DNA of 64,000 bases from Verrucomicrobiota bacterium (GTDB taxonomy: Bacteria > Verrucomicrobiota > Verrucomicrobiia > Limisphaerales > UBA1096), in NCBI GenBank assembly GCA_030749225.1, contig JASMKO010000028.1:11090-75089 (forward strand). Reading direction: 5' to 3'. A model generated the notes under the pieces. The model worked only from the letters and a program-made list of their open reading frames with translations, ran no database searches and was not told the DNA's origin. The translations under genes and the position numbers were made by a program. Shown one piece after another: positions 1 through 64,000 of this stretch (within the stretch, counting starts at the first letter, position 1; the number at the start of each line of letters is the position of its first letter).

Positions 1-14
1 AGCGACGGATGGGA

Positions 15-536
15 CTAATCAAGCCAAATGTGAAGGGTGTCGGGACGGAGGTCGATGGAGAAATCGAGCCAGACAATGCTCATGTTATCGTCCCCGGTGT
101 TGTAGGTCATCACGTCGATTGTGTCGTCGGACAACTCCAGTTCGTGGTCGCTACCCAGCATGATGCCCAGGTCGGGCGGCCCGTCGTGCCGCGAAGGCGA
201 GGTCAGCAGCAGAAGAATGCAGGCCGCCCCGGCCAGCGGGGGTAACCAACTCAGCAGCCAGCCGGCGCGTGTCGAGGGCTTGGCCAAGCGCCTGGCCTGC
301 CGGTCTTCCCGTTCGATAGCCTCGGAAATCTGGCTCCAGTGAAAGTCCCCCGGCTCGGGCAGCGGGCGCGGCAACTCGGCGCCGTCCATCAGCCCGCGCG
401 CGGCGGTGAGCCGCGCGTGCAGTTCCCGCAACGCGTCATCTCCCTGAATGCGCGCACGCAATTCGTCCGCCTCGGTGCCAGCGAGTTCACCGTCCACCAA
501 AGCTTGTACCCTCAATTCTGTCTCGTTCTCGTTCAT
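15..536 (-). CDS. Putative membrane-anchored anti-sigma factor
   Basis: N-terminal 'VQALVDGEL' anti-sigma-like helix and one central TM segment; start overlaps the stop of the ECF sigma gene. Confidence 0.7.
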   Translation of the reverse strand: MNENETELRVQALVDGELAGTEADELRARIQGDDALRELHARLTAARGLMDGAELPRPLPEPGDFHWSQISEAIEREDRQARRLAKPSTRAGWLLSWLPPLAGAACILLLLTSPSRHDGPPDLGIMLGSDHELELSDDTIDVMTYNTGDDNMSIVWLDFSIDLRPDTLHIWLD

Positions 537-1141
537 TCAATTAATCCGTCCCGTTTCAGCGTTTCGTTCAGCAGGCTAGCCATACGTTTCCGGGCGTAAA
601 ACAGCCGTGACATGACAGTCCCAATGGAGGTGCCCATCCTATCGGCGATCTGCCGGTACTCGAGTTGCTCGAACTCGTACAGGACGATCACTGTGCGGTG
701 CTTGTCCGAAAGCTTAGCCAAGGCAGCGTCGATTCGTTCCCTCAACTCCTCACGGTCCAGTCCCTCGACCGGATCGACCATCTCCATCTCGAGCCGGTTC
801 TCGACCGGGCCGGTGGATTCCTCCATCGCCTCGATGGAGTCCATCCGCGCCCGCTTCTGCCGCCGCAACTCGTCGAGGCAGAGGTTGGTAACGATCCGGC
901 TCAGCCAGGTCGGAAAACTGGCATCGCCATGGAACTGGTCGAGGCGCTGCCACGCCTTGACCCACGCATTCTGGGAAAGATCCACCGCGAGATCCTCGTT
1001 GCGCATGATGCTGTAGGCGCGGACGTAGATGCGGTCGCGATGCCGTGAAACCAGCTCCTCGAATGCCACCATGTCGCCCGCTTTGGCCCACTCGACTAAT
1101 TGCGGATCTTCTGCCGAGGAATATACTGGTTCTGCCGGCAT
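533..1141 (-). CDS. ECF (sigma-70 family group 4) RNA polymerase sigma factor
   Basis: Region 2 'AFEELV..H...DLSQNAWVKAW...F.TWL.RI.TN.C.D' and region 4 'L.Y.QIA..MG.SIGTVMSRLFYAR'. Confidence 0.93.
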   Translation of the reverse strand: MPAEPVYSSAEDPQLVEWAKAGDMVAFEELVSRHRDRIYVRAYSIMRNEDLAVDLSQNAWVKAWQRLDQFHGDASFPTWLSRIVTNLCLDELRRQKRARMDSIEAMEESTGPVENRLEMEMVDPVEGLDREELRERIDAALAKLSDKHRTVIVLYEFEQLEYRQIADRMGTSIGTVMSRLFYARKRMASLLNETLKRDGLIE

Positions 1142-1180
1142 TTCAGGTGACGAACTCCGTCTCGGGCTTATTCAATGCAC

Positions 1181-1843
1181 CTACAATTTTCCCTTCGTGC
1201 TGGGCAGTTGACCGGCAATCCGGGGGTCGTGCTGGCAGGCCACGTCGGCCGCCCGGGCGAACGCCTTGAACAGCGCCTCGACAATGTGGTGCGGCTCGTC
1301 GCCGTACATCAGCTCGAGGTGCAGGTTGCACCGGGCATCGTTCGTGAACGCCTGGAAAAACTCCTTCGCCAGCCCAAATCGAAACACCGATGACGTGTCC
1401 TGCGACTTGTCGGCACTGGTGATGCCCTTCTGGTGGTGCTGGGCCAGGCCGCGCCAGACGAGGTGCGGCCGGTTGCTGAAATCGATTACGCACCGCGCGA
1501 GGCATTCGTCCATCGGCACATACGCCTCACCGGTGAACGGGTTACGGGGGTCAAAGCCGGCGCCGTAACGCCGCACACCCTTCTTGTCGCCCAACGCCTC
1601 AACGAATGCCTGGCCAAGCGCGATGCCGCAATCCTCGACCGTGTGGTGATGGTCCACCTCGACGTCGCCATTGCAAGCAAGGTTCAGGTCCACCGTCGCG
1701 TGCTTCGCGAACAACGTCAGCATGTGGTCGAAGAACGGGATGCCGGTGTCGATTTTCGATTTGCCTCTGCCGTCGATGTTGAGACTGAGCCGAATCTTTG
1801 TCTCCCCGGTGTCGCGTTTAATCTGTGCCTTTCGCGGCTGCAT
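1181..1843 (-). CDS. hisB: Imidazoleglycerol-phosphate dehydratase
   Basis: 'R.T.ET.I', 'TGIPFFDHML', 'DHHHTVED', 'PMDE', 'HHIVEALFKAF', C-terminal 'PSTKG'; start placed at ATG of MQPRK. Confidence 0.95.
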   Translation of the reverse strand: MQPRKAQIKRDTGETKIRLSLNIDGRGKSKIDTGIPFFDHMLTLFAKHATVDLNLACNGDVEVDHHHTVEDCGIALGQAFVEALGDKKGVRRYGAGFDPRNPFTGEAYVPMDECLARCVIDFSNRPHLVWRGLAQHHQKGITSADKSQDTSSVFRFGLAKEFFQAFTNDARCNLHLELMYGDEPHHIVEALFKAFARAADVACQHDPRIAGQLPSTKGKL

Positions 1844-1875
1844 GGTTGAGTTGTTCGCTTGGCCAAGCGGCGTCA

Positions 1876-2805
1876 CTAGTTGAGCGACGCGAGGTAACGC
1901 TCGGCGTCGATCGCTGCAGCGCACCCCTGCCCGGCCGCCGTGATCGCCTGCCGATAGACGCGGTCCGAGCAGTCGCCCGCCACAAACACGCCGGCAACAT
2001 TGGTGGCCTGTCCGCACTGGGGCAAGATATAACCGGCATCGTCCATGTCGACCACGCCCCGGAACAGCTCCGTGTTCGGCACATGCCCGATCGCAATGAA
2101 CAGCCCGGCGCAGTCGAGTGCACTCTCCTCACCCGACTGGTTATTGCGCAATTTCACGCCGGTCACCTTGTCCTGTTCGACATCCAGCACCTCGGTGACC
2201 TCTGAGTACCACACCGGCTCAATCTTGTCGTTAGCCAAGGTCCGCTCAGCCATGATCTTGGACGCCCGCAGCTCATCACGCCTGTGCACCAGATAAACCT
2301 TTGATGCAAAACGGGTTAGGTAGTTCGCCTCCTCGCAGGCGGAGTCGCCGCCGCCGACCACCACCAACGGCTGCTCACGGAACATCGGCAGCGCGCCGTC
2401 GCAGGTCGCGCAGTAGGTAACGCCTTTTTTTTCCAGCTTGGCCTCGCTCTCCAGTCCGAGGTGGCGGTGCCCCGCCCCGCTGGCGATGATCACCGTCTGC
2501 GTCTCCAACTCTTCGCCGTCCACGGTCAGCCTGAGCGGTTGCCGGCTAAAATCAATCGACTCGACCGTGCTGCCAAACCGGATCTTCGCCCCGAACCGCT
2601 CGGCCTGTTGTTGCATCTCCATCATCAACTCAGTGCCGTCGATGCCTTTGACAAACCCGGGGTAATTCTCAACGATGCTGGTGGTCGTAAGCAGCCCGCC
2701 CGGCATCACGCCGGTCAGCACAATTGGCTCGAGATTGGCCCGGGCGGTGTAAATTGCGGCAGTCAATCCGGCGCAACCGGATCCGATGATGATGACCTTC
2801 TCCAT
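1876..2805 (-). CDS. trxB: Thioredoxin-disulfide reductase
   Basis: GSG..GLTAA FAD motif, CATCDG redox motif, GGGDSA NADPH motif, 'YRQAITAAG.G'. Confidence 0.96.
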   Translation of the reverse strand: MEKVIIIGSGCAGLTAAIYTARANLEPIVLTGVMPGGLLTTTSIVENYPGFVKGIDGTELMMEMQQQAERFGAKIRFGSTVESIDFSRQPLRLTVDGEELETQTVIIASGAGHRHLGLESEAKLEKKGVTYCATCDGALPMFREQPLVVVGGGDSACEEANYLTRFASKVYLVHRRDELRASKIMAERTLANDKIEPVWYSEVTEVLDVEQDKVTGVKLRNNQSGEESALDCAGLFIAIGHVPNTELFRGVVDMDDAGYILPQCGQATNVAGVFVAGDCSDRVYRQAITAAGQGCAAAIDAERYLASLN

Positions 2806-2817
2806 TCAGGCCGGGGA

Positions 2818-2846
2818 CGGTAGAGACGCGAACGCCCCTTGGCAAG
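2818..2846 (-). promoter_or_regulatory. Putative sigma-70 promoter of trxB (-35 TTGCCA, 17 bp, -10 TACCGT)
   Basis: Minus strand reads TTGCCA-aggggcgttcgcgtctc-TACCGT shortly before the trxB ATG. Confidence 0.5.
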
Positions 2847-2871
2847 CCAAGCGCTTGGCAAAGCTGCCAAC

Positions 2872-3963
2872 TTAAAGACCAATAACTCGCTTCACGGCGT
2901 CGGTCTCCGGCGCGACGACGGTCGGCTCGAAGCCAGCGACGCTGATGGCGTTGTCCGGGTCCTTTAGACCGTGGCCAGTGAGCGTGGCGACCACGCGGCT
3001 CCCGGCCGGGATCAGATTGTCGCGAACGCTCTGGATGAGGCCGGCGAGCGACGCCGCGCTGGCTGGCTCGGCGAACACCCCCTCGGTTCGCGCCGCCAAC
3101 TTATAGGCTGCGAGGATCGCCTCGTCAGTCACCTTCGCAATGTGGCCGTTGGATTCCTTGAGAGCATTCACCGCGCCATCCCAACTCGCCGGGTTACCGA
3201 TGCGGATGGCGGTTGCCACGGTCCGCGGATTCTCAATGGGCCGTCCATCGACGAGCGGCGCGGCGTTGGCGGCCTGAAAGCCGAACATCCTCGGCACCGC
3301 CATGGCCAAACCGGCGTCACGGTACTCTCTGTAGCCCCGCCAGTAGGCGGTGATGTTGCCGGCGTTGCCGACCGGCAACAAATGAAAGTCCGGCACCTGG
3401 CCAAGCTGGTCCACCACCTCAAACGCCGCCGTCTTTTGGCCCTCGATCCGCACCGGATTGATGCTGTTGACGACCTCCACCTGGCCGGTCTCGCCCAGTT
3501 TGCGGACAATTCGCAGCGCGTCGTCGAAGTTGCCCTCGATCGCCACCGTGGTCGCGCCGTGCATCAACGCCTGCGCCAATTTGCCCTGCGCGATCTTGCC
3601 GTGCGGGAGCAGCACCGCACACTTCAGCCCGGCGCGCGCGGCGTAGGCCGCCGCCGAGGCGGAGGTGTTGCCAGTACTGGCGCAAACGACCACCTCCGCG
3701 CCGCGTTCCACAGCCTTCGACACGGCCAAGGTCATGCCGCGATCCTTGAACGAGGCGGTCGGGTTCAGCCCCTCGTACTTGAGATGGAGTTCAATGTCGC
3801 CGCCGATCTCGCGGGCCAAACGATCAGCCCGGATCAGAGGCGTGTTGCCCTCGAGCAGCGACACAATCGGCGTTGAGTCGCCGACCGGCAAGTGCGCCGC
3901 GTACCGCCGAATCACCCCCTGCCAAGCGGCAGGTTCGTTGGTGGCATCCTCGCTCACAGTCAC
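2872..3963 (-). CDS. thrC: Threonine synthase
   Basis: 'EGNTPL', 'KYEGLNPTASFKDRG' (PLP lysine), 'CASTGNTSAS', 'PVGNAGNI', 'LTGHGLKDP'. Confidence 0.96.
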   Translation of the reverse strand: MTVSEDATNEPAAWQGVIRRYAAHLPVGDSTPIVSLLEGNTPLIRADRLAREIGGDIELHLKYEGLNPTASFKDRGMTLAVSKAVERGAEVVVCASTGNTSASAAAYAARAGLKCAVLLPHGKIAQGKLAQALMHGATTVAIEGNFDDALRIVRKLGETGQVEVVNSINPVRIEGQKTAAFEVVDQLGQVPDFHLLPVGNAGNITAYWRGYREYRDAGLAMAVPRMFGFQAANAAPLVDGRPIENPRTVATAIRIGNPASWDGAVNALKESNGHIAKVTDEAILAAYKLAARTEGVFAEPASAASLAGLIQSVRDNLIPAGSRVVATLTGHGLKDPDNAISVAGFEPTVVAPETDAVKRVIGL

Positions 3964-5258
3964 TCGAAAGTCTCCACGCGAATCATCGTCGGCTTGGCCT
4001 TGACGGCGGAGAGACGGGCGATTTTTTTGAGTGCCTGCCGCATAGCCAAGTCCGGCGCATCGTGCAGCATCATGATTAACGGCACACTCTCGCCAACGTG
4101 CCCCTCCGGCTGAATCACTGAACAGATACCGATCTTCGCTTCGCCGAGGACGGCTGCGATCTTGGCAAGTGTTCCCGGCCGGTCAATCACACTGAGCCTA
4201 AGGTAAAACGGGCTGACCGCCTTCTCGATCGGCAGCACGTTGCCTTTCTCCTCATGCGGCACGAACGGCGGCACGCGACCCATGCTGCCATTCTTCAAAT
4301 CCAGCGCTGCGTCGGCAAGGTCACTCAGCACTGCACTCGCTGTGGCATCCGCACCAGCGCCCTGCCCATAATGCAGCGTGTCCCCGACGATGTCTCCGCG
4401 AACGAGGATTGCATTGTACACGCCGCTGACGTTGGCCAGCACATGTTTTTCTGGTACCAACGCCGGGTGTACGGCGATCTGCACGTTGTCGCCCAGTCTC
4501 TTGACGATACCGAGTAACTTGATGCAATAGCCCATGTGCCGGGCAAACTCGATGTCGAGTGTGGTGATTTGCCGGATGCCCTCGACAAAAATCTGGCCGG
4601 GCTTAATCCAGAACCCGTGCGCGAGCGAGGCTAGAATCCCGACCTTGTGCTGTGTATCGAACCCGTCCACGTCCAGCGACGGCTCAGCCTCGGCGTAGCC
4701 CATACGCTGTGCATCGGCCAGTATTTCCTCGAAGTCGCGACCCTCAGCCTCCATCTGCGTGAGGATGTAATTGCAGGTGCCGTTGAGGATGCCGTACAGC
4801 CGCTGTATGCGGTTGCCGCTCAAGCCCTCGCGAAGCGACTTGATGATCGGGATGCCGCCCGCAACCGCAGCCTCGTAGTAAAGGTTGCCGCCATTTTTCT
4901 CGACCAACTTGAAAATTGATTCGCCGTGCGCAGAGATGAGCGCCTTGTTGGCGGTAATCACCGGCTTCCCCAGTTTCAACGCCTCGGTGACGACCCTTCG
5001 CGCGGTCGTCGTGCCACCCATCAACTCCATCACCACGTCGATTTTCGGGTCGCGTACGAGCGATTCCCAGTCGGTGGTGACCAGGCGTTTGGCCAGGCGA
5101 GCCGGGCGTGCCTTGCGCACGTTGCGCACCGCCACACCGCCCAGCGCAAATTTCAACCCGAGGCGAGACGCCATCAGCGAGCCGTTGCGGGTCAGGGCCT
5201 GCACCACGCCGCTGCCGACCGTGCCGCACCCCACCAATCCTATGTTCACCTTTCGCAT
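3960..5258 (-). CDS. hom: Homoserine dehydrogenase with C-terminal ACT domain
   Basis: 'G.GTVG', 'TANKA', 'YEAAVAGGIP', 'GILNGT.NYIL', 'GYAEA.P..DV.G.D'; coupled to thrC. Confidence 0.95.
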   Translation of the reverse strand: MRKVNIGLVGCGTVGSGVVQALTRNGSLMASRLGLKFALGGVAVRNVRKARPARLAKRLVTTDWESLVRDPKIDVVMELMGGTTTARRVVTEALKLGKPVITANKALISAHGESIFKLVEKNGGNLYYEAAVAGGIPIIKSLREGLSGNRIQRLYGILNGTCNYILTQMEAEGRDFEEILADAQRMGYAEAEPSLDVDGFDTQHKVGILASLAHGFWIKPGQIFVEGIRQITTLDIEFARHMGYCIKLLGIVKRLGDNVQIAVHPALVPEKHVLANVSGVYNAILVRGDIVGDTLHYGQGAGADATASAVLSDLADAALDLKNGSMGRVPPFVPHEEKGNVLPIEKAVSPFYLRLSVIDRPGTLAKIAAVLGEAKIGICSVIQPEGHVGESVPLIMMLHDAPDLAMRQALKKIARLSAVKAKPTMIRVETFE

Positions 5259-5300
5259 TTCAGCGCGGGGAGAGTGACGGCAAAGCTTTGCTGGCTCAAA

Positions 5301-5792
5301 TTATTTTTTGTCACTCTGCGCTTGGCTAAGCGCGGTATCGAGCAACGCCGTGACGTGCCCGGCGAGGTCCGGTTCTGCCGAGGCCCGAGGCCCAGCAACA
5401 TTGAGCACGACGATGTCGTTTGCCGAGATGAATCCGCGCAGCGCACCGGCCTGCATCAACAGATCCCCATCCGTTTTTGACAAGACCAAGTGCGGCTTGC
5501 CCAAGCGCTTGGCCAAGTCATCCGTGAGCCGGGTGCCACCAACCAGGCGCTTGGCCAAACTCACGATCAGCGTACCGTCGCTGTCACGAATATTCCACTC
5601 CGTGCGCTGTGCCGGGTTCGGTTCCAGGGTCTCCCGCAATGGATACCGGGCATCAATAACGCCGTCCTCCGCCCAGCGGCCAAGCGGACACCAGCCCCCA
5701 CACGCCACGCCGTTGGCCAACGCCCAGTCCAATGCCGCGCGGTCGGCCCCGGTCTGGCCGCCGGACACGATCTTTAGCAACCCACTCGGCAT
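5301..5792 (-). CDS. Putative molybdenum carrier protein (SLOG superfamily)
   Basis: 'KIVSGGQTGADRAALD', 'GGWCP.GR.AEDG', 'RTEWN.RDSDGT', 'LNVAGPR.S'. Confidence 0.85.
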   Translation of the reverse strand: MPSGLLKIVSGGQTGADRAALDWALANGVACGGWCPLGRWAEDGVIDARYPLRETLEPNPAQRTEWNIRDSDGTLIVSLAKRLVGGTRLTDDLAKRLGKPHLVLSKTDGDLLMQAGALRGFISANDIVVLNVAGPRASAEPDLAGHVTALLDTALSQAQSDKK

Positions 5793-5875
5793 GGCCGCAG
5801 TTTACCCGAGTCGGTCGCCCGGAAAAATGCTTTCCCCGCGCGGCGGCTGAATTACGATGCGCCGCCCGGGATTCG

Positions 5876-7165
5876 ATGAAGATTTTGGTAATCGGTGGAG
5901 GCGGCCGCGAACACGCCCTGGTTTGGAAACTGGCGCAGTCGCCGCGCACCACTCAGATGTGGTGCGCCCCAGGCAACGCGGGGATCGCCCGCGAAACGGT
6001 CGCGGCCAACGGCTCGCCGGTCGAGTGCGTTGGCATCGGCGCGGAGGATCTTCCGACACTGCAAGAGTTTGCGCGCGATAACCAAGTCGACCTCACGGTC
6101 GTCGGCCCGGACAACCCGCTGGCGATGGGCGTCGTCGACCAGTTTCAGGCCGCTGGACTCCGCGCATGGGGTCCAACACAACAGGCTGCGCAGTTTGAGT
6201 CGTCAAAAATATTCTCGCAGGAATTCATGGATCGCAACGGTGTGCCGACAATGAAATCCGCATCGTTCACCGACGCCGACGAGGCCAAGGCGTTCGCTGA
6301 ATCGCTCGGAGGCAAGTGCGCCGTCAAGGCCGACGGCCTCGCGCTTGGCAAGGGCGTGCTGATCTGCAACACGCCGAACGAGGCCAAGGCGGCCATCGAC
6401 CAAATCATGACCGACCGGGCGTTCGGCAACGCCGGCTCGAGTGTACTGATCCAGGAACTGATCACCGGCATGGAGGTGTCGCTACACGCATTGTGCGACG
6501 GCAAAACCGCCAAGCTGTTCCCCAGTTCGCAGGATCACAAGCGTGCGCTCGACGGCGACGAAGGGCTGAACACCGGTGGCATGGGCACCTACTCGCCGGT
6601 GCCGTTCCTGAGTGACGCCAAGCTCAACGAGATTGCCAACGCCGTGCTCGAGCCGTGGCTGGCCGGTTGCGCTACCGAGGGCATCGACTTTCGCGGGATG
6701 CTTTACCCAGGGATCATGCTCACCGACGACGGCCCGAAGGTACTCGAGTTCAACGCCCGCTTCGGCGATCCGGAGACGCAGGTGTACCTCACCCGCCTTG
6801 AGAACGACCTCGTCGATCTGCTCGAGGCAAGCATCGACGGCACGCTAGATCAGCACGAACTGCGCTGGAGCGACCAGTCGGCTGTCTGCGTCGTGATCGC
6901 CTCCGGCGGTTATCCCGGCAGCTACGAGAAAGGCAAGATCATCACCGGTATCGCCGACGCCGACGCCCTGCCAAGCGTCAAGGTCTTCCACGCCGGAACC
7001 AAACTTAACGGTGAAAACGCCGTCAACGTCGGTGGCCGCGTGTTGGGTGTCACCGCGCTTGGCGAAGGGCTACAGGCTGCCCGCGACCTTGCCTACGAAG
7101 CGGCTGCGAAGATTCATTTCGACGGAGCATTTACGCGCGGCGACATCGCCGCCAAGGGATTATAG
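5876..7165 (+). CDS. purD: Phosphoribosylamine--glycine ligase
   Basis: 'MKILVIGGGGREHAL', 'APGNAG', 'KADGLA.GKGV', 'QDHKR..DGD.G.NTGGMG', 'EFNARFGDPE'. Confidence 0.97.
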   Translation: MKILVIGGGGREHALVWKLAQSPRTTQMWCAPGNAGIARETVAANGSPVECVGIGAEDLPTLQEFARDNQVDLTVVGPDNPLAMGVVDQFQAAGLRAWGPTQQAAQFESSKIFSQEFMDRNGVPTMKSASFTDADEAKAFAESLGGKCAVKADGLALGKGVLICNTPNEAKAAIDQIMTDRAFGNAGSSVLIQELITGMEVSLHALCDGKTAKLFPSSQDHKRALDGDEGLNTGGMGTYSPVPFLSDAKLNEIANAVLEPWLAGCATEGIDFRGMLYPGIMLTDDGPKVLEFNARFGDPETQVYLTRLENDLVDLLEASIDGTLDQHELRWSDQSAVCVVIASGGYPGSYEKGKIITGIADADALPSVKVFHAGTKLNGENAVNVGGRVLGVTALGEGLQAARDLAYEAAAKIHFDGAFTRGDIAAKGL

Positions 7166-7170
7166 CAAGA

Positions 7171-10100
7171 TCACTCGGTGGAAAGTTCGTGCAGCCGACT
7201 AAGATCAGTGATTTGTTCGTTCCGCGCTCTTCCGGTTGACCAGGTGACCTCAAGACTGCGGATGCGCTTAGCCGCGCCGAGAAGTTGAGTGCGGCTGTTG
7301 CGCGAGTAACGGCCGGTGCCGCCACTGACCAAGCGAGCCGGTCCTTTTGAACCATCGTCGTACACCGGCCGTAGCACTGTCCCCTGATCCGCACGCACGC
7401 GAAGACCGGCTTGGCCGAGCGCGTTGAAATACAATTTCGGCCGACCCTTGCTTTGAGTAATCAACAGATCCGGCCGACCGTCGTTGTTCAGGTCCCCCAC
7501 GGCGCAGCCGCGCTGCTCGCCGTACACTTGGATGCCACTGCGGTGTCCGAAAACAGTCAAAAACCCCCCACGGCCGTCGCCGAGCATGAGCAGACCCTCG
7601 CCGGCGTCCATCCGATAATCCTCCACCCGCAAGGCAAAGTAGTTTTGGCTTAGGAACACATCTTCGTTTCCGTCACCGTCAAAGTCGGCCACAGCTGCGC
7701 CGCTGACCGGCGTGAGTTGTGCCTCGACCGGCAACGGTTTGGTTTCGAATCTACCGCCCCGATTGAGCAGCACGACCGACGCTAGGTGCGATGCCTTGAG
7801 CAACTTGACCCCGGCCAGTTGACCCGCAAACAACTGCTGCACCGTCGCAGCAGCGTAACGACGGTGTGTCGGGAATTGTTCGCGTAAAAACGGAAACAGT
7901 TGCTCGAGAGTCACAAGCCTGTGACGCGGCAGCAGCCGTTGCGCCGCCACATCGAATCGCGCCTCAAGTGCGTCGTAAAAACCGTCGCCGCCGATGTCGC
8001 CGTGCACGAGGTATGGCACTCGTTTTTCGCCGTGCTTGTAAGGGCTATTGAGTCCCCAGTTGCCGGCAAGCAAATCGAACCGACCATCGTTGTCGAAGTC
8101 GCCGACAGCGAGCGTCCGCCAAAGGCCCGGCTGCGAATCGAGTCCCCATGCCTTTGTCACGTCGGTGAATTTACCCCCGCTGTTCTTGAAAATCCGGATC
8201 GGCCCCCACTCGGTTGCCAGCGCCAGTTCCGGTAAAGGATCATCATCTAGATTCGCGAATACGGCAGCGCTCACGACTCCGATATTTTCCAAGGAGGTGG
8301 AATGCCCGGCATCCAGTTTTAGCCCGTCCGGGCCGCCGTGCAGCAGCCACGATGAAGCCGGCTGCGGAAACTTGCCGGGAATGCCGCATCCGGCGACAAA
8401 CACGTCGAGATCACCGTCGCCGTCCACATCCGCCACGGCGATCGAGCCGGCGTCGGAGTGGTTGTCGGACGGCAACGAGATGACGTCCGGCTTGGCCACA
8501 CCGGACCGGAATCGAAGCAACGACGGCGCAGTTGTCTCTGCAGAATCATGCGCGGACACCACAACAAGCAGTCCGCGTTCATCCCCGCCCAGGCCAAGCG
8601 CGTCACCGGCCAGCGGCTTGCCAAACGCCGGCTCCTTCAACTTGGCCAAGTGGCCATCGGCGGCAATGCGATAGCCGGCCAACTTTCCATCTGCGCCGTT
8701 GCCCAAAAACAATTCGTCGCGGCCGTCGCGATCCCAATCGACAAACGCCACGCCGGGGCCGGACTCTGTGAGGCGGCGGGTCAGCAACGGCTGGCGCAGG
8801 AAATCATCCGACGGCCGCTCTGTGTGCATGTGGGCCAGACGGTCGCTGGCGTCGATGAACAGCGGCTTCGGCTTGGCCAAGCGGGAAAGCCCGGGTTGTG
8901 TGTGTTTTTCGTGAATCTCGTAGGCATAGCCCGACTTGGCCCCGTTGACGATTGTTCGGCGGCCGCTTGGCCAATCGACCCCAATCGTGAGGCTTTCCGC
9001 CTGGCCGACGGCGAAGCTCCGCAACGGCTCGTCGCCAGCGAGGTAGCGGCCACCGGCGATCATTTCCTGCGACTGCGGATGCGGTCCGCCACGCACGGTG
9101 ATGCGAGCGCCGATGCCGCGGGTGTTGCCGCCCACGCCGCGCAGCGCCACCGACACGCGGGGCGCGGTGGCGTTGTTTCGGTAAAGCAGCGGCGGCGCAT
9201 TGAGGCAGTTGACCACAACGTCCTGGTCGCCGTCATTGTCGAGGTCGCAGAGAGAAATGCCATGCGACACGTTTTTCGATTCAAACCCCCAACTCCGCCC
9301 GACCTCGGTGAAGCGCAGACCGCCATCGTTCCGAAAAACCATGTTCGGGACGTTCAGCGGCGGGTAAAGAAAGACTTTTTTTCGTGCCTGCGAAAAAGGC
9401 AGATTACCAAGTCTAGCGGTCTTCTCCATGACGTCAAGATTCTGCGTATCAAATGCGTGACCGTTGGCAATCAGCATATCCTCAAGGCCGTCAAGATCGA
9501 CATCAAGAAATGTGACTCCCCATGTCCATTCGGAGGCAGCAACGCCGCTGTAGTTGGCAGTTTCCATGTAGCTATTGTCTCCGCGGTTCACGAACAGTGT
9601 GTTGCGGTGAATGATCGGACGGTCGATAAACTCGTCGATTGGCCTAGCAAACGGATTAGTGACACCCATCTGTATCATTTCCAAGAGGTGCGTCGGGCTT
9701 ATCATGTCAGCAACGAAAAAGTCGTCATGCCCGTCACGATTGATGTCAGCAAAATCGACGGCCATTGAAAAATAACTGCGATGCCGTATCGCCATTTCCT
9801 CCACGAGTTGGAACTTTCCATTACCCCGGTTGATCCACAGTCGGTCTGGAGTCTGGAAATCGTTGCAGATATAGATATCCGGCCGACCATCCTGATTTAT
9901 ATCGCGGATCATCGCCGACAGGCCAAGATCCCAAAACTCCTTTCGGATCGGTTGGCCGTTTTCGTCGAGCCAGTTGCCATCCATCCAGTCGACCTTGGTG
10001 AAGCTGCCTCTGCCATCATTGAGATAAAGGAAGTCCGGCTCCCCGATCTCTACCATTTCACCGTCCATGATCCGAATACGGTTGGCGTACCGGCCCGTGA

Positions 10101-10800
10101 CGACCGACTTGCCGTTGATGGTACGCACCGACACCGAACCGCCCGAGCGCAGGATCGATGTCTCACCGTAGTTGGCCACGTAAATGTCGAGGTCGCCGTC
10201 GCCGTCCAAGTCACCCATCGCAACCGATGTTGAACCGATCTTCAGCGCCTCTACCCCTGCTGCCTGGGTTCGGTTCGTAAATCGGCCGGTGCCGTCGTTG
10301 ACAAAAAGCGCATTCGGCCCACCGCAGGAAGTAACGAACAGGTCAAGATCGCCGTCACCGTCCAGGTCGCCGAACGCCGCACCGGTGCTCGACATCCCTG
10401 GCGCGCCGACCCCAGCCGCAGTAGTGATGTTTTTGAACCTCCAATCACCGAGATTTTTAAACAGCCCGTTCTCACCGTCGAGATTGCACAGGTAGAGGTC
10501 GCACAGACCGTCACCGTCCACATCCCCGGCGGCGACACCCGCGCCGTTGAGTAGGTTAGCGTTGACCATCCGTGCACGAGCCAGACGGTTGGTAAAGGCA
10601 ACGCCGGCCACCTCCGCCGAGAGCAGCGAAAAACCGGGCGCCTGACCGAGCGGCCGGTTCACGCTGGCCTCGCGGTAATGGCCACGATCGTGCCACTGCA
10701 GCGGCTTGGCCAAGGCGGCACGTTTGGCCAAACCTAGGAGGCAAGCGCACAACAGAAGGTCAAAAGCAATGCCGGAAACAGTGCGCTTAATCATCATCAA
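7171..10800 (-). CDS. Large secreted FG-GAP repeat / ASPIC-UnbV (CRTAC1-like) protein
   Basis: Many 'D.DGDG.LDL' FG-GAP repeats, central 'N..GIGA.ITV' ASPIC/UnbV segment, N-terminal hydrophobic signal. Confidence 0.85.
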   Translation of the reverse strand: MMMIKRTVSGIAFDLLLCACLLGLAKRAALAKPLQWHDRGHYREASVNRPLGQAPGFSLLSAEVAGVAFTNRLARARMVNANLLNGAGVAAGDVDGDGLCDLYLCNLDGENGLFKNLGDWRFKNITTAAGVGAPGMSSTGAAFGDLDGDGDLDLFVTSCGGPNALFVNDGTGRFTNRTQAAGVEALKIGSTSVAMGDLDGDGDLDIYVANYGETSILRSGGSVSVRTINGKSVVTGRYANRIRIMDGEMVEIGEPDFLYLNDGRGSFTKVDWMDGNWLDENGQPIRKEFWDLGLSAMIRDINQDGRPDIYICNDFQTPDRLWINRGNGKFQLVEEMAIRHRSYFSMAVDFADINRDGHDDFFVADMISPTHLLEMIQMGVTNPFARPIDEFIDRPIIHRNTLFVNRGDNSYMETANYSGVAASEWTWGVTFLDVDLDGLEDMLIANGHAFDTQNLDVMEKTARLGNLPFSQARKKVFLYPPLNVPNMVFRNDGGLRFTEVGRSWGFESKNVSHGISLCDLDNDGDQDVVVNCLNAPPLLYRNNATAPRVSVALRGVGGNTRGIGARITVRGGPHPQSQEMIAGGRYLAGDEPLRSFAVGQAESLTIGVDWPSGRRTIVNGAKSGYAYEIHEKHTQPGLSRLAKPKPLFIDASDRLAHMHTERPSDDFLRQPLLTRRLTESGPGVAFVDWDRDGRDELFLGNGADGKLAGYRIAADGHLAKLKEPAFGKPLAGDALGLGGDERGLLVVVSAHDSAETTAPSLLRFRSGVAKPDVISLPSDNHSDAGSIAVADVDGDGDLDVFVAGCGIPGKFPQPASSWLLHGGPDGLKLDAGHSTSLENIGVVSAAVFANLDDDPLPELALATEWGPIRIFKNSGGKFTDVTKAWGLDSQPGLWRTLAVGDFDNDGRFDLLAGNWGLNSPYKHGEKRVPYLVHGDIGGDGFYDALEARFDVAAQRLLPRHRLVTLEQLFPFLREQFPTHRRYAAATVQQLFAGQLAGVKLLKASHLASVVLLNRGGRFETKPLPVEAQLTPVSGAAVADFDGDGNEDVFLSQNYFALRVEDYRMDAGEGLLMLGDGRGGFLTVFGHRSGIQVYGEQRGCAVGDLNNDGRPDLLITQSKGRPKLYFNALGQAGLRVRADQGTVLRPVYDDGSKGPARLVSGGTGRYSRNSRTQLLGAAKRIRSLEVTWSTGRARNEQITDLSRLHELSTE

Positions 10801-10840
10801 GCATCGAGAGGGTTACAAAAACGAACAGCTCGCACAAGTG

Positions 10841-12166
10841 TCACGGGCGCTGCGGCGGCTCGTTCGCGACCGCCGGCTTGTGCTTGCTCATAAAGTACAG
10901 ACAACTTGCCACGAAGCACACCAACCCCAACCCGCACAGCAGCCAGGTGAAGCCGCGCAGGAATTCAAAGTAATTCAGTTCACCCTGCCCGAGGTCCTTG
11001 TAAAGCTGAACGGTGATTGAGCCGGTGTATCCGATCGCGTCGTGCAGATAGATCGCAAACACCGCCGTGCCGGCAACCTTAGTTGACGCCATCACTCGCT
11101 CGAACAACACCGCACCGTAAGGTACATAGGCGAGGTAGGCGCCAGTGCCAATCAGGATCATCCACCAAAGGCCAGAGATCTTCGCCAAATCGTGCAGCAA
11201 TGTCGCAGTGGCCATAAGCACGATCCCGATTAGCATCACCCCGAACACGGCAACCAGCCCGTAACGATGATCCCGGAACAGGTTGAGGCAGGCGAGCGCT
11301 GTCATTACCCCAAAGGCCACAGGCCAGTCGGCCTGCAGGAACAGTTCCGGGCTGGTCTCATAACCCAGCGCCTTGAAAATTTCCGGCGTGTAGTTGTCGC
11401 GGAAATCCCGGTAGGCGGTGAGGAAAAAATAGACCAGCAACAGCATCAGCATCGCCGGGAGGAAGGTGCGGAAAAACGCCCAGCGCTGACTCGAGTCCAT
11501 CACGCTGCGCCGGCTTCGATCGGCGACGTCCGCCGCGCTGGGCTGCGGCAATTGGTTCAAAAAATAAACCGCCACGATGAAGAGTGGCAGGAAACACAAC
11601 CCCGCAGCCACCGGCATCCAGAACTGGTCGATGCCCCGCTCCATCAACCAAGTGCCGAACGCCTTCACCGAACTGCTTGAGACGATGTACGAACAACTCA
11701 GGCCGGCGAACATCACCTCCGATGCCCGGCGCCCCTCAAGATAGCGCGACACCGATCCCCACACCATCCCCAGCGGAATCCCATTCATAAAAATGGCCAC
11801 GACCTTGAACTGCTCAGGTACTAACCCAAAAAGGAAAAGTGCAAACTCTGCAAACAGAATCAGTCCCACGAGAAACTTGGCAAGGTGTGCCCGTCGTATC
11901 TCAGTGCAGACCTTGATGCCAGCGTATTTCGAGAGCGCGTAGCCTATGATCTGGCTGATCAGCAGGACGGTCTTGAGGTTCACATCCGTCCCGAGGAACA
12001 TCAGCCCATCGTACTTCGCCGCTGCGAATGGCTTGCGAAAGGCGTACATGCAGAAGTAGGTCGCGAAGGCGGCCAACGCCGCGTAGGCGACAAACCAGCG
12101 CGTCGGCGCTGTCTTTAGCCAGCGGTGAATGCGACTCTCACGCGTTGTCTGCGCATCATCAGGCAT
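10841..12166 (-). CDS. DUF5690-family MFS-like membrane protein
   Basis: 'AF.TYFCMYAFRKPF', 'SQ..GY.LSK..GIK', 'NG.PLGMVWG....YLEGRR', 'RDFRDN'; about 12 TM segments. Confidence 0.75.
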   Translation of the reverse strand: MPDDAQTTRESRIHRWLKTAPTRWFVAYAALAAFATYFCMYAFRKPFAAAKYDGLMFLGTDVNLKTVLLISQIIGYALSKYAGIKVCTEIRRAHLAKFLVGLILFAEFALFLFGLVPEQFKVVAIFMNGIPLGMVWGSVSRYLEGRRASEVMFAGLSCSYIVSSSSVKAFGTWLMERGIDQFWMPVAAGLCFLPLFIVAVYFLNQLPQPSAADVADRSRRSVMDSSQRWAFFRTFLPAMLMLLLVYFFLTAYRDFRDNYTPEIFKALGYETSPELFLQADWPVAFGVMTALACLNLFRDHRYGLVAVFGVMLIGIVLMATATLLHDLAKISGLWWMILIGTGAYLAYVPYGAVLFERVMASTKVAGTAVFAIYLHDAIGYTGSITVQLYKDLGQGELNYFEFLRGFTWLLCGLGLVCFVASCLYFMSKHKPAVANEPPQRP

Positions 12167-12275
12167 TGGGGCACGGGAGGTTGCCGACTGGCTTGCTCAA
12201 GCGCAAGCCCGGGGGGCACGCCACCAGAAATAGCTATTGTCGTCCACATGGCTCTTGGACAAGCTCCCCGTGCCA

Positions 12276-14714
12276 ATGAAAGAACAGGCAAAAGTCGTCA
12301 TCATCGGCGGTGGCATCACCGGGTGCAGCATCGCGTGGCATCTGGCCAGACGCGGCTGGACCGATGTGCTGCTCCTCGAGAAAGGAGAGTTGACCAGCGG
12401 CACCACATTTCACTCAGTCGGCCTGGTCAGCCAATTCCGCACCTCGCCCGCTCTGATGCGGCTGATGAATTACAGCATTGGACTTTACGACCAATTCAGG
12501 GATGAGGGCGCCAACAATATCGGCTGGCACAAGGTCGGCAGCCTGCGACTGGCCTCCAGCCCCAACCGACTTAAGGCGCTGCAGCGGCAGGTCAGCCGGG
12601 CGCGCGGGCTCGGGCTCGATGTCGGCACCATCACTGCCGCTGAGGCGCTTGATATCGCACCGTTTCTTTCGCCCGAAGGCATCGAAGGTGCGGTGCACAT
12701 TCCCGACGACGGCTGGCTGGATCCCAACGGCATCACGGTCGAGTTCGCCAAGCGTGCTCGTGAACTCGGAGTGGCTATCCAGACCAACTGCCGCGTTATC
12801 GACATCGGTCGCAACGGCTCGGGCGCAGTCACCCACGTCGAGACAGACCAAGGCACTGTGCAGACCGAGATTATCATCAATGCAGCGGGGCAATGGGCAC
12901 CCCGTCTCTCGGCAATGGTGGGCGCAATCACCCCGATGGTGCCGCTCATGCACCAGTACCTAACCACGCGTCATATCCCCGGCCAGGAGTTGCCGGAGCA
13001 AACACCAGTCGTGCGCGATCCCGACAACCTTTTTTACCTGCGCGAGGAGGTCGGAGGATTCCTCGTCGGCGGATTCGAACTGGAGCCCAAGGCATGGGCC
13101 GCGGATGGTGTCCCGTGGGAGTTTACCCAGCAACTCCTACCCGAGGACTGGGAACTGTTCGAGCCGGTGATGGAGGGCGCGCTGCGGCGCATCCCGCTGA
13201 TCGAGCGCGCCGAGGTCATCAAGCTGATCAACGGCCCCGACGCCATGACGCCAGACGGCCATTACTGCCTCGGTCCGGTGCCTCGCGTGCCCGGGTTCTA
13301 TGTCGCCGCCGGAATGTCGCTCAACGGCATCGCCGGGGCCGGTGGGGTGGGCAAGGTGATGGCCGAGTGGATCATCGACGGCGAGCCATCGCTCGACCTG
13401 CACGAGATGAATGTTCGCCGCTTTGGCGCGCATTTTGGCGACACGGACTTTGTCACCGAAAAGGCGCGCGAGGTGTACCACTACTACTACCATCAACACT
13501 ACCCGACCGACGAAACCCTGTGGGCCCGCAATCGCCGCAAAAGCCCTCTATACGACCGGCTTGCCGGCCTTGGCGCAGAGTTTGGTGAGAAAAACGGCTG
13601 GGAACGTGTTAACTTTTTTCGGCCTGGCGAGCCTGCCCGCCAGGCGGCGGATGACCAGCACAACTGGGGCTGGAGCCGCGCGCCGTACCTCGACCTGATC
13701 CGCGAGGAGTGCCTAGCCGCCCGCGAACGCGTCGCGATGTTCGACATGACCTCATTCGGCAAATTCGAGGTCAGCGGCCCCGACGCGCTCGGCCTGCTGC
13801 AGCGAGTTGCCTGCAACAACATCGATCGACCCGTCGGCTCGCTCGTCTACACGCAGTTCCTCAATGCGCATGGCGGCATCGAGAGCGACCTCACCGTCTG
13901 CCGACTGGCCGACGACCGGTTCCGTGTCATCACCGGCACATCATTCCTGCCCAACGACCTAGAGTGGGTTCGTGCGCACACACCAGCGGATGGGTCGGTC
14001 GAGTTACGAGATGTCAGCGACGAATTGACCTGCATTGGCCTGTGGGGACCAATCGCGCGTCATGTGCTTGCCCAAGCGACCGGAGACGATATCAGCAACG
14101 ACGCCTTCCCCTACCTGACGGCACGACAGATCACCGTGACCGGCAAACCAGCCTGGGCACAGCGCGTCAGCTACATCGGCGAACTGGGCTGGGAATTGTA
14201 CCTCGCCAACGACGACGCCGGCGCTGTTTGGGATACGCTGCTCGAGCTTGGCCAATCGCACGGCATCCGCACCGCCGGCTACAGGGCACTGGACTCGCTG
14301 CGACTCGAGAAAGGCTACGTATACTGGAGCACTGACGTAACGCCGGAGGATAACCTGCTCGAAGCAGGGCTGGGCTTCTGCGCCGACATGGCCAAGGACG
14401 ACTTCATTGGCCGCGATGCCTTGGTCAAGCGCAAAGAGGAAGGGCTGCGGACACGTCTGCGAACCGTCGTACTCGAGGGAAATGTATTCCCCGCCTACGG
14501 TGCGGAGTCGGTTTGGTACAACGGCGAAATCATCTCACGCCTGCGAAGCGCAGGCCACGCTCATACCATTGACCGGTCGATTGCCTACTGTTATCTACCG
14601 TTGGACTTGGCCAAGCCGGGAACGGAAGTGGAGATCGAACTATTCGGCGAACGCGTCCCGGCCAAGGTCTCCCTCCCCATCCACGACCACAAGGGCGAAC
14701 GCCTCAAGACCTGA
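12276..14714 (+). CDS. GcvT-family FAD-dependent oxidoreductase (sarcosine/dimethylglycine dehydrogenase-like)
   Basis: 'VVIIGGG..G.S.A.HLA', 'LTSGTT.H..G', 'NGP...TPDG', 'GWER', 'DMTSFGK', 'RVSY.GELGWE', 'LDSLRLEKGY'. Confidence 0.9.
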   Translation: MKEQAKVVIIGGGITGCSIAWHLARRGWTDVLLLEKGELTSGTTFHSVGLVSQFRTSPALMRLMNYSIGLYDQFRDEGANNIGWHKVGSLRLASSPNRLKALQRQVSRARGLGLDVGTITAAEALDIAPFLSPEGIEGAVHIPDDGWLDPNGITVEFAKRARELGVAIQTNCRVIDIGRNGSGAVTHVETDQGTVQTEIIINAAGQWAPRLSAMVGAITPMVPLMHQYLTTRHIPGQELPEQTPVVRDPDNLFYLREEVGGFLVGGFELEPKAWAADGVPWEFTQQLLPEDWELFEPVMEGALRRIPLIERAEVIKLINGPDAMTPDGHYCLGPVPRVPGFYVAAGMSLNGIAGAGGVGKVMAEWIIDGEPSLDLHEMNVRRFGAHFGDTDFVTEKAREVYHYYYHQHYPTDETLWARNRRKSPLYDRLAGLGAEFGEKNGWERVNFFRPGEPARQAADDQHNWGWSRAPYLDLIREECLAARERVAMFDMTSFGKFEVSGPDALGLLQRVACNNIDRPVGSLVYTQFLNAHGGIESDLTVCRLADDRFRVITGTSFLPNDLEWVRAHTPADGSVELRDVSDELTCIGLWGPIARHVLAQATGDDISNDAFPYLTARQITVTGKPAWAQRVSYIGELGWELYLANDDAGAVWDTLLELGQSHGIRTAGYRALDSLRLEKGYVYWSTDVTPEDNLLEAGLGFCADMAKDDFIGRDALVKRKEEGLRTRLRTVVLEGNVFPAYGAESVWYNGEIISRLRSAGHAHTIDRSIAYCYLPLDLAKPGTEVEIELFGERVPAKVSLPIHDHKGERLKT

Positions 14715-14731
14715 GTCAAACCAAGAGCGGA

Positions 14732-15520
14732 TCAGTTTTGATGCCCTTTCTGTTTCAGCAGCAGTTTTTTCTTATAGCGGCTCTGCACCACCTCGGTCAG
14801 TACCAGCACCGTGATTACGAAGTAAAACGTCGTCTTGCTCATGGCGTGAATCTCACTTCCGAACAGCTTCATTTTCGAAAGGTGCCCCCCCTCCGTCAAC
14901 AACATGATGCCTACGACAAAAAGGATGAATAATCCGAGCACCTCATACATGCGATTCTTTTGAAGGAAGTTTGAAACTCCATCCGCAAGCCAGATCATCA
15001 ATGCGCCTCCGGATAAAATTGCCGCCCCCATGATCCAGTAGTCCTTGTTGGGATCATTTACCAGCGCGACAGCGCTCAGGATGGAGTCAAAAGAGAATAC
15101 CGCGTTCATGAACACAATCTTTGCCACAACGGACTTGGCCGAGGAACTGTCTCGCTTTGTTTCTGATTGAAAATCCTCCACAGCAATCATATGGAAGATC
15201 TCCTTCATCGCCGTGTATAGAATGAACACACCCCCCACCAGCACTATAATGCTGTGCAGGTTGAACGACCCCTCAATGACGCCCTTCCACGAAATCGGAA
15301 ACCATTCCGCCTGAAACGCGCTGATCATTTTGATCAGCAAAAACAGCAGTACGATTCGCAGGCCGACCGCGATGCCAATGCCCCATTTGCGAACGGACGA
15401 CTGCTGCGCCTCAGGGGCGCGCTTCGACTCAAGCGAAATATAGAGCAGATTGTCGAACCCCAGCACCGCCTGCAGCAGCACCAGCATTCCCAACGTCATA
15501 ACAATCTCAACCAGTTCCAT
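14732..15520 (-). CDS. TerC-family integral membrane protein
   Basis: 'LQAVLGFDNLLYI', 'FSFDSILSA', 'L.ILF.VG.ML..EG'. Confidence 0.9.
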   Translation of the reverse strand: MELVEIVMTLGMLVLLQAVLGFDNLLYISLESKRAPEAQQSSVRKWGIGIAVGLRIVLLFLLIKMISAFQAEWFPISWKGVIEGSFNLHSIIVLVGGVFILYTAMKEIFHMIAVEDFQSETKRDSSSAKSVVAKIVFMNAVFSFDSILSAVALVNDPNKDYWIMGAAILSGGALMIWLADGVSNFLQKNRMYEVLGLFILFVVGIMLLTEGGHLSKMKLFGSEIHAMSKTTFYFVITVLVLTEVVQSRYKKKLLLKQKGHQN

Positions 15521-15581
15521 CGCTCCAGGGGATTATTACAAAACCAGCCTGCAACCATCCAGAAAAATTAGATTGCGAACA

Positions 15582-15668
15582 TGGTACCGGTGGCCGGACT
15601 TGAACCGGCACTCCCTCGCAGGAAAGGGATTTTAAATCCCTCGTGTCTACCAATTCCACCACACCGGC
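15582..15668 (-). tRNA. tRNA-Leu (anticodon TAA)
   Basis: Minus strand GCCGGTGTGGTGGAATTGGTAGACACGAGGGATTTAAAATCCCT...GGTTCAAGTCCGGCCACCGGTACCA: 87 nt, long variable arm, encoded CCA. Confidence 0.96.
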
Positions 15669-15804
15669 ATCATCAAAAAACTTTGGCTGGCGGTTGCCGA
15701 CTCGCGGCGCGGCGATTGTACCCCGCGGCCGACCGTTCGCAAGCCGCGCTTGGCCAAGCGCGATACGGAAGGCACTATCTGCGGCTACGAATCTTTGTTA
15801 AATC

Positions 15805-16578
15805 ATGCTTCCAGGAATTAAACTATTCGATTTGAGCGGAAAGACCGCGGTGATTACCGGCGGGTCGAAAGGGCTGGGCGAGGCCATGGCAGCCGGTTTG
15901 GGCAGCGCAGGCGCCAACCTGATGCTGATCAGCCGCAACGAAGCCGAGGCCAAGGCGACTGCAGCCAGACTGGCCGAGGAGTACGGGTGCAAGGCACTTG
16001 GTTTTGCGGCGGACGTCTCGAGCCAGGTAGAGACGGAGACCATGATAGCGGCGGCAATTGACGCCCTTGGCCAAGTGGACATCCTCATCAACAGTGCTGG
16101 CATCAACACGCGTGGACCGATCGACGAGTTGAGCTACGAGCAGTTCTCCGAGGTGCAACGGATCAACGTCGACGGTATCTGGCTCGCCTGCCGGGCGGTG
16201 CTGCCGCACATGAAGGAGCGCGGCTACGGCCGCATCGTCAACATGGCCAGTGCGCTTGGCCTTGTGGCGATCCCGAATCGAACTCCATACGCGACCAGCA
16301 AGGGCGGCGCAGTGCAGTTGACCCGGGCGCTGGCGATGGAACTGGCTGGTAGCGGCATCACGGTCAACGCGATTTGTCCCGGGCCATTTTTAACACCGAT
16401 GAACGTGCCGATCGCCGATACCGACGAGGGGAAGAAATTTATTGTTGGCGCGACAGCTCTGAAGCGCTGGGGTGAACTTAAGGAAATTCAGGGAGCCGCC
16501 ATCTATCTTGCCAGCGATGCCGCAAGCTACACCACCGGCGCCATGCTCAGCGTCGATGGCGGTTGGACCGCGCAATAG
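15805..16578 (+). CDS. SDR-family oxidoreductase (gluconate 5-dehydrogenase/FabG-like)
   Basis: 'TGGSKGLG', 'DILINSAG', 'YATSK' (YxxxK), 'VNAICPG', 'VDGG'. Confidence 0.9.
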
Positions 16579-16581
16579 GGC

Positions 16582-17334
16582 TTAGAAAAAAAACAGGCGG
16601 ATGCCAGCAATGGCAGAGAAGATGTACAGCAGTATCTCGAAGCCCTGTTGTGGGATGATCTGAATGGCCTTCCGACCGATGAAGATACCGGCGAAAATCG
16701 CAGGGAAGACGAGTAGGTTCACGCGCAGCGACTGCTCGTTGACCAATTCCAGGTTGGCCACCATTGGCAGCTTGATGATGTTCACCAGCAGGAAGCATCG
16801 CGCGCCCACGCCGAGGAAGGTTTCCTTGGCCATCTTCTCGACCAGCGCGTAGATGGAGAAGACCGGCCCGGCAGCATTAGCCATGATGGTGGAGGAGCCG
16901 ATCAGAAATCCACTGATCCATCTGAAGCCGGCTGAGTGCGTGAGGCGGCCAAGCGCTTCGCCAAGCCGTAGTCTACCCAGTTGCAGCCCGAGCATCAGCA
17001 TGATGATCGCGCCTATTCCCTTGCGCGCGGTAGACTCGGTGATGTAATCCAACAAAAAATAGCCTGCGATAAGACCGACAAAAGTAGGCGGCAGGAGTGG
17101 CCACACCTCTTTCCACGAAGAATATCGGCGAAAAAGCGGATAGACGGTAAGATCGCAGACGATTAGCATCGGCACGATCATCCCAACGGATGCCTTGGCC
17201 CCGAACAACTCGGCAAGGATCAGGACATTGACCATGGCGAGGCCGGGAAACCCGGTCTTGGAGAAACCAAGGCTGAACGCCCCAAACAACGCGAGTAACC
17301 AGGTTGTGATGGAAATGTTGCCGAAAAAATCCAA
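16582..17334 (-). CDS. Sulfite exporter TauE/SafE family protein
   Basis: 'GFSKTGFPG', 'ANAAGP', 'N..KLP'; about 8 TM segments. Confidence 0.85.
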   Translation of the reverse strand: MDFFGNISITTWLLALFGAFSLGFSKTGFPGLAMVNVLILAELFGAKASVGMIVPMLIVCDLTVYPLFRRYSSWKEVWPLLPPTFVGLIAGYFLLDYITESTARKGIGAIIMLMLGLQLGRLRLGEALGRLTHSAGFRWISGFLIGSSTIMANAAGPVFSIYALVEKMAKETFLGVGARCFLLVNIIKLPMVANLELVNEQSLRVNLLVFPAIFAGIFIGRKAIQIIPQQGFEILLYIFSAIAGIRLFFF

Positions 17335-17349
17335 GGTGCTGCCCGACGG

Positions 17350-19695
17350 TCAGAGTTTGAGCGTCACACTGGCGGTGGCAACCGAAGCCGGGTCGGCGCG
17401 TTGGTCGAGCGACTTGACAATCTCGCGGGCGGACCGGTTCACTTTTTCAGCGAACAGTTCCTTGCCGTTGACTGAGATTGCCACCGGCTTGTCGAGGTCG
17501 ACCAGTTTGTCGGACAACCGAACAACTAGGCGCTTGGTATTCTCTGCTGTGATCGCGATCGACTGAGCGTCGACCACTGCGGTAATTCGCTGGCCCTTGG
17601 CCAGGTGTTTCTCCGGGATCTGCAGCCAGTAAAACCGCGAGGTGATACCCTTGGCTTGGCGCCAGATGATTTTCCTAGGCCAAGCATTACGTGAAAACTT
17701 GGCCATCCACGGCAGCGACTCGGCATCCTTCAACTTCATCCAGTGCCCCATCTCCGGATAAATGCGCACCATGTGGTCGTAGCCCTTCGGATCACCCTTG
17801 CGCAGGTCTGCCAGTAGATCCTTCCATTTTTCAGCAACCTTGTTCCGATTGTAGGCGCCGTCCTTCCCGCCCATGAAGAGGCCGAACGGTAAGTTGCGGA
17901 GGTTGTTCGGTTTGGCATCGTTCGGGTGGCCGGCCATCATTGACGCGGCAGCCCATCGATCAGCCATGCGCGGCGCGAGTTGATATACGCCGTCGCCCCC
18001 GGCCGAGTACCCCATGAGGTAAACGCGGTTCGGGTTGACCCCGCGGGTGGCGACGAAATTCTCGATCAGCCGATCAAACAACCCGTCAATATGCGACTGG
18101 TGCCAGAGATTCCATGTATCGGTCGGTGCACGCGGCGCGATGTAGATGCCCTCCTTGGGCTGGTAGAGCTTGATCTGATTTTTCCACTGACCATCGTTCA
18201 CGTTTGTAGGCGCACCGCCGCCACCGTGCATTGAGATCCAAAGCGACCGGCCGCCCTCGGGTGCATCCCCAAAAACTTTCTCTAGATAACGCAGTTTCTT
18301 GTCGCCAAGCTGAATCGACTTGGCCTCGATTTCAGCTCTACGCTCCTTGGCCAAGCGCTTACGGTAATCCGTCCAGATCAGGTCCACCGCCTTTTTTGCG
18401 TCCGCTTTAGAGAGGACGCCCTTGGCCCAGTCACCCGGTAAAGTCTCGGGGCGCACCTTGGCCGGGGCCGCCAGCCAAGCGGTTACTGCAGCCAATTGTG
18501 AGTTGGCGATCGCGGTTTCGTCCGGCAGATCGTCCCACTGCAAGTCCAGGGTCACCTCGCCGGCCTTGGCACGGCGTAGCGGTATCTCTTTCACCTTGTC
18601 GCCCTGAATCAGTCTAAGCCAAAACGGTGTGTTGGGGTTGCAGGTAAAGCCGGCAATGTCGTTCAAGTCAGCCCGGCCCGCCTTGGTTTTACTGGAGGCG
18701 AGTACCTGTTTTTTGGCATCAAGCAACTCGGCTTTAACCTCAATGCGATTGCCACCGTCGCGCACACGCACGAACACATCATCCTCGACGTTGTCGCTGC
18801 TGCCCTTGCCGGTGTAGCGATCGGTGACGTTGAATGCGTTGACCTGTTTCGACTCAATATCCCACACCATTGGAAAGCGCGTGCCAGTGTTCTTCCACGA
18901 CGTGGCGTAGATCGAGTGCCGCCAGTCGGACTTGTCGGCCTTAGATGCGGCGCCAACAAACCAGCCGCGGTTCAGCCCGGAGGCGCTGTATTCATCCGAA
19001 CCGGTGAAGTGCCAACCATCGTCCCAAACCTCGGTCCAGGTATGGTTGCCACGCTTGTTCGTCCAGAGCGGAGTGCCGGCCACGCGCGCCGCCACGCCGA
19101 CTGATCGGCAGGCATCGACGAGAATAATCGACAGGCCGGTACAAGTCGCGCGGCTTTGGGCGACCGACTCAGCCGGGCTCTGGTTAGGCTTCTTGCGGCC
19201 GGTGTTGTAGTGGACGTTGATCAGGTTAAAGAGTTTGCTGTTGAGCGCCTGCACCGCCTCGGTCGAGGTCGAGGCCTTCGCGACCAGCTTGCGGCATTTC
19301 ACGTAAAAGTCGGGGCGCCAACGTTCGCGGGTTTCGTCAAGGCTCGCATACGGAAGTACGTCGTTGAAAAACAACTCTTCGGAAAGCTTCGCGCACCACG
19401 GGAATTCAGCGCGGGCCTTCATCGCTAGGTCGAGGTTTTCAGTGAGAAACTCACGGTCGAGTTGCTTGAGATCCGCCTCTGGCATGCCCTCGACGAGAAA
19501 CTCAGCGCCACGATGGCCAAAATCACCGTGTGTTTTCTTCGCGGTGGCGATAAAAGCATCAAGCTCGGCGCGGTTGTCGCCGGCCTTGGCCAGAGCCGCC
19601 TGGAGCGCCTCCGCCGCTTGGCCAAACGCAGCCGGGGTGGCGAAGGTGAGCAGCACCAAAAAGTATTTCAATTGGGACAAATTCAGTATCCGCAT
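17350..19695 (-). CDS. Secreted transglutaminase-like domain fused to an alpha/beta hydrolase domain
   Basis: N-terminal 'ATCTGLS' and 'NHTW.EVW' transglutaminase-like motifs; C-terminal 'SMHGGG' and 'GYSAGG' nucleophile elbow; start codon uncertain. Confidence 0.75.
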   Translation of the reverse strand: MRILNLSQLKYFLVLLTFATPAAFGQAAEALQAALAKAGDNRAELDAFIATAKKTHGDFGHRGAEFLVEGMPEADLKQLDREFLTENLDLAMKARAEFPWCAKLSEELFFNDVLPYASLDETRERWRPDFYVKCRKLVAKASTSTEAVQALNSKLFNLINVHYNTGRKKPNQSPAESVAQSRATCTGLSIILVDACRSVGVAARVAGTPLWTNKRGNHTWTEVWDDGWHFTGSDEYSASGLNRGWFVGAASKADKSDWRHSIYATSWKNTGTRFPMVWDIESKQVNAFNVTDRYTGKGSSDNVEDDVFVRVRDGGNRIEVKAELLDAKKQVLASSKTKAGRADLNDIAGFTCNPNTPFWLRLIQGDKVKEIPLRRAKAGEVTLDLQWDDLPDETAIANSQLAAVTAWLAAPAKVRPETLPGDWAKGVLSKADAKKAVDLIWTDYRKRLAKERRAEIEAKSIQLGDKKLRYLEKVFGDAPEGGRSLWISMHGGGGAPTNVNDGQWKNQIKLYQPKEGIYIAPRAPTDTWNLWHQSHIDGLFDRLIENFVATRGVNPNRVYLMGYSAGGDGVYQLAPRMADRWAAASMMAGHPNDAKPNNLRNLPFGLFMGGKDGAYNRNKVAEKWKDLLADLRKGDPKGYDHMVRIYPEMGHWMKLKDAESLPWMAKFSRNAWPRKIIWRQAKGITSRFYWLQIPEKHLAKGQRITAVVDAQSIAITAENTKRLVVRLSDKLVDLDKPVAISVNGKELFAEKVNRSAREIVKSLDQRADPASVATASVTLKL

Positions 19696-19727
19696 GGCCG
19701 GGACGTTACCCGTGCTCTTGGACAAGA

Positions 19728-21740
19728 TCAACGGTTGGGAGATTCGATGACCGGTGGCGTCGGCGCGGTTGCTGGAGAGGGAATCAGCCGGGTGTAACGG
19801 ATACCGTACTCGCCAGAGACAACGCGGCGGAAGTTGCCCTGCAAACTGGTGAGCGGCCAGACGATGAAGATGATGTCAGTGATCAGCCAAACGAACTGTC
19901 CCAGCCAGCAGAGAAACACAGATCCAATGGTCGGCAGCAGGTACACGAATCCGAACGTCCTCCAAAACGCCGCCGAATAGCTATTACCGCGCAACGCGAA
20001 CCAGCAGCCGGAATAGTACAACGCGAACAGGTCGCCGAAAAACACCACGGCAAACAGGCTACTCATCAGGGCCATCATGGAGACGCCGAACAGGGTTTCA
20101 TCAGCGATCCCGCCTGTCATGAAAATACTCAACAGAGCCGCCACGATGGGCAGCGATGCCAGCATGATCACAGGCCACATCCAAAACCGCACCATCGCGG
20201 CGAAGTGCCCGCGCCGAAACTGCCGCTCATCCACCGGCGTCACGAGAATCTGCTCGAGCGCGCCGCTGGCCTTGGCCTCATAGATGGTCATCACCGCGTG
20301 GCGCGCCACCTCCAGCCGAATCCAAAACGAGGCTACCCAGATCAACGAGGCCATAAATATCCACAAGTCATCAATTCCGAAAAGTGCACCAGCAGATAAC
20401 AGTCCTATAAAGAATAATAGGACAACCACGGCAAGCGCTGTTAGAAGACCCACAATAAGAGCCATCAGGCAAGCGCTACCAAATTTAATTTTAAGCCTTG
20501 ACGAGTATATCAAACTGGTAGTTAAAAATAATACAACAGCGTTTATAAAATTAGCTGGATTAGAAGAAGAGAACGGGTCCGGCGCAAGCGTTATAAGCCC
20601 TACCATGACCGAAATTGCAATACCCACCAAACAGGATGCTGCCGTTATTCCTAATGCCTTGCCAAAAGAAATATCCAATTTAGTTATCCAATTAGCCGCC
20701 AACTTCAAAAAGAATGACGCGATAAGACAAAAAACAACATACATGCCTACTATCATAGCAAGCCCAGCTTCTACGCCTTCCAGGGCTACGAAGCCTAGGG
20801 GCGCCAATCCAACTGTGATCATCAAGGCCACCAGCAACCGCCGGGAGGTCCGAAATGAACGCATGCGCCACACCAGCCAACCAGCCGGGTTGGCATCCAG
20901 TAGCGCGGACTGCCGATCTGCGCTTGGCTGCAACGCGTCGCCGTCCGTTCGCTTCGCCAAGCTGGGAACCTGTGGCCTTAGCTTGGCCTCGCGCCAGCGG
21001 TGCGGGATGATCCAGGAGGCCAGGGCCAGCAGCGCTGCCGAGAGGACCAGGCCCCCGCCCAACCAGGGCCAATATTCGCCGGAACCGGCCACCGGCACCC
21101 CGATCACCGGGGCAGAGGCGTGGGCCATGGCAAATCCGGGGCTGATGAATTGTAGAGCGCTCGCAGTGCCAAACAGCCAAAAGTGAATCAATGGCAGCAT
21201 GGTCACACTGAACAGCGAGAGGAACGTCCAGAAGATTGCCCGGCCGCTGCTCCAGCTAAGCGCTGAGAAAAACATCCCCAGCGAGAGCGAAAAAATGAGG
21301 ATGTTGAGCAAAGCACCTGCCGTCCGCCAGAACTGGTCATTCGTCACGCCGCCCATCAATAACGGCAGCGCCAACACAGGGAGTACTGCCAACACGCCGT
21401 AAAACGACTTAAGCGATGCGGTGATCATCTTGCCCAGCACCACATCGTACCCGCGCAGGTCGGTGAGGAAAAGCAGACCAAGCGTGCCGTCGTTTTTTTC
21501 GCGTGTTAGCGTGTCGGAGGTCGTCCACAGACCGGCCAGCAGGCAGTAGACGAAACAGGCCCAGGCGAGGATGGCGAAGAAAATGTCGCCTTTCATCATG
21601 CCGCCCTCCAAATATGCGATTCCCAGCCAGAGGCCACCGAAGCAGACCGCCACGATGGCGATGATCCAGCGCCACAGCCACGAGCCGAGTTTGCGGGAGG
21701 CCAGCCTCAGTTCGCGCTCAACGATGGGCAGGCTGGTCAT
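19728..21740 (-). CDS. ABC transporter permease (PVC type) carrying an AT-rich in-frame insert
   Basis: 'LPIVERELR.ASR', 'D.L.REK..GTLGLLFLTDL...DVVLGK' and a second 'GALEQILVTP' motif. Confidence 0.8.
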   Translation of the reverse strand: MTSLPIVERELRLASRKLGSWLWRWIIAIVAVCFGGLWLGIAYLEGGMMKGDIFFAILAWACFVYCLLAGLWTTSDTLTREKNDGTLGLLFLTDLRGYDVVLGKMITASLKSFYGVLAVLPVLALPLLMGGVTNDQFWRTAGALLNILIFSLSLGMFFSALSWSSGRAIFWTFLSLFSVTMLPLIHFWLFGTASALQFISPGFAMAHASAPVIGVPVAGSGEYWPWLGGGLVLSAALLALASWIIPHRWREAKLRPQVPSLAKRTDGDALQPSADRQSALLDANPAGWLVWRMRSFRTSRRLLVALMITVGLAPLGFVALEGVEAGLAMIVGMYVVFCLIASFFLKLAANWITKLDISFGKALGITAASCLVGIAISVMVGLITLAPDPFSSSNPANFINAVVLFLTTSLIYSSRLKIKFGSACLMALIVGLLTALAVVVLLFFIGLLSAGALFGIDDLWIFMASLIWVASFWIRLEVARHAVMTIYEAKASGALEQILVTPVDERQFRRGHFAAMVRFWMWPVIMLASLPIVAALLSIFMTGGIADETLFGVSMMALMSSLFAVVFFGDLFALYYSGCWFALRGNSYSAAFWRTFGFVYLLPTIGSVFLCWLGQFVWLITDIIFIVWPLTSLQGNFRRVVSGEYGIRYTRLIPSPATAPTPPVIESPNR

Positions 21741-21755
21741 GTCACGGATTCATTG

Positions 21756-23321
21756 TCAGGCACCTGCCGCCCGGGCGGCCACTTGACGAAAGTTGGCTTT
21801 CAAGTCGTTCATCGCGCGGATCCCCCAAAAAAAATTGTTACCAAGGCAAACAAAAAACCAAAGTCCCAAAACGAATTCTTGATTGAACCAGTCAGGCGCT
21901 CTAGGACTCAACAACTGACCAATTGCAACGATCAAAAAAACAACACCCAAAAAAATGATCCATGGCAGGAACAGGATGCGCAAAGCCACGCCACTCCCAC
22001 TGAAGGATGGTTTGCGGGAAGTCAAACTGAGCCGCATACCAACAAAGTGCATTGCCCAGATATCTGCCACCAGTATAGCCAAACCGACAAAGTAGTAGGG
22101 CCAAGTGTCCACAGCCGAGTCAAACATCATGAATGGAACGGTGACCAGCACGAGACCAAGCGGTAAGCCGAACTGCCACAAAAGGCGCCGCGCCTGGCCA
22201 AATGAGAAATCGCTAAAATTCAACGGGGTTGCCAGCAGCAACTCCAGTGCTCCCTCCTGACGATCCTCACGAAACCGGTCACACACCGCTGAGACGATCC
22301 ATATTTTGAAGCCGGTGAAAGTAAACCATAGAGTCCACAAGTATTCCTCCTCACCCAGCCACCATCTGCCATTTTCCAGTAATCCCCACAGCCAAAGCAT
22401 AAACCCGGCAAACAAAGCGGCCCAAACCAGTAAGGGCCGCCAACGCCGCCGAACTCCCAGCCAAAAAGCCGGGTTATCATTGAGTAGCTTGGTTCGGTGT
22501 GAGATCGCATTAGCAGGGCGCAGCTTGACAATAGCATTTGGTTTCGCCTCCCGGTCCTGCCAGGCACGCGGCGCCCGCCATACCGCGAAGCCAAGCGCAG
22601 TCACTCCAACACCTAGGGTCATAGCCAGCGACTGGTAAAAGACTGCGGCAGCGAATCCTCCGCTGAACGCCAGTGGAAACATCGCACCCGTGCTGAAACC
22701 TGCGATCAACTCTGAATGGGAGCGGCTTATTACACTGTATTCCGCAAGTACAATACCGAAGATCGGTGCTCCGAAGATGAGCAGGAGAATGAGGAGCGCC
22801 GTAACGCCGATCGCTGCCTTGGATGATTTAAATAAAGCCGAGCAGGCCATGCCGACCGAGAGTGACATGAACAGCGCGGCAAACAGCACTCCGACCATCC
22901 GGCCCACCTCCGCCGGATCCACACCGCCCATCAGCAGCGGCACCATCATCACCGGCGCAATCGCCATCAGACCAAACACCGCCTGCACCGAGCAGGCGCT
23001 CATCTTACCCAGCACCACGTCGAGTCCGCGCAGGTTCGTCAGGAATAACAGGCCGAGCGTCCCGTTGCGCTTCTCCTCGCTGAGTGTGTCAGCCGTCAGC
23101 CGCACGCCGGCCAGGTTGCAGAAGAAAAAAGCAAAGCCGGCAATCACGCCGAAAATGATCTGGCTGAACTCATGCGGCGGCGCGTTGTCCATCGACATGA
23201 CAATGAACATCCACGCAAGGACTACAATGGCAGTGAGAGCCGTGACAAAACGGATGACCTGGGTCTCCCGACGGCGGGAGGCCACCAACAATTCACGGCC
23301 AACAATGGGAAAAGGGTTCAC
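21756..23321 (-). CDS. ABC transporter permease (PVC type), paralog of the downstream gene
   Basis: 'FPIVGRELLVASRR', 'DTLSEEKRNGTLGLLFLT', 'GALELLLATPL'. Confidence 0.82.
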   Translation of the reverse strand: MNPFPIVGRELLVASRRRETQVIRFVTALTAIVVLAWMFIVMSMDNAPPHEFSQIIFGVIAGFAFFFCNLAGVRLTADTLSEEKRNGTLGLLFLTNLRGLDVVLGKMSACSVQAVFGLMAIAPVMMVPLLMGGVDPAEVGRMVGVLFAALFMSLSVGMACSALFKSSKAAIGVTALLILLLIFGAPIFGIVLAEYSVISRSHSELIAGFSTGAMFPLAFSGGFAAAVFYQSLAMTLGVGVTALGFAVWRAPRAWQDREAKPNAIVKLRPANAISHRTKLLNDNPAFWLGVRRRWRPLLVWAALFAGFMLWLWGLLENGRWWLGEEEYLWTLWFTFTGFKIWIVSAVCDRFREDRQEGALELLLATPLNFSDFSFGQARRLLWQFGLPLGLVLVTVPFMMFDSAVDTWPYYFVGLAILVADIWAMHFVGMRLSLTSRKPSFSGSGVALRILFLPWIIFLGVVFLIVAIGQLLSPRAPDWFNQEFVLGLWFFVCLGNNFFWGIRAMNDLKANFRQVAARAAGA

Positions 23322-23327
23322 CTCCTG

Positions 23328-23355
23328 AGTTCCAAGTTTTCAGTTTCAAGTTTGA
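23328..23355. repeat. Degenerate 7-bp tandem repeat, 4 copies (AGTTCCA AGTTTTC AGTTTCA AGTTTGA)
   Basis: Read directly from the intergenic sequence. Confidence 0.7.
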
Positions 23356-23394
23356 AACCCATGAATCCACCACCCGGCGGCGCTTGGCAAAGCA

Positions 23395-24996
23395 CTACTG
23401 AGAGTGTTCAAACTCGCCCTTTTTCAACTTCGTCATGTAGGCGTCCAGATCCTTTTTCACGCCGCCCGCGAGGAAGTACAGACCAAGCACATTCGGGAAT
23501 GCCATGCCGAGAATCATCAGGTCACCGAAATCAAGAATGTTCGTGGAGGTGATGATGGAGCCAAGGAAAACCATCACCAAAAACAAGATGCGGTACACCA
23601 TCGAGGAACCGTCACCGAACAGCCATGCCCAGCAACGTTCGCCGTAGTATGACCAGGCTATCATAGTACTGAAGGCGAACAAAACCACCGCCACTGAAAG
23701 GATGTAAGGAAACCAGGCAATCTCTGCAGCAAACGCAGTTGAGGTTAGCCCGGCACCATTGTTATCCGCCGCGAATGGCTTGGCGATCTCCGCCGCTGCG
23801 CCTCCCTCGTAATGACCGGTGATGACAATCACCAACCCTGTCATGGTGCAAACGATGATCGTATCGATGAACGGCTCGAGCAACGCCACGATGCCCTCCC
23901 GGACCGGATACTTCGTCCTGGCCGCGGAATGGGCGATTGCGGCTGAGCCCACACCGGCCTCGTTGGAAAAAGCAGCCCGCTTGAACCCTGTAACCAACAC
24001 ACCGATGAAGCCTCCCCAAGCCGCATTTGGATTGAAGGCACTGTCAATGATCGTGCCAAACGCAGCGGGAATTTCAGAGGTGTGTTTGAACAACACCACC
24101 AGGCAGGCCAAAAGATAAATGCCGCACATGGCCGGCACAATCTTCGCAGCGGTCTGCGCGATGCGCTTGATGCCACCGATAATGACCAGGCCGGTCAGCA
24201 TCGCCATAACCACCCCAAACACCCAGCGGTGGTCCGCCAGCCAAGGAATCGTTTCCTGCACCGCATTCAGCGACTGGTTAACCTGAAACGTGTTGCCACC
24301 ACCAAACGAACCGCCGATGCAAAGGATGGCAAACAGGACAGCGAGGCCCTTTCCAAACCCACCAAACCCCTTTTCGGTCAAGCCTTTGGTAAGATAAAAC
24401 ATCGCACCGCCCATAACTCGACCATCTGGCCTTGTCTCGCGGTACTTTTGACCCAGAGTACACTCGGTAAATTTCGATGACATGCCAAGGAACCCGGCAA
24501 TGATCATCCAGAAAACCGCACCCGGCCCACCGAGGCTGACAGCGATGGCTACACCAGCGATGTTGCCCAAGCCAACCGTCGCCGAGAGCGCAGAGGAGAG
24601 CGCTTGAAAATGACTGACCTCGCCCTCAGCATCGGTGTTGTCGTATTTGCCACGGACGACATCGACCGCATGCTTGAAACCGCGGAAGTTGATGAAACCC
24701 ATCCGGATAGTGAAGAAGATGGCACCAACAACCAGCCAAGCGACGACCAGCGGAATTCCCGTGCCTGAGGACGAAGTGTAAATGGGAAAGAAAAATGCTG
24801 AGGCGATCCAACCCACCAGTGTTCCGGCAATGGCATCCACTTGCTCGAATATGCCACTCTCCTTTCCCTCCTCCTGAGCAAATGCCGGGGCAACGGAAAG
24901 AGTGAATGCCATGCAGGTGGCGAAGAAACGACGCGCGATGCCTACCGGCGTCATGCAGCTTTTTTGCCCTGAAAAAACTTCAGTTGTTTGTTTCAT
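23395..24996 (-). CDS. Alanine/glycine:cation symporter (AGCS) family protein
   Basis: 'GEVSHFQAL..ALSATVGLGNIAGVA', 'GGPGAVFWM', 'RAAFSNEAG.GS', 'LEPFIDT', 'WSYYGE'; start codon uncertain. Confidence 0.93.
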   Translation of the reverse strand: MKQTTEVFSGQKSCMTPVGIARRFFATCMAFTLSVAPAFAQEEGKESGIFEQVDAIAGTLVGWIASAFFFPIYTSSSGTGIPLVVAWLVVGAIFFTIRMGFINFRGFKHAVDVVRGKYDNTDAEGEVSHFQALSSALSATVGLGNIAGVAIAVSLGGPGAVFWMIIAGFLGMSSKFTECTLGQKYRETRPDGRVMGGAMFYLTKGLTEKGFGGFGKGLAVLFAILCIGGSFGGGNTFQVNQSLNAVQETIPWLADHRWVFGVVMAMLTGLVIIGGIKRIAQTAAKIVPAMCGIYLLACLVVLFKHTSEIPAAFGTIIDSAFNPNAAWGGFIGVLVTGFKRAAFSNEAGVGSAAIAHSAARTKYPVREGIVALLEPFIDTIIVCTMTGLVIVITGHYEGGAAAEIAKPFAADNNGAGLTSTAFAAEIAWFPYILSVAVVLFAFSTMIAWSYYGERCWAWLFGDGSSMVYRILFLVMVFLGSIITSTNILDFGDLMILGMAFPNVLGLYFLAGGVKKDLDAYMTKLKKGEFEHSQ

Positions 24997-25017
24997 TTGG
25001 GTTGTTCGGGTTTGTCC

Positions 25018-25052
25018 AAAAAAAAGAGCCGGGGTTGAGCCCGGCCCTTTTT
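25018..25052 (-). terminator. Rho-independent terminator, possibly bidirectional
   Basis: Minus strand AAAAA GGGCCGGG-loop-CCCGGCTC TTTTTTTT downstream of the prepilin-like gene. Confidence 0.75.
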
Positions 25053-25079
25053 GCCAAAGATCGTTCCTTAAAGCGATCC

Positions 25080-25892
25080 TCACTTTAACGGGTTAAAGTA
25101 TTTGTCAATCAATGCCGGATTCCTTTGAATTTCCATGATCCGCTGATGCTTGATGCTCTCCGCGTGGCCGTCGAAATAGCCGGCGTTGATGCCAGTCTTG
25201 TGCATGGTGTGAATCTTATCACCCATCGCGTTAACGCCCACCCCCTGACCGGCCCGGTTCCCGAATGCCGTCCCGTGCGGGTGGAAGCTGGCGTTACGCA
25301 TCGAGTGCGGATCCTCGTTGAGCAGCAGAAACTTGTCAGACGGATTCCGGACCATCGAATACTTGATCCCGGGATGCACGCCCCCAGTCTGGCCATTCAT
25401 GTAACTGGTCATGCTAAAGTTGACCCGCAGTGCCAAACCGATCGGCCCCGTGCTCGGGCAGCGGTACACGCCGTACACCGTCTTGTTCCGGGTGTCGGGC
25501 ATCCTGTTTTTGCGGATGATCTCCTGACCAGTCACGTGGGTGAAAATCGAGCCAGCCTCGGCATGAAACGGGATGTTCCGGTCATAGCGGTTCCAGTCCC
25601 TGCCGCGTTGCAGCACCGCATCACCCGGGCCACCCCAGACCCAGTCCTCATGCCAGTTCCGGTCGGTCGAGCCGGCAAACGGCAGATGATCATCATAATC
25701 ATCCTTGTACATATAGATACCCAAACCGACTTGGCGCATGTTACTGAGGCACTTGGCGGAGCGGCCGCTCTCCTTGGCGCTAGCCAGGGCTGGCAGCAGC
25801 AAGGCGGCCAAAATTGCGATGATGGCGATCACGACAAGCAGTTCAATCAGCGTAAAGCCCCGGTTCCCTTGAGACGTTTTTAGCGGTTTCAT
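25080..25892 (-). CDS. Prepilin-type N-terminal cleavage/methylation protein with H-X9-DG motif (PVC type)
   Basis: '[28 protein letters not shown]......C.SN..Q' and C-terminal '[13 protein letters not shown]'. Confidence 0.9.
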
Positions 25893-25960
25893 TTCTTCTC
25901 GCAGGCAAAACTAATGCTGTATCCCTCAAAATGCCAACGCATTTTTGACTTATAAACGGG

Positions 25961-26719
25961 CTATTTTGCGCAAACATGGCAATCCGCCCTTGGCCGCAAC
26001 CGGACGGTGTGGAACATCATCGCCCGCAAATCACAGGTCAGCAGCCGGTTAAAGAGCGGCTCGCCCAGCCCAGCGATGATCTTGATCGCCTCCATCGCGC
26101 CGAGACAACCGACCATACCCGACACCGCACCGATCACCGGGAAACGCCTCCGCCAGTTGTCCGGCACCTCCGGATAGAGGCACCGCAGACAGCCGGTTTG
26201 GCCCGGCGCAAAGCTGGTGATGTGCGCCTCGGTCTCGTACATCGCGCACTCGACCATCGGCTTTGCCAAGCGCACGGAAGCATCGTTCATCGCGAAGCGC
26301 TCCTCGAACATCGGCGCACAATCGACCACCACATCGGCCTGTTCAACAAGTTCTGCGGCATTGGCTTCGCTGACGTTTTCCGACACGCCCACGATCTCAA
26401 TCCGCGGGTTGAGCCCGGTGAGCGTCGCGACGGCGGTGTCGATCCGCGGCTGACCAAGCGCGTCGTGCTGCATCAGCAACTGCCGGTTCAGGTCGCTGGG
26501 CTTGAGCGTACCACCGTGGGCCAGCACCAGTCGCCCCACCCCGGCCGCCGCCAGTTCGTACGCCACCAAGCCGCCCAGACCACCGATGCGACTGACCATC
26601 ACCGTTGCCGCCTTGAGCTTGCGCTGCCCCTCCTCGCCAAAACCGGCTACTGTCGTCTGCCATGAGTACACCCCGCGCTCAATATCAGTCAACGCCGGTA
26701 GGTCGCTTGGGTCACTCAT
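25961..26719 (-). CDS. HesA/MoeB/ThiF-family E1-like adenylyltransferase
   Basis: 'FGEEGQ.KLK', 'GGLGG', 'SDLNRQ', 'VVDC', CLRC motif and C-terminal CHVC motif. Confidence 0.88.
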   Translation of the reverse strand: MSDPSDLPALTDIERGVYSWQTTVAGFGEEGQRKLKAATVMVSRIGGLGGLVAYELAAAGVGRLVLAHGGTLKPSDLNRQLLMQHDALGQPRIDTAVATLTGLNPRIEIVGVSENVSEANAAELVEQADVVVDCAPMFEERFAMNDASVRLAKPMVECAMYETEAHITSFAPGQTGCLRCLYPEVPDNWRRRFPVIGAVSGMVGCLGAMEAIKIIAGLGEPLFNRLLTCDLRAMMFHTVRLRPRADCHVCAK

Positions 26720-27353
26720 TGCGGGTCACCTTGCCATCGGCGAGGCAGAAGTGGCAGCCGGCGAGGCGCCTCGCCTCGCTGGGGCTGTGGGTGATATGCA
26801 GGATCGTCACGCCTGTTTCCTGGTGCACACGCTCAAGCAGCCGGCACATCTCCCCGTACAGTTCCTCGTCGAGCGCGGCTAGTGGCTCGTCAAGACAGAG
26901 CACCGACGGCCGGTGTGCCAAGGCACGGCCCAGCGCAACCCGCTGCGCTTCACCGCCACTGAGCCTGTCCGGCATGCGGTCGAGCAAATCGGCCAGGCCA
27001 AGCAACTCTGCCAATTCTCCCACGCGATCAGCAATAGCCGCTTGGCCAAGCGATCGCAGCACAAGCGCGAAGGCCAACTGCTCGCGAACCGGTAGGGTCG
27101 GGAACAACGCCCGATCCTGCGGCACGTAGCCGACCCCGCGCTCGGCCGGCGGTAATGTCGTTACATCTCGATCGCCCAAAATAATTTTTCCACTCTCGAT
27201 GTTTCTTAACCCACAAACAGCCTCAAGCAGTGTCGTTTTGCCGCAGCCACTGCGCCCCATTAGCACACCATACTCGCTGGCGGACAACTCAAGGCCGACG
27301 TCGCACAACTCAAAGTCGCCCTGTCGCAGAGTGATTTTGTCGAGGGCGATCAT
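26712..27353 (-). CDS. modC: Molybdate/tungstate-type ABC transporter ATP-binding protein
   Basis: Walker A GRSGCGKT, LSGGE signature, 'LDEP'; ATGA overlap with the permease. Confidence 0.8.
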   Translation of the reverse strand: MIALDKITLRQGDFELCDVGLELSASEYGVLMGRSGCGKTTLLEAVCGLRNIESGKIILGDRDVTTLPPAERGVGYVPQDRALFPTLPVREQLAFALVLRSLGQAAIADRVGELAELLGLADLLDRMPDRLSGGEAQRVALGRALAHRPSVLCLDEPLAALDEELYGEMCRLLERVHQETGVTILHITHSPSEARRLAGCHFCLADGKVTRNE

Positions 27354-28618
27354 GCGAAGATCCGTTTCATGCCCAGCGTTCGGGCAATGAGGAACACCAC
27401 GACCGCAGCGGCAATCATGATGAGCGAAACCGCCAGCATCCCCTCGGTGCGCCCAGCTTGCAGCTCGAGAAAGGCGCTCGTCGGGAGCACTTCGGTTTTC
27501 TGCCGCGTAGCCCCTGCGAAAACGAGAATCGGGCCGAACTCGCCCAGCGCCCGCGCCCACGCCAGCGTCCCGGCGGCCAGCAGCCCGCCCTTGGCCTGCG
27601 GCATGATGATCCTCCAAAACGCCTGCCGCCGGTTGCAGCCCAGCGTGAGCGCCACCTGCTCGAAGCGTTGCGGGATCTGGTCAAATGTCACGCGCATCGT
27701 CCGCACCGCAAACGCGCAAGCGACCATGAACTGCGCAAGCACTACAGCTGGCCACTTGTACACGACCGCGTCGCTGAGCCACTCCGGCATATAGCGGAAA
27801 AGGATCAGCAGGCTCAGGCCAACGACCAACGGCGGCAGAACGATCGGGATGTCGAGCAGCGTGTCGATGACCGGCTTGCCACGGAACTCGAACCGGCTCA
27901 TCACGTAGCCGATCGGCACCGCCACCCAAAGTGACAACAGCGTCGTTAGTGTGCAACTGACGAGACTCAGCTTGATGGAAAAACGTATGTCGCGGCTCCG
28001 CAGCGCCTGCACGAGTGGGTTGGGCCGGGAGAGTGACAGCGAGCCGACCGCCGCCGTGCCGGCCGCTACCGCAAAGGACAACTGGTTCGTCGTCGTGTGG
28101 GTGATTTCGTGAACGCCGTTCCAACCCGGCGCATCCGCCCCGCTGACGCGGAGGAACTCGCCCCATAACTGGCCGTGCACCACGTCGGTCGTCACGGTTG
28201 CAACGTCGTTGCTCAAGACAATGCCGCGCACGCGCGCCTCCGGCCGCAACGAAGCCGTGATCGGAGCGGCCTGTTCCTGAGCCCGCGGAAGTAGAGTGAC
28301 CGTGCCACCATCCGCCCGAAACGAACCGTCACGCGTAAGGGTCTGATTACCCGCCCTCAACCCAGCCTCGTTTTCACCCCTGCGAAAAAAATAGCGCCGG
28401 CCGGGCTCGACCGCCACGGTGGTCTCCCCACCGGTGTACCGGCCCTGTTGCAACCGTTCCGGGCCGAGCACTGGTCGGTCGCCGTAATTGAGGTATACCA
28501 GATCGGCCAAGACCATCGCCGCAATGATCAGTAGGTAGCTCCCGCCCAGCACGGCGAGGCCGAGGAGGAACGGCTTGTCGGAGGCGATGCGGTGGCTGTT
28601 TGGCGACGTGCCGCTCAT
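27350..28618 (-). CDS. modB: Molybdate-type ABC transporter permease with a large inserted soluble region
   Basis: 'SIKLSL', 'DIPIVLPPLVVG..LL', 'WARALGEFG' ModB/CysT-type motifs. Confidence 0.8.
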   Translation of the reverse strand: MSGTSPNSHRIASDKPFLLGLAVLGGSYLLIIAAMVLADLVYLNYGDRPVLGPERLQQGRYTGGETTVAVEPGRRYFFRRGENEAGLRAGNQTLTRDGSFRADGGTVTLLPRAQEQAAPITASLRPEARVRGIVLSNDVATVTTDVVHGQLWGEFLRVSGADAPGWNGVHEITHTTTNQLSFAVAAGTAAVGSLSLSRPNPLVQALRSRDIRFSIKLSLVSCTLTTLLSLWVAVPIGYVMSRFEFRGKPVIDTLLDIPIVLPPLVVGLSLLILFRYMPEWLSDAVVYKWPAVVLAQFMVACAFAVRTMRVTFDQIPQRFEQVALTLGCNRRQAFWRIIMPQAKGGLLAAGTLAWARALGEFGPILVFAGATRQKTEVLPTSAFLELQAGRTEGMLAVSLIMIAAAVVVFLIARTLGMKRIFA

Positions 28619-30156
28619 TGGGCGCCGGCCTCCCAACTGAAGCCGAGCTGCTCGAACCGCTGACGCGATGCGGCCGACGTGAGTCGCGCCATAAGCCGCT
28701 CGGCCAAGCGCGGATACGGCGTGGTCTTGCGTACTGCAACATTCTGCAGGGCCAAGGCGCGCGCTGGCTGCAAAGGCACGGCACCGAAACGGTCCTTCAG
28801 GTGCTGGATGTTTGCCTCGTACACCAGCACCACGTCGAGCTTGCCTCCGGCCTCCATGGTCTGGATGAGCGTATGCGCGGTGTCCGCCATCATCACGATG
28901 TTCGGCTCGATAGCGTCAAACCGCCCGGTCTCCCGGCACAGCTCGTGACTGAGAGCGCCCAGCGCACTCGCCCTCGGGTCGGTGGTGCCAACCCGCAGGC
29001 CGCGCTTGGCCAAGCCGGCAAGCGAGCGGATGCCGTGCGGGTTGCCCTTGGCCACGAGCATCACGATGCGCGTGCTCGACACCTTGAGGTCGGGGCCGAA
29101 CGGGTGGTTCATCTTCGCCTGCGCCATGTCGAGGTACGTCGCATCGCATGTCATAAAAATGTCCGGCACACCCTGCTGACTGGCCTGCATCTTGCCAACC
29201 AGCGTGCCGCAGCCGGCGTAGACGACGTCGATCTCCACCCCCTCACGCTGCTGAAACTCGTGGAAGGTCTGCTCCACCGCCTCGCGGTTCACTCCCCCAC
29301 AGTCGATACGCAGTCGAGGCGTGTCTGCCCACGTGTCACCGGGAATCGGCACGTAGTGGTGCCGGGCAAACACCGCCCCACCCCGGGTCGGCGCGGCAAG
29401 ATAGCGGGCAAACTTCAGCGCCAACGCCGGCCGCGCAGTTGTCGCCGTGACCGCCACGGAAATGTCCGCCTGGCTCGCCGCCAGCTCCGGCAGTTCGACC
29501 ACCTGCAGCCCGAACTGCCGCGCGACCGAGTCCCACACGAATGCCGCCTGCGTGCCAACGTTTTCCTTCACCGCCAGCGCGGCCTCAGTCACGGTCGGAA
29601 ACGAGGCCGCCTTGGCCTCGTCCACCGCCGCCCAGTGGCCGGAGCGCTCCAGCATTTTCTTTGTCTTCTTGCCGACACCAGCCAACGGATCGCAGATCAC
29701 CAATGAAAGTTTTTGCGCCAGCACCTCGTCGCAGTTGGCCGGAGTCAGGCCGCTGCCCGGCTTAACGCCGAGCACCACCTTCCACTTGGCCACGCGCAAC
29801 GACTCGGCGGTGAGTCCGTCGGCGCGCGCACGCTCGGCGTAGACATAGTCCGCCGGAACGTAGACATCCGCCCGTGGCACTCCGCCCTCCTTGTCAATCT
29901 TGAGCTTGTTCGCCAACACACCGCTGCTGGCGTACTCGAGCGACACCGTGACGCCGGTTTCCTTCTCAAACTTCCCGGCTGCCTCCTCGACCGCCTTCTT
30001 GACGCCGGTCGCGCAGTAGACAACCAGCGCCTGCCCGCCGCCGCCGGGATCGCGGTTAAGGAAAAACACCAACCCAACCACGACACCCAGGGTCAGCACC
30101 AGCAACCCTGCGCCGGCCCGGCCGCCCCGGCCATATTGATACTCCGAATTGCCCAT
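28615..30156 (-). CDS. modA: Tandem two-domain ModA-like substrate-binding protein with N-terminal membrane anchor
   Basis: Two ModA-like N-termini ('LVVYCATG...FEKETGV...YASSG.L' and 'LRIDCGG...F...EGV...YAGCG.L'); ATGA overlap with modB. Confidence 0.75.
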   Translation of the reverse strand: MGNSEYQYGRGGRAGAGLLVLTLGVVVGLVFFLNRDPGGGGQALVVYCATGVKKAVEEAAGKFEKETGVTVSLEYASSGVLANKLKIDKEGGVPRADVYVPADYVYAERARADGLTAESLRVAKWKVVLGVKPGSGLTPANCDEVLAQKLSLVICDPLAGVGKKTKKMLERSGHWAAVDEAKAASFPTVTEAALAVKENVGTQAAFVWDSVARQFGLQVVELPELAASQADISVAVTATTARPALALKFARYLAAPTRGGAVFARHHYVPIPGDTWADTPRLRIDCGGVNREAVEQTFHEFQQREGVEIDVVYAGCGTLVGKMQASQQGVPDIFMTCDATYLDMAQAKMNHPFGPDLKVSSTRIVMLVAKGNPHGIRSLAGLAKRGLRVGTTDPRASALGALSHELCRETGRFDAIEPNIVMMADTAHTLIQTMEAGGKLDVVLVYEANIQHLKDRFGAVPLQPARALALQNVAVRKTTPYPRLAERLMARLTSAASRQRFEQLGFSWEAGAQ

Positions 30157-30257
30157 CGTTTCGTGTTCGCGGCGGCAGACCATGCCGACAGCCGCAGCTT
30201 GAAACAAGTTTGCATAAAGACTTGCTCGCCACCGACACCTGACGATCATTCGCCCCC

Positions 30258-31073
30258 ATGCCAAGCCGGGCAGACATTTCCATCCTTCAGATCGACGCTT
30301 TTGCCGCCGAGCCATTCACCGGCAACCCAGCCGCCGTCTGTCTGCCCGCCACCGAGCCGCCGACCGGATGGATGCAGCAGGTCGCCTCCGAGATGAACCT
30401 GTCCGAGACGGCGTTCGCCTGGCCCAGCGGCGACGGGCACAGGCTGCGTTGGTTTACGCCGGTCGCCGAGGTCGACCTGTGCGGCCACGCCACCCTCGCC
30501 ACCGCCCACGCTCTCTGGGAAAGCGGCCGCTTGGCCAAGGGCGAACAGGCGGTGTTCGAAACCCAAAGTGGCAAACTCACTGCCAGCCAAGCGGGCGACG
30601 CCATCCAGCTGGATTTCCCGGCCGAACCGGCCGAGGCCTGCGTTGACGATGTCTTGGAGCAGGCGATCGGCACCGAAGTCATATGGTGCGGTAAAAACCG
30701 GATGGACTTCATGGTGCAACTCCCAAGCGCTAATGCAGTGCGCCGTTGCAGACCGGATCTTCCGCGCTTGGCCAAGCTGGAGACGCGCGGGATTATCATC
30801 ACGGCCGAGGCCGATGACGACCGGACCGATTTCATCTCGCGCTTCTTCTGCCCCACGCTGGGCATCAACGAGGATCCGGTGACCGGCTCGGCGCACTGCT
30901 GCCTCACGCCATTCTGGGCGGAACGGCTTGGTCGTAACACGCTTGTCGGCTTTCAGGCCTCCAAGCGCGGCGGCTTCGTGCGGTGCACGCTGACCGGGGA
31001 TCGCGTTCTGCTCGGTGGCCAGGCTGTGACCATTTTCTCCGGCACGATGAACACGCCACCACCGGGAGCTTGA
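30258..31073 (+). CDS. PhzF-family isomerase
   Basis: 'DAF...PF.GNPAAV', 'EMNLSETAF', 'LRWFTP..EV.LCGHATLA', 'EDPVTGSAH'. Confidence 0.93.
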   Translation: MPSRADISILQIDAFAAEPFTGNPAAVCLPATEPPTGWMQQVASEMNLSETAFAWPSGDGHRLRWFTPVAEVDLCGHATLATAHALWESGRLAKGEQAVFETQSGKLTASQAGDAIQLDFPAEPAEACVDDVLEQAIGTEVIWCGKNRMDFMVQLPSANAVRRCRPDLPRLAKLETRGIIITAEADDDRTDFISRFFCPTLGINEDPVTGSAHCCLTPFWAERLGRNTLVGFQASKRGGFVRCTLTGDRVLLGGQAVTIFSGTMNTPPPGA

Positions 31074-31110
31074 CCCGCCACCGGCCAAGGCTTCACGTTG
31101 GCCGCCGCTG

Positions 31111-32451
31111 ATGGGAATCGACACCCAGCTTTCCCCCGAGCAAACCGCGCAGCACGTCCGGCAAAGCCTGCCCGACGGCGGGCTCTTCGCTGGGCACCAG
31201 TGGCGCATCGCCACCCGGCCATTCCCGCTCGACAAAAAAACCGTTCGCCAACTCGAGCAACTGGGCCGCCTGCTGCTCAAGTTTTACCAAGCCGCCAACA
31301 CGATTTACCACTGGAGCGCCGAGGGGCGGCTCCCCACTTGGCCAAGCGCCTGGCTTGATCGCGGCAAGCCCCAGTCGATCATCGACCTCCAGCGCAGCAA
31401 AGCGTTTCGTGCCGAGCTTCCGCGTGTCATCCGGCCCGACATTTTGCTGACCGAAGACGGCCTCCAAATCACCGAGTTGGACAGCGTCCCCGGCGGCATT
31501 GGCCTCACCGCCTGGCTCAACCGCACCTACGCCGGTGCCTGTGCCGAAGTGGTCGGCGGCGCGACCGGCATGCTTGAAGGTTTCACCGGCATCTTCGGCG
31601 ATGCGGCTAACGTGCGCCTCATCGTCTCCGACGAGTCGACCACGTATCGGCCGGAAATGGAGTGGCTCGTGGCGCAGCTCGGCCACGGCTTCAGCGTCCA
31701 CGGGCAGAATGAGGCCAGCTTCGCCGACGGCGACGCGGTGTACCGATTTTTTGAACTGTTCGACCTGCTGAACATTCCCGCCGCCAAGCCGCTGTTCGAC
31801 GCAGCTGCCACCAAGCGCATCCGCGTGACGCCCCCACCCAAGGCGTTCCTCGAGGAGAAAATGCTTTTCGCGCTGTTCCACAATCGCAACCTCGCCGACG
31901 CATGGCGGCAACTGCTCGGCGAACGATTCCAGCGCACGCTCAAGGCACTCCTTCCGCAAACGTGGGTGATCGATCCCGCGCCGCTACCGCCGCACGCCGC
32001 CCTGCCCGGCCTGGATCTCACCGACTGGAAACAACTCAAGGAACTCTCGCAAAAAGAACGCAGCTTAATCCTGAAAATCTCCGGCTTCTCCGAACAAGCC
32101 TGGGGGGCGCGGGGTGTCTGGCTCGGCAGCGACCTGCGAAGCGACGAATGGGCGGCAGCGGTCGACCAGGCCATTACCAGCTTTGAAAAGTCACCACGAA
32201 TACTCCAGCGGTACCACCACCCTGCCCGCGTCGAGGCCGAATGGTTCGACTTCGAACTTGGTCAAGCGAAGCCGATGCAGGGCCGCGTTCGCCTCTGCCC
32301 CTACTACTTCGTCCACGGTGAATTTGACACCGCCAAGGCGACTCTCGGCGGTGTGCTAGCCACAATCTGTCCCGCCGACAAAAAAATCATCCACGGCATG
32401 AGCGATGCCATCCTCTCCCCATGCGCGCTTGACCAAACGCATTCTCAATGA
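31111..32451 (+). CDS. Conserved hypothetical protein, probable ATP-grasp (glutathionylspermidine-synthase-like) ligase
   Basis: 'IRPDILLT..G..ITELDSVPGG.G', 'YRFFELFD', 'LKISGF', 'RVRLCPYY'. Confidence 0.55.
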   Translation: MGIDTQLSPEQTAQHVRQSLPDGGLFAGHQWRIATRPFPLDKKTVRQLEQLGRLLLKFYQAANTIYHWSAEGRLPTWPSAWLDRGKPQSIIDLQRSKAFRAELPRVIRPDILLTEDGLQITELDSVPGGIGLTAWLNRTYAGACAEVVGGATGMLEGFTGIFGDAANVRLIVSDESTTYRPEMEWLVAQLGHGFSVHGQNEASFADGDAVYRFFELFDLLNIPAAKPLFDAAATKRIRVTPPPKAFLEEKMLFALFHNRNLADAWRQLLGERFQRTLKALLPQTWVIDPAPLPPHAALPGLDLTDWKQLKELSQKERSLILKISGFSEQAWGARGVWLGSDLRSDEWAAAVDQAITSFEKSPRILQRYHHPARVEAEWFDFELGQAKPMQGRVRLCPYYFVHGEFDTAKATLGGVLATICPADKKIIHGMSDAILSPCALDQTHSQ

Positions 32452-32520
32452 AGCTTAAAAAGATTGATTCCGAGTTGGCCGCTTGACAAGCGGCACGACC
32501 AAGCGAACCTTTTGCACGTA

Positions 32521-32817
32521 ATGAAATCGGTTTTCAACTTTGTCGTTTTGCTATTCACCTGCCTGCTCATCGCCGGGTGCGCCACCTCTGACCGTCAACT
32601 GCGCAAGCTCGAGTCCGCCTACCAGGCGCACCTTGGAGAATATGCCGCCGAACTCAAGAGCGGCGAGATCACCAAAGCCGAACACGACAAAAAAGTCACT
32701 CAGCTCAATGCCCGCTACGGCCGTCGGCGTGCCATGATGGAGCGGGACATTTACGGCAGCGGCATCAAGTCACCGAGTCGCCGCTCCACAATCGGCCGGG
32801 GCGGCCGCCGCTACTGA
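32521..32817 (+). CDS. Small putative lipoprotein
   Basis: Signal peptide ending in lipobox 'LIAGC'; basic helical mature part. Confidence 0.6.
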   Translation: MKSVFNFVVLLFTCLLIAGCATSDRQLRKLESAYQAHLGEYAAELKSGEITKAEHDKKVTQLNARYGRRRAMMERDIYGSGIKSPSRRSTIGRGGRRY

Positions 32818-32853
32818 GTTGCTTCCGCGCTTTACCGATCTATGCTGCTGGGT

Positions 32854-34266
32854 ATGAATCGCTTTCGGCATCTCCTTGCTTCCCTGGCGCTTGGCTTGAT
32901 TTCCAGCACAACCCAAGCGGCAGACAAACCCAACATCATCCTCATCATGTGCGATGATCTCGGATGGGGGGATGTTGCCTTCAATGGCAACAAGATCATC
33001 CGAACGCCGCACCTGGATGCGATGGCCAAGGCAGGGATGAAGTTCAACCGGTTTTATGCGGCAGCACCGGTTTGCAGCCCCACACGCGGCAGCTGCATCA
33101 CCGGCCGGCACCCGTACCGCTACGGCATTCCGTTCGCGAATAGCGGCCACATGAAACCGGAGGAGTTGGCGCTGGCCGAGCTGCTGAAAAAACAGGGCTA
33201 CACCACCGGCCACTTCGGCAAGTGGCATCTTGGCACACTGACGAAAACGGTAAAGGACGCCAACCGGGGCGGCCCACGCGGCGCGAAGCACTTTTCGCCA
33301 CCGCAGATGAATGGATTCGACGTCTGCTTTTCGACCGAGTCTAAGGTGCCTACGTGGGATCCGCTGTTCAGGCCAAAGGGTAACAACTCCCGCAAGTGGT
33401 GGGACGCCGTCTCCGACGCCGGCGAAGCCAAGCCGTACGGCACAGCCTACTGGAACGAGCGCGGCGAGAGTGTCACCGAGAACACCCGCGGCGATAATTC
33501 GCGTGTCATCATGGACCGCGCGATTCCGTTCATCCGCGGCGCGGCCAGGCGTGAGCAGCCGTTCTTCGGCGTCGTATGGTTTCACACGCCGCACCTGCCG
33601 GTAGTCGCCGGGCCAAGGCACGCGACGATGTACGCCGCACACCCGAAATACGCGCAGCATTACTACGGCTGCATCACCGCGATGGACGAGCAGGTGGGGC
33701 GGTTGCGGGCGGAGCTGCGAGTGCTTGGGGTTGCTGATGACACGCTGTTGTTTTTCTGCAGTGACAACGGCCCAGAGGGCCAAGCCGGCAAAGCTCCTGG
33801 GAGCGCCGGGCACCTCAGCGGTCGCAAGCGATCTCTGCTCGAGGGTGGCATCCGTGTGCCAGGCATCGTCGAGTGGCCGGGGCGCGTGCAGGCCGGGCGC
33901 TCGACAGACATCCCGTGCGTCACCAGCGACTATCTGCCAACCGTCCTCGACCTTGTCGGTGCCAAGCCGGTCAGCGACCGGCCAATCGACGGCATCAGCC
34001 TCGTACCGCTGCTTGACGGCAACTTGGCCAAGCGGGGCCAAGCGATCGGCTTCGAGTCGAAGGGACAACTCGCCTGGATGGAGGACCGTTATAAACTTTA
34101 CCGCAAAGACAACGCGACTGAATTCAAGCTGTTCGATCTCGTTGCTGATCCATCCGAGAAAACCGACTTGGCCAAACGCAAGCCCGACTTGGCCAAACGC
34201 TTGGCCACGGAACTGGCCACTTGGCGCGCCTCCTGCCGGGCCAGCGCCACCGGGGAGGATTATTGA
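32854..34266 (+). CDS. Formylglycine-dependent sulfatase
   Basis: 'KPNIILIM.DDLG', CSPTR motif, 'GKWHLG', 'SDNG', 'EGGIRVP'. Confidence 0.95.
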   Translation: MNRFRHLLASLALGLISSTTQAADKPNIILIMCDDLGWGDVAFNGNKIIRTPHLDAMAKAGMKFNRFYAAAPVCSPTRGSCITGRHPYRYGIPFANSGHMKPEELALAELLKKQGYTTGHFGKWHLGTLTKTVKDANRGGPRGAKHFSPPQMNGFDVCFSTESKVPTWDPLFRPKGNNSRKWWDAVSDAGEAKPYGTAYWNERGESVTENTRGDNSRVIMDRAIPFIRGAARREQPFFGVVWFHTPHLPVVAGPRHATMYAAHPKYAQHYYGCITAMDEQVGRLRAELRVLGVADDTLLFFCSDNGPEGQAGKAPGSAGHLSGRKRSLLEGGIRVPGIVEWPGRVQAGRSTDIPCVTSDYLPTVLDLVGAKPVSDRPIDGISLVPLLDGNLAKRGQAIGFESKGQLAWMEDRYKLYRKDNATEFKLFDLVADPSEKTDLAKRKPDLAKRLATELATWRASCRASATGEDY

Positions 34267-34268
34267 CA

Positions 34269-34823
34269 GTGCGCCGGCGACGCCCCAAACGCTGCTGGCT
34301 GCGCTGGCTGCTGCTGTTGGCGGTGCTCGATGCCGTGGCGTTTTATTGGTGGTGGAGCAACCAGGCGGAACGGCGCTACAACGGCATCATTCGCGACGCG
34401 GCGACGGCGTTCGGTGTGGAGTACGCACTGATCAAGGCCGTCATCTGGCAGGAAAGCCGTTTCGATGAAAAGGCAGTTGGCAAGGCCGGCGAGATTGGGC
34501 TGATGCAGTTGATGGAACTGGCGGCGTTCGAATGGGCCGACGACCACGGCGTGCGCGGCTTCGAACACATCCACGTTTACGACCCACGCACAAACATCCT
34601 CGCCGGCACCTACTATCTCAAGACGCGGCTCTCCCGTTACCGGCGCACCGACGATCCCCTCCCGTACGTGCTGGCCGACTACAATGCCGGCCGCGCCCGG
34701 GTGGTCCGCTGGTCGAGCGAGGCCGCGCAAACCAACAGCACGGCCTTCCTTCAAAACATCGACTTCCCCTTGACCCGCCGTTACATCGACCAAGTGACCC
34801 AACGCCGCAATCACTACCGATGA
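34269..34823 (+). CDS. Lytic transglycosylase (SLT domain) with N-terminal TM segment
   Basis: 'AVIWQESRF', 'GLMQL', 'N..AG..YL', 'A.YNAG'. Confidence 0.9.
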   Translation: MRRRRPKRCWLRWLLLLAVLDAVAFYWWWSNQAERRYNGIIRDAATAFGVEYALIKAVIWQESRFDEKAVGKAGEIGLMQLMELAAFEWADDHGVRGFEHIHVYDPRTNILAGTYYLKTRLSRYRRTDDPLPYVLADYNAGRARVVRWSSEAAQTNSTAFLQNIDFPLTRRYIDQVTQRRNHYR

Positions 34824-34834
34824 ACCCGGTCAGC

Positions 34835-34863
34835 TTGCCGGCTTAACCAAACTTGGGTAAGCT
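34835..34863 (+). promoter_or_regulatory. Putative sigma-70 promoter of dapF (-35 TTGCCG, 17 bp, -10 TAAGCT)
   Basis: Spacing and -10 match; in-frame GTG 6 nt downstream suggests a leaderless mRNA. Confidence 0.55.
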
Positions 34864-35673
34864 GTGCGCGTGCTGGTTGACTTCACCAAGATGAATGGGG
34901 CCGGAAACGATTTCGTGTTGATAGATAACCGCGAGATTGGCCTCCAGTTGACGACGGAGCAGATTCAAAAAATCTGCCACCGCCAGCGCGGCGTCGGGGC
35001 TGACGGCATCCTGCTCCTGCGCTTGGCCAAGGGCAACGCCGATTTCGGCTGGGACTTTTTCAACCAGGACGGCAGCGAGGGGGAGATGTGTGGCAACGGC
35101 GCACGCTGTTTCGCCCGGTTTGCCCAGCGCCACCTCGACGAGCGAAAGGCGCTTTCGTTCGAGACTCTTGCCGGCGTGATCGAGGCGAGGCTAGACAGCG
35201 AGAGCGTCACGGTAGGCCTTACGCCGCCGCAAAATTTTCGCATCGGCGACCGCATAGGCACCTCATCCGGGGAGCTTGAAATCCACTCGGTGAATACCGG
35301 CGTGCCGCACGCAGTACTATTCGTCGACGACGCTGACACGGCGATGGTCTCCGAACTGGGCCGTGAGATCCGGCATCATGACCATTACGCGCCATCTGGC
35401 ACGAACGTGAACTTTGTGCAGCGCAACGGCGACGGCTCGATCCGTGTACGCACCTACGAGCGTGGTGTCGGCGAGACGCTCGCGTGCGGCACCGCAGCCG
35501 CAGCGGCGGCGCTCATCACGGCCAAGCTGGACGAGTGCGGCTCTCCGTTGAGCGTGCGCGTGCTCGGCGGTGACGACCTAGCCGTGGCATTCGAGCGGGA
35601 CGGCGACGCATTCGCCAATGTGCAGCTCACCGGCCCGGCGGAGTTCGTTTATAGCGGCCAGATCGAGATCTGA
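34864..35673 (+). CDS. dapF: Diaminopimelate epimerase
   Basis: 'FTKMNGAGNDF', 'GVGADG', 'EMCGNGARC', 'GVPH', 'RTYERGV.ETLACGT'; true start may be the GTG at 34870. Confidence 0.96.
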   Translation: MRVLVDFTKMNGAGNDFVLIDNREIGLQLTTEQIQKICHRQRGVGADGILLLRLAKGNADFGWDFFNQDGSEGEMCGNGARCFARFAQRHLDERKALSFETLAGVIEARLDSESVTVGLTPPQNFRIGDRIGTSSGELEIHSVNTGVPHAVLFVDDADTAMVSELGREIRHHDHYAPSGTNVNFVQRNGDGSIRVRTYERGVGETLACGTAAAAAALITAKLDECGSPLSVRVLGGDDLAVAFERDGDAFANVQLTGPAEFVYSGQIEI

Positions 35674-35768
35674 ACGGCCAACTAGCCGCCAAGCATGGAC
35701 ACGCCTCGACTGATCTGCATGGTGCGGGACGCACGAGGGATTCGTCCGCTCATGCAGGATGAGCGCGA

Positions 35769-35996
35769 ATGCGTCACCGGATTTTCCTGTTCGGCGAAGG
35801 CTTTGGCGACATGATCTGCCTATTGCCAACCGTGCGGAAAACGGCCGAGCAAATGAACAAGCGGCTTGATGCCTGGACACGCCGGCCGGAAGTGTTTGGG
35901 AATCATCCAATGCTCAATCCCGAGCGCATATGCTGCCTGCCGACGGTCGACCAAGTGCTGGAGGCAGCCACGAGCTTTCTTCGCGACAGACCGTAG
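35769..35996 (+). pseudogene. Probable internally deleted glycosyltransferase family 9-like remnant
   Basis: 75-aa ORF joins a GT9-like N-terminus ('G.GD.IC..P.VRK...PEVF.N.P') to a GT9-like C-terminal helix ('C.PTVDQV.EA'). Confidence 0.4.
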
Positions 35997-36075
35997 AAGT
36001 GGCTTCGCTTGGCCACAAAAAACAGGCCTCCACAAGAGGGAGCCTGTCATGCCGCAAAAGGTTTTAGTGCGTTGT

Positions 36076-36594
36076 TTACTTCTTCGCTTGCTTGCGCTTG
36101 AACTCGAGGCTCAAATCGGAGAAGTCGCCCACGTTGCCAGAGGCGTCGACCTGAAAGATTTGTGCCTCGATATTGTTCTGGTCGATCTTGCGGAATGCCA
36201 CGGCGTAGCCGCGGATCTCGCCAGAGTCGGACTTGCTCTCCAGTTTCACCATCGGCATCTCGTCTTTCGGCCCCCAAGTTCCCTTGCTTTTCCTACCCCG
36301 GGAATCGTAGCCAACCTGCTCGATCTCATCCGTGTCCGGGTTCACGGCGATCAGGCTGTACGACTCATTGTCACTGGACTTAAATCGGGCAGCCACTACG
36401 CGATCCTTGATCACCCAACTGTAGGCGAGAGTGAGCGCGGTGCCATCGTCCGTTTCTGCCTGCCAACTGCCGATCAACCAATCGGTGCCGGCCTCGGCGA
36501 TTCTGTCCGCAAGCGACACCTGTGCCTGGGCGCTGAATATCATTCCAACTATGGCGAATAGGATCAGTAACTTTTTCATGATAATCTGGTTCAT
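36076..36594 (-). CDS. Secreted hypothetical protein, possibly beta-barrel/lipocalin-like
   Basis: Signal peptide 'MKKLLILFAIVGMIFSAQA', 'WLIGSW' motif. Confidence 0.7.
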   Translation of the reverse strand: MNQIIMKKLLILFAIVGMIFSAQAQVSLADRIAEAGTDWLIGSWQAETDDGTALTLAYSWVIKDRVVAARFKSSDNESYSLIAVNPDTDEIEQVGYDSRGRKSKGTWGPKDEMPMVKLESKSDSGEIRGYAVAFRKIDQNNIEAQIFQVDASGNVGDFSDLSLEFKRKQAKK

Positions 36595-36799
36595 TTAATG
36601 CGTTTAACCGACGGAAGTTCTTTGGCACTTCGGTCGAGCCGTCCAGATTGAACGCTTGGCCAAGCCAGCGCAAGCCAAAACAACAAGACCCGACTCCGCT
36701 CGACGGCACCAGGCGACCTTGACTTTTGCGGAGCGAGCGCGAAGGTTCAGCCCCGGCGTGAGAGCCTTATTCAGGATTTTCAAACGACCCGGCGAGCGG

Positions 36800-37051
36800 A
36801 TGCACGAGATGCACGAATTTGCCCCGACCGACGATGTCGTCGAAAAGATCGCAAGGCTGGCGTCGGAAACCACCGGCCAGCCGGCCGATGCCGCGTCCAT
36901 CACGCGAGCCCAGGATCGTCGCACCCGCAACCGAACCGGCGTATTCGATGCCGTGGCGTATCAGCGTGCCAAGGCGGCCAAGCACTTGGCCAAGCGGCCG
37001 CTACCCGACGACAGCCCGGCGTGGTTCGATCCCCAACTCCCCGTGAGTTGA
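36800..37051 (+). CDS. Small hypothetical protein
   Basis: ORF fills the gap between two genes and its stop abuts the sulfatase stop; no recognised family. Confidence 0.4.
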   Translation: MHEMHEFAPTDDVVEKIARLASETTGQPADAASITRAQDRRTRNRTGVFDAVAYQRAKAAKHLAKRPLPDDSPAWFDPQLPVS

Positions 37052-38554
37052 TCAGCGGCTGCGGCCGTTGTCCCGGATTTCCTCGAGCCGCGCCGTCAGC
37101 CTCCCGACCAAATTCGGCTTGGCCTTGGCCAAGTCGTTACGCTCACCCAGGTCACTCGATAGGTCAAACAGCCGGTACGGCTTGGCAAACGGCTTTCCCT
37201 TCGGTGCCTCGCGTCCACCGGAGCCGTTGCCGGCGATCAGTTTCCATTTACCACTGCGCAGCGCAAACATGCCACTGGCACTGTGATGAATCACCGGCGC
37301 GCGCAGGTTGCCCCAGTCGCCGCCTTGGAACAGCGGCAGCCAACTGAAGCTGTCCTCGGCCGAGTCGTCCGGCAGCTTGGCCCCGGTGAGCTCGGCGCAG
37401 GTGGCAAACAGATCCACGTGAGCCGTGGGTTTGTCACAAGTTGACCCAGCCGCGATCACTCCCGGCCAACGCGCGAAGAACGGCACGCGATGGCCGGCTT
37501 CCCACACGTCCGCCTTGGTGCCGCGCAGATCACCATTGGCAGTGTGATGTTTTTCATTGTACGCCTGCACCGTTGGGTCGCTGACATGATCATCCTTTTC
37601 ATCAGCGCCACGCCGGTACATGAAGGATCCGTTGTCGCTGGTGTAAATAAGCAGCGTGTTTTTTCCAATGCCCGCCTCGCGAATCGCCTGCATCACCTGT
37701 CCCACCGTCCAGTCAACCTGCATCACAAAGTCGCCGTACAAGCCAATCCCCGACTTGCCGATGAACCGCGAGTGCGGCTGCACTGGCTTGTGCGGCGCAG
37801 TCAGCGGAAAGTAGAGAAAAAACGGCTGATCTTTTTTGGCGCGCTCACGAATGACGTGGGTCGCCCGACGCGTAAGGTCATCGAGGCAGTCATCCATCAC
37901 CAAGCCGGGCTGGCGTGGCCCGCGACGCAGAAAACCGGGGAACTTGACCGCCGGCTGGTCGATCGTCGGCGGCTCAATGACACGGCCGTTCTCGATGTAG
38001 ACATATGGCGGGAAGTCAAGCGATGCCGGGATGATGAACGAGTCATTAAAGCCGTGCTCATTCGGCCCGTCGGTGACCGGCTTGGCATAGTCAATCTTCC
38101 CATCGGCGCCCTTCTGGAAACCCAACCCCAGGTGCCACTTGCCAACCACGCTGGTGTGATAGCCCTCGGCGCGCAACATCCCGGCAACCGTCAACCGTCC
38201 CGGCTCCAGCAGCGGCGTACTGTAGCCGTTGAGCACCCCGCGCTTCAGCCGCGAGCGCCAGCAATACCGGCCGGTCAACACCCCGTATCGCGTCGGCGTG
38301 CAGACCGCAGACGGCGAGTGGGCGTCGGTGAAGGTCATACCCTGCTTGGCCAAGCGGTTGAGATTTGGCGTTGGCACCCTGGATCGGGAGTTCAGTGCCT
38401 GCACATCGCCGTAGCCCATGTCATCGGCGAGCACAAATACGATATTCGGCTTGGCCGCGAACGCCGCTTGGCCAAGCGCCACCGCCATCGTTACCATGGC
38501 AGCCCCCATGCCCAATCGATGCCAAACGGGTTGAAAGAGATCTCTTGATTTCAT
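37052..38554 (-). CDS. Arylsulfatase (formylglycine-dependent)
   Basis: 'KPNIVFVLADDMGYGD', CTPTR motif, 'GKWHLG', 'SDNG', 'E.GHRVP'; start codon uncertain. Confidence 0.94.
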   Translation of the reverse strand: MKSRDLFQPVWHRLGMGAAMVTMAVALGQAAFAAKPNIVFVLADDMGYGDVQALNSRSRVPTPNLNRLAKQGMTFTDAHSPSAVCTPTRYGVLTGRYCWRSRLKRGVLNGYSTPLLEPGRLTVAGMLRAEGYHTSVVGKWHLGLGFQKGADGKIDYAKPVTDGPNEHGFNDSFIIPASLDFPPYVYIENGRVIEPPTIDQPAVKFPGFLRRGPRQPGLVMDDCLDDLTRRATHVIRERAKKDQPFFLYFPLTAPHKPVQPHSRFIGKSGIGLYGDFVMQVDWTVGQVMQAIREAGIGKNTLLIYTSDNGSFMYRRGADEKDDHVSDPTVQAYNEKHHTANGDLRGTKADVWEAGHRVPFFARWPGVIAAGSTCDKPTAHVDLFATCAELTGAKLPDDSAEDSFSWLPLFQGGDWGNLRAPVIHHSASGMFALRSGKWKLIAGNGSGGREAPKGKPFAKPYRLFDLSSDLGERNDLAKAKPNLVGRLTARLEEIRDNGRSR

Positions 38555-38607
38555 GAAAGCCCAGCAGTCTACGGCTAGTGAGCCGCTTGGCCAAGCCACC
38601 TGTAGTC

Positions 38608-38656
38608 TGGGGAATATTCCCCACATACGATTGTGCAAAATGGGAAATAATTCCCA
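38608..38656. promoter_or_regulatory. Two 16-bp palindromic sites, putative activator (bEBP) binding sites
   Basis: TGGGGAATATTCCCCA (38608-38623, perfect palindrome) and TGGGAAATAATTCCCA (38641-38656), starts 33 bp apart. Confidence 0.65.
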
Positions 38657-38741
38657 ATAACACGGCTTTTTCACCAAAAGTTCAACTAATTTATTATGAG
38701 CTAAACAGCTAATTTAAAGTTACTTAAAGATTATAACAAAA

Positions 38742-38757
38742 TTGGCACACAGACTGC
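38742..38757 (+). promoter_or_regulatory. Sigma-54 (-24/-12) promoter
   Basis: TTGGCACACAGACTGC has GG-N10-GC, is preceded by an AT-rich tract and lies about 70 bp before the ATG at 38826. Confidence 0.7.
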
Positions 38758-38825
38758 GTATCAATCTGACGGATGGCGAGGGGGTCTCGCCTTTTAATTG
38801 GTAAAAAACTGAAAGAAAACAGATC

Positions 38826-39398
38826 ATGAAAATTAAAACATTAGTGATTGTGAGTGCCATCGGCATCGCGTTGGTAACGCCAGAGTCATTGCAGGCACAG
38901 GCGAAACCAAAGCCGGTCAAGCCGGATGCTGGAGATATCAAGGAGGACGGCAAGGAACGCCCGAAAATCGATGTTGCAAAAATCAAGGAACGCCTCAAGG
39001 CCGCCTTCGACAAGCGCAAAAAGAAACGTGGCGACGCCAAGAAGGAAGGTCACAAAGTAGGTGGCAAGAAGGGTCACAAGGGTGGCGGCGCGTTCGGCAA
39101 GCTGGTTCGTGACGACGAGAAAATCAAGGAACTGCGCGACGCGTTCCACACGGCCGCCAAGGAACAGCACGCCAAAGTCAAGGACCTCCACAAACAGCTC
39201 AAGGATGCCTCCGATGAGGACAAGGATGGCCTTCGCGAGCAGCTAAAGGGCATGCGAACCGAATGGGTCGAGAACATGAAGGGCAACCGCGAGGAGGTGC
39301 GCGCCCGGATCAAGGAGATCCGCGAGGAGTTCAAGAACAAGCGTGACGAAGTCATCGACGCCAACGACGATGATGGCAACGACGATCCGGGCGAATAA
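38826..39398 (+). CDS. Secreted, highly charged alpha-helical protein (Spy/CpxP-like composition)
   Basis: Signal peptide, K/E/D/R-rich coiled-coil pattern, own promoter and terminator. Confidence 0.75.
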   Translation: MKIKTLVIVSAIGIALVTPESLQAQAKPKPVKPDAGDIKEDGKERPKIDVAKIKERLKAAFDKRKKKRGDAKKEGHKVGGKKGHKGGGAFGKLVRDDEKIKELRDAFHTAAKEQHAKVKDLHKQLKDASDEDKDGLREQLKGMRTEWVENMKGNREEVRARIKEIREEFKNKRDEVIDANDDDGNDDPGE

Positions 39399-39423
39399 GC
39401 CTAGGCACAGTTGACACTTAACG

Positions 39424-39454
39424 GCAGGCAGCGGAAACGCTGCCTGTTTTTTTT
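39424..39454 (+). terminator. Rho-independent terminator
   Basis: GCAGGCAGCG-GAAA-CGCTGCCTGT followed by a T run. Confidence 0.9.
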
Positions 39455-39460
39455 ACCCAC

Positions 39461-39489
39461 TTGGCCCACCGCACCGCCAGGCGTACACT
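39461..39489 (+). promoter_or_regulatory. Putative sigma-70 promoter (-35 TTGGCC, 17 bp, -10 TACACT)
   Basis: Canonical spacing, directly after a terminator and before the ATG at 39505. Confidence 0.6.
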
Positions 39490-39504
39490 CACGGCACAAC
39501 GGCC

Positions 39505-40347
39505 ATGGCCGACGACTTTACAGACAGCACACTTGTCCTTGTGGCGCACGGCTCAACGCAGAACGCTGATTCAGCCAAGCCGGCTAATCAGCACGCCGAC
39601 GAACTGCGCGCTCGTCGATTATTCGCCAAGGTGCGGACTGGCTTCCTAAAGCAGCAACCGGAAATTGGCGGCGTGCTGCAAGGGATCAAGGCCGGGCGCA
39701 TATTCGTCGTACCGCTTTTCATCAGCGAGGGGTACTATACCGGGGAGGTACTGCCCCGAGAACTTGACTTGCTCACGGACGATGACGGGGCGTTTGCGCA
39801 CATCCGGAAAAAAGGCGAACAGACCCTCCTCTACTGCAGGCCGATCGGCACGCACACAAGCATGACCGATGCGCTGCTCGCCCGGGCCACGGGCGTCGTG
39901 GATCGGCATCCCTTCCCCCACTGTCCGCCCAAGCGGGATACGACGCTGTTTATTGCCGGGCACGGCACGCCCGAGAATGAAAACTCGCGAACCGCCGTCG
40001 AGCAGCAGGCGGCGTTGATCCGGGCCACGCGCGTGTACGCCAATGTTCACGCGATATTTCTCGAGGAGGAACCTCGCATCGAGTCGTGCATCGAACAGGC
40101 CGCCACGCGCAACATTGTCATCGTGCCGTTTTTTATCAGCGACGGCCTGCACTCGCGCGAGGATATCCCGATAAAGCTGGGCGAGCCGGAAAAAAGGGTG
40201 CAACAGCGCTTGTCCAACGGCCAGCCCACCTGGGTGAATCCCACCGAGCGACTGGGCAAACGCATCTGGTATTCGGCCAGCATCGGCACCGAGCCGTTCA
40301 TCGCGGAAGTGATCCTCGCACGCGTCCGCGAGGCGGCGGCAGGGTGA
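39505..40347 (+). CDS. CbiX/SirB-family chelatase-like protein (two CbiX domains)
   Basis: 'LVLVAHGS', 'VVPLFISEGY', 'IAGHGT', 'VPFFISDGLH..EDIP'. Confidence 0.8.
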   Translation: MADDFTDSTLVLVAHGSTQNADSAKPANQHADELRARRLFAKVRTGFLKQQPEIGGVLQGIKAGRIFVVPLFISEGYYTGEVLPRELDLLTDDDGAFAHIRKKGEQTLLYCRPIGTHTSMTDALLARATGVVDRHPFPHCPPKRDTTLFIAGHGTPENENSRTAVEQQAALIRATRVYANVHAIFLEEEPRIESCIEQAATRNIVIVPFFISDGLHSREDIPIKLGEPEKRVQQRLSNGQPTWVNPTERLGKRIWYSASIGTEPFIAEVILARVREAAAG

Positions 40348-41565
40348 TCAGCCGATCGGGTGGCAAAACATTCCGTCCCGAAGCTTGGGCTCAAACCAGG
40401 TGCTCTTGGGCGGCATGATGCCGCCGCCATCAGCAATCTTCATCAGGTCCCCGATGCTCGTCGGGGACAGTGAAAACGCGCAGGCGAACTCCCCGCACTC
40501 CACAAGCTTTTCCAACTCGGCTGCACCTCGGATACCGCCGACGAAAGCGATGCGTTTGCTGGTGCGCGGGTCGTCAATGCCGAGCAACGACGCCAACACC
40601 TGATCCTGCAGGATGCTGACGTCGAGCTGCTTGATGGGGTCATCGGGATCGATCGAGCCGACCTTGGGCCGCAATGTGTGCCACCGGCCCTCGAGGTAAA
40701 GGCAGATTTCATGTTTGCCGACTGGCTTGGCTTGGCCGCTCTCCCCGATATCGAACGCTTGGCCAAGCGCAGCTAGGAACTCGTCCGCAGAGTGGCCGTT
40801 CAAATCGCGCACGGCTCGGTTGTAGGCCAAGATCTGCACCTGGTCGTGCGGGAAAAGCACGGACAAAAACAGGCTGCTGCTCCCGCCGCCTTCGCGGCTC
40901 TTGGCCACCCTTGACGCGGCGGCGCTGCGATGATGCCCATCGGCAATGTAAAGGTTTGGGATGGAATCGAACCGACTCTCGATCAAGCTTGTGTCCTCTC
41001 CTGATGCCACCGTCCACGACGAGTGCCGGACGCCGTCGGGCGCAGTGAAATCGATGTCCGGCTGGCCGCCGGTGACGCGGTTGAGCACCCCGTCCAGCAC
41101 AGCGTCAGCCGGATAGGTCAGGAACACCGGTCCGGTCTGGGCATCGAGCACCTCAAGGTGAGCGACGCGGTCGTCCTCTTTCTCGGGCCGCGTGAATTCA
41201 TGTTTGCGAATGGTATTCGAGTCGTACTCGGTGCAACTCGCCACCGCCACGAGGCCAAGCTGTCGATGCCCGCCCATGATCTGCCGATAAAGGTAATAGT
41301 GCGCCTGGGCGTCCCGACGCAGCGAGCCCCCGGCGATGAGGCGGTCTAGGTTTTCGCGGGCTTTCGCGTACACGCCCGGGTCGGTGGGATCCGTGCCATC
41401 TGGCAGATCGATTTCCGGCCGGCTGACATGCAGAAAGCTGTCCGGCCGGCCCTCGGCCATCTGTCGGGCCTCGGCGGCGGACATGACGTCGTAGGGAAGT
41501 TCGCAAATGTCGGCGGCCCGGGCGGGGTCGGGCAAGAGAGCTGGAAAAGGCTTGATGGTCGCCAT
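40348..41565 (-). CDS. DUF1015-family protein
   Basis: 'PYDV', 'SFLHV.RPEID', 'I.KHE.TR..KE.DR', 'YIADGHHR.A', 'MPPKSTWFEPKL'. Confidence 0.92.
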   Translation of the reverse strand: MATIKPFPALLPDPARAADICELPYDVMSAAEARQMAEGRPDSFLHVSRPEIDLPDGTDPTDPGVYAKARENLDRLIAGGSLRRDAQAHYYLYRQIMGGHRQLGLVAVASCTEYDSNTIRKHEFTRPEKEDDRVAHLEVLDAQTGPVFLTYPADAVLDGVLNRVTGGQPDIDFTAPDGVRHSSWTVASGEDTSLIESRFDSIPNLYIADGHHRSAAASRVAKSREGGGSSSLFLSVLFPHDQVQILAYNRAVRDLNGHSADEFLAALGQAFDIGESGQAKPVGKHEICLYLEGRWHTLRPKVGSIDPDDPIKQLDVSILQDQVLASLLGIDDPRTSKRIAFVGGIRGAAELEKLVECGEFACAFSLSPTSIGDLMKIADGGGIMPPKSTWFEPKLRDGMFCHPIG

Positions 41566-41747
41566 CGGCGCGGCACGGTACGGGAGCACTGGAGCAAGCG
41601 CGACGAAAAAACAAAAACACGCCCCAACTCACTGCATGCGAACAACTTCGATCACTGACTCTCACTCGCCCAGCTGTAGTGAATATCTCTTGCTTGCAAA
41701 TGCCAATGTTGCGGAGCCTAATTCCCGCCCTTTTTTATTTGCAATCA

Positions 41748-43823
41748 ATGAACAACTACACCCATTCCAACTTGAGGAACGTTGCCTTGGTGGGTCATGC
41801 CTCGTCCGGCAAGACCATGCTTGGCGAATGCATGCTAGCCTGCTCCGGTGCAATCAACCGGCTCGGCAGCGTGATTGATGGCACCACCGCCTCCGACTAC
41901 CACAAGGCGGAGCAGGAGAGGCAGTTTTCCATCCACACGTCGTTGCTGCACGCCGAATGGCTCGAAACCCGGTTCAATATCATCGATACACCGGGTTACC
42001 TGGATTTCCTCGCCGAGAGTCGCGCGGCGCTGAAGGTGGCCGACCTGGCGCTCGTCGTCGTCCACGCCACACACGGCATTGAGATCGGTACATCGAAGGT
42101 ATGGGAGTATGCCGAGGAGTTCGGCTTGGCCAAGGTGGTGGTTGTCAACGGCATCGACGCCGAGAATGCGCAATACGAACCGATCCTTGAGGAACTCGGG
42201 ACGACGTTCGGCAAGCGGTTCTTCCCAGTCAACATTCCCACTAACCCCGGCCCGGGCTTCAACGAGACGCTGGACGTGATCCGCAAGTCGAAGCTCACCT
42301 ACAAAACCGACGGTAGCGGTAAATACGACGAGGCCAACGCCTCCGACGACGAGGCGGAACAGGTCGATCAACTGCACGCGCAGTTGATCGAACTGGTGGC
42401 CGAGTCGGACGACACGCTGCTGGAAAAATTTTTCGATGCAGGCATCACCGAGGAGGAGCTTCGGGGCGGACTGCACCAGGCGTTTCAATCCCAGATTTTT
42501 GTCCCAGTGTTCTTCACCTCCAGCGAGACCAACACCGGCGTGTCGCGGCTGATGGATTTCATCTCCAAGTACGCCTCCTCGCCGGACGACCACAAGGATA
42601 CTGCCGCCAAAAACGCCGACGAAGAAGAGGTGACCATCAGCCTCGATGACAACGAGGCCGCCGCGTTCGTCTTCAAGACCATCAACGAGCCGCACATTGG
42701 CGAGTTGTCCTTTGTCAAGGTGATGGCCGGCACGCTCAAGGCTGGCGAAGACATTGTCAACGCCAACACCGACGAGGCCCAGCGGCTGGGCCAGATGTTC
42801 ATCCTCAACGGCAAAAACCGAGACAAGGTCGAGCATCTCAACGCCGGCGAAATCGGCGCACTGGTCAAGCTGAAGAACACCCACACCGGCAACACCCTCA
42901 CCTCTTCCAAGCGGAAGGTCACCGTACCGTCCATTGACTATCCCAACCCCAACATCCACGAGGCGCTCAAGCCCAAGAACAAGGGCGACGAGGACAAGAT
43001 TGCCGTCGGTCTCTCCGCGCTGCACGAGGAGGACCCCTCCTTCCAATACCATGTCGACTCCGAACTGCACCAGACCGTCATCTCCGGCCAGGGCGAACTA
43101 CATCTGCAGGTCGCCATGGAGCGCATCAAGGAACGGTTCAACATCGAGATGGAACTGTCCGCCCCGAAGATTCCGTTCCGCGAAACCATCCGCAGCAACG
43201 GTGAGGCCAAGTACCGCCACAAGAAACAGAGCGGCGGCGCTGGCCAGTTCGCCGAGGTATGGATGCGCATCGAGCCCGCGCCACGCGACCACGGCGTCGA
43301 GTTCACCCAGTCCCTTGTCGGCCAGAATGTCGACCGCGTATTCGTGCCCTCCGTGGAAAAGGGCGTCAACAGCGCCTGCACAGACGGCATCCTCGCCGGC
43401 TACCGCGTGGTGGACGTAAAGATCGACTTTTACGACGGCAAAATGCACCCGGTCGATTCCAAGGATGTCGCCTTCCAGATTGCCGGCAAACAGGCCTTCC
43501 GCGAAGCCTTCCAGTCGGCCAAGCCGTGCCTACTCGAGCCGATCACCAAGATCGAGGTCAGCGTGCCGGAGGAATTCATGGGGGCCGTCATGGGTGACCT
43601 CTCCAGCCGCCGAGGCAAAATCCTGGGCATGGACGCCGAGGGCACGTTCCAGGTCGTACGGGCCGAGGTGCCGCAGATGGAGCTGTACCACTACTCCACC
43701 AACCTGCGCTCCCTGACCGGCGGCCGAGGCCTGCACACCGAGGAATTCAGCCACTACGAGTTCATGCCCCACGAACTCGAGAAAAAAGTCATCGCCCAAA
43801 GCCAAGCCAAGGAGGAGGAATAA
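41748..43823 (+). CDS. fusA: Elongation factor G paralog (EF-G2/EF-G II-like)
   Basis: G1 GHASSGKT, 'IIDTPGY.DF', 'GQGELHL', 'KKQSGG.GQF', 'DGKMH.VDS'; not in the str operon. Confidence 0.88.
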   Translation: MNNYTHSNLRNVALVGHASSGKTMLGECMLACSGAINRLGSVIDGTTASDYHKAEQERQFSIHTSLLHAEWLETRFNIIDTPGYLDFLAESRAALKVADLALVVVHATHGIEIGTSKVWEYAEEFGLAKVVVVNGIDAENAQYEPILEELGTTFGKRFFPVNIPTNPGPGFNETLDVIRKSKLTYKTDGSGKYDEANASDDEAEQVDQLHAQLIELVAESDDTLLEKFFDAGITEEELRGGLHQAFQSQIFVPVFFTSSETNTGVSRLMDFISKYASSPDDHKDTAAKNADEEEVTISLDDNEAAAFVFKTINEPHIGELSFVKVMAGTLKAGEDIVNANTDEAQRLGQMFILNGKNRDKVEHLNAGEIGALVKLKNTHTGNTLTSSKRKVTVPSIDYPNPNIHEALKPKNKGDEDKIAVGLSALHEEDPSFQYHVDSELHQTVISGQGELHLQVAMERIKERFNIEMELSAPKIPFRETIRSNGEAKYRHKKQSGGAGQFAEVWMRIEPAPRDHGVEFTQSLVGQNVDRVFVPSVEKGVNSACTDGILAGYRVVDVKIDFYDGKMHPVDSKDVAFQIAGKQAFREAFQSAKPCLLEPITKIEVSVPEEFMGAVMGDLSSRRGKILGMDAEGTFQVVRAEVPQMELYHYSTNLRSLTGGRGLHTEEFSHYEFMPHELEKKVIAQSQAKEEE

Positions 43824-43844
43824 TCCCTTGGCCAAGCGCCTAGC

Positions 43845-44681
43845 CTAATGCACAAGCATGTCCGAAAGGGAGGATTTAAATTTGCGGTGGCAGAGGGCGA
43901 AGAGGACGGCAGTCGGGATCACCGCAAAGGTTGAGGCCGCCATCTGAACACCCTGCGGCGTGCGCTGGCTGATATCGTAGAGCTTGGCCAAGGCCAGCGG
44001 CAGGGTCTGCTTGGTTTCGCTCGTGAGCACCAGCATCGGGATGAGGTGCTCGTGCCAAGCGAGGATGAAATGGATCATCCCGTAGCTGAGCAGCGCTGGC
44101 CAGACAAGCGGCAGCACGGTCAAGAACACCCGCAACTCCGCTGCGCCGCAAACGCGCGCCACCTGAAAATATTCCCTCGGAACCTGGCGGAACACCTGCG
44201 TGAAATAGACCACGCCCAAGCCGGTCACCACGCCCGGCAGCATCACGCCCAGCAATGAGTCGCTCAGGCCAAGCTCATTCACCCATGAGAATAGCGGCAC
44301 GGCGAAAAGCTGACGCGGCACGAGAATCAATGCCACCGTCAGGACGAACAATAGCCGCTTGCCATAAAAAGCAAACCGCGCGAAGGCGTACCCCGCCGCC
44401 GCCGACAAGGCCACCGCGCCGAGCGCCTGGCCAAGCGAGACGAACAACGAGTTGGCGAAAACGGCCCAAAACGGAACCCACCTTCCGTCGAGCAACTCAA
44501 CGACGTTTTGCCAGTCGTAGTTTGCCGGGAAAAACGCCTTGGCCATCGGCTGGAAAAACTCGGTGTTTGTCTTGAACATCCCCAACACCATCCACAAAAA
44601 CGGCACCAGCACAGCCAGCAAAAAAGGGCCAAGCAGCAACAGCGACAAGACACCGCGCCAATTTTTTCCGCAGTTGCTCAT
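43845..44681 (-). CDS. Carbohydrate ABC transporter permease (MalG-type)
   Basis: 'PFLWM....FK', 'NSL.VS', 'GYAFARF.F.G', EAA-like loop. Confidence 0.88.
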   Translation of the reverse strand: MSNCGKNWRGVLSLLLLGPFLLAVLVPFLWMVLGMFKTNTEFFQPMAKAFFPANYDWQNVVELLDGRWVPFWAVFANSLFVSLGQALGAVALSAAAGYAFARFAFYGKRLLFVLTVALILVPRQLFAVPLFSWVNELGLSDSLLGVMLPGVVTGLGVVYFTQVFRQVPREYFQVARVCGAAELRVFLTVLPLVWPALLSYGMIHFILAWHEHLIPMLVLTSETKQTLPLALAKLYDISQRTPQGVQMAASTFAVIPTAVLFALCHRKFKSSLSDMLVH

Positions 44682-45562
44682 GCCGTTCGCCTCCTTAAAA
44701 ACAGGCAACCCCAGACCAACAGCAGCATCAACGGCAACAGGCTGACGCTGATCGCCGATGCAGTGCCGTACTCAAAGAACCGCGATTTCTGGAACACGTA
44801 CGTGATCGTCAGCAATCCCGCGTCAGCCGTGCCACCGGAGCCCCCGAGCAGCATGAACGCGCCGGAGAAAAGCGAGAAGCCGTCGACCACCAGATACACC
44901 GCCACGAATAACAGCACCGGCCGGAGCTGCGGCACAGTCACGTGCCAGAATTGCCGCCATCGGCTGGCGGTGGCCAGACGCGCCGCCTCGTAAAAGACGC
45001 GCGGGATGCCCTCCATCCCAGCGAGGATGAAAAACGTCATGAAGCCGGTCCAGCGCCATGCGGTTTGCAGGACAAGCCCGATGAGGATGAAGTCCGGATC
45101 CTTCAGCCAATCGATCCGCTCGAGGCCAAGCGGCATCACGAACAGCTGGTTAAGCAGGCCGTTTTTGCCATGAAACACCATCAGGAACAGCACCGCCAGC
45201 ACGGACGGCGGCGTGAGCGCCGGCAGCAGCAGCGCGAAAGTCAGCATCGGGCGGAGCCGCCGGAAGGTCGCGCGCAGCAGATGCGCCAGCCAGAGTGCGA
45301 GCGGCACGATCACGACGATGGAAGCGAGCGTGTAAGTGAAGCTGTTGCGAAGCGCGGTGATGTAACGCTCGTCATTGGCCAAGGCCATATAATGCGACAG
45401 GCCAACGTACTCCGCTTGGCCAAGACCGTTGGCCTGAAGGCTCATTTTCACCCCGCCAACCAACGGGATGAGCCAGAAGAGCATCAGGAACAGAATGAAC
45501 GGTAGCAGGAGCAGAAACGGCGTCCAGCGCGCCCGCGAAGTTCGCTGGTTGGCTGCGGGCAT
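44678..45562 (-). CDS. Carbohydrate ABC transporter permease (MalF-type)
   Basis: 'YVGL.HY', 'G.LNQL', 'W.WTG', 'IP...YEAA...A..W..F..VT.P.LRP'. Confidence 0.9.
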   Translation of the reverse strand: MPAANQRTSRARWTPFLLLLPFILFLMLFWLIPLVGGVKMSLQANGLGQAEYVGLSHYMALANDERYITALRNSFTYTLASIVVIVPLALWLAHLLRATFRRLRPMLTFALLLPALTPPSVLAVLFLMVFHGKNGLLNQLFVMPLGLERIDWLKDPDFILIGLVLQTAWRWTGFMTFFILAGMEGIPRVFYEAARLATASRWRQFWHVTVPQLRPVLLFVAVYLVVDGFSLFSGAFMLLGGSGGTADAGLLTITYVFQKSRFFEYGTASAISVSLLPLMLLLVWGCLFLRRRTA

Positions 45563-45576
45563 GGGTGTGCTTGGCC

Positions 45577-46854
45577 CTACTGGCCCTTGCCGGCCGCCTC
45601 AAGCATGGTCTTCATTTTGTCGAGCACCTCGGCCGGCTTGAGTTCGCCATAGATGAGAGACGTAAAGAACGTTTCCTGAAACAGAAACACCGCCTTGGCT
45701 CGATTCGGGTGGCTGACGACTTCCGGCACCTCTGGCGCGAGACGCACCAACAGCTCGCCGAATTTCTGGTTGCTAAAGAACTCATTGGGCTGCAGCAGCC
45801 GCTCGTCCTTCCATGCCGGCCGGTACGCCGGGAAGCTGTTGCCGTCGAGGAACCGGCGGGCGTTCGACTCCTTGTTGGTGATCACGAACTCGATGAACTT
45901 CCACGCTGCATCCTGCTGCTTGCTGGCCTTATTGATCAGCAGGCCCTGCCCGGCGAAGGTCGAGGTGCGGCGGCTCAACCGCCCATCCGGCATTTTCCAT
46001 GCCGGCAACGGCATCGCACCCCACTTGCCCTTCAGGTCAGGGGTGAACTGCTGCAGCATGTCGAGCCCATACCAGTCGGCACCGACCACAGTCAGCACCT
46101 CGCCATACTGGACGGCGCTGTTGAAAAACAGCGGGTCAAAGATGGACGCGCGCTCCGGCACCATGCCGACGCGGGTTTCCATCTGTTTCTGCATCCAGCC
46201 AAGCACCTCGATCGCCGCCTCGCGGTCGGGATACACCGAGCCGTCCCGGCCAAACAAGTCACTATCACGCTGCCGCAGCAGGATGCCGAAGTACGTTGGG
46301 TCGAGCGCGATCATCGCCTTGCCATGGTCGTTCACCACTTGCTTGCCAGTATCGACCAGCTTCTCCCAGGTCGTCAGCGTCGCCGGGTCAATGCTCATTG
46401 CCTTGAACAAATCGGTGCGGTAGTAGAGCACCATCGCGCTGAGCGACTGTGGGATGCCGTACGTCTTGCCCTTGTAGGCAAACAGGCTTTGGCGACTCTT
46501 TGCTATATCCTTGTCGAGCTTGGCCTTTTTGATGCGCTCGCCCAGGTCAACAAACGGCACGTCACCGCCGAGGAACGCGCCGAATAGCACTTCGTCTAGC
46601 TGCACCACATCCGGCGGGTTGATGCCGGTCTTGATCGACACAGCCAGTTTCTCCGGCATCTCGCGGAACCCGAATGACTGCACCTTGGCCTCGAACTCAT
46701 TGTCCACCTCCGCCTTGTACAGCTTGACCATGCCCTCATAGTAGAGCTGGTCCTGAAAGGAACTGATCCAGATGTCCAGCGGCTTGACCTCCGCCGCAGT
46801 CGTCATCGCTTGGCCAAGCACCACCAAACCCACCAAAATGTGTCGATATTTCAT
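45577..46854 (-). CDS. Sugar ABC transporter substrate-binding protein
   Basis: Signal peptide, 'PPDV', 'YGIP', 'LYYR.DLF', 'W....LP', 'AAWKFIEF'. Confidence 0.88.
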   Translation of the reverse strand: MKYRHILVGLVVLGQAMTTAAEVKPLDIWISSFQDQLYYEGMVKLYKAEVDNEFEAKVQSFGFREMPEKLAVSIKTGINPPDVVQLDEVLFGAFLGGDVPFVDLGERIKKAKLDKDIAKSRQSLFAYKGKTYGIPQSLSAMVLYYRTDLFKAMSIDPATLTTWEKLVDTGKQVVNDHGKAMIALDPTYFGILLRQRDSDLFGRDGSVYPDREAAIEVLGWMQKQMETRVGMVPERASIFDPLFFNSAVQYGEVLTVVGADWYGLDMLQQFTPDLKGKWGAMPLPAWKMPDGRLSRRTSTFAGQGLLINKASKQQDAAWKFIEFVITNKESNARRFLDGNSFPAYRPAWKDERLLQPNEFFSNQKFGELLVRLAPEVPEVVSHPNRAKAVFLFQETFFTSLIYGELKPAEVLDKMKTMLEAAGKGQ

Positions 46855-47071
46855 CTTTAAAATCGCGGCGCAAAAAATCCACCGTACCCCCGCCGGAGTC
46901 AATGCCGTAGACGCCCTGAACGCGACGGCATTCAAACCAAGCGCCTGGCCAAGCCCGCATCAGCCGATTTTTTACTGTGCTTTTTGGCTCATACGCGCAA
47001 CATTCCCCCGCCTTTCCGGTGAAATCGCATGTGCCCCGGCGCATCGATGGCCGCTCAATTGTGTCCGAATC

Positions 47072-48832
47072 ATGGTGAACCCATTCCGATTCATCCCTGT
47101 TTGCCTTGGCTGCGCCACCGCTGTATGCGGCACAGCCGCGAAGGAACTGAAGCTCGATGAACTGTTCCCGCACGACCGCCTGCTCGAGGTCAACATCACC
47201 GTCGCTGAAGCGGACTGGGATAAGATCCGCTACCAGCGCCGCACGCGGGAGAATGCCCTGCCACCGAGCCGCAAGTTCGAGCCACCGCCCCCGCCCTACT
47301 CGTACGTCGAGGCCAGCGTAGCGATCGATGGCGTAACCTTTCCCAAGATTGGCCTGCGGAAAAAAGGATTTCTCGGCTCGCAGGACACTGTCCGCCCGTC
47401 GCTCAAGGTGAAGCTCGATTACACCGACAAAGAGGGAAACATCGACGGCCTGCGGAATTTGACATTCAACAACAACCGGCAAGATGCCAGCCTGATGAGC
47501 CAATTCATGGGGTACGCGATCTGGGATGCCGCCGGGGCACCCGGCTCGCGCTGCGCCTTTGCCAAGATCACCGTCAACGGCCGCGACCTCGGCGTGTATT
47601 GCCACGTCGAGACCGTTCGCGAACCGCTGCTCCGACGCGAGTTCGGTAGTGACAAGGGCACGCTATTCGAGGGCACAGTGGTGGATTTTTACCCGGAATG
47701 GGAGGGCAGCTTCGAACGAAAAACCGGTGATGACAAAAAAGGCCGGACGCACATTGTCAAGGTCATCAACGCGATGCAGGGTGGAGTCGGTGAACCGTTT
47801 TTTGGTAGCGACGCGCCGGGACGCGCCTGGGTGCCGGACAACGGCACGCACGATGACGACTGGTTCAAGCCGGGCTTCGACGACTCAAACTGGGTCGCCG
47901 GCACAAACGGCGCAGGTTATGAGGCGGGGCAGGGATTCGAAAAACTGATCACGCCAAATTTCAACTTCATCAGGCAGATGCAGTACAAGACCGCGTCGCT
48001 TTATCTACGTTTCCCGTTCGAGATCGACAACCTCGACGCTATCAATGCTTCCAAAAATGTGCTGCTCCGAATGAAGTGCGACGACGGCTTTGTCGCCTAC
48101 CTTAACGGCCATGAGGTCGCCCGCATGAATGCGCCGGAAAACGCCAGATGGGATGCACGCGCCACGAGCAGCGGAGACGACGGCGCCAACTCGACGTTTG
48201 CGGCGTTCAACCTCAACAAGCACCGGGACAGGCTGCGCCAGGGCCGCAACCTTCTCGCGATCCACGGCCTAAATATAAGCCCGGAAAGCACCGACTTCCT
48301 CATGGTCGCCGAGTTGCAGACCAACGCACACGACTACGAAGACGCGATTTGGGAGGTGATCGACGAGGATGCGTTCTACAAATTCTGGGCGCTCGAGGGC
48401 CTGCTCAGCTTTTGGGATGGTTACTCAGGAAACCGCAACAACTACTTCATCTACCTCAACCCCGGCACCGGTAAGCTGCACTTCATGCCGTGGGGCGCGG
48501 ACTGTCTGTTCGAGAAATACAGCCGCCTGCGCGTCGACCGCCGCTCCCCGCGATCCGTTCGCCTCAAGGGTCTCGTCGCCCAAAAGCTATACCAGATTCC
48601 GTCCGTCCGAAAAAAATACGCCGCAACGATGAAGAAATTGATGGCTGAGCATTGGCACGAGGACAAGCTGCTCGCCGAAACCAAACGCATCGAGGCAATG
48701 GTCCGGCCACACATCAGTGACTACCAGTGGCGTGGCGTCCGCTTCGAGGCCGTCCGCGATTTCATCCGCAACCGCCGCCCGGACATCGAGCGAGAGATCA
48801 ACGGCAACGACATGCCCCTCTGGCCAAGGTAA
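47072..48832 (+). CDS. CotH-kinase-family protein with an inserted jelly-roll domain
   Basis: 'GLRKKG', 'PSLKV', 'LT.NN..QD', 'LGVY..VE', 'WDGY...NNY', 'FMPWG.D'; central insert 'SLYLR.PF...DDGFVAYLNG.EV.R...G.N.LA.H'. Confidence 0.8.
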   Translation: MVNPFRFIPVCLGCATAVCGTAAKELKLDELFPHDRLLEVNITVAEADWDKIRYQRRTRENALPPSRKFEPPPPPYSYVEASVAIDGVTFPKIGLRKKGFLGSQDTVRPSLKVKLDYTDKEGNIDGLRNLTFNNNRQDASLMSQFMGYAIWDAAGAPGSRCAFAKITVNGRDLGVYCHVETVREPLLRREFGSDKGTLFEGTVVDFYPEWEGSFERKTGDDKKGRTHIVKVINAMQGGVGEPFFGSDAPGRAWVPDNGTHDDDWFKPGFDDSNWVAGTNGAGYEAGQGFEKLITPNFNFIRQMQYKTASLYLRFPFEIDNLDAINASKNVLLRMKCDDGFVAYLNGHEVARMNAPENARWDARATSSGDDGANSTFAAFNLNKHRDRLRQGRNLLAIHGLNISPESTDFLMVAELQTNAHDYEDAIWEVIDEDAFYKFWALEGLLSFWDGYSGNRNNYFIYLNPGTGKLHFMPWGADCLFEKYSRLRVDRRSPRSVRLKGLVAQKLYQIPSVRKKYAATMKKLMAEHWHEDKLLAETKRIEAMVRPHISDYQWRGVRFEAVRDFIRNRRPDIEREINGNDMPLWPR

Positions 48833-48850
48833 TACACGGGCGAACGGCCT

Positions 48851-49924
48851 CTAATCCAGCGCTTGGCCGTTTGCGGCGTCAAACCAGGTGGCGGCGGTGA
48901 GATCGAAACACAACCCAACCTTAGCCAAGCCGGCCGCGTTCGCGCCGGGCATCCGCACCACCAGTTCCTGACCACCACAAATCACGCGCAGCAGCGACTC
49001 ATGGCCGAGCGTCTCACAGCCCTGCACCGTTCCCGTCGCGTCTCCCGCGCCGTCGGCGAGTGAAATATTTTCCGGGCGAATGCCCAGTTCCACCTCGCGC
49101 CCGGCATGCTTGGCCAAGCCGTTAGCCAAGCGCAGCGAAAAGCCTTCGCCATCCGCCGTGAATGCCAGGCTGGTGCCACTCTCGACGAGCCGGCCGCGGA
49201 CAAAGTTCATCCCCGGCGTGCCAATGAAGTCGCCGACGAATCGGTGCGCCGGCCGGCGGTACAGGTCCATCGGCAAGCCGGTCTGCATCACTTGGCCAAG
49301 GTCGAGCACGCAGAGCCGTTGGCCAAGCGTCATCGCCTCAGTCTGGTCGTGTGTAACAAAAATCATCGTCGTACCCAGCCGCAGGTGCAGCTGCGCGATC
49401 TCGGCGCGCATCTCGGCACGCATCCGCGCGTCGAGGTTCGAGAGCGGCTCGTCGAGCAGGAACACCTTCGGTTGGCAGACCATCGCCCGGCCCAGCGCCA
49501 CGCGCTGCCGCTGCCCGCCGGACAGCTCCGCCGGCTTGCGGCGCAACAGGTTGCCAAGCCCAAGTACCTCCGCCGCCTCGGCAACACGCGAGCGGATCTC
49601 AGGCTTGGACACTTTGCGAAACTTCAGGCTGAACGCCATGTTTTGCTCAACGTTGAGGTGCGGGAACAGGGCATAATTCTGGAACACCATCGCCACATCG
49701 CGATCCTGCGGCTTCACGCGACTGACGTCGCGCTCGTCGAGAAAAATGCCGCCACTCGTGGCCTCCTCCAACCCGGCAACGAGCCGGAGCAGCGTCGACT
49801 TGCCGCAGCCGGATGGCCCGACGAGCACCATCAGTTCGCCGTCGGAAATCTTAAGGCTTACCCCATCCACCGCGCGCACGGAGCCGAACGATTTGCAGAG
49901 GTTGTCGAGTCGAACACTGGCCAT
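48851..49924 (-). CDS. Sugar ABC transporter ATP-binding protein (MalK/UgpC type)
   Basis: GPSGCGKS, 'VFQNYAL.PH', LSGGQRQR, 'LDEPLSNLDA', 'VTHDQ.EAMT'. Confidence 0.95.
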   Translation of the reverse strand: MASVRLDNLCKSFGSVRAVDGVSLKISDGELMVLVGPSGCGKSTLLRLVAGLEEATSGGIFLDERDVSRVKPQDRDVAMVFQNYALFPHLNVEQNMAFSLKFRKVSKPEIRSRVAEAAEVLGLGNLLRRKPAELSGGQRQRVALGRAMVCQPKVFLLDEPLSNLDARMRAEMRAEIAQLHLRLGTTMIFVTHDQTEAMTLGQRLCVLDLGQVMQTGLPMDLYRRPAHRFVGDFIGTPGMNFVRGRLVESGTSLAFTADGEGFSLRLANGLAKHAGREVELGIRPENISLADGAGDATGTVQGCETLGHESLLRVICGGQELVVRMPGANAAGLAKVGLCFDLTAATWFDAANGQALD

Positions 49925-49928
49925 TGGT

Positions 49929-50633
49929 TTACTGTTTCGGCGGGGCGACCTTTTGCAACGGCGGCGTCACCGTCAAGTCCTTCGCGATGTAGGCGACCAC
50001 GTGGCGCAGGTCGTCCTGCGACAGGGCTGCGGCGGCTGCCTTCATCATCAACCCGCCCGCGTCGCTTGGGTGGACACCACGTTGGTCATTGGCGTACTTG
50101 CGGAGTTGGTCGAGCAAAAACCAATCCTCCTGCACATTCACCGGCGGCGACTCGATCTCCGGCTTGCCCTCGCCACTTGCACCGTGACACGACGCGCAGC
50201 GGGTCGCGTAATGCGCCCGGCCGATGGCGATGTCGCCCCGGATCACCCGGATGAACGGCTTCGGCTTGAGCGAGGCAAAATACCGCGCCAAAGCGGCGAG
50301 CTGTGCCTCCGTTTCCACCTTCGCCATCGCCGCGCCCATCAATGTCCCGGCTCTGTTGGCCAGGTTTTTGCCTCGACGGCCTGACTTGAAATTTCGCAAC
50401 TGCTCCGCCAGATACCACTCAGGCTGCCCGTCCAGTACCGGCCCGCGCTGCATCTCGCGCGTACTGTGGCAAACCATGCAGGCGTCGAGGGTCGACTGGC
50501 CCACTTGGCCAAGCGCGGTGACGGCCGGTGTCGACACTACTTGGCTCGGCCCCAGGGCACACCCCACCCCAAGCCAAAGCCCCAGGGCCAAGCCGGCGCA
50601 TTGCCGCAAAAAAAATCGACGAAGACGCATCAC
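49929..50633 (-). CDS. Di-heme c-type cytochrome (c4/c553-like)
   Basis: Two CxxCH motifs (CMVCH, CASCH), 'YL..QL..F..G.R' repeats, signal peptide. Confidence 0.88.
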   Translation of the reverse strand: MMRLRRFFLRQCAGLALGLWLGVGCALGPSQVVSTPAVTALGQVGQSTLDACMVCHSTREMQRGPVLDGQPEWYLAEQLRNFKSGRRGKNLANRAGTLMGAAMAKVETEAQLAALARYFASLKPKPFIRVIRGDIAIGRAHYATRCASCHGASGEGKPEIESPPVNVQEDWFLLDQLRKYANDQRGVHPSDAGGLMMKAAAAALSQDDLRHVVAYIAKDLTVTPPLQKVAPPKQ

Positions 50634-50709
50634 GCTCGCACAAAGCTAACCTGCTTGGCCAAGCGTCGCGAGTCGGCAAATCTCGCGTGACGCCCCACGG
50701 TTCCCTACG

Positions 50710-51612
50710 GTGGCGGCGGTGGGTCACCGTACAACCCCAACGATTGCGCTGGTCGGCGGCGCGCTAGCGATCGGCTTTGCGCCGGTGTTCGCTGCGTTTG
50801 CGCTGAAGCAGGAGTACGGCGGATTCGGCCCGGCGGCGATCGGGTTTTACCGGGTTTTTTTTGCGCTGCCGTTCCTGTGGCTGGTGCTTCTCGCCGCGCC
50901 AGGAAACGTAGAAAAAACGAAACGCACCCGACGCCCGACCGGCCTGCTGGCGCTAGCCGGCTTTTTCTTTGCCGTCGATCTGGTGTCGTGGCATTGGTCG
51001 ATCAAGTACACGACGGTGGCCAACGCCACGTTGCTGGCGAACTTCGCCCCGCTGTGGGTGATCCTGTGGGCCGGCCGGCTGTTCGGCGAGCGGATTGCCC
51101 CTAGCTTTTTCGTCGCGCTTGGCTTGGCATTTGTCGGCGGTGCAATTCTGATGGGCGCCAGTTTTCGATTGAATCCCGAGCGACTGTTCGGCGACGGCCT
51201 CTCGCTGCTCACCGCCATTTCATACGGCTCTTACATGCTCACGGTAAAAAAACTGCGCGAGACCTGCTCGCCGCAGAAGATCATGGCCTGGTCAGGGCTG
51301 TTCGCCGTGCCGCTAATGCTCACCGCCGCGCTGGCCAGCGGCGAGACGATGGCAACAACACAGCTCAACGGCTGGCTCGTGCTGCTCGCGCTGGCGCTGG
51401 TCAGTCACTTCGCCGGGCAGGGACTGATCGCCTACGCCTTTGGCCATTTGCCGGCGGCGCTCACGTCGCTAAACCTACTACTCCAGCCGGTGTTCGCGGC
51501 GGCGCTGGGCTGGGGGCTGCTTGACCAGACCCTTGGCAGACAGCAACTGCTCGGGGCAGCGATCGTGCTCGGGGCGTTGTTTGCCGCGAATCGCCCAACC
51601 GAGACCAAATAA
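50710..51612 (+). CDS. DMT/EamA-family transporter
   Basis: About 10 TM segments, 'W..S..YT.VANATL', 'GQGL', 'L.QPV'. Confidence 0.88.
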   Translation: MAAVGHRTTPTIALVGGALAIGFAPVFAAFALKQEYGGFGPAAIGFYRVFFALPFLWLVLLAAPGNVEKTKRTRRPTGLLALAGFFFAVDLVSWHWSIKYTTVANATLLANFAPLWVILWAGRLFGERIAPSFFVALGLAFVGGAILMGASFRLNPERLFGDGLSLLTAISYGSYMLTVKKLRETCSPQKIMAWSGLFAVPLMLTAALASGETMATTQLNGWLVLLALALVSHFAGQGLIAYAFGHLPAALTSLNLLLQPVFAAALGWGLLDQTLGRQQLLGAAIVLGALFAANRPTETK

Positions 51613-51652
51613 TTTTGTGCCACTTGGCCAAGCATGGCAGCATCCCAACCGA

Positions 51653-52141
51653 ATGGATGAGTTTGCCCAAGCCGATGCTGACATGCCGCTCGACGCGCCC
51701 GGCCGCCGCCGCCTGCCAGTGCTGCTGCGCCGCGCCTGGTACGGCCTGAACCAGGCGTTCCGCCGGCGCATCGCCGGGATGGGGCTGACGCCGGACCAGT
51801 TCACCGTCATCCGCACACTGCTCGAGGCCGGGCCGGACAGCCTGACACAAAAGGCGTTGGCCAACGCGATGAGCAGCGACCCCAACACCATCGCCTCGCT
51901 GCTCGAGCGCATGGAGGCCAACGGCCTGGTGCAACGGCAACCCCACGAAAAAGACCGTCGTGCCAACCGCGTGGAGTTGCTGCCGTTGGCCCGGGAGAAA
52001 TACGAGGCCATGCGCAACGAAGCAATCGCCCTGCAGAGCCACGTGCTCGAGCAATTGCCCGAGGCAGAGCGGGAAATATTCCTCGTGCAACTCGAGACCA
52101 TCGCAGGAGCTTGCCGCGACCTCTCAAACCCGCAGCGATAA
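51653..52141 (+). CDS. MarR-family transcriptional regulator
   Basis: 'GLTPDQF', 'TQ..LA..M..D.NT...LL.RME..GLV.R.....DRR'. Confidence 0.9.
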   Translation: MDEFAQADADMPLDAPGRRRLPVLLRRAWYGLNQAFRRRIAGMGLTPDQFTVIRTLLEAGPDSLTQKALANAMSSDPNTIASLLERMEANGLVQRQPHEKDRRANRVELLPLAREKYEAMRNEAIALQSHVLEQLPEAEREIFLVQLETIAGACRDLSNPQR

Positions 52142-52159
52142 GCGTGATTGTATTTGGGC

Positions 52160-52188
52160 TTGGCCTCAGAATGGGTGTTGCCTAGTTT
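52160..52188 (+). promoter_or_regulatory. Putative sigma-70 promoter (-35 TTGGCC, 17 bp, -10 TAGTTT)
   Basis: In-frame GTG at 52196 lies 7 nt after the -10, consistent with a leaderless mRNA. Confidence 0.55.
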
Positions 52189-52195
52189 TCCCCCC

Positions 52196-54520
52196 GTGAT
52201 TCACCTGATTCGAATTCCATCGTGCGTGGCTCTTGTGGCCGTCGTTTCCCTTTCCGCGCTCGGCCAAGCGGACGATATCAAGTTAACCGGCAAACCGTAC
52301 ATCGACATGAACTACGGGCCGTACATGAGCGCCTCGATCGAGGTCGGCCCGGGCAACATCGCCTACAAGGGCATTGCAATCCGGCTCGATGACGGGCCGG
52401 GCGGCGTGTCGAAGGGTAAACGCTTCGTGGTGTTCGAGACGGACACCCTGCGCATGGCCGCCGCCTGGAGTGGGGACAAATTCATCGACTGGCGCAGCAT
52501 TGTTTACGACGGCAGCCACGGCACGCATCCGAAGATCGTCGGCGAGCGGCTCTTCACCAACCCGGTCGCCCCCGGCTGGTCCAAGCCGGGCACGGACAGT
52601 TTTAGCGATCCCCGCCTGCGTGGGCTCGATAAGAAACCTTACGGCCCGCTGCCCCGCGACTGGGGCCAATGGCAAGGGCTTGGCCTCCACGGCAATCGGG
52701 TGATCCTGCACTACAAGGTTGCCGGTCGCCACGTGCTGGAGTCGCCCTCGTACAGGGAGAGTGACGGAGTCGGGGCCGTGGTCCGCACGATGAATTTTGA
52801 GGAACGCGACGAAGACATCGTGCTGCAGGTCGTCAAGGGCGAGGGCAAGGCCAAAGTCAAGACCATCGACGGAAAGTCAGTGGCCGAATTTGAAAACGGC
52901 CTCGCCGTGGTACTCTTGGTCGAGGCCGGCGGAGCCAAGTTCGTCGCGACCGATGATGGGCATCTGCGCCTGTCCATTCCCTCTGGAGGACTGCTTGCAC
53001 TCAACCTTGCCATCGCCAACACCGACGGCAAGGCGGAGTCCTTGGCCAAGCTGGTGGGAACGCTTGGCCAAGCGGAGAATCTTCTCGAGACATTCCAGCA
53101 GGGCAGCGGACGGCGCTGGACTGAAAGTATCAAGACCAAGCCCCGTCGTTTGGGGAAACCGGGGGCGTTTGTCACCGAGATCATTACTCCGCCGGACAAG
53201 AATCCTTATCACTCGTGGATGCGCCTAGGCGGCTTCGACTTTTTCGAGGGTGGCGACCGCGCGGCCGTCTGCACGTGGATGGGTGATGTATGGATCGTCG
53301 AGGGCATCAATAGCGACCCACAGGAGTTTACCTGGACCCGCATTGCAACCGGTATGTTCCAACCGCTTGGCCTGAAGATTGTCGAGGGGAAAATCTACGT
53401 CACCTGCCGCGACCAGCTCACAGAGCTGATCGATGCCAACGGCGATGGTGAGACCGACTACTACAAGGCGTTCAACCACGACGCACAGGTGACCGAACAT
53501 TTCCACGAGTTTGCGATGGATTTGCAGACCGATGCCTACGGGAATTTTTACTACACCAAGGCCGCCCGCCACGCGAAGACCGCGCTCGTCCCGCAACACG
53601 GCACTCTCATCAAGGTGACGCCGGACGGAGAATCCAGCGAGATAATCGCCAGCGGCTTCCGCGCACCCAACGGCGTCTGCGTCAATCCGGATGGCACTTT
53701 CTACGTGAGTGACCAGGAGGGCCATTGGACGCCGAAGAACGAAATCAACCTCATTGAGAAGGGCAAGTTTTACGGCAACCTCATGGGCTACCACAAGGGA
53801 CTCACCGAAGCCGACATCACCTCGCCCGTCGTCTGGATGCACAATAATTTTGACCGCTCCCCTGCCGAGCAACTCTGGGTAAACAGCGACAATTGGGGCG
53901 GCCTTGGCGGCCAACTCCTCAACCTCTCTTACGGTACCGGCTACGTCTATGTGATCATGGAGGAAAAAGTGAATGGCCGCGCCCAAGGCGGCGTGGTGCG
54001 TATTCCCGATTTTGATTTCCCGACCGGCGTTATGCGAGGGCGCTTCCACCCTAGTGACGGACAACTCTACGCCTGCGGCCTATTTGGCTGGGCCGGCAAC
54101 AAAACCCGGCCGGGTGGGTTCTACCGCCTCAAGCACACTGGCAAACCAGTCCACGTGCCGGTTGCCATCAACGCAATCAAGGAGGGCGTGTCGATCACCT
54201 TCACCCATGAACTTGATCCCGAGACTGCAGCCGATCCCGAGAGCTACCTCGTCAAACGCTGGAGCTACAAGCGCACCCGCAACTACGGCTCACGCGACTA
54301 CAAGGCAGACGGCAGCCAGGGACAGGACGACGCTGAAGTGACCGGCGTTAAAATCTCGGATGACAAAAAATCCGTTCTGCTTCAGATCGCTGCCATGAAG
54401 CCTGTCATGCAGATGCAGATCGAGTACAAGATCGACACCGCAGACGGGGAATACCTGTCCCAACGAATCCAAAACACCATCCACGCCATCGGCAACAACG
54501 GCCCCTTTAGCCAGCAGTAA
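52196..54520 (+). CDS. Secreted PVC-type beta-propeller protein (DUF6797-like, glucose/sorbosone-dehydrogenase-like)
   Basis: Signal peptide; 'GDVW.V', 'A.G.FQPLG', 'D.NGDGE.D.Y', 'G.R.PNG', 'DQEG.W.P', 'YGS' motifs. Confidence 0.6.
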
Positions 54521-54541
54521 ACGAAGCGCTTGGCCAAGCGC

Positions 54542-54571
54542 TTGACGGCGTGAAGGGGAGGCCGTTATGGT
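54542..54571 (+). promoter_or_regulatory. Putative sigma-70 promoter of clpPX (-35 TTGACG, 18 bp, -10 TATGGT)
   Basis: Sits in the intergenic gap; the -35 overlaps the end of a 20-bp perfect palindrome. Confidence 0.55.
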
Positions 54572-54579
54572 TTCCGGCC

Positions 54580-55224
54580 ATGAGGGAAGGCTTGGAGGCA
54601 AACAATTTCCTGGTTCCAATGGTCGTCGAGCAGACGGGCCGGGGCGAACGCGGTTACGACATCTACTCGCGGCTGCTGGTCGACCGCATTGTGTTCATCG
54701 GCACGCCGATCGACGACACGATCTCGAATCTGGTGATCGCGCAGTTGCTGTTCCTGCAGATGCAGGATCCGAAGAAGGACATTCACCTTTACATCAACTC
54801 GCCGGGCGGCAGCATTACCGCCGGCTTGGCGGTATACGACACGGTGCAGTTCCTGACCTGCGATGTGAACACCTACTGCATTGGCCAGGCTGCCAGCATG
54901 GGGGCGATCCTTCTCGCCGCCGGCACCAAGGGCAAACGCCATGCCCTGCCAAATGCACGCATCATGATCCACCAGCCGTGGGGTGGGGCGCAGGGCAACG
55001 CGGCCGACATCGAGATCCAGGCGGCGGAAATCCAACGACTGAAGGATCGGCTCAACGAAATCCTTGCGGAGCACACCGGCAAAAAAATAAAGCAGATCGT
55101 CACCGACTCGGATCGGGATCATTTCATGTCGCCCGAGGAAGCGAAGGAGTACGGGCTCGTGGACGAGGTGGTGAAGTCGCGCAAGGATGTCACCAGCCTC
55201 AACGACGGGAAAAAGAAGAAATAG
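54580..55224 (+). CDS. clpP: ATP-dependent Clp protease proteolytic subunit
   Basis: 'DIYSRLL.DR', 'YINSPGGS', 'GQAASMG', 'IMIHQP', 'DRD.FM'; start codon uncertain. Confidence 0.97.
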
Positions 55225-55236
55225 TTTTCAGCAGCC

Positions 55237-56538
55237 ATGGCGAGCCCCAACCAGATCACCCTTTGCAGTTTCTGCGGGAAATCCCACTCAGAGGTCCGCA
55301 AGCTGATCGCCGGTCCGGGCGTGTACATCTGTGACAATTGCATCCTCGTCTGTAAGAACGTCCTCGACAAGGAACTGCAGGCTGAGGAGAAGAAAAAGGC
55401 GATCAAGCTCAACGTCCCGAAGCCGAAGCAAATCAAGGCGGCGCTAGACGAGCACTGCATCGGGCAGGAAGCCGCCAAGAAGGCCTTGTCCGTCGCGGTG
55501 CACAACCATTACAAGCGCATCCAGTCTGGCCTCGCGGTCAAGCCTCAGGGAGACGACAAGATCATCCGTAGCGAGACCAGCGGCGGCGAGATCGAGATCG
55601 AGAAGAGCAACATCCTGCTGCTGGGCCCAACCGGCTCCGGCAAGACGCTGCTCGCCCGCACGCTGGCCCGCATGCTGGACGTGCCGTTTGCGATCGCCGA
55701 CGCCACCACGCTGACCGAGGCCGGCTACGTTGGGGACGACGTCGAAAACATCGTCCTACGACTCCTGCAGGCGGCCGACTACGACGTGAAGCGCGCGCAG
55801 ATCGGCATCATTTACGTCGACGAAATCGACAAGATCACGCGCCGCACGGAGAACGTCTCGATCACCCGCGACGTCTCCGGCGAAGGTGTGCAGCAGGGAC
55901 TTCTGAAGATTCTCGAGGGCACTGTCTGCAACGTCCCGCCGCAGGGCGGCCGCAAGCATCCCCAGCAGGAATACATCAAGCTCGACACCACCAACGTGCT
56001 TTTCATTTGCGGCGGCGCGTTCGTCGACCTCGACAACATCATCCAGCGCCGCATCGGCAAACACGTGCTTGGCTTCTCCGGCAAGGACGATTCCCAGCGC
56101 AACGACAAACCCAGCGCGGAAGATCGGGACATTCTCAAGCACGTCGAGCCGGAAGACCTACTCAGTTACGGTTTTATCCCGGAATTCATCGGACGGTTGC
56201 CGGTACACACATCGCTTGAGGAACTCGACGAGGAACAACTTGTCCGCGTCATGACCGAGCCGAGAAACGCCCTCACAAAACAGTTTGCAAAGCTGTTTGA
56301 GATGGACGGCGTGAAGCTCAAGTTCACCGACGACGCCCTGACCGAGTTGGCCAAAGCCGCCATCAAGCGCGGCACCGGCGCGCGCGGCCTCCGCAGTCTG
56401 ATGGAGAAACTGATGCTCGACACGATGTACGAGATTCCTGACTCGACAGACGTCGTCTCGGTCAAGGTCACCGACAAGGTCGTGCTTGGCCAAGCGGAGC
56501 CGGTGTTCCAACGTCGGCAAAAGAAGGCCGCCGCCTGA
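55237..56538 (+). CDS. clpX: ATP-dependent Clp protease ATP-binding subunit
   Basis: CSFC...ICDNC zinc finger, GPTGSGKT, 'DEIDK', '[10 protein letters not shown]', 'TGARGLR'. Confidence 0.97.
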
Positions 56539-56547
56539 CCCCCACCG

Positions 56548-57738
56548 ATGTCGAGTGACTTCAAGCCCGGCGACATTGTCGCCCAGCAGGTCCAGCGCAT
56601 TCCCCGCTCCGGAATTCGCGAGTTTTTTGACCTCGTGCAGGGCCGGCCTGACGTCATCTCACTCGGCGTGGGCGAGCCGGACTTCGTCACGCCGTGGCAC
56701 ATTCGCGAGTCGGCGATTTATGCCCTCGAGCGCGGCCACACCAGCTACACCTCAAACCTTGGCCTACCCAAGCTGCGCGCCGCCATCAGCGGCTACATCG
56801 CCGGGGGCTTCAAGGTGCGGTACGATCCGGAAACACAGATTCTCGTCGGTGTCGGCGTCAGCGAGATGCTCGACATCACGCTGCGGGCGATCATCAATCC
56901 CGGCGACGAGATCCTCTACCACGAGCCATGCTACGTCAGTTACGCGCCCGGCATCGCGCTGGCCCACGGCGTGCCGGTGCCGATGCCGTGCCTGGCCAAG
57001 AACGGATTCGCCGTGACTGCCAACGCTATCGAGCAGGCGATCACGCCCCGGACCAAGGCGCTGATGTTGAACTTCCCCACCAACCCCACCGGCGGCACGA
57101 TGACCCGCGAGTCGCTCGAGGCGATCGCCTGCCTGGCCAGGTGCCACAACCTGCTCGTGATCACCGACGAGATTTACGCCGAACTGACCTTTGAGGGGAA
57201 GCACACCAGCATCGCGGCGCTGCCCGGCATGGCCGAGCGAACGATATTTCTCCACGGCTTTTCCAAGGCCTACGCGATGACCGGCTTCCGCATCGGCTAC
57301 GCCTGCGGCCCGCCGGCACTAATCGAGGCGATGATGCGCATCCACCAATACTCCATGCTGTGCGCCAGCATCATCAGCCAGGAAGCCGCGATCGAGGCGC
57401 TGCAACATGGCGCAGAGTCGGTCGCTGAAATGAAGGAGCAGTACCGGCTCCGCCGTAACTTCATTGTCAAGGCGTTCAACGATATGGGGCTTGAGTGTCA
57501 AATGCCGCGCGGCTCGTTCTACGCCTTCCCCAGCGTGCAGTCCACAGGCCTCAGTTCTGGTGAGTTCGCGTCACTGCTGGTAGCGGAAGAAAACATCGCC
57601 TGCGTTCCAGGCAATGCCTTCGGCCCATCGGGCGAGGGGCACCTGCGGTGCTGCTTCGCCACCGGCCTCGAGCAAATCAAGGTAGCCTGCGAACGGATGG
57701 CCCGGTTTGTGCGGTCGTTAAAAACTGCCGGCTCTTGA
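56548..57738 (+). CDS. Class I/II PLP-dependent aminotransferase
   Basis: 'GEPDF.TP', 'P.NPTG', 'DEIY', 'GFSKAYAMTGFRIG'. Confidence 0.93.
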   Translation: MSSDFKPGDIVAQQVQRIPRSGIREFFDLVQGRPDVISLGVGEPDFVTPWHIRESAIYALERGHTSYTSNLGLPKLRAAISGYIAGGFKVRYDPETQILVGVGVSEMLDITLRAIINPGDEILYHEPCYVSYAPGIALAHGVPVPMPCLAKNGFAVTANAIEQAITPRTKALMLNFPTNPTGGTMTRESLEAIACLARCHNLLVITDEIYAELTFEGKHTSIAALPGMAERTIFLHGFSKAYAMTGFRIGYACGPPALIEAMMRIHQYSMLCASIISQEAAIEALQHGAESVAEMKEQYRLRRNFIVKAFNDMGLECQMPRGSFYAFPSVQSTGLSSGEFASLLVAEENIACVPGNAFGPSGEGHLRCCFATGLEQIKVACERMARFVRSLKTAGS

Positions 57739-57758
57739 CGCACTTGGCCAAGCACAGC

Positions 57759-58211
57759 CTATGTGGACATCCAAGAAATGTAGGCCACCCATTGACCGTC
57801 ATCCCGTCCAAGTGTACAGGCCATGTAGCGACCCTGAGGCAGTTGTTTTGACCGGTCTGTCCTCTCCTTAAGGTCGGCCAGTTTCCACCATGGCTTACCT
57901 CGACCGATCTGGATGGACGGCTTCGCGTTATCGCCGGTTTTGAAGATGTCATTTTCCAAGAAGTCCGCCTTTTGTTCTTCGGTGAGGCAGAGCTTCAACG
58001 CCAGCGCGTCGTCGATGCCAGAGCCGAGGAAAAGGTAACCCAAACTACTGGCTCCGTCAGGAAACCGAATCCCGGTGCGCTGTGTCACTTCATTCAGTTC
58101 ATTGTTGGTGACATTGGGTGCCACCAGGTGGATGTCATCCCCAAATTCAAGGCAGCCGCAAAAAAACGCAGTTGCCATAAGGACAACTGCGTTTCGAGTA
58201 AAGTTGCGCAC
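57759..58211 (-). CDS. Hypothetical lipoprotein
   Basis: Signal-like 'VRNFTRNAVVLMATAFFCGC' with a lipobox-like Cys; no recognised family. Confidence 0.55.
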   Translation of the reverse strand: MRNFTRNAVVLMATAFFCGCLEFGDDIHLVAPNVTNNELNEVTQRTGIRFPDGASSLGYLFLGSGIDDALALKLCLTEEQKADFLENDIFKTGDNAKPSIQIGRGKPWWKLADLKERTDRSKQLPQGRYMACTLGRDDGQWVAYISWMST

Positions 58212-58221
58212 AGTTGTGCGG

Positions 58222-59262
58222 TTACTTGATGTCGAGTAACTCAACCTCGAAGATGAGGGTGGTATTCGGTGGGATCGGCCCACGGCCCTGTGGACCATAG
58301 GCAAGGTCGGATGGAATATAGAGCATCGACTTGCCGCCTTTTTTCATCAACTGCAGCCCCTCTGTCCAACCAGGAATCACGCGGTTAAGCGGGAAGGTCG
58401 CCGGCTGGCCGCGCTCGACGGAGCTGTCGAACACTTTGCCGCTGATGAACTTGCCGGTGTAATGCACAGTCACTTGGTTGGTCGCTTCCGGGCTGGCACC
58501 GGTTCCGGCGCTCAACACCTTGTAGGCCAAGCCGGAGGCGGTGGTCTTCACGCCTTCTTCTTTTTTGACCTTGGCCAGGAACGCCCCGCCCTCGGCTATG
58601 TTTTTCTCGCCTGGAGACTTGATGTTGGCACGCAGATTGGCGAACTGCGCCTCGTCGCCCTTGAACGCCACAGCCTTTTCGCCAATACGCTTGATGGTCA
58701 CTTTATTGATCTTGTCGCCCTTGGCGATGGCGTTGACGACATCCTGCCCCTTGACGACATGACCAAAGACGGTATGCCTGCCGTCGAGCCACGGCGTGGC
58801 CTTGTGGGTAATGAAAAACTGACTGCCGTTGGTGCCCGGCCCGGAGTTGGCCATGGAGAAAATCCCGGGGCCGCTGTGCTTCAGCGTCGTGTCGATTTCG
58901 TCCGGGAACTTGTAACCCGGGTCGCCCGTGCCGGTACCCTTCGGGCAGCCGCCCTGAATCATGAAGTCAGCAATCACGCGGTGAAAGTTCAAACCGTCGT
59001 AATACGCCGCACCCTTGGCATCGGCCGGTTTGCCGCCAGTTTTGGAGTAATGCTTCGTGCCCTCCGCCAGACCAACAAAGTTGGCGACCGTCATCGGGGT
59101 TTTCTCGAACTCGAGTTTACCAAGGATGGTGCCCTTGGCCGTCTCGATCTCGGCGTACAGGCCATCCGCCAGTTTTTCTTCGTTTTGTGCCATTACAGAA
59201 AACGTCGCCAGTACCATGGCTGCGGCCAAGGTGCCTTTCAAGTTATGGTTCATTTTCGCCAT
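58222..59262 (-). CDS. Peptidyl-prolyl cis-trans isomerase, cyclophilin-FKBP fusion
   Basis: Cyclophilin 'FHRVI.DFMIQGG', '[17 protein letters not shown]', followed by FKBP 'VHYTG', 'FDSS..RG', 'VIPGW.EGL', 'LIFEVEL'. Confidence 0.93.
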
Positions 59263-59393
59263 CGATTTCATGGGACGACAGAGGGAACCCAAAAATGCCG
59301 CCGCCCGCAATGTTTAATTCGCGCACAGGCCGCAATCGCGCCGTTCGGGATTGACCGTAAACCGGTTACGCTTTTAGCTCCCCGGCAGTAAAC

Positions 59394-61502
59394 TTGCGCG
59401 CCGCCACCCCACAACTCCCCCGCCGCTTGGCCAAACTAGGCCTGGCCTGCCTGCTCGCGGGCGGTGGCTTGGCCAACGGCGAAATCCAGTTCGACATCTT
59501 CATGGGATTCGCCGGCAAGGCGCGTCAGGGCGACTGGTTCCCGGTGACGTTCGAGATCCACAACGACGGCCCGACCTTCGACGGCCAAGTCGAGCTGCGG
59601 TCGCGCTTTGGCAGCAACCCGGTCTACCGCTACGACGTCGAACTGGCCACAAATACCCGCAAGCGTTTCACACTCCCGGTTTTTGGAGACGTCAACTCCA
59701 ACTGGACGGCCCGGCTGCGTAACGGCCGCAAGACGGTAGCCAAACATGATGAACTGAAACTCGACAGCATGGATGCACAAACCGTCCTTGTCGGTACGTT
59801 GAGCGGCCAGCAGGCCGGCGGCCCGGTGCTGCCCAAGACGCGCTTCAAGCGCCGATGGGAGAATGAACGTTTTGCCCCGGTCGTGGCGCAGCTGCAGGCG
59901 GACATCTTTCCCGACGATCCCATCGCGCTGGGCGGCCTGCGCACGCTCTACCTCAACTCCGCACGCGCCATCCACCTGCGCCCCGAGCAGGCCGCCGCCC
60001 TCACGACGTGGGTGCTCGGCGGCGGGCACCTGATGCTGGCAGTCGACCAACCCGGGGATGTCACCGGCACGCCCTGGCTGACCGGCTTGGTTCGCGGCCA
60101 GTTCGGCCCTGTGCAAAACAGTGCCGTTGGCCAAGCGCTGGGCCAATGGCTCGACGAGGCGGGCTACTCCAACGTCGGCCTTCCGGATGACGCGTTCGCC
60201 GCCGGGCAACTCGCCGCCGCCGCGGTGCGCCTGGCCAACGGCAAGGCGCTGATCGTGCACGATGACCGGCCGGTTGCCGCCAAGGCCAATCGCGGCCTTG
60301 GCCAAGTGAGCGTGCTCGGCTTCAACCCGGAGCGCGAGCCGTTCAAGTCGTGGAGGAACCGCGCCTGGTTCTGGGCGCGCTTGGCCAAGGTTTCCCCCGC
60401 TTGGTACGAGACGGAAGCGCCAGCCCAGCAGTACGGCTGGTTGCACATCGACGGCGTCTACGGCGCGATGCTCGACAGCCGACAGGTCAGCAAGCTCCCG
60501 GTCATTTGGCTGCTGCTGCTGCTCGGCGCCTACCTTGTCATCATCGGGCCGGTGGATCGCATCTGGCTCAAGCGCATCAACAAACAGATGCTCACTTGGC
60601 TGACCTTCCCGGCATATGTCGCGATTTTTTCGCTGCTGATTTATTTCATCGGCTACAAGCTGCGCGCCGGCCAACTCGAGTTGAACGAACTGCATATCGT
60701 CGATGTGCTGCCAGGGCAGCAGGAAGTTCTGCGCGGCCGTAGTTACGCGTCGATTTACTCACCGATCAACGACGACTACCGGCTTGGCGGCAGCTTCGCG
60801 CAAAGTGCCATTCGCTCCGAATATGGCGGTGCATCCCGCGGTAATGTAGGCGACTCGTTACGGATACAGCACAACATAAGAAGGCTCGAGGCTCTCGCCG
60901 AAGTGCCGATCTGGACGAGCCGCCTTCTCTGCTCCGAATGGATCGCGACAGACAACGACGGGGTCACGGCAACCCTCACCAAAAACGGATCAACCGGCTA
61001 CGAGCTGGCCCTCAGGAATGGACTCGATAAAGCAATCACTGGTGCAGCATTACTGTCGGATGGCAGAATCACCGAGTTGGAATTTCAATCGCCGCCGGGC
61101 AGCACGCGCACGCTCCGCATCCAAACCGCCGCGTCTCCTCATGCCGAAAGTGAATTTGAAAGAATCAGTGGCGGTGGAAGGTTCGAGGGTGCCGTGAAAA
61201 CCCGAAACCAGGCATTCGGCGACACCGAAAGTGGCCGGATCGATCCTATTTTGATGAACATCATCACTTGTTCCTTCCCGGCACTCCTCAGAACTGGTGA
61301 AAATCAAGAAGGCCCCCTCGTTGCCAACTTCAGCAGTTCGGGCGGACTCGACCTCTCCTCGCACGCTGAACGCGGCGGAGTCGTTCTTTTTTTGCTGGCG
61401 GAGGATCATGCGCCGATTCCTTCCACGGGGCTTTTTGAAACCAAACTTGGCCGAGCACGCACCCTGTACCGAATTCCACTCGAGACCACCAAAACCGATT
61501 AA
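59394..61502 (+). CDS. Large membrane-anchored hypothetical protein with class-I GATase-like domain, associated with an ABC ATPase
   Basis: 'G.W.PV', 'AL..WV..GG.L', 'GLG.V', TM segment 'Y..IIGPVD...LK......W.T.P'. Confidence 0.65.
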   Translation: MRAATPQLPRRLAKLGLACLLAGGGLANGEIQFDIFMGFAGKARQGDWFPVTFEIHNDGPTFDGQVELRSRFGSNPVYRYDVELATNTRKRFTLPVFGDVNSNWTARLRNGRKTVAKHDELKLDSMDAQTVLVGTLSGQQAGGPVLPKTRFKRRWENERFAPVVAQLQADIFPDDPIALGGLRTLYLNSARAIHLRPEQAAALTTWVLGGGHLMLAVDQPGDVTGTPWLTGLVRGQFGPVQNSAVGQALGQWLDEAGYSNVGLPDDAFAAGQLAAAAVRLANGKALIVHDDRPVAAKANRGLGQVSVLGFNPEREPFKSWRNRAWFWARLAKVSPAWYETEAPAQQYGWLHIDGVYGAMLDSRQVSKLPVIWLLLLLGAYLVIIGPVDRIWLKRINKQMLTWLTFPAYVAIFSLLIYFIGYKLRAGQLELNELHIVDVLPGQQEVLRGRSYASIYSPINDDYRLGGSFAQSAIRSEYGGASRGNVGDSLRIQHNIRRLEALAEVPIWTSRLLCSEWIATDNDGVTATLTKNGSTGYELALRNGLDKAITGAALLSDGRITELEFQSPPGSTRTLRIQTAASPHAESEFERISGGGRFEGAVKTRNQAFGDTESGRIDPILMNIITCSFPALLRTGENQEGPLVANFSSSGGLDLSSHAERGGVVLFLLAEDHAPIPSTGLFETKLGRARTLYRIPLETTKTD

Positions 61503-61532
61503 CGCTTTCCCAAGCGCAATCAAAACGAAACC

Positions 61533-62510
61533 ATGTCAAATGAATCGACGATCCTTCCGCCGCCCGTCTCCAATGCCGCTGTCGAGACGTTCGGCCTCAC
61601 GCGCCATTACGGCACGCTGACCGCGCTCAACCGGCTCGACCTCACCGTGAACCGGGGCGACCTCTTTGGCTTCATTGGCTCGAACGGCGCTGGCAAGACC
61701 ACCACGCTTCGCATTCTCTCGACCTTCCTCTCGCCGTCAACCGGCACCGCACGCGTCCTGGGCCACGATGTCGTTCGCGAGGCGAATCAGGTTCGGCGCA
61801 TCCTCGGCTATATGCCTGACTTCTTCGGCGTCTACAAGGACATGGAGGTCACGGAGTATCTCGACTTTTTTGCCGCGTGCTACCGCATCGGTGCAACCAA
61901 GCGCGAGCAGACCATCAACGACGTGCTCGAGCTGGTCGGCCTCAGCGAAAAAAAAGGCGCGCTCATCGGCGCGCTCAGCCGCGGCATGCAGCAACGCATC
62001 GGCCTCGCCCGCGTGCTCGTGCACGACCCGGAGATCCTACTGCTCGACGAGCCGGCCAGCGGGCTCGATCCGCGCGCGCGCATCGAAATGATGGCCATCC
62101 TGCAGGAGTTGCAGCGGCTCGGCAAAACGATCCTCATCTCTTCTCACATTCTCAGCGAACTGCAGTCGCTCTGCAACCGCGTCGCCATCATCGAGAAAGG
62201 CAGCCTGATTTACACCGGACCGGTGCAGGGGGTGCAGGATCAGTTCGCACAAAAACCGGGCTTCCGGCTTAGCGTGGCCGACAACCCGCAGCGCGCGATT
62301 GAGCTGCTGCGCGAACGCCCCGAGATCGCCGAGGCGGAGCCCGAGGAGGAGAGCGGACGAATCCGCGTCGTATTGGCCGACGGCCTGGCCAACGGCGGCG
62401 TGATCGCGGAGATCATCGTCAATAGCGGGCTCCAGCTTACTGGGCTGGAGGAGGATGAGATGGATTTGGAGGACGTATTCCTGCAGGTCACACGCGGCGA
62501 AACGCAGTAG
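61533..62510 (+). CDS. ABC transporter ATP-binding protein (ABC-2/DrrA type)
   Basis: GSNGAGKTT, 'GYMPDFFGVY', LSRGM, 'LDEPASGLDP', 'SSHIL'. Confidence 0.93.
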   Translation: MSNESTILPPPVSNAAVETFGLTRHYGTLTALNRLDLTVNRGDLFGFIGSNGAGKTTTLRILSTFLSPSTGTARVLGHDVVREANQVRRILGYMPDFFGVYKDMEVTEYLDFFAACYRIGATKREQTINDVLELVGLSEKKGALIGALSRGMQQRIGLARVLVHDPEILLLDEPASGLDPRARIEMMAILQELQRLGKTILISSHILSELQSLCNRVAIIEKGSLIYTGPVQGVQDQFAQKPGFRLSVADNPQRAIELLRERPEIAEAEPEEESGRIRVVLADGLANGGVIAEIIVNSGLQLTGLEEDEMDLEDVFLQVTRGETQ

Positions 62511-62522
62511 CCGCCCCGCTGA

Positions 62523-63380
62523 TCAGTCGCCGGTAAACCGGTTCAACCGCGAACGGACGTCTTGCCTAAACCGCTCAATGCACTCATCAATATATCCGGC
62601 AATGTTCATCGATGGATCATCCACAAGCGGCTTCAAGTCCATCGCGTAACTGGCCATCTTTGAGTGATCAACCGCATGCGAATCGTAAAACGTCGCGTTG
62701 CCCCGCAGCCGCCCTTCCAGCGCTAGGTCGTAGCGTTTGCCACCACTGATCTGTGAATCGAAAATGCTAATGAGTGCGCGAACCAAATTGGGTCGGTTAT
62801 TCAATTCGAGTAGTACCTTTTCACTATCGAGCAACCAGTTGAGATCGCGCCAGACTTCTACACCGTAAATCTTCGCGGGCTGAACGTCCTTCGGCAGTTC
62901 TCGCAACGCTTGGATCAGCGGCACGACCACCGCGACATGCGTATCGTGTTTATCGGCGAGGTTGTGCGTGTAAATCACCTGCGGCCGGGCCGCCGCGAGG
63001 ATCGTTCGCAAGTCGGCGGTGTAGTCGCTGTTGCCCGGCTGTTTCACCGCCGAGCTGGGGTAGTCAAGCTGCGCCATGAACGCGTACTCGCCGACAACAG
63101 ACGCCTTGCGCTGTTCTTCGGCGCGCACAACCTGCATCTGTTCGTCGGTATAGCCAGCATACTCGTTGGCTCGCGAACTGCCGGCACCATTGGTTACCGT
63201 CACGCCGCCAAACCACGCCTGCGGCTGCTTGTAGCAGGCGAGGATGCCGTGCAGCGCCATCACCTCAAGGTCGTCCTGATGCGCGCCGACGCCGAGGTGG
63301 GTCGTGCGGCCAAGCGCCTGGTCCGGTTCATTGTCGTCGGGGATGAACAGGTCGGCGCTCGGGTTGGCAAACTGGATCAT
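62523..63380 (-). CDS. PIG-L/LmbE-family deacetylase
   Basis: 'AHQDDLE', 'T.G', 'R..EQ..A', 'TH...DKHDTH' metal-binding motifs. Confidence 0.85.
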   Translation of the reverse strand: MIQFANPSADLFIPDDNEPDQALGRTTHLGVGAHQDDLEVMALHGILACYKQPQAWFGGVTVTNGAGSSRANEYAGYTDEQMQVVRAEEQRKASVVGEYAFMAQLDYPSSAVKQPGNSDYTADLRTILAAARPQVIYTHNLADKHDTHVAVVVPLIQALRELPKDVQPAKIYGVEVWRDLNWLLDSEKVLLELNNRPNLVRALISIFDSQISGGKRYDLALEGRLRGNATFYDSHAVDHSKMASYAMDLKPLVDDPSMNIAGYIDECIERFRQDVRSRLNRFTGD

Positions 63381-63477
63381 AATCGCAATGGGGAACGCGG
63401 CCGGGAAACGCCGCTTGGCCAAGTCAATCCGCTTGGCCAAGTTTCGTCAAGCGCTTGGCCGCAGGGTACAAAATCAT

Positions 63478-64000
63478 TCAGCGTTCCACAGTCAGAGCGA
63501 ACAGCTTGGCATTACTAAGGTGGACTCTCACTTGATATTGGCCGGTGGCCAGGTTCGCCATGGTTTTTCCTTTCCATTTCACCGGGTGTTGTAGGCTATC
63601 CCCAGCGATGGCGATCGAGTGATCCCGCGTGAAATTGGCAACCCGGTAGCCTTCAGCCGTCAGAAGTTCGACCCTCACCTCGCCGGCGGCGGAATCCGCA
63701 TTTAGCGTTAGCCGCTTCGCATTGCGCAGTTCAATCGGCTTAAGTGTGATCTGGGCGATACCATCTTGCGGCTCGATGGCTACAAACCTGTCACGTTTAA
63801 GGGTTGCAAGACCGATGCCGGTGGAATTTTTTTCTAAATCCGAATTCCATCCGGGATAGGCACCATAATAAAACCGGGTTTCCTCCGGAAGATGAATGGG
63901 GGTTGAACTGGTCCAAAGACAGCCGGCGTCAAACGAGTCACCCTTACCGGTCACCGGGAGAAACATTTTATCCCGAAAAGGCCGATGCCAATGGACGCCG
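63478..64000 (-). CDS. C-terminal part of a glycoside-hydrolase-like beta-propeller protein, truncated by the window edge
   Basis: 'FYYG', 'IGLATL.RD.FV', 'L.LNAD...G.VRVEL', 'GDSL...V.W', 'AKLFA' C-terminal pattern. Confidence 0.55.
   Translation of the reverse strand, partial: GVHWHRPFRDKMFLPVTGKGDSFDAGCLWTSSTPIHLPEETRFYYGAYPGWNSDLEKNSTGIGLATLKRDRFVAIEPQDGIAQITLKPIELRNAKRLTLNADSAAGEVRVELLTAEGYRVANFTRDHSIAIAGDSLQHPVKWKGKTMANLATGQYQVRVHLSNAKLFALTVER

Follow-up and report, generated by a model that had tools for sequence, protein, structure and literature searches.

An abundant, family-specific palindrome in marine Verrucomicrobiota and its probable link to natural transformation

Introduction

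The closest described systems are the uptake sequences DUS (Neisseriaceae, core GCCGTCTGAA) and USS (Pasteurellaceae, core AAGTGCGGT), in which a 9-12 bp core is bordered by weaker flanks; they occur about once per 1-2 kb in genic and intergenic DNA, and are limited to one family each. Genomes bearing them hold 1,471-1,965 copies in the tabulation of PMC1852404, which also reports their enrichment at the 3' ends of genes and their secondary use as terminators; an imprint of uptake sequences on the peptides of the proteome is described in PMC2817400. HIP1 (GCGATCGC) of cyanobacteria is a short palindrome that is present in very high numbers and extends palindromically into its flanks, and cognate methylases are reported for it (PMC4390886); it has recently been tied to natural transformation (PMC13756078; bioRxiv 10.1101/2024.09.10.611283) and is now proposed to be an uptake sequence (PMC13756078). 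The NTS/dRS3 hairpin repeats, which are abundant, palindromic and modulate transformation, are read by Ssn GIY-YIG ssDNA nucleases (PMC11893778).

Here we describe a palindrome, CTTGGCCAAG, that recurs throughout a 64-kb stretch of DNA (hereafter the window) from a Verrucomicrobiota genome. Literature searches gave us no published description of it.

Results

An exact-match scan of the window recovered 43 copies of CTTGGCCAAG, and all of the coordinates previously read by eye were exact (43/43; Table 1), whereas 100 dinucleotide-preserving shuffles of the window averaged 0.13 copies and never exceeded one. A stretch of 8.7 kb follows the copy at 18346..18355 without the motif. The genome of the window (G000; 3,083,908 bases or 3.08 Mb, 58.6% GC, 120 contigs) carries 1,522 copies, making CTTGGCCAAG its top-ranking 10-mer by count; they are spread over 119 of the 120 contigs, the sole exception being 5 kb long. 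For the whole genome, a zero-order model predicts 3.6 copies and an order-3 Markov model 20.5, and the runner-up palindromic 10-mers number 179 and 46. Motif density is higher where local GC is higher, and low-GC islands contain few copies.

Table 1. Exact copies of the palindrome in the window, with genic context and reading frame
Coordinates	Context	Frame	Remarks
279..288	CDS	L-A-K
1858..1867	intergenic		our gene calls
5508..5517	intergenic
8641..8650	FG-GAP/ASPIC gene	L-A-K
8872..8881	same gene as 8641	L-A-K
10705..10714	same gene as 8641	L-A-K
14606..14615	DAO/GCV_T gene	L-A-K
15749..15758	intergenic		complete 16-mer palindrome
16066..16075	CDS	L-G-Q
18346..18355	CDS	L-A-K
27041..27050	intergenic		our gene calls
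29005..29014	CDS	L-A-K
30530..30539	CDS	L-A-K
30767..30776	CDS	L-A-K
31337..31346	CDS	W-P-S
34023..34032	CDS	L-A-K
35022..35031	CDS	L-A-K	kept in G016 and G011
36655..36664	intergenic / straddles gene boundary
36985..36994	CDS	L-A-K
37124..37133	CDS 37052-38677(-)	L-A-K
38345..38354	CDS 37052-38677(-)	L-A-K
38467..38476	CDS 37052-38677(-)	L-G-Q
38586..38595	CDS 37052-38677(-)	W-P-S
40758..40767	CDS	L-G-Q	identical in 10/12 aligned relatives
42125..42134	EF-G paralog	F-G-L-A-K-V
43827..43836	starts 4 nt past EF-G paralog stop codon		stop-proximal class
43983..43992	CDS	L-A-K
45415..45424	CDS	L-G-Q
46809..46818	CotH gene	W-P-S
49109..49118	CDS	L-A-K
49291..49300	CDS	L-G-Q
50504..50513	CDS	L-G-Q
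50654..50663	intergenic
51623..51632	intergenic, directly past end of ORF 50710-51612		kept in G016, G010, G014, G011
53041..53050	CDS	L-A-K
53063..53072	same CDS as 53041	L-G-Q	22 nt past 53041 copy
54529..54538	8 nt past stop at 54520		complete 16-mer; stop-proximal class
56485..56494	CDS	L-G-Q
57743..57752	4 nt past stop at 57738		stop-proximal class
60297..60306	CDS	L-G-Q
60380..60389	CDS	L-A-K
63414..63423	CDS	L-A-K
63432..63441	straddles gene start		18 nt past 63414 copy

The palindromic extensions and the halo of near-matches that had been noticed in the window are both real at the genome level. G precedes the core in 68% of copies (-1) and C stands at -2 in 60%, with 739 copies of GCTTGGCCAAGC, 381 of CGCTTGGCCAAGCG and 86 of the 16-mer. 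Conservation ends at +-3, giving a full consensus of (G)CGCTTGGCCAAGCG(C), and flank analysis of the genome copies found no larger repeat unit. One-mismatch variants number 1,783.

Of the 1,522 copies, 1,247 (82%) lie inside genes, and density is higher in intergenic DNA (0.79 per kb) than in coding sequence (0.45 per kb). The enrichment survives the codon-based nulls named in the initial annotation: against 1,248 copies counted in CDS, synonymous-codon shuffling within genes left 71.1 +- 6.2 copies (30 shuffles, maximum 86) and codon-order shuffling 9.9 +- 2.9. Coding copies are read genome-wide as L-A-K (706), L-G-Q (458) and W-P-S/R (83), the readings noted initially in the window (with the copy at 31337 as the W-P-S example), and the copies at 37124, 38345, 38467 and 38586 place all three frames in a single gene. 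The frame independence claimed initially was overstated, since all three frames are occupied but used unequally (57% L-A-K). Dispersal, three frames and a synonymous-codon null that is beaten uphold an enrichment at the level of DNA. The motif also reshapes the proteome: no tripeptides are more enriched there than L-A-K, W-P-S and L-G-Q, and TTGGCCAAG encodes 936 of the 1,679 L-A-K.

A feature absent from the initial annotation is a sharp peak immediately past stop codons, where 119 copies genome-wide start 0-11 nt downstream. This peak is about tenfold (5.8-6.7 per kb of intergenic positions versus 0.4-0.8 per kb farther off), and the final 12 nt of genes contain no copy.

The motif is no peculiarity of one contig or assembly, but it occurs in a single marine family of Verrucomicrobiales only, which consists of one genus with 26 species. 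All 26 genomes of the genus, which are metagenome-assembled (MAGs) and 59-93% complete, carry it in 41 to 3,286 copies, while in 293 further genomes sampled from the order, which represent 85 other families, the 12-mer occurs 0-13 times. Among ~185,000 species genomes, 73 of the 80 pair-matches listed carry the title Verrucomicrobia, and related records are titled as Verrucomicrobia or Verrucomicrobiales MAGs. These results support a lineage-specific, HIP-like, DNA-level phenomenon.

Comparison of orthologs revealed that motif sites are conserved where transformation genes remain. Across ten relatives with competence genes, 70 of 104 motif sites (67%) are conserved against 112 of 583 phase-matched flanking 10-mers (19%); the corresponding figures are 0/16 and 6/85 in G033, and 7/27 and 17/155 in G011. 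Orthologous positions that differ are 1-3 point changes apart; for example, at the copy in the EF-G paralog (42125..42134) more distant relatives have CCTGGCCAAG or L-S-K. Furthermore, 7 of 28 alignable sites of the motif-poor G001 coincide exactly with perfect sites of G000, indicating that the motif array is older than their split and that the motif-poor clade is decaying.

Transformation genes covary with the motif. ComEC, DprA and ComM were each detected in 14 of the 26 genomes and ComF-like proteins in 15, the latter with scores below the NCBIfam curated cut-off. None of comEC, dprA, comM and comF was found in seven genomes that are 67-89% complete (G001, G004, G006, G008, G032, G033 and G011), against 58 of 76 possible detections in the remaining 19. 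These seven have the lowest motif densities (0.012-0.29 versus 0.37-0.92 per kb), and in them perfect copies are fewest relative to one-mismatch copies (ratio 0.15-0.52 versus 0.55-2.42). Synteny shows that comEC, dprA and comM were truly deleted. Although the adjacent genes are conserved, comEC is missing from G011, G008 and G004, dprA from G033, G011 and G008, and comM from G033 and G008, and an unrelated ORF occupies the comEC position in G033. The losses fall in at least three lineages of an EF-G tree that excludes G004 and G006; at most three or four independent loss events underlie the correlation of density with gene loss.

Several observations qualify this pattern. GC content is ~41% in the low-motif clade and ~50% in G033 against 57-62% elsewhere; the two clearest cases of loss therefore lost GC as well, and a drop in GC alone would erode a motif of 60% GC. 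The contrast between G011 and its sister G002, which retains competence genes, is small (0.29 versus 0.38 copies per kb; ratio 0.52 versus 0.55). G012 is motif-rich (0.70 per kb) with only a comM fragment containing two stops, in an assembly that is 67% complete and in which the comEC and dprA neighbourhoods are unassembled. Profile searches found the type IV pilus family PilM_2 in G011, G033 and G008, which lack competence genes, and not in G000 or G016, both rich in the motif; the ComEA-type HHH_3 had no match in G000. Note also that comEC, dprA and comM are widespread among bacteria that have no uptake sequence.

Discussion

On balance, the palindrome is probably a family-specific, DUS/USS-like sequence linked to transformation. 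It fades where DNA-uptake genes have been deleted, which suggests that it marks "own" DNA for uptake, and a DNA-uptake or recombination protein, one of the options raised initially, gains comparative support from the density, site conservation and deletions of three genes described above. Fragments bearing the motif would have an advantage during natural transformation, either in binding and uptake by a putative receptor or in a later step dependent on ComEC, DprA, ComM or ComF, and point mutations that create the motif would therefore be over-transmitted through recombination, a molecular drive to which selection may add. Copies would then pile up wherever they are tolerated, in three frames and despite their amino-acid cost, with the strongest build-up in the first dozen bases past stop codons. 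Once the transformation genes are lost, the drive would stop and copies would decay into one-mismatch variants.

Alternatively, the copies may form an array of sites that a putative dimeric protein binds sequence-specifically, perhaps in nucleoid organisation or chromosome maintenance, and may be kept by selection unrelated to transformation, in which case the co-loss of competence would be coincidental or reflect a change of lifestyle. A dimeric reader fits the span of the palindrome's information (14-16 bp), its inner positions, which are least tolerant of change, the conservation of sites well above their flanks, and the 63 tail-to-tail half-site pairs GGCCAAGCGCTTGGCC against ~1.5 expected. 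However, spacing is essentially random, copies are distributed over genes in a Poisson-like manner, no candidate protein emerged, and a further unseen gene would have to be lost in the three lineages without comEC, dprA and comM. We regard this explanation as unlikely.

Biased mutation or short-patch repair could also turn near-matches into the motif with neither a methyltransferase nor a function of its own. The large one-mismatch halo with its prominent transitions (~155 copies of CCTGGCCAAG per strand), the origin of copies by point substitution and the rise of density with local GC speak for such a bias, but Vsr was found in none of the five genomes searched (three of them motif-rich), a methylase to direct repair was likewise not found, and neither the peak past stop codons nor the tie to comEC, dprA, comM and comF is predicted. 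The latter would follow if the bias acted on the transformation heteroduplex, where the idea merges with the uptake-like explanation; on its own we consider it quite improbable.

It is highly doubtful that the primary role lies in RNA or at gene ends, with hairpins past stop codons acting as terminators without a U tract, mRNA 3' stabilisers or translation-termination signals and copies inside genes as spill-over. The position of the stop-proximal copies agrees with such a role, as do the larger share of 14-mers among them (45% versus 25% overall) and the folding energy of the 16-mer (-5.5 kcal/mol). Yet most copies lie inside genes, in three frames; no fold was obtained for the 10-mer core, and GGCC, the would-be loop, is the least variable part of the palindrome; a T run accompanies only 9 of the 119 stop-proximal copies; the link to transformation genes is left unexplained; and known uptake sequences have the like secondary use in terminators, as PMC1852404 describes.

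The orphan methyltransferase proposed initially, which would recognise GGCC or TGGCCA and maintain a HIP1-type palindrome by coupling to mismatch or very-short-patch repair, is disfavoured and hardly credible, even though the core includes both sequences, which are classic type II recognition sites, and HIP1 has cognate methylases. PF00145 was not found in G000 and occurs in 2 of 26 genus genomes, PF01555 occurs in a single, motif-poor one, and the three motif-rich genomes searched gave no match to PF02384, PF02086 or Vsr. In these searches methylases of the C5, N4/N6, N6 and Dam types, like Vsr, were missing from motif-rich genomes, and those methylases that were detected in the genus sit mostly in the motif-poor G008. 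These negatives concern incomplete MAGs, and a novel methylase family could escape the models used. Ten catalytic-motif candidates in G000 included no DNA methyltransferase.

As for known systems, NTS are ~30 bp long, contain a loop and are oriented, and genes harbour only 2% of them (PMC11893778), against a unit of 10-16 bp and a genic share of 82% here. HIP1 resembles our motif in its palindromic extensions, dispersal in coding DNA, conservation of orthologous sites above background, and loss or replacement in some lineages. It differs in sequence, phylum and quasi-periodic spacing (random here), and in its methyltransferases DmtA and DmtC, whose counterparts were not found here; its effect on transformation is reportedly methylation-dependent. 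Likeness to DUS and USS extends to core length and weaker flanks, copy number, density (~1 per 2 kb here), genic and intergenic placement, peptide imprint, enrichment at gene 3' ends, scarcity in low-GC islands, limitation to one family, and a tie to the transformation machinery, seen here through gene co-variation. The host is a different phylum, Verrucomicrobiota, represented by uncultured marine MAGs only; two motif-rich genomes gave no match to PilM_2, stop-proximal copies have no T tracts, and the uptake bias is a predicted one. To our knowledge, DUS and USS are never palindromes, whereas this motif is a perfect one, so that a single copy would work in either orientation and form its own hairpin.

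Abundance and form of the motif

By direct count, the 10-letter palindrome CTTGGCCAAG (the motif) has 43 exact copies in the window, all at the coordinates reported by the initial annotation, which had likened it to HIP1, the highly iterated palindrome of cyanobacteria. Dinucleotide-preserving shuffles of the window (n = 100) held a mean of 0.13 copies and at most 1. The assembly holding the window (G000, with the window at C28:11090-75089; 3,083,908 bases in 120 contigs, 58.6% GC, estimated completeness 80%) carries 1,522 copies, one per 2.0 kb, against expectations of 3.6 at zero order and 20.5 under an order-3 Markov model; in Markov models of higher order the motif itself inflates the expectation. 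No 10-mer of the genome is commoner, and the palindromic 10-mers next in rank have 179 (CAAGCGCTTG) and 46 copies. Since copies lie on 119 of the 120 contigs and in MAGs of many independent records, the initial concern that they belong to a local element or an assembly artefact is ruled out.

Flanks of the motif are symmetric, with G at position -1 in 68% of copies, C at -2 in 60%, and S at -3. The palindromic extensions are retained in part, the 12-mer in 739 copies (49%), the 14-mer in 381 (25%) and the 16-mer in 86 (6%). No information was found in the flanks beyond +-3, which makes (G)CGCTTGGCCAAGCG(C) the unit, and no fragment of any longer repeat. A mobile repeat of REP or MITE type was rejected on the same ground, as well as because 82% of copies lie in coding sequences and orthologous variants are point changes. 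One-mismatch copies number 1,783 in G000, with most tolerance at the outer positions and least at positions 3-5. Two arrangements of neighboring sites were also seen in this genome: tail-to-tail pairing of half-sites (GGCCAAGCGCTTGGCC, 63 copies against ~1.5 expected) and 13 pairs of full motifs spaced exactly 12 bp, an arrangement that would give (RLAK)n or (ALGQ)n in translation.

A DNA word that shapes the proteome

Placement was analyzed on a crude in-house set of 2,282 gene calls covering 90% of G000. Of the copies, 1,247 lie in coding sequences (0.45 per kb), 245 are intergenic (0.79 per kb) and 30 cross boundaries. All three reading frames are used within genes: 706 copies are read as xxC-TTG-GCC-AAG (L-A-K), 458 as CTT-GGC-CAA (L-G-Q) and 83 as TGG-CCA (W-P-S/R). 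When synonymous codons were shuffled within genes, 71.1 +- 6.2 copies were left, and when codon order was shuffled, 9.9 +- 2.9, compared with 1,248 observed in coding sequences. An artefact of codon or dipeptide usage, which the initial annotation had considered, is thereby ruled out. Furthermore, 936 of the 1,679 L-A-K tripeptides are spelled TTGGCCAAG, though TTG makes up 19% of leucine codons. Across the proteome, no tripeptides are more over-represented than L-A-K, W-P-S and L-G-Q, at 3.8-4.0 times expectation each, and the next enriched, G-Q-A and A-K-R, are the same DNA word read one codon further on. The shuffles, the TTG-biased spelling and the tripeptide excess together establish that the DNA word dictates the protein sequence and not the reverse.

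Distribution along the genome

Motif spacing in G000 is near random (coefficient of variation of gaps 1.05, versus 1.04 for random placement); gaps under 200 bp are in slight surplus. Even or periodic spacing was sought in these gaps and none was seen. Neither was there concentration in particular genes, 1,446 genes being motif-free where a Poisson model expects 1,402. Density rises with local GC, and the longest motif-free stretches are mostly of low GC (0.47-0.50; 0.47-0.56 over those listed in the table); the one in the window has a strong AT skew (0.267 at 20001-24000). These long, GC-poor stretches are probably recently acquired islands.

A sharp peak, not noted in the initial annotation, follows stop codons. 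Starts of 119 copies in G000 fall 0-11 nt past a stop, and none falls in the final 12 nt of a gene; intergenic density declines with distance from the stop, from 5.8-6.7 per kb at 0-11 nt to 1.95 at 12-23 nt and 0.4-1.0 beyond. Stop-proximal copies favor the extended forms, the 14-mer and the 16-mer; the 14-mer accounts for 45% of them compared with 25% overall, and a T run follows only 9 of the 119. When folded as single-stranded DNA, the 16-mer reaches -5.5 kcal/mol and the 14-mer -3.3, and the 10-mer has no fold. A hairpin was judged unlikely to be the selected feature, since no fold forms from the core and variation is lowest at the loop positions.

Taxonomic range

The GTDB genus of G000 constitutes its whole family, and motif counts in its 26 species genomes range from 41 to 3,286. 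The 12-mer reaches 630-1,844 copies in the motif-rich species of this genus. Elsewhere in the order, 293 genomes representing 85 further families have 0-13 copies of it (control counts 0-9), so that within the order the motif is confined to this single-genus family among the 86 families sampled. When ~185,000 species genomes were scanned for pairs of copies 2-32 nt apart, at least 116 stretches were recovered; among the matches listed, 73 of 80 were titled as Verrucomicrobia or Verrucomicrobiales MAGs, from marine surveys. The strays outside Verrucomicrobia among these matches were Bacteroidales tandem repeats, single pairs and one probably mis-binned contig. The Bacteroidales contigs (L039, L086 and L068) are unrelated, being 42-bp tandem arrays whose unit happens to include the 10-mer. 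The remaining contig (L070, 3.7 kb, titled Proteobacteria bacterium UBA2996) carries four copies, dispersed and with the CG...CG flanks usual for the motif, and seems to come from this Verrucomicrobia group, having been binned into another MAG. As a binning check, the motif could be of use. Carriage by phages was dismissed, as viral contigs gave 14 stretches, each just the isolated pair, and no HIP-like density.

Transformation genes and motif density

The 26 genomes were grouped by four transformation (competence) genes, and the motif was looked at afterwards. ComEC (PF03772) and DprA (PF02481) were each detected in 14 genomes, ComM (TIGR00368) in 14, with 13 over the curated cut-off, and a ComF-like protein (TIGR00201) in 15, with E-values of 1e-14 to 1e-35 that lie under the curated cut-off. 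G000 has intact comEC and dprA. Seven genomes (67-89% complete) have none of the four genes: G001, G004, G006, G008 and G032, all of low GC, together with G033 and G011. The other 19 gave 58 of 76 possible detections, about equal to their completeness.

These seven have the seven lowest motif densities and also the seven lowest ratios of perfect to one-mismatch copies. Density is 0.012-0.023 per kb in the five low-GC genomes (ratio 0.15-0.20), 0.13 in G033 (0.38) and 0.29 in G011 (0.52), and ranges from 0.37 to 0.92 in the other 19 (0.55-2.42).

Gene neighborhoods reveal how the genes were lost. In G000, comEC is flanked by a VanZ-like gene and ffh; these adjoin directly in G011, G008 and G004, and in G033 an unrelated ORF occupies the slot. 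Similarly, dprA lies in G000 between a gene of 341 aa and nuoN, which are 142-552 bp apart in G033, G011 and G008, and comM is cleanly missing between its neighbors in G033 and G008. Every other gene of these neighborhoods (12-18 kb) is kept. Consequently, the absences of comEC, dprA and comM are deletions and not assembly gaps. In another genome, the motif-rich G012, the sole comM match consists of a fragment interrupted by two stops, perhaps a pseudogene marking an early stage of competence loss. A neighbor of comM in G016 belongs to a hugely expanded family (see table).

A tree of EF-G from 14 genomes (midpoint-rooted for drawing only) united G001, G008 and G032 in one clade (support 94/97) sister to G012, placed G011 as sister to the competence-bearing G002 (98/95), and set G033 apart. 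Judging by these positions, the transformation genes were lost in at least three lineages. Note that the correlation of motif and transformation genes comprises at most 3-4 independent loss events, that G011 and its sister G002 differ little in the motif, and that in the two clearest cases of motif loss GC fell as well. The low-GC clade (G001, G004, G008 and G032) has ~41-45% GC and G033 ~50%, versus 57-62% in the rest of the genus.

Features of the window and of related genomes, with coordinates or locus handles (C, contig; L, locus)
Feature	Location	Remarks
EF-G paralog	window 41679-43823	35% identical to a second EF-G, of canonical length
Stop-proximal motif copy	window 43827-43836	based on gene calls
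Stop-proximal motif copy	window 51623-51632	based on gene calls
Stop-proximal motif copy	window 54529-54538	based on gene calls
Stop-proximal motif copy	window 57743-57752	based on gene calls
Long motif-free stretch	window 18356-27040	
Long motif-free stretch	G000 C13:62681-81637	
Long motif-free stretch	G000 C60:82543-98083	
Long motif-free stretch	G000 C57:2717-17802	
comM match of G012	G012:C90:9221-9799	C-terminal fragment, two in-frame stops
Neighbor of comM, 474 aa	L235:3029-4453 (G016)	26-47 family matches per genome (E <= 1e-40, five genomes)
Low-GC loci	L123-L142, L160, L162, L163, L217, L218, L226	in G001, G004, G008 and G032
Lower-GC loci	L205, L215, L224	in G033; ~50% GC
DNA methyltransferases	L002-L006, L175	in motif-poor G008; C5, N4/N6 and Dam types

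Conservation and decay of sites

Syntenic regions of 12 relatives were aligned to the window, and motif sites were compared with phase-matched flanking 10-mers. Pooled over the ten relatives that keep competence genes, 70 of 104 motif sites were conserved versus 112 of 583 flanking words; the pooled entries lack independence, as related genomes share the same sites. Individual alignments gave 19/21 versus 44/120 in G016 and 14/18 versus 15/99 in G014; in two genomes without the transformation genes, the figures were 0/16 versus 6/85 (G033) and 7/27 versus 17/155 (G011). Where a site was not conserved, the orthologous position held a variant with 1-3 mismatches. The site in the gene of an EF-G paralog is created by a synonymous CTG to TTG change in eight close relatives. 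This paralog has matches of 79-96% identity in 15 other genomes of the genus and, with the window sequence as query, was not found in the low-GC clade.

In the low-GC G001, 28 sites with no more than one mismatch could be aligned, and 7 of them fell exactly on perfect sites of G000. This coincidence shows that the array is older than the split and that the sites of the low-GC clade are relics. A 400-kb sample of G001 (40.5% GC) showed no other iterated word, and replacement of the motif by another HIP in motif-poor species was set aside.

Candidate mechanisms

A repair ratchet coupled to a GGCC or TGGCCA methyltransferase was one of two explanations offered initially, the other being a nucleoid, recombination or DNA-uptake protein. 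The cognate orphan methyltransferase or Vsr-like nuclease did not come to light. C5 methylases (PF00145) were detected in 2 of 26 genus genomes and not in G000, and N4/N6 methylases (PF01555) in one, the motif-poor G008. Among the motif-rich G000, G010 and G036 and the motif-poor G008 and G004, PF02384 gave weak matches in the latter two and none in the other three, Dam (PF02086) was found in G008 only, and Vsr in none of the five. Control genomes gave matches for each profile; these negatives refer to MAGs that are 59-93% complete and to the models used, which a new methylase family would escape. A crude catalytic-motif scan of G000 proteins gave 17 candidates, and Pfam searches of 10 of these identified no DNA methylase among the 10; one candidate belonging to no family resembles a GNAT acetyltransferase. 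The motif-rich genomes have a single match, the C5 enzyme of G010, and G008 has several types (see table). A methylase-driven HIP would predict the reverse of this pattern.

Uptake by way of DUS/USS involves a type IV pilus apparatus with a sequence-specific receptor, a minor pilin of ComP type. G000 has secretins and a cluster resembling T2SS or type IV pili, and a ComEA-type match was not found in it. PilM_2 was detected in three competence-less genomes, with no match in G000 or G016. These families showed no co-variation with the motif that would point to type IV pili: PilM_2 runs the wrong way, and HHH_3/ComEA and secretin do not discriminate.

On the gene and motif patterns taken together, we lean somewhat toward the reading that the motif is a palindromic, transformation-linked signal kept by molecular drive. 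Copies would be kept by this drive through transformation, and would decay, along with genomic GC, wherever a lineage has lost comEC, dprA and comM by deletion. Against this reading stand the PilM_2 pattern, the missing ComEA-type match in G000, the three or four independent loss events at most, the fall in GC in the two clearest cases, the small contrast between G011 and G002, and the comM fragment of the motif-rich G012. A fuller proposal seems to us evenly balanced between right and wrong: that the motif is a DNA-uptake or transformation signal outside Proteobacteria, evidencing natural transformation in uncultured marine Verrucomicrobiota, and that this methylation-free, single palindromic word would also serve as a post-stop hairpin mark and decay with GC after the deletions.

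If this were true, natural transformation would be active in abundant uncultured marine Verrucomicrobia, and the lineages lacking transformation genes would be natural knock-outs that display molecular drive by transformation. In ocean metagenomes the motif would be a sequence tag by which gene flow, and contigs placed in the wrong bin, could be traced, and the 14-mer on donor DNA would provide a handle toward genetic tractability. The parallel fall in GC would hint that recombination helps hold GC high.

Comparison with known systems

A full-text search, in which subscription journals are mostly uncovered, found no published account of this motif, or of any uptake sequence, in Verrucomicrobia. 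Matches listed for CTTGGCCAAG were primers and constructs, those for 'highly iterated palindrome' all concerned cyanobacteria, those for 'uptake sequence' with 'Verrucomicrobi' were judged unrelated in the portions available, and the 8-mer core with 'overrepresented' gave nothing microbial-genomic. To our knowledge, uptake sequences are established in two proteobacterial families only, and debate over cyanobacterial HIP1 has gone on for thirty years.

The motif resembles the DNA uptake sequences (DUS/USS) of Neisseriaceae and Pasteurellaceae, as characterized in PMC1852404 and PMC2817400, in many respects. These are a density of ~1 per 1-2 kb, hundreds-fold over expectation (here, 1,522 versus 3.6); occurrence in coding and non-coding DNA, with an imprint on peptide content; limitation to one family; a host with transformation machinery, with which the motif co-varies (over those few independent events); placement at gene 3' ends, but here rarely with a T run; scarcity in islands; and excess conservation only where comEC, dprA, comM and comF remain, with decay after deletion. 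However, the known sequences are asymmetric and oriented, whereas the motif is a perfect palindrome.

With HIP1 the motif shares hyper-abundance, palindromic extensions and conservation at orthologous sites. HIP1, by contrast, comes with cognate orphan methyltransferases for its core, none of which was found for the motif, and its spacing is quasi-periodic, not near random; it is GCGATCGC in cyanobacteria, a different sequence, and the records related to the motif are of Verrucomicrobia. HIP1 was recently proposed as an uptake sequence (PMC13756078). The motif would bear on this unsettled role as an independent case in another phylum, without methyltransferases and with a built-in comparison, sister lineages that deleted the genes and in which the motif decays; if the transformation reading holds, it would support HIP-type palindromes in general as transformation signals. 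The motif differs from the Ssn/NTS system too, since NTS is an oriented hairpin of ~30 bp rarely found in genes, whereas the motif is short and lies mostly in coding sequences. By class, the motif would be an uptake-type iterated sequence, and what is new is that it is palindromic, methylase-free and from a new phylum.
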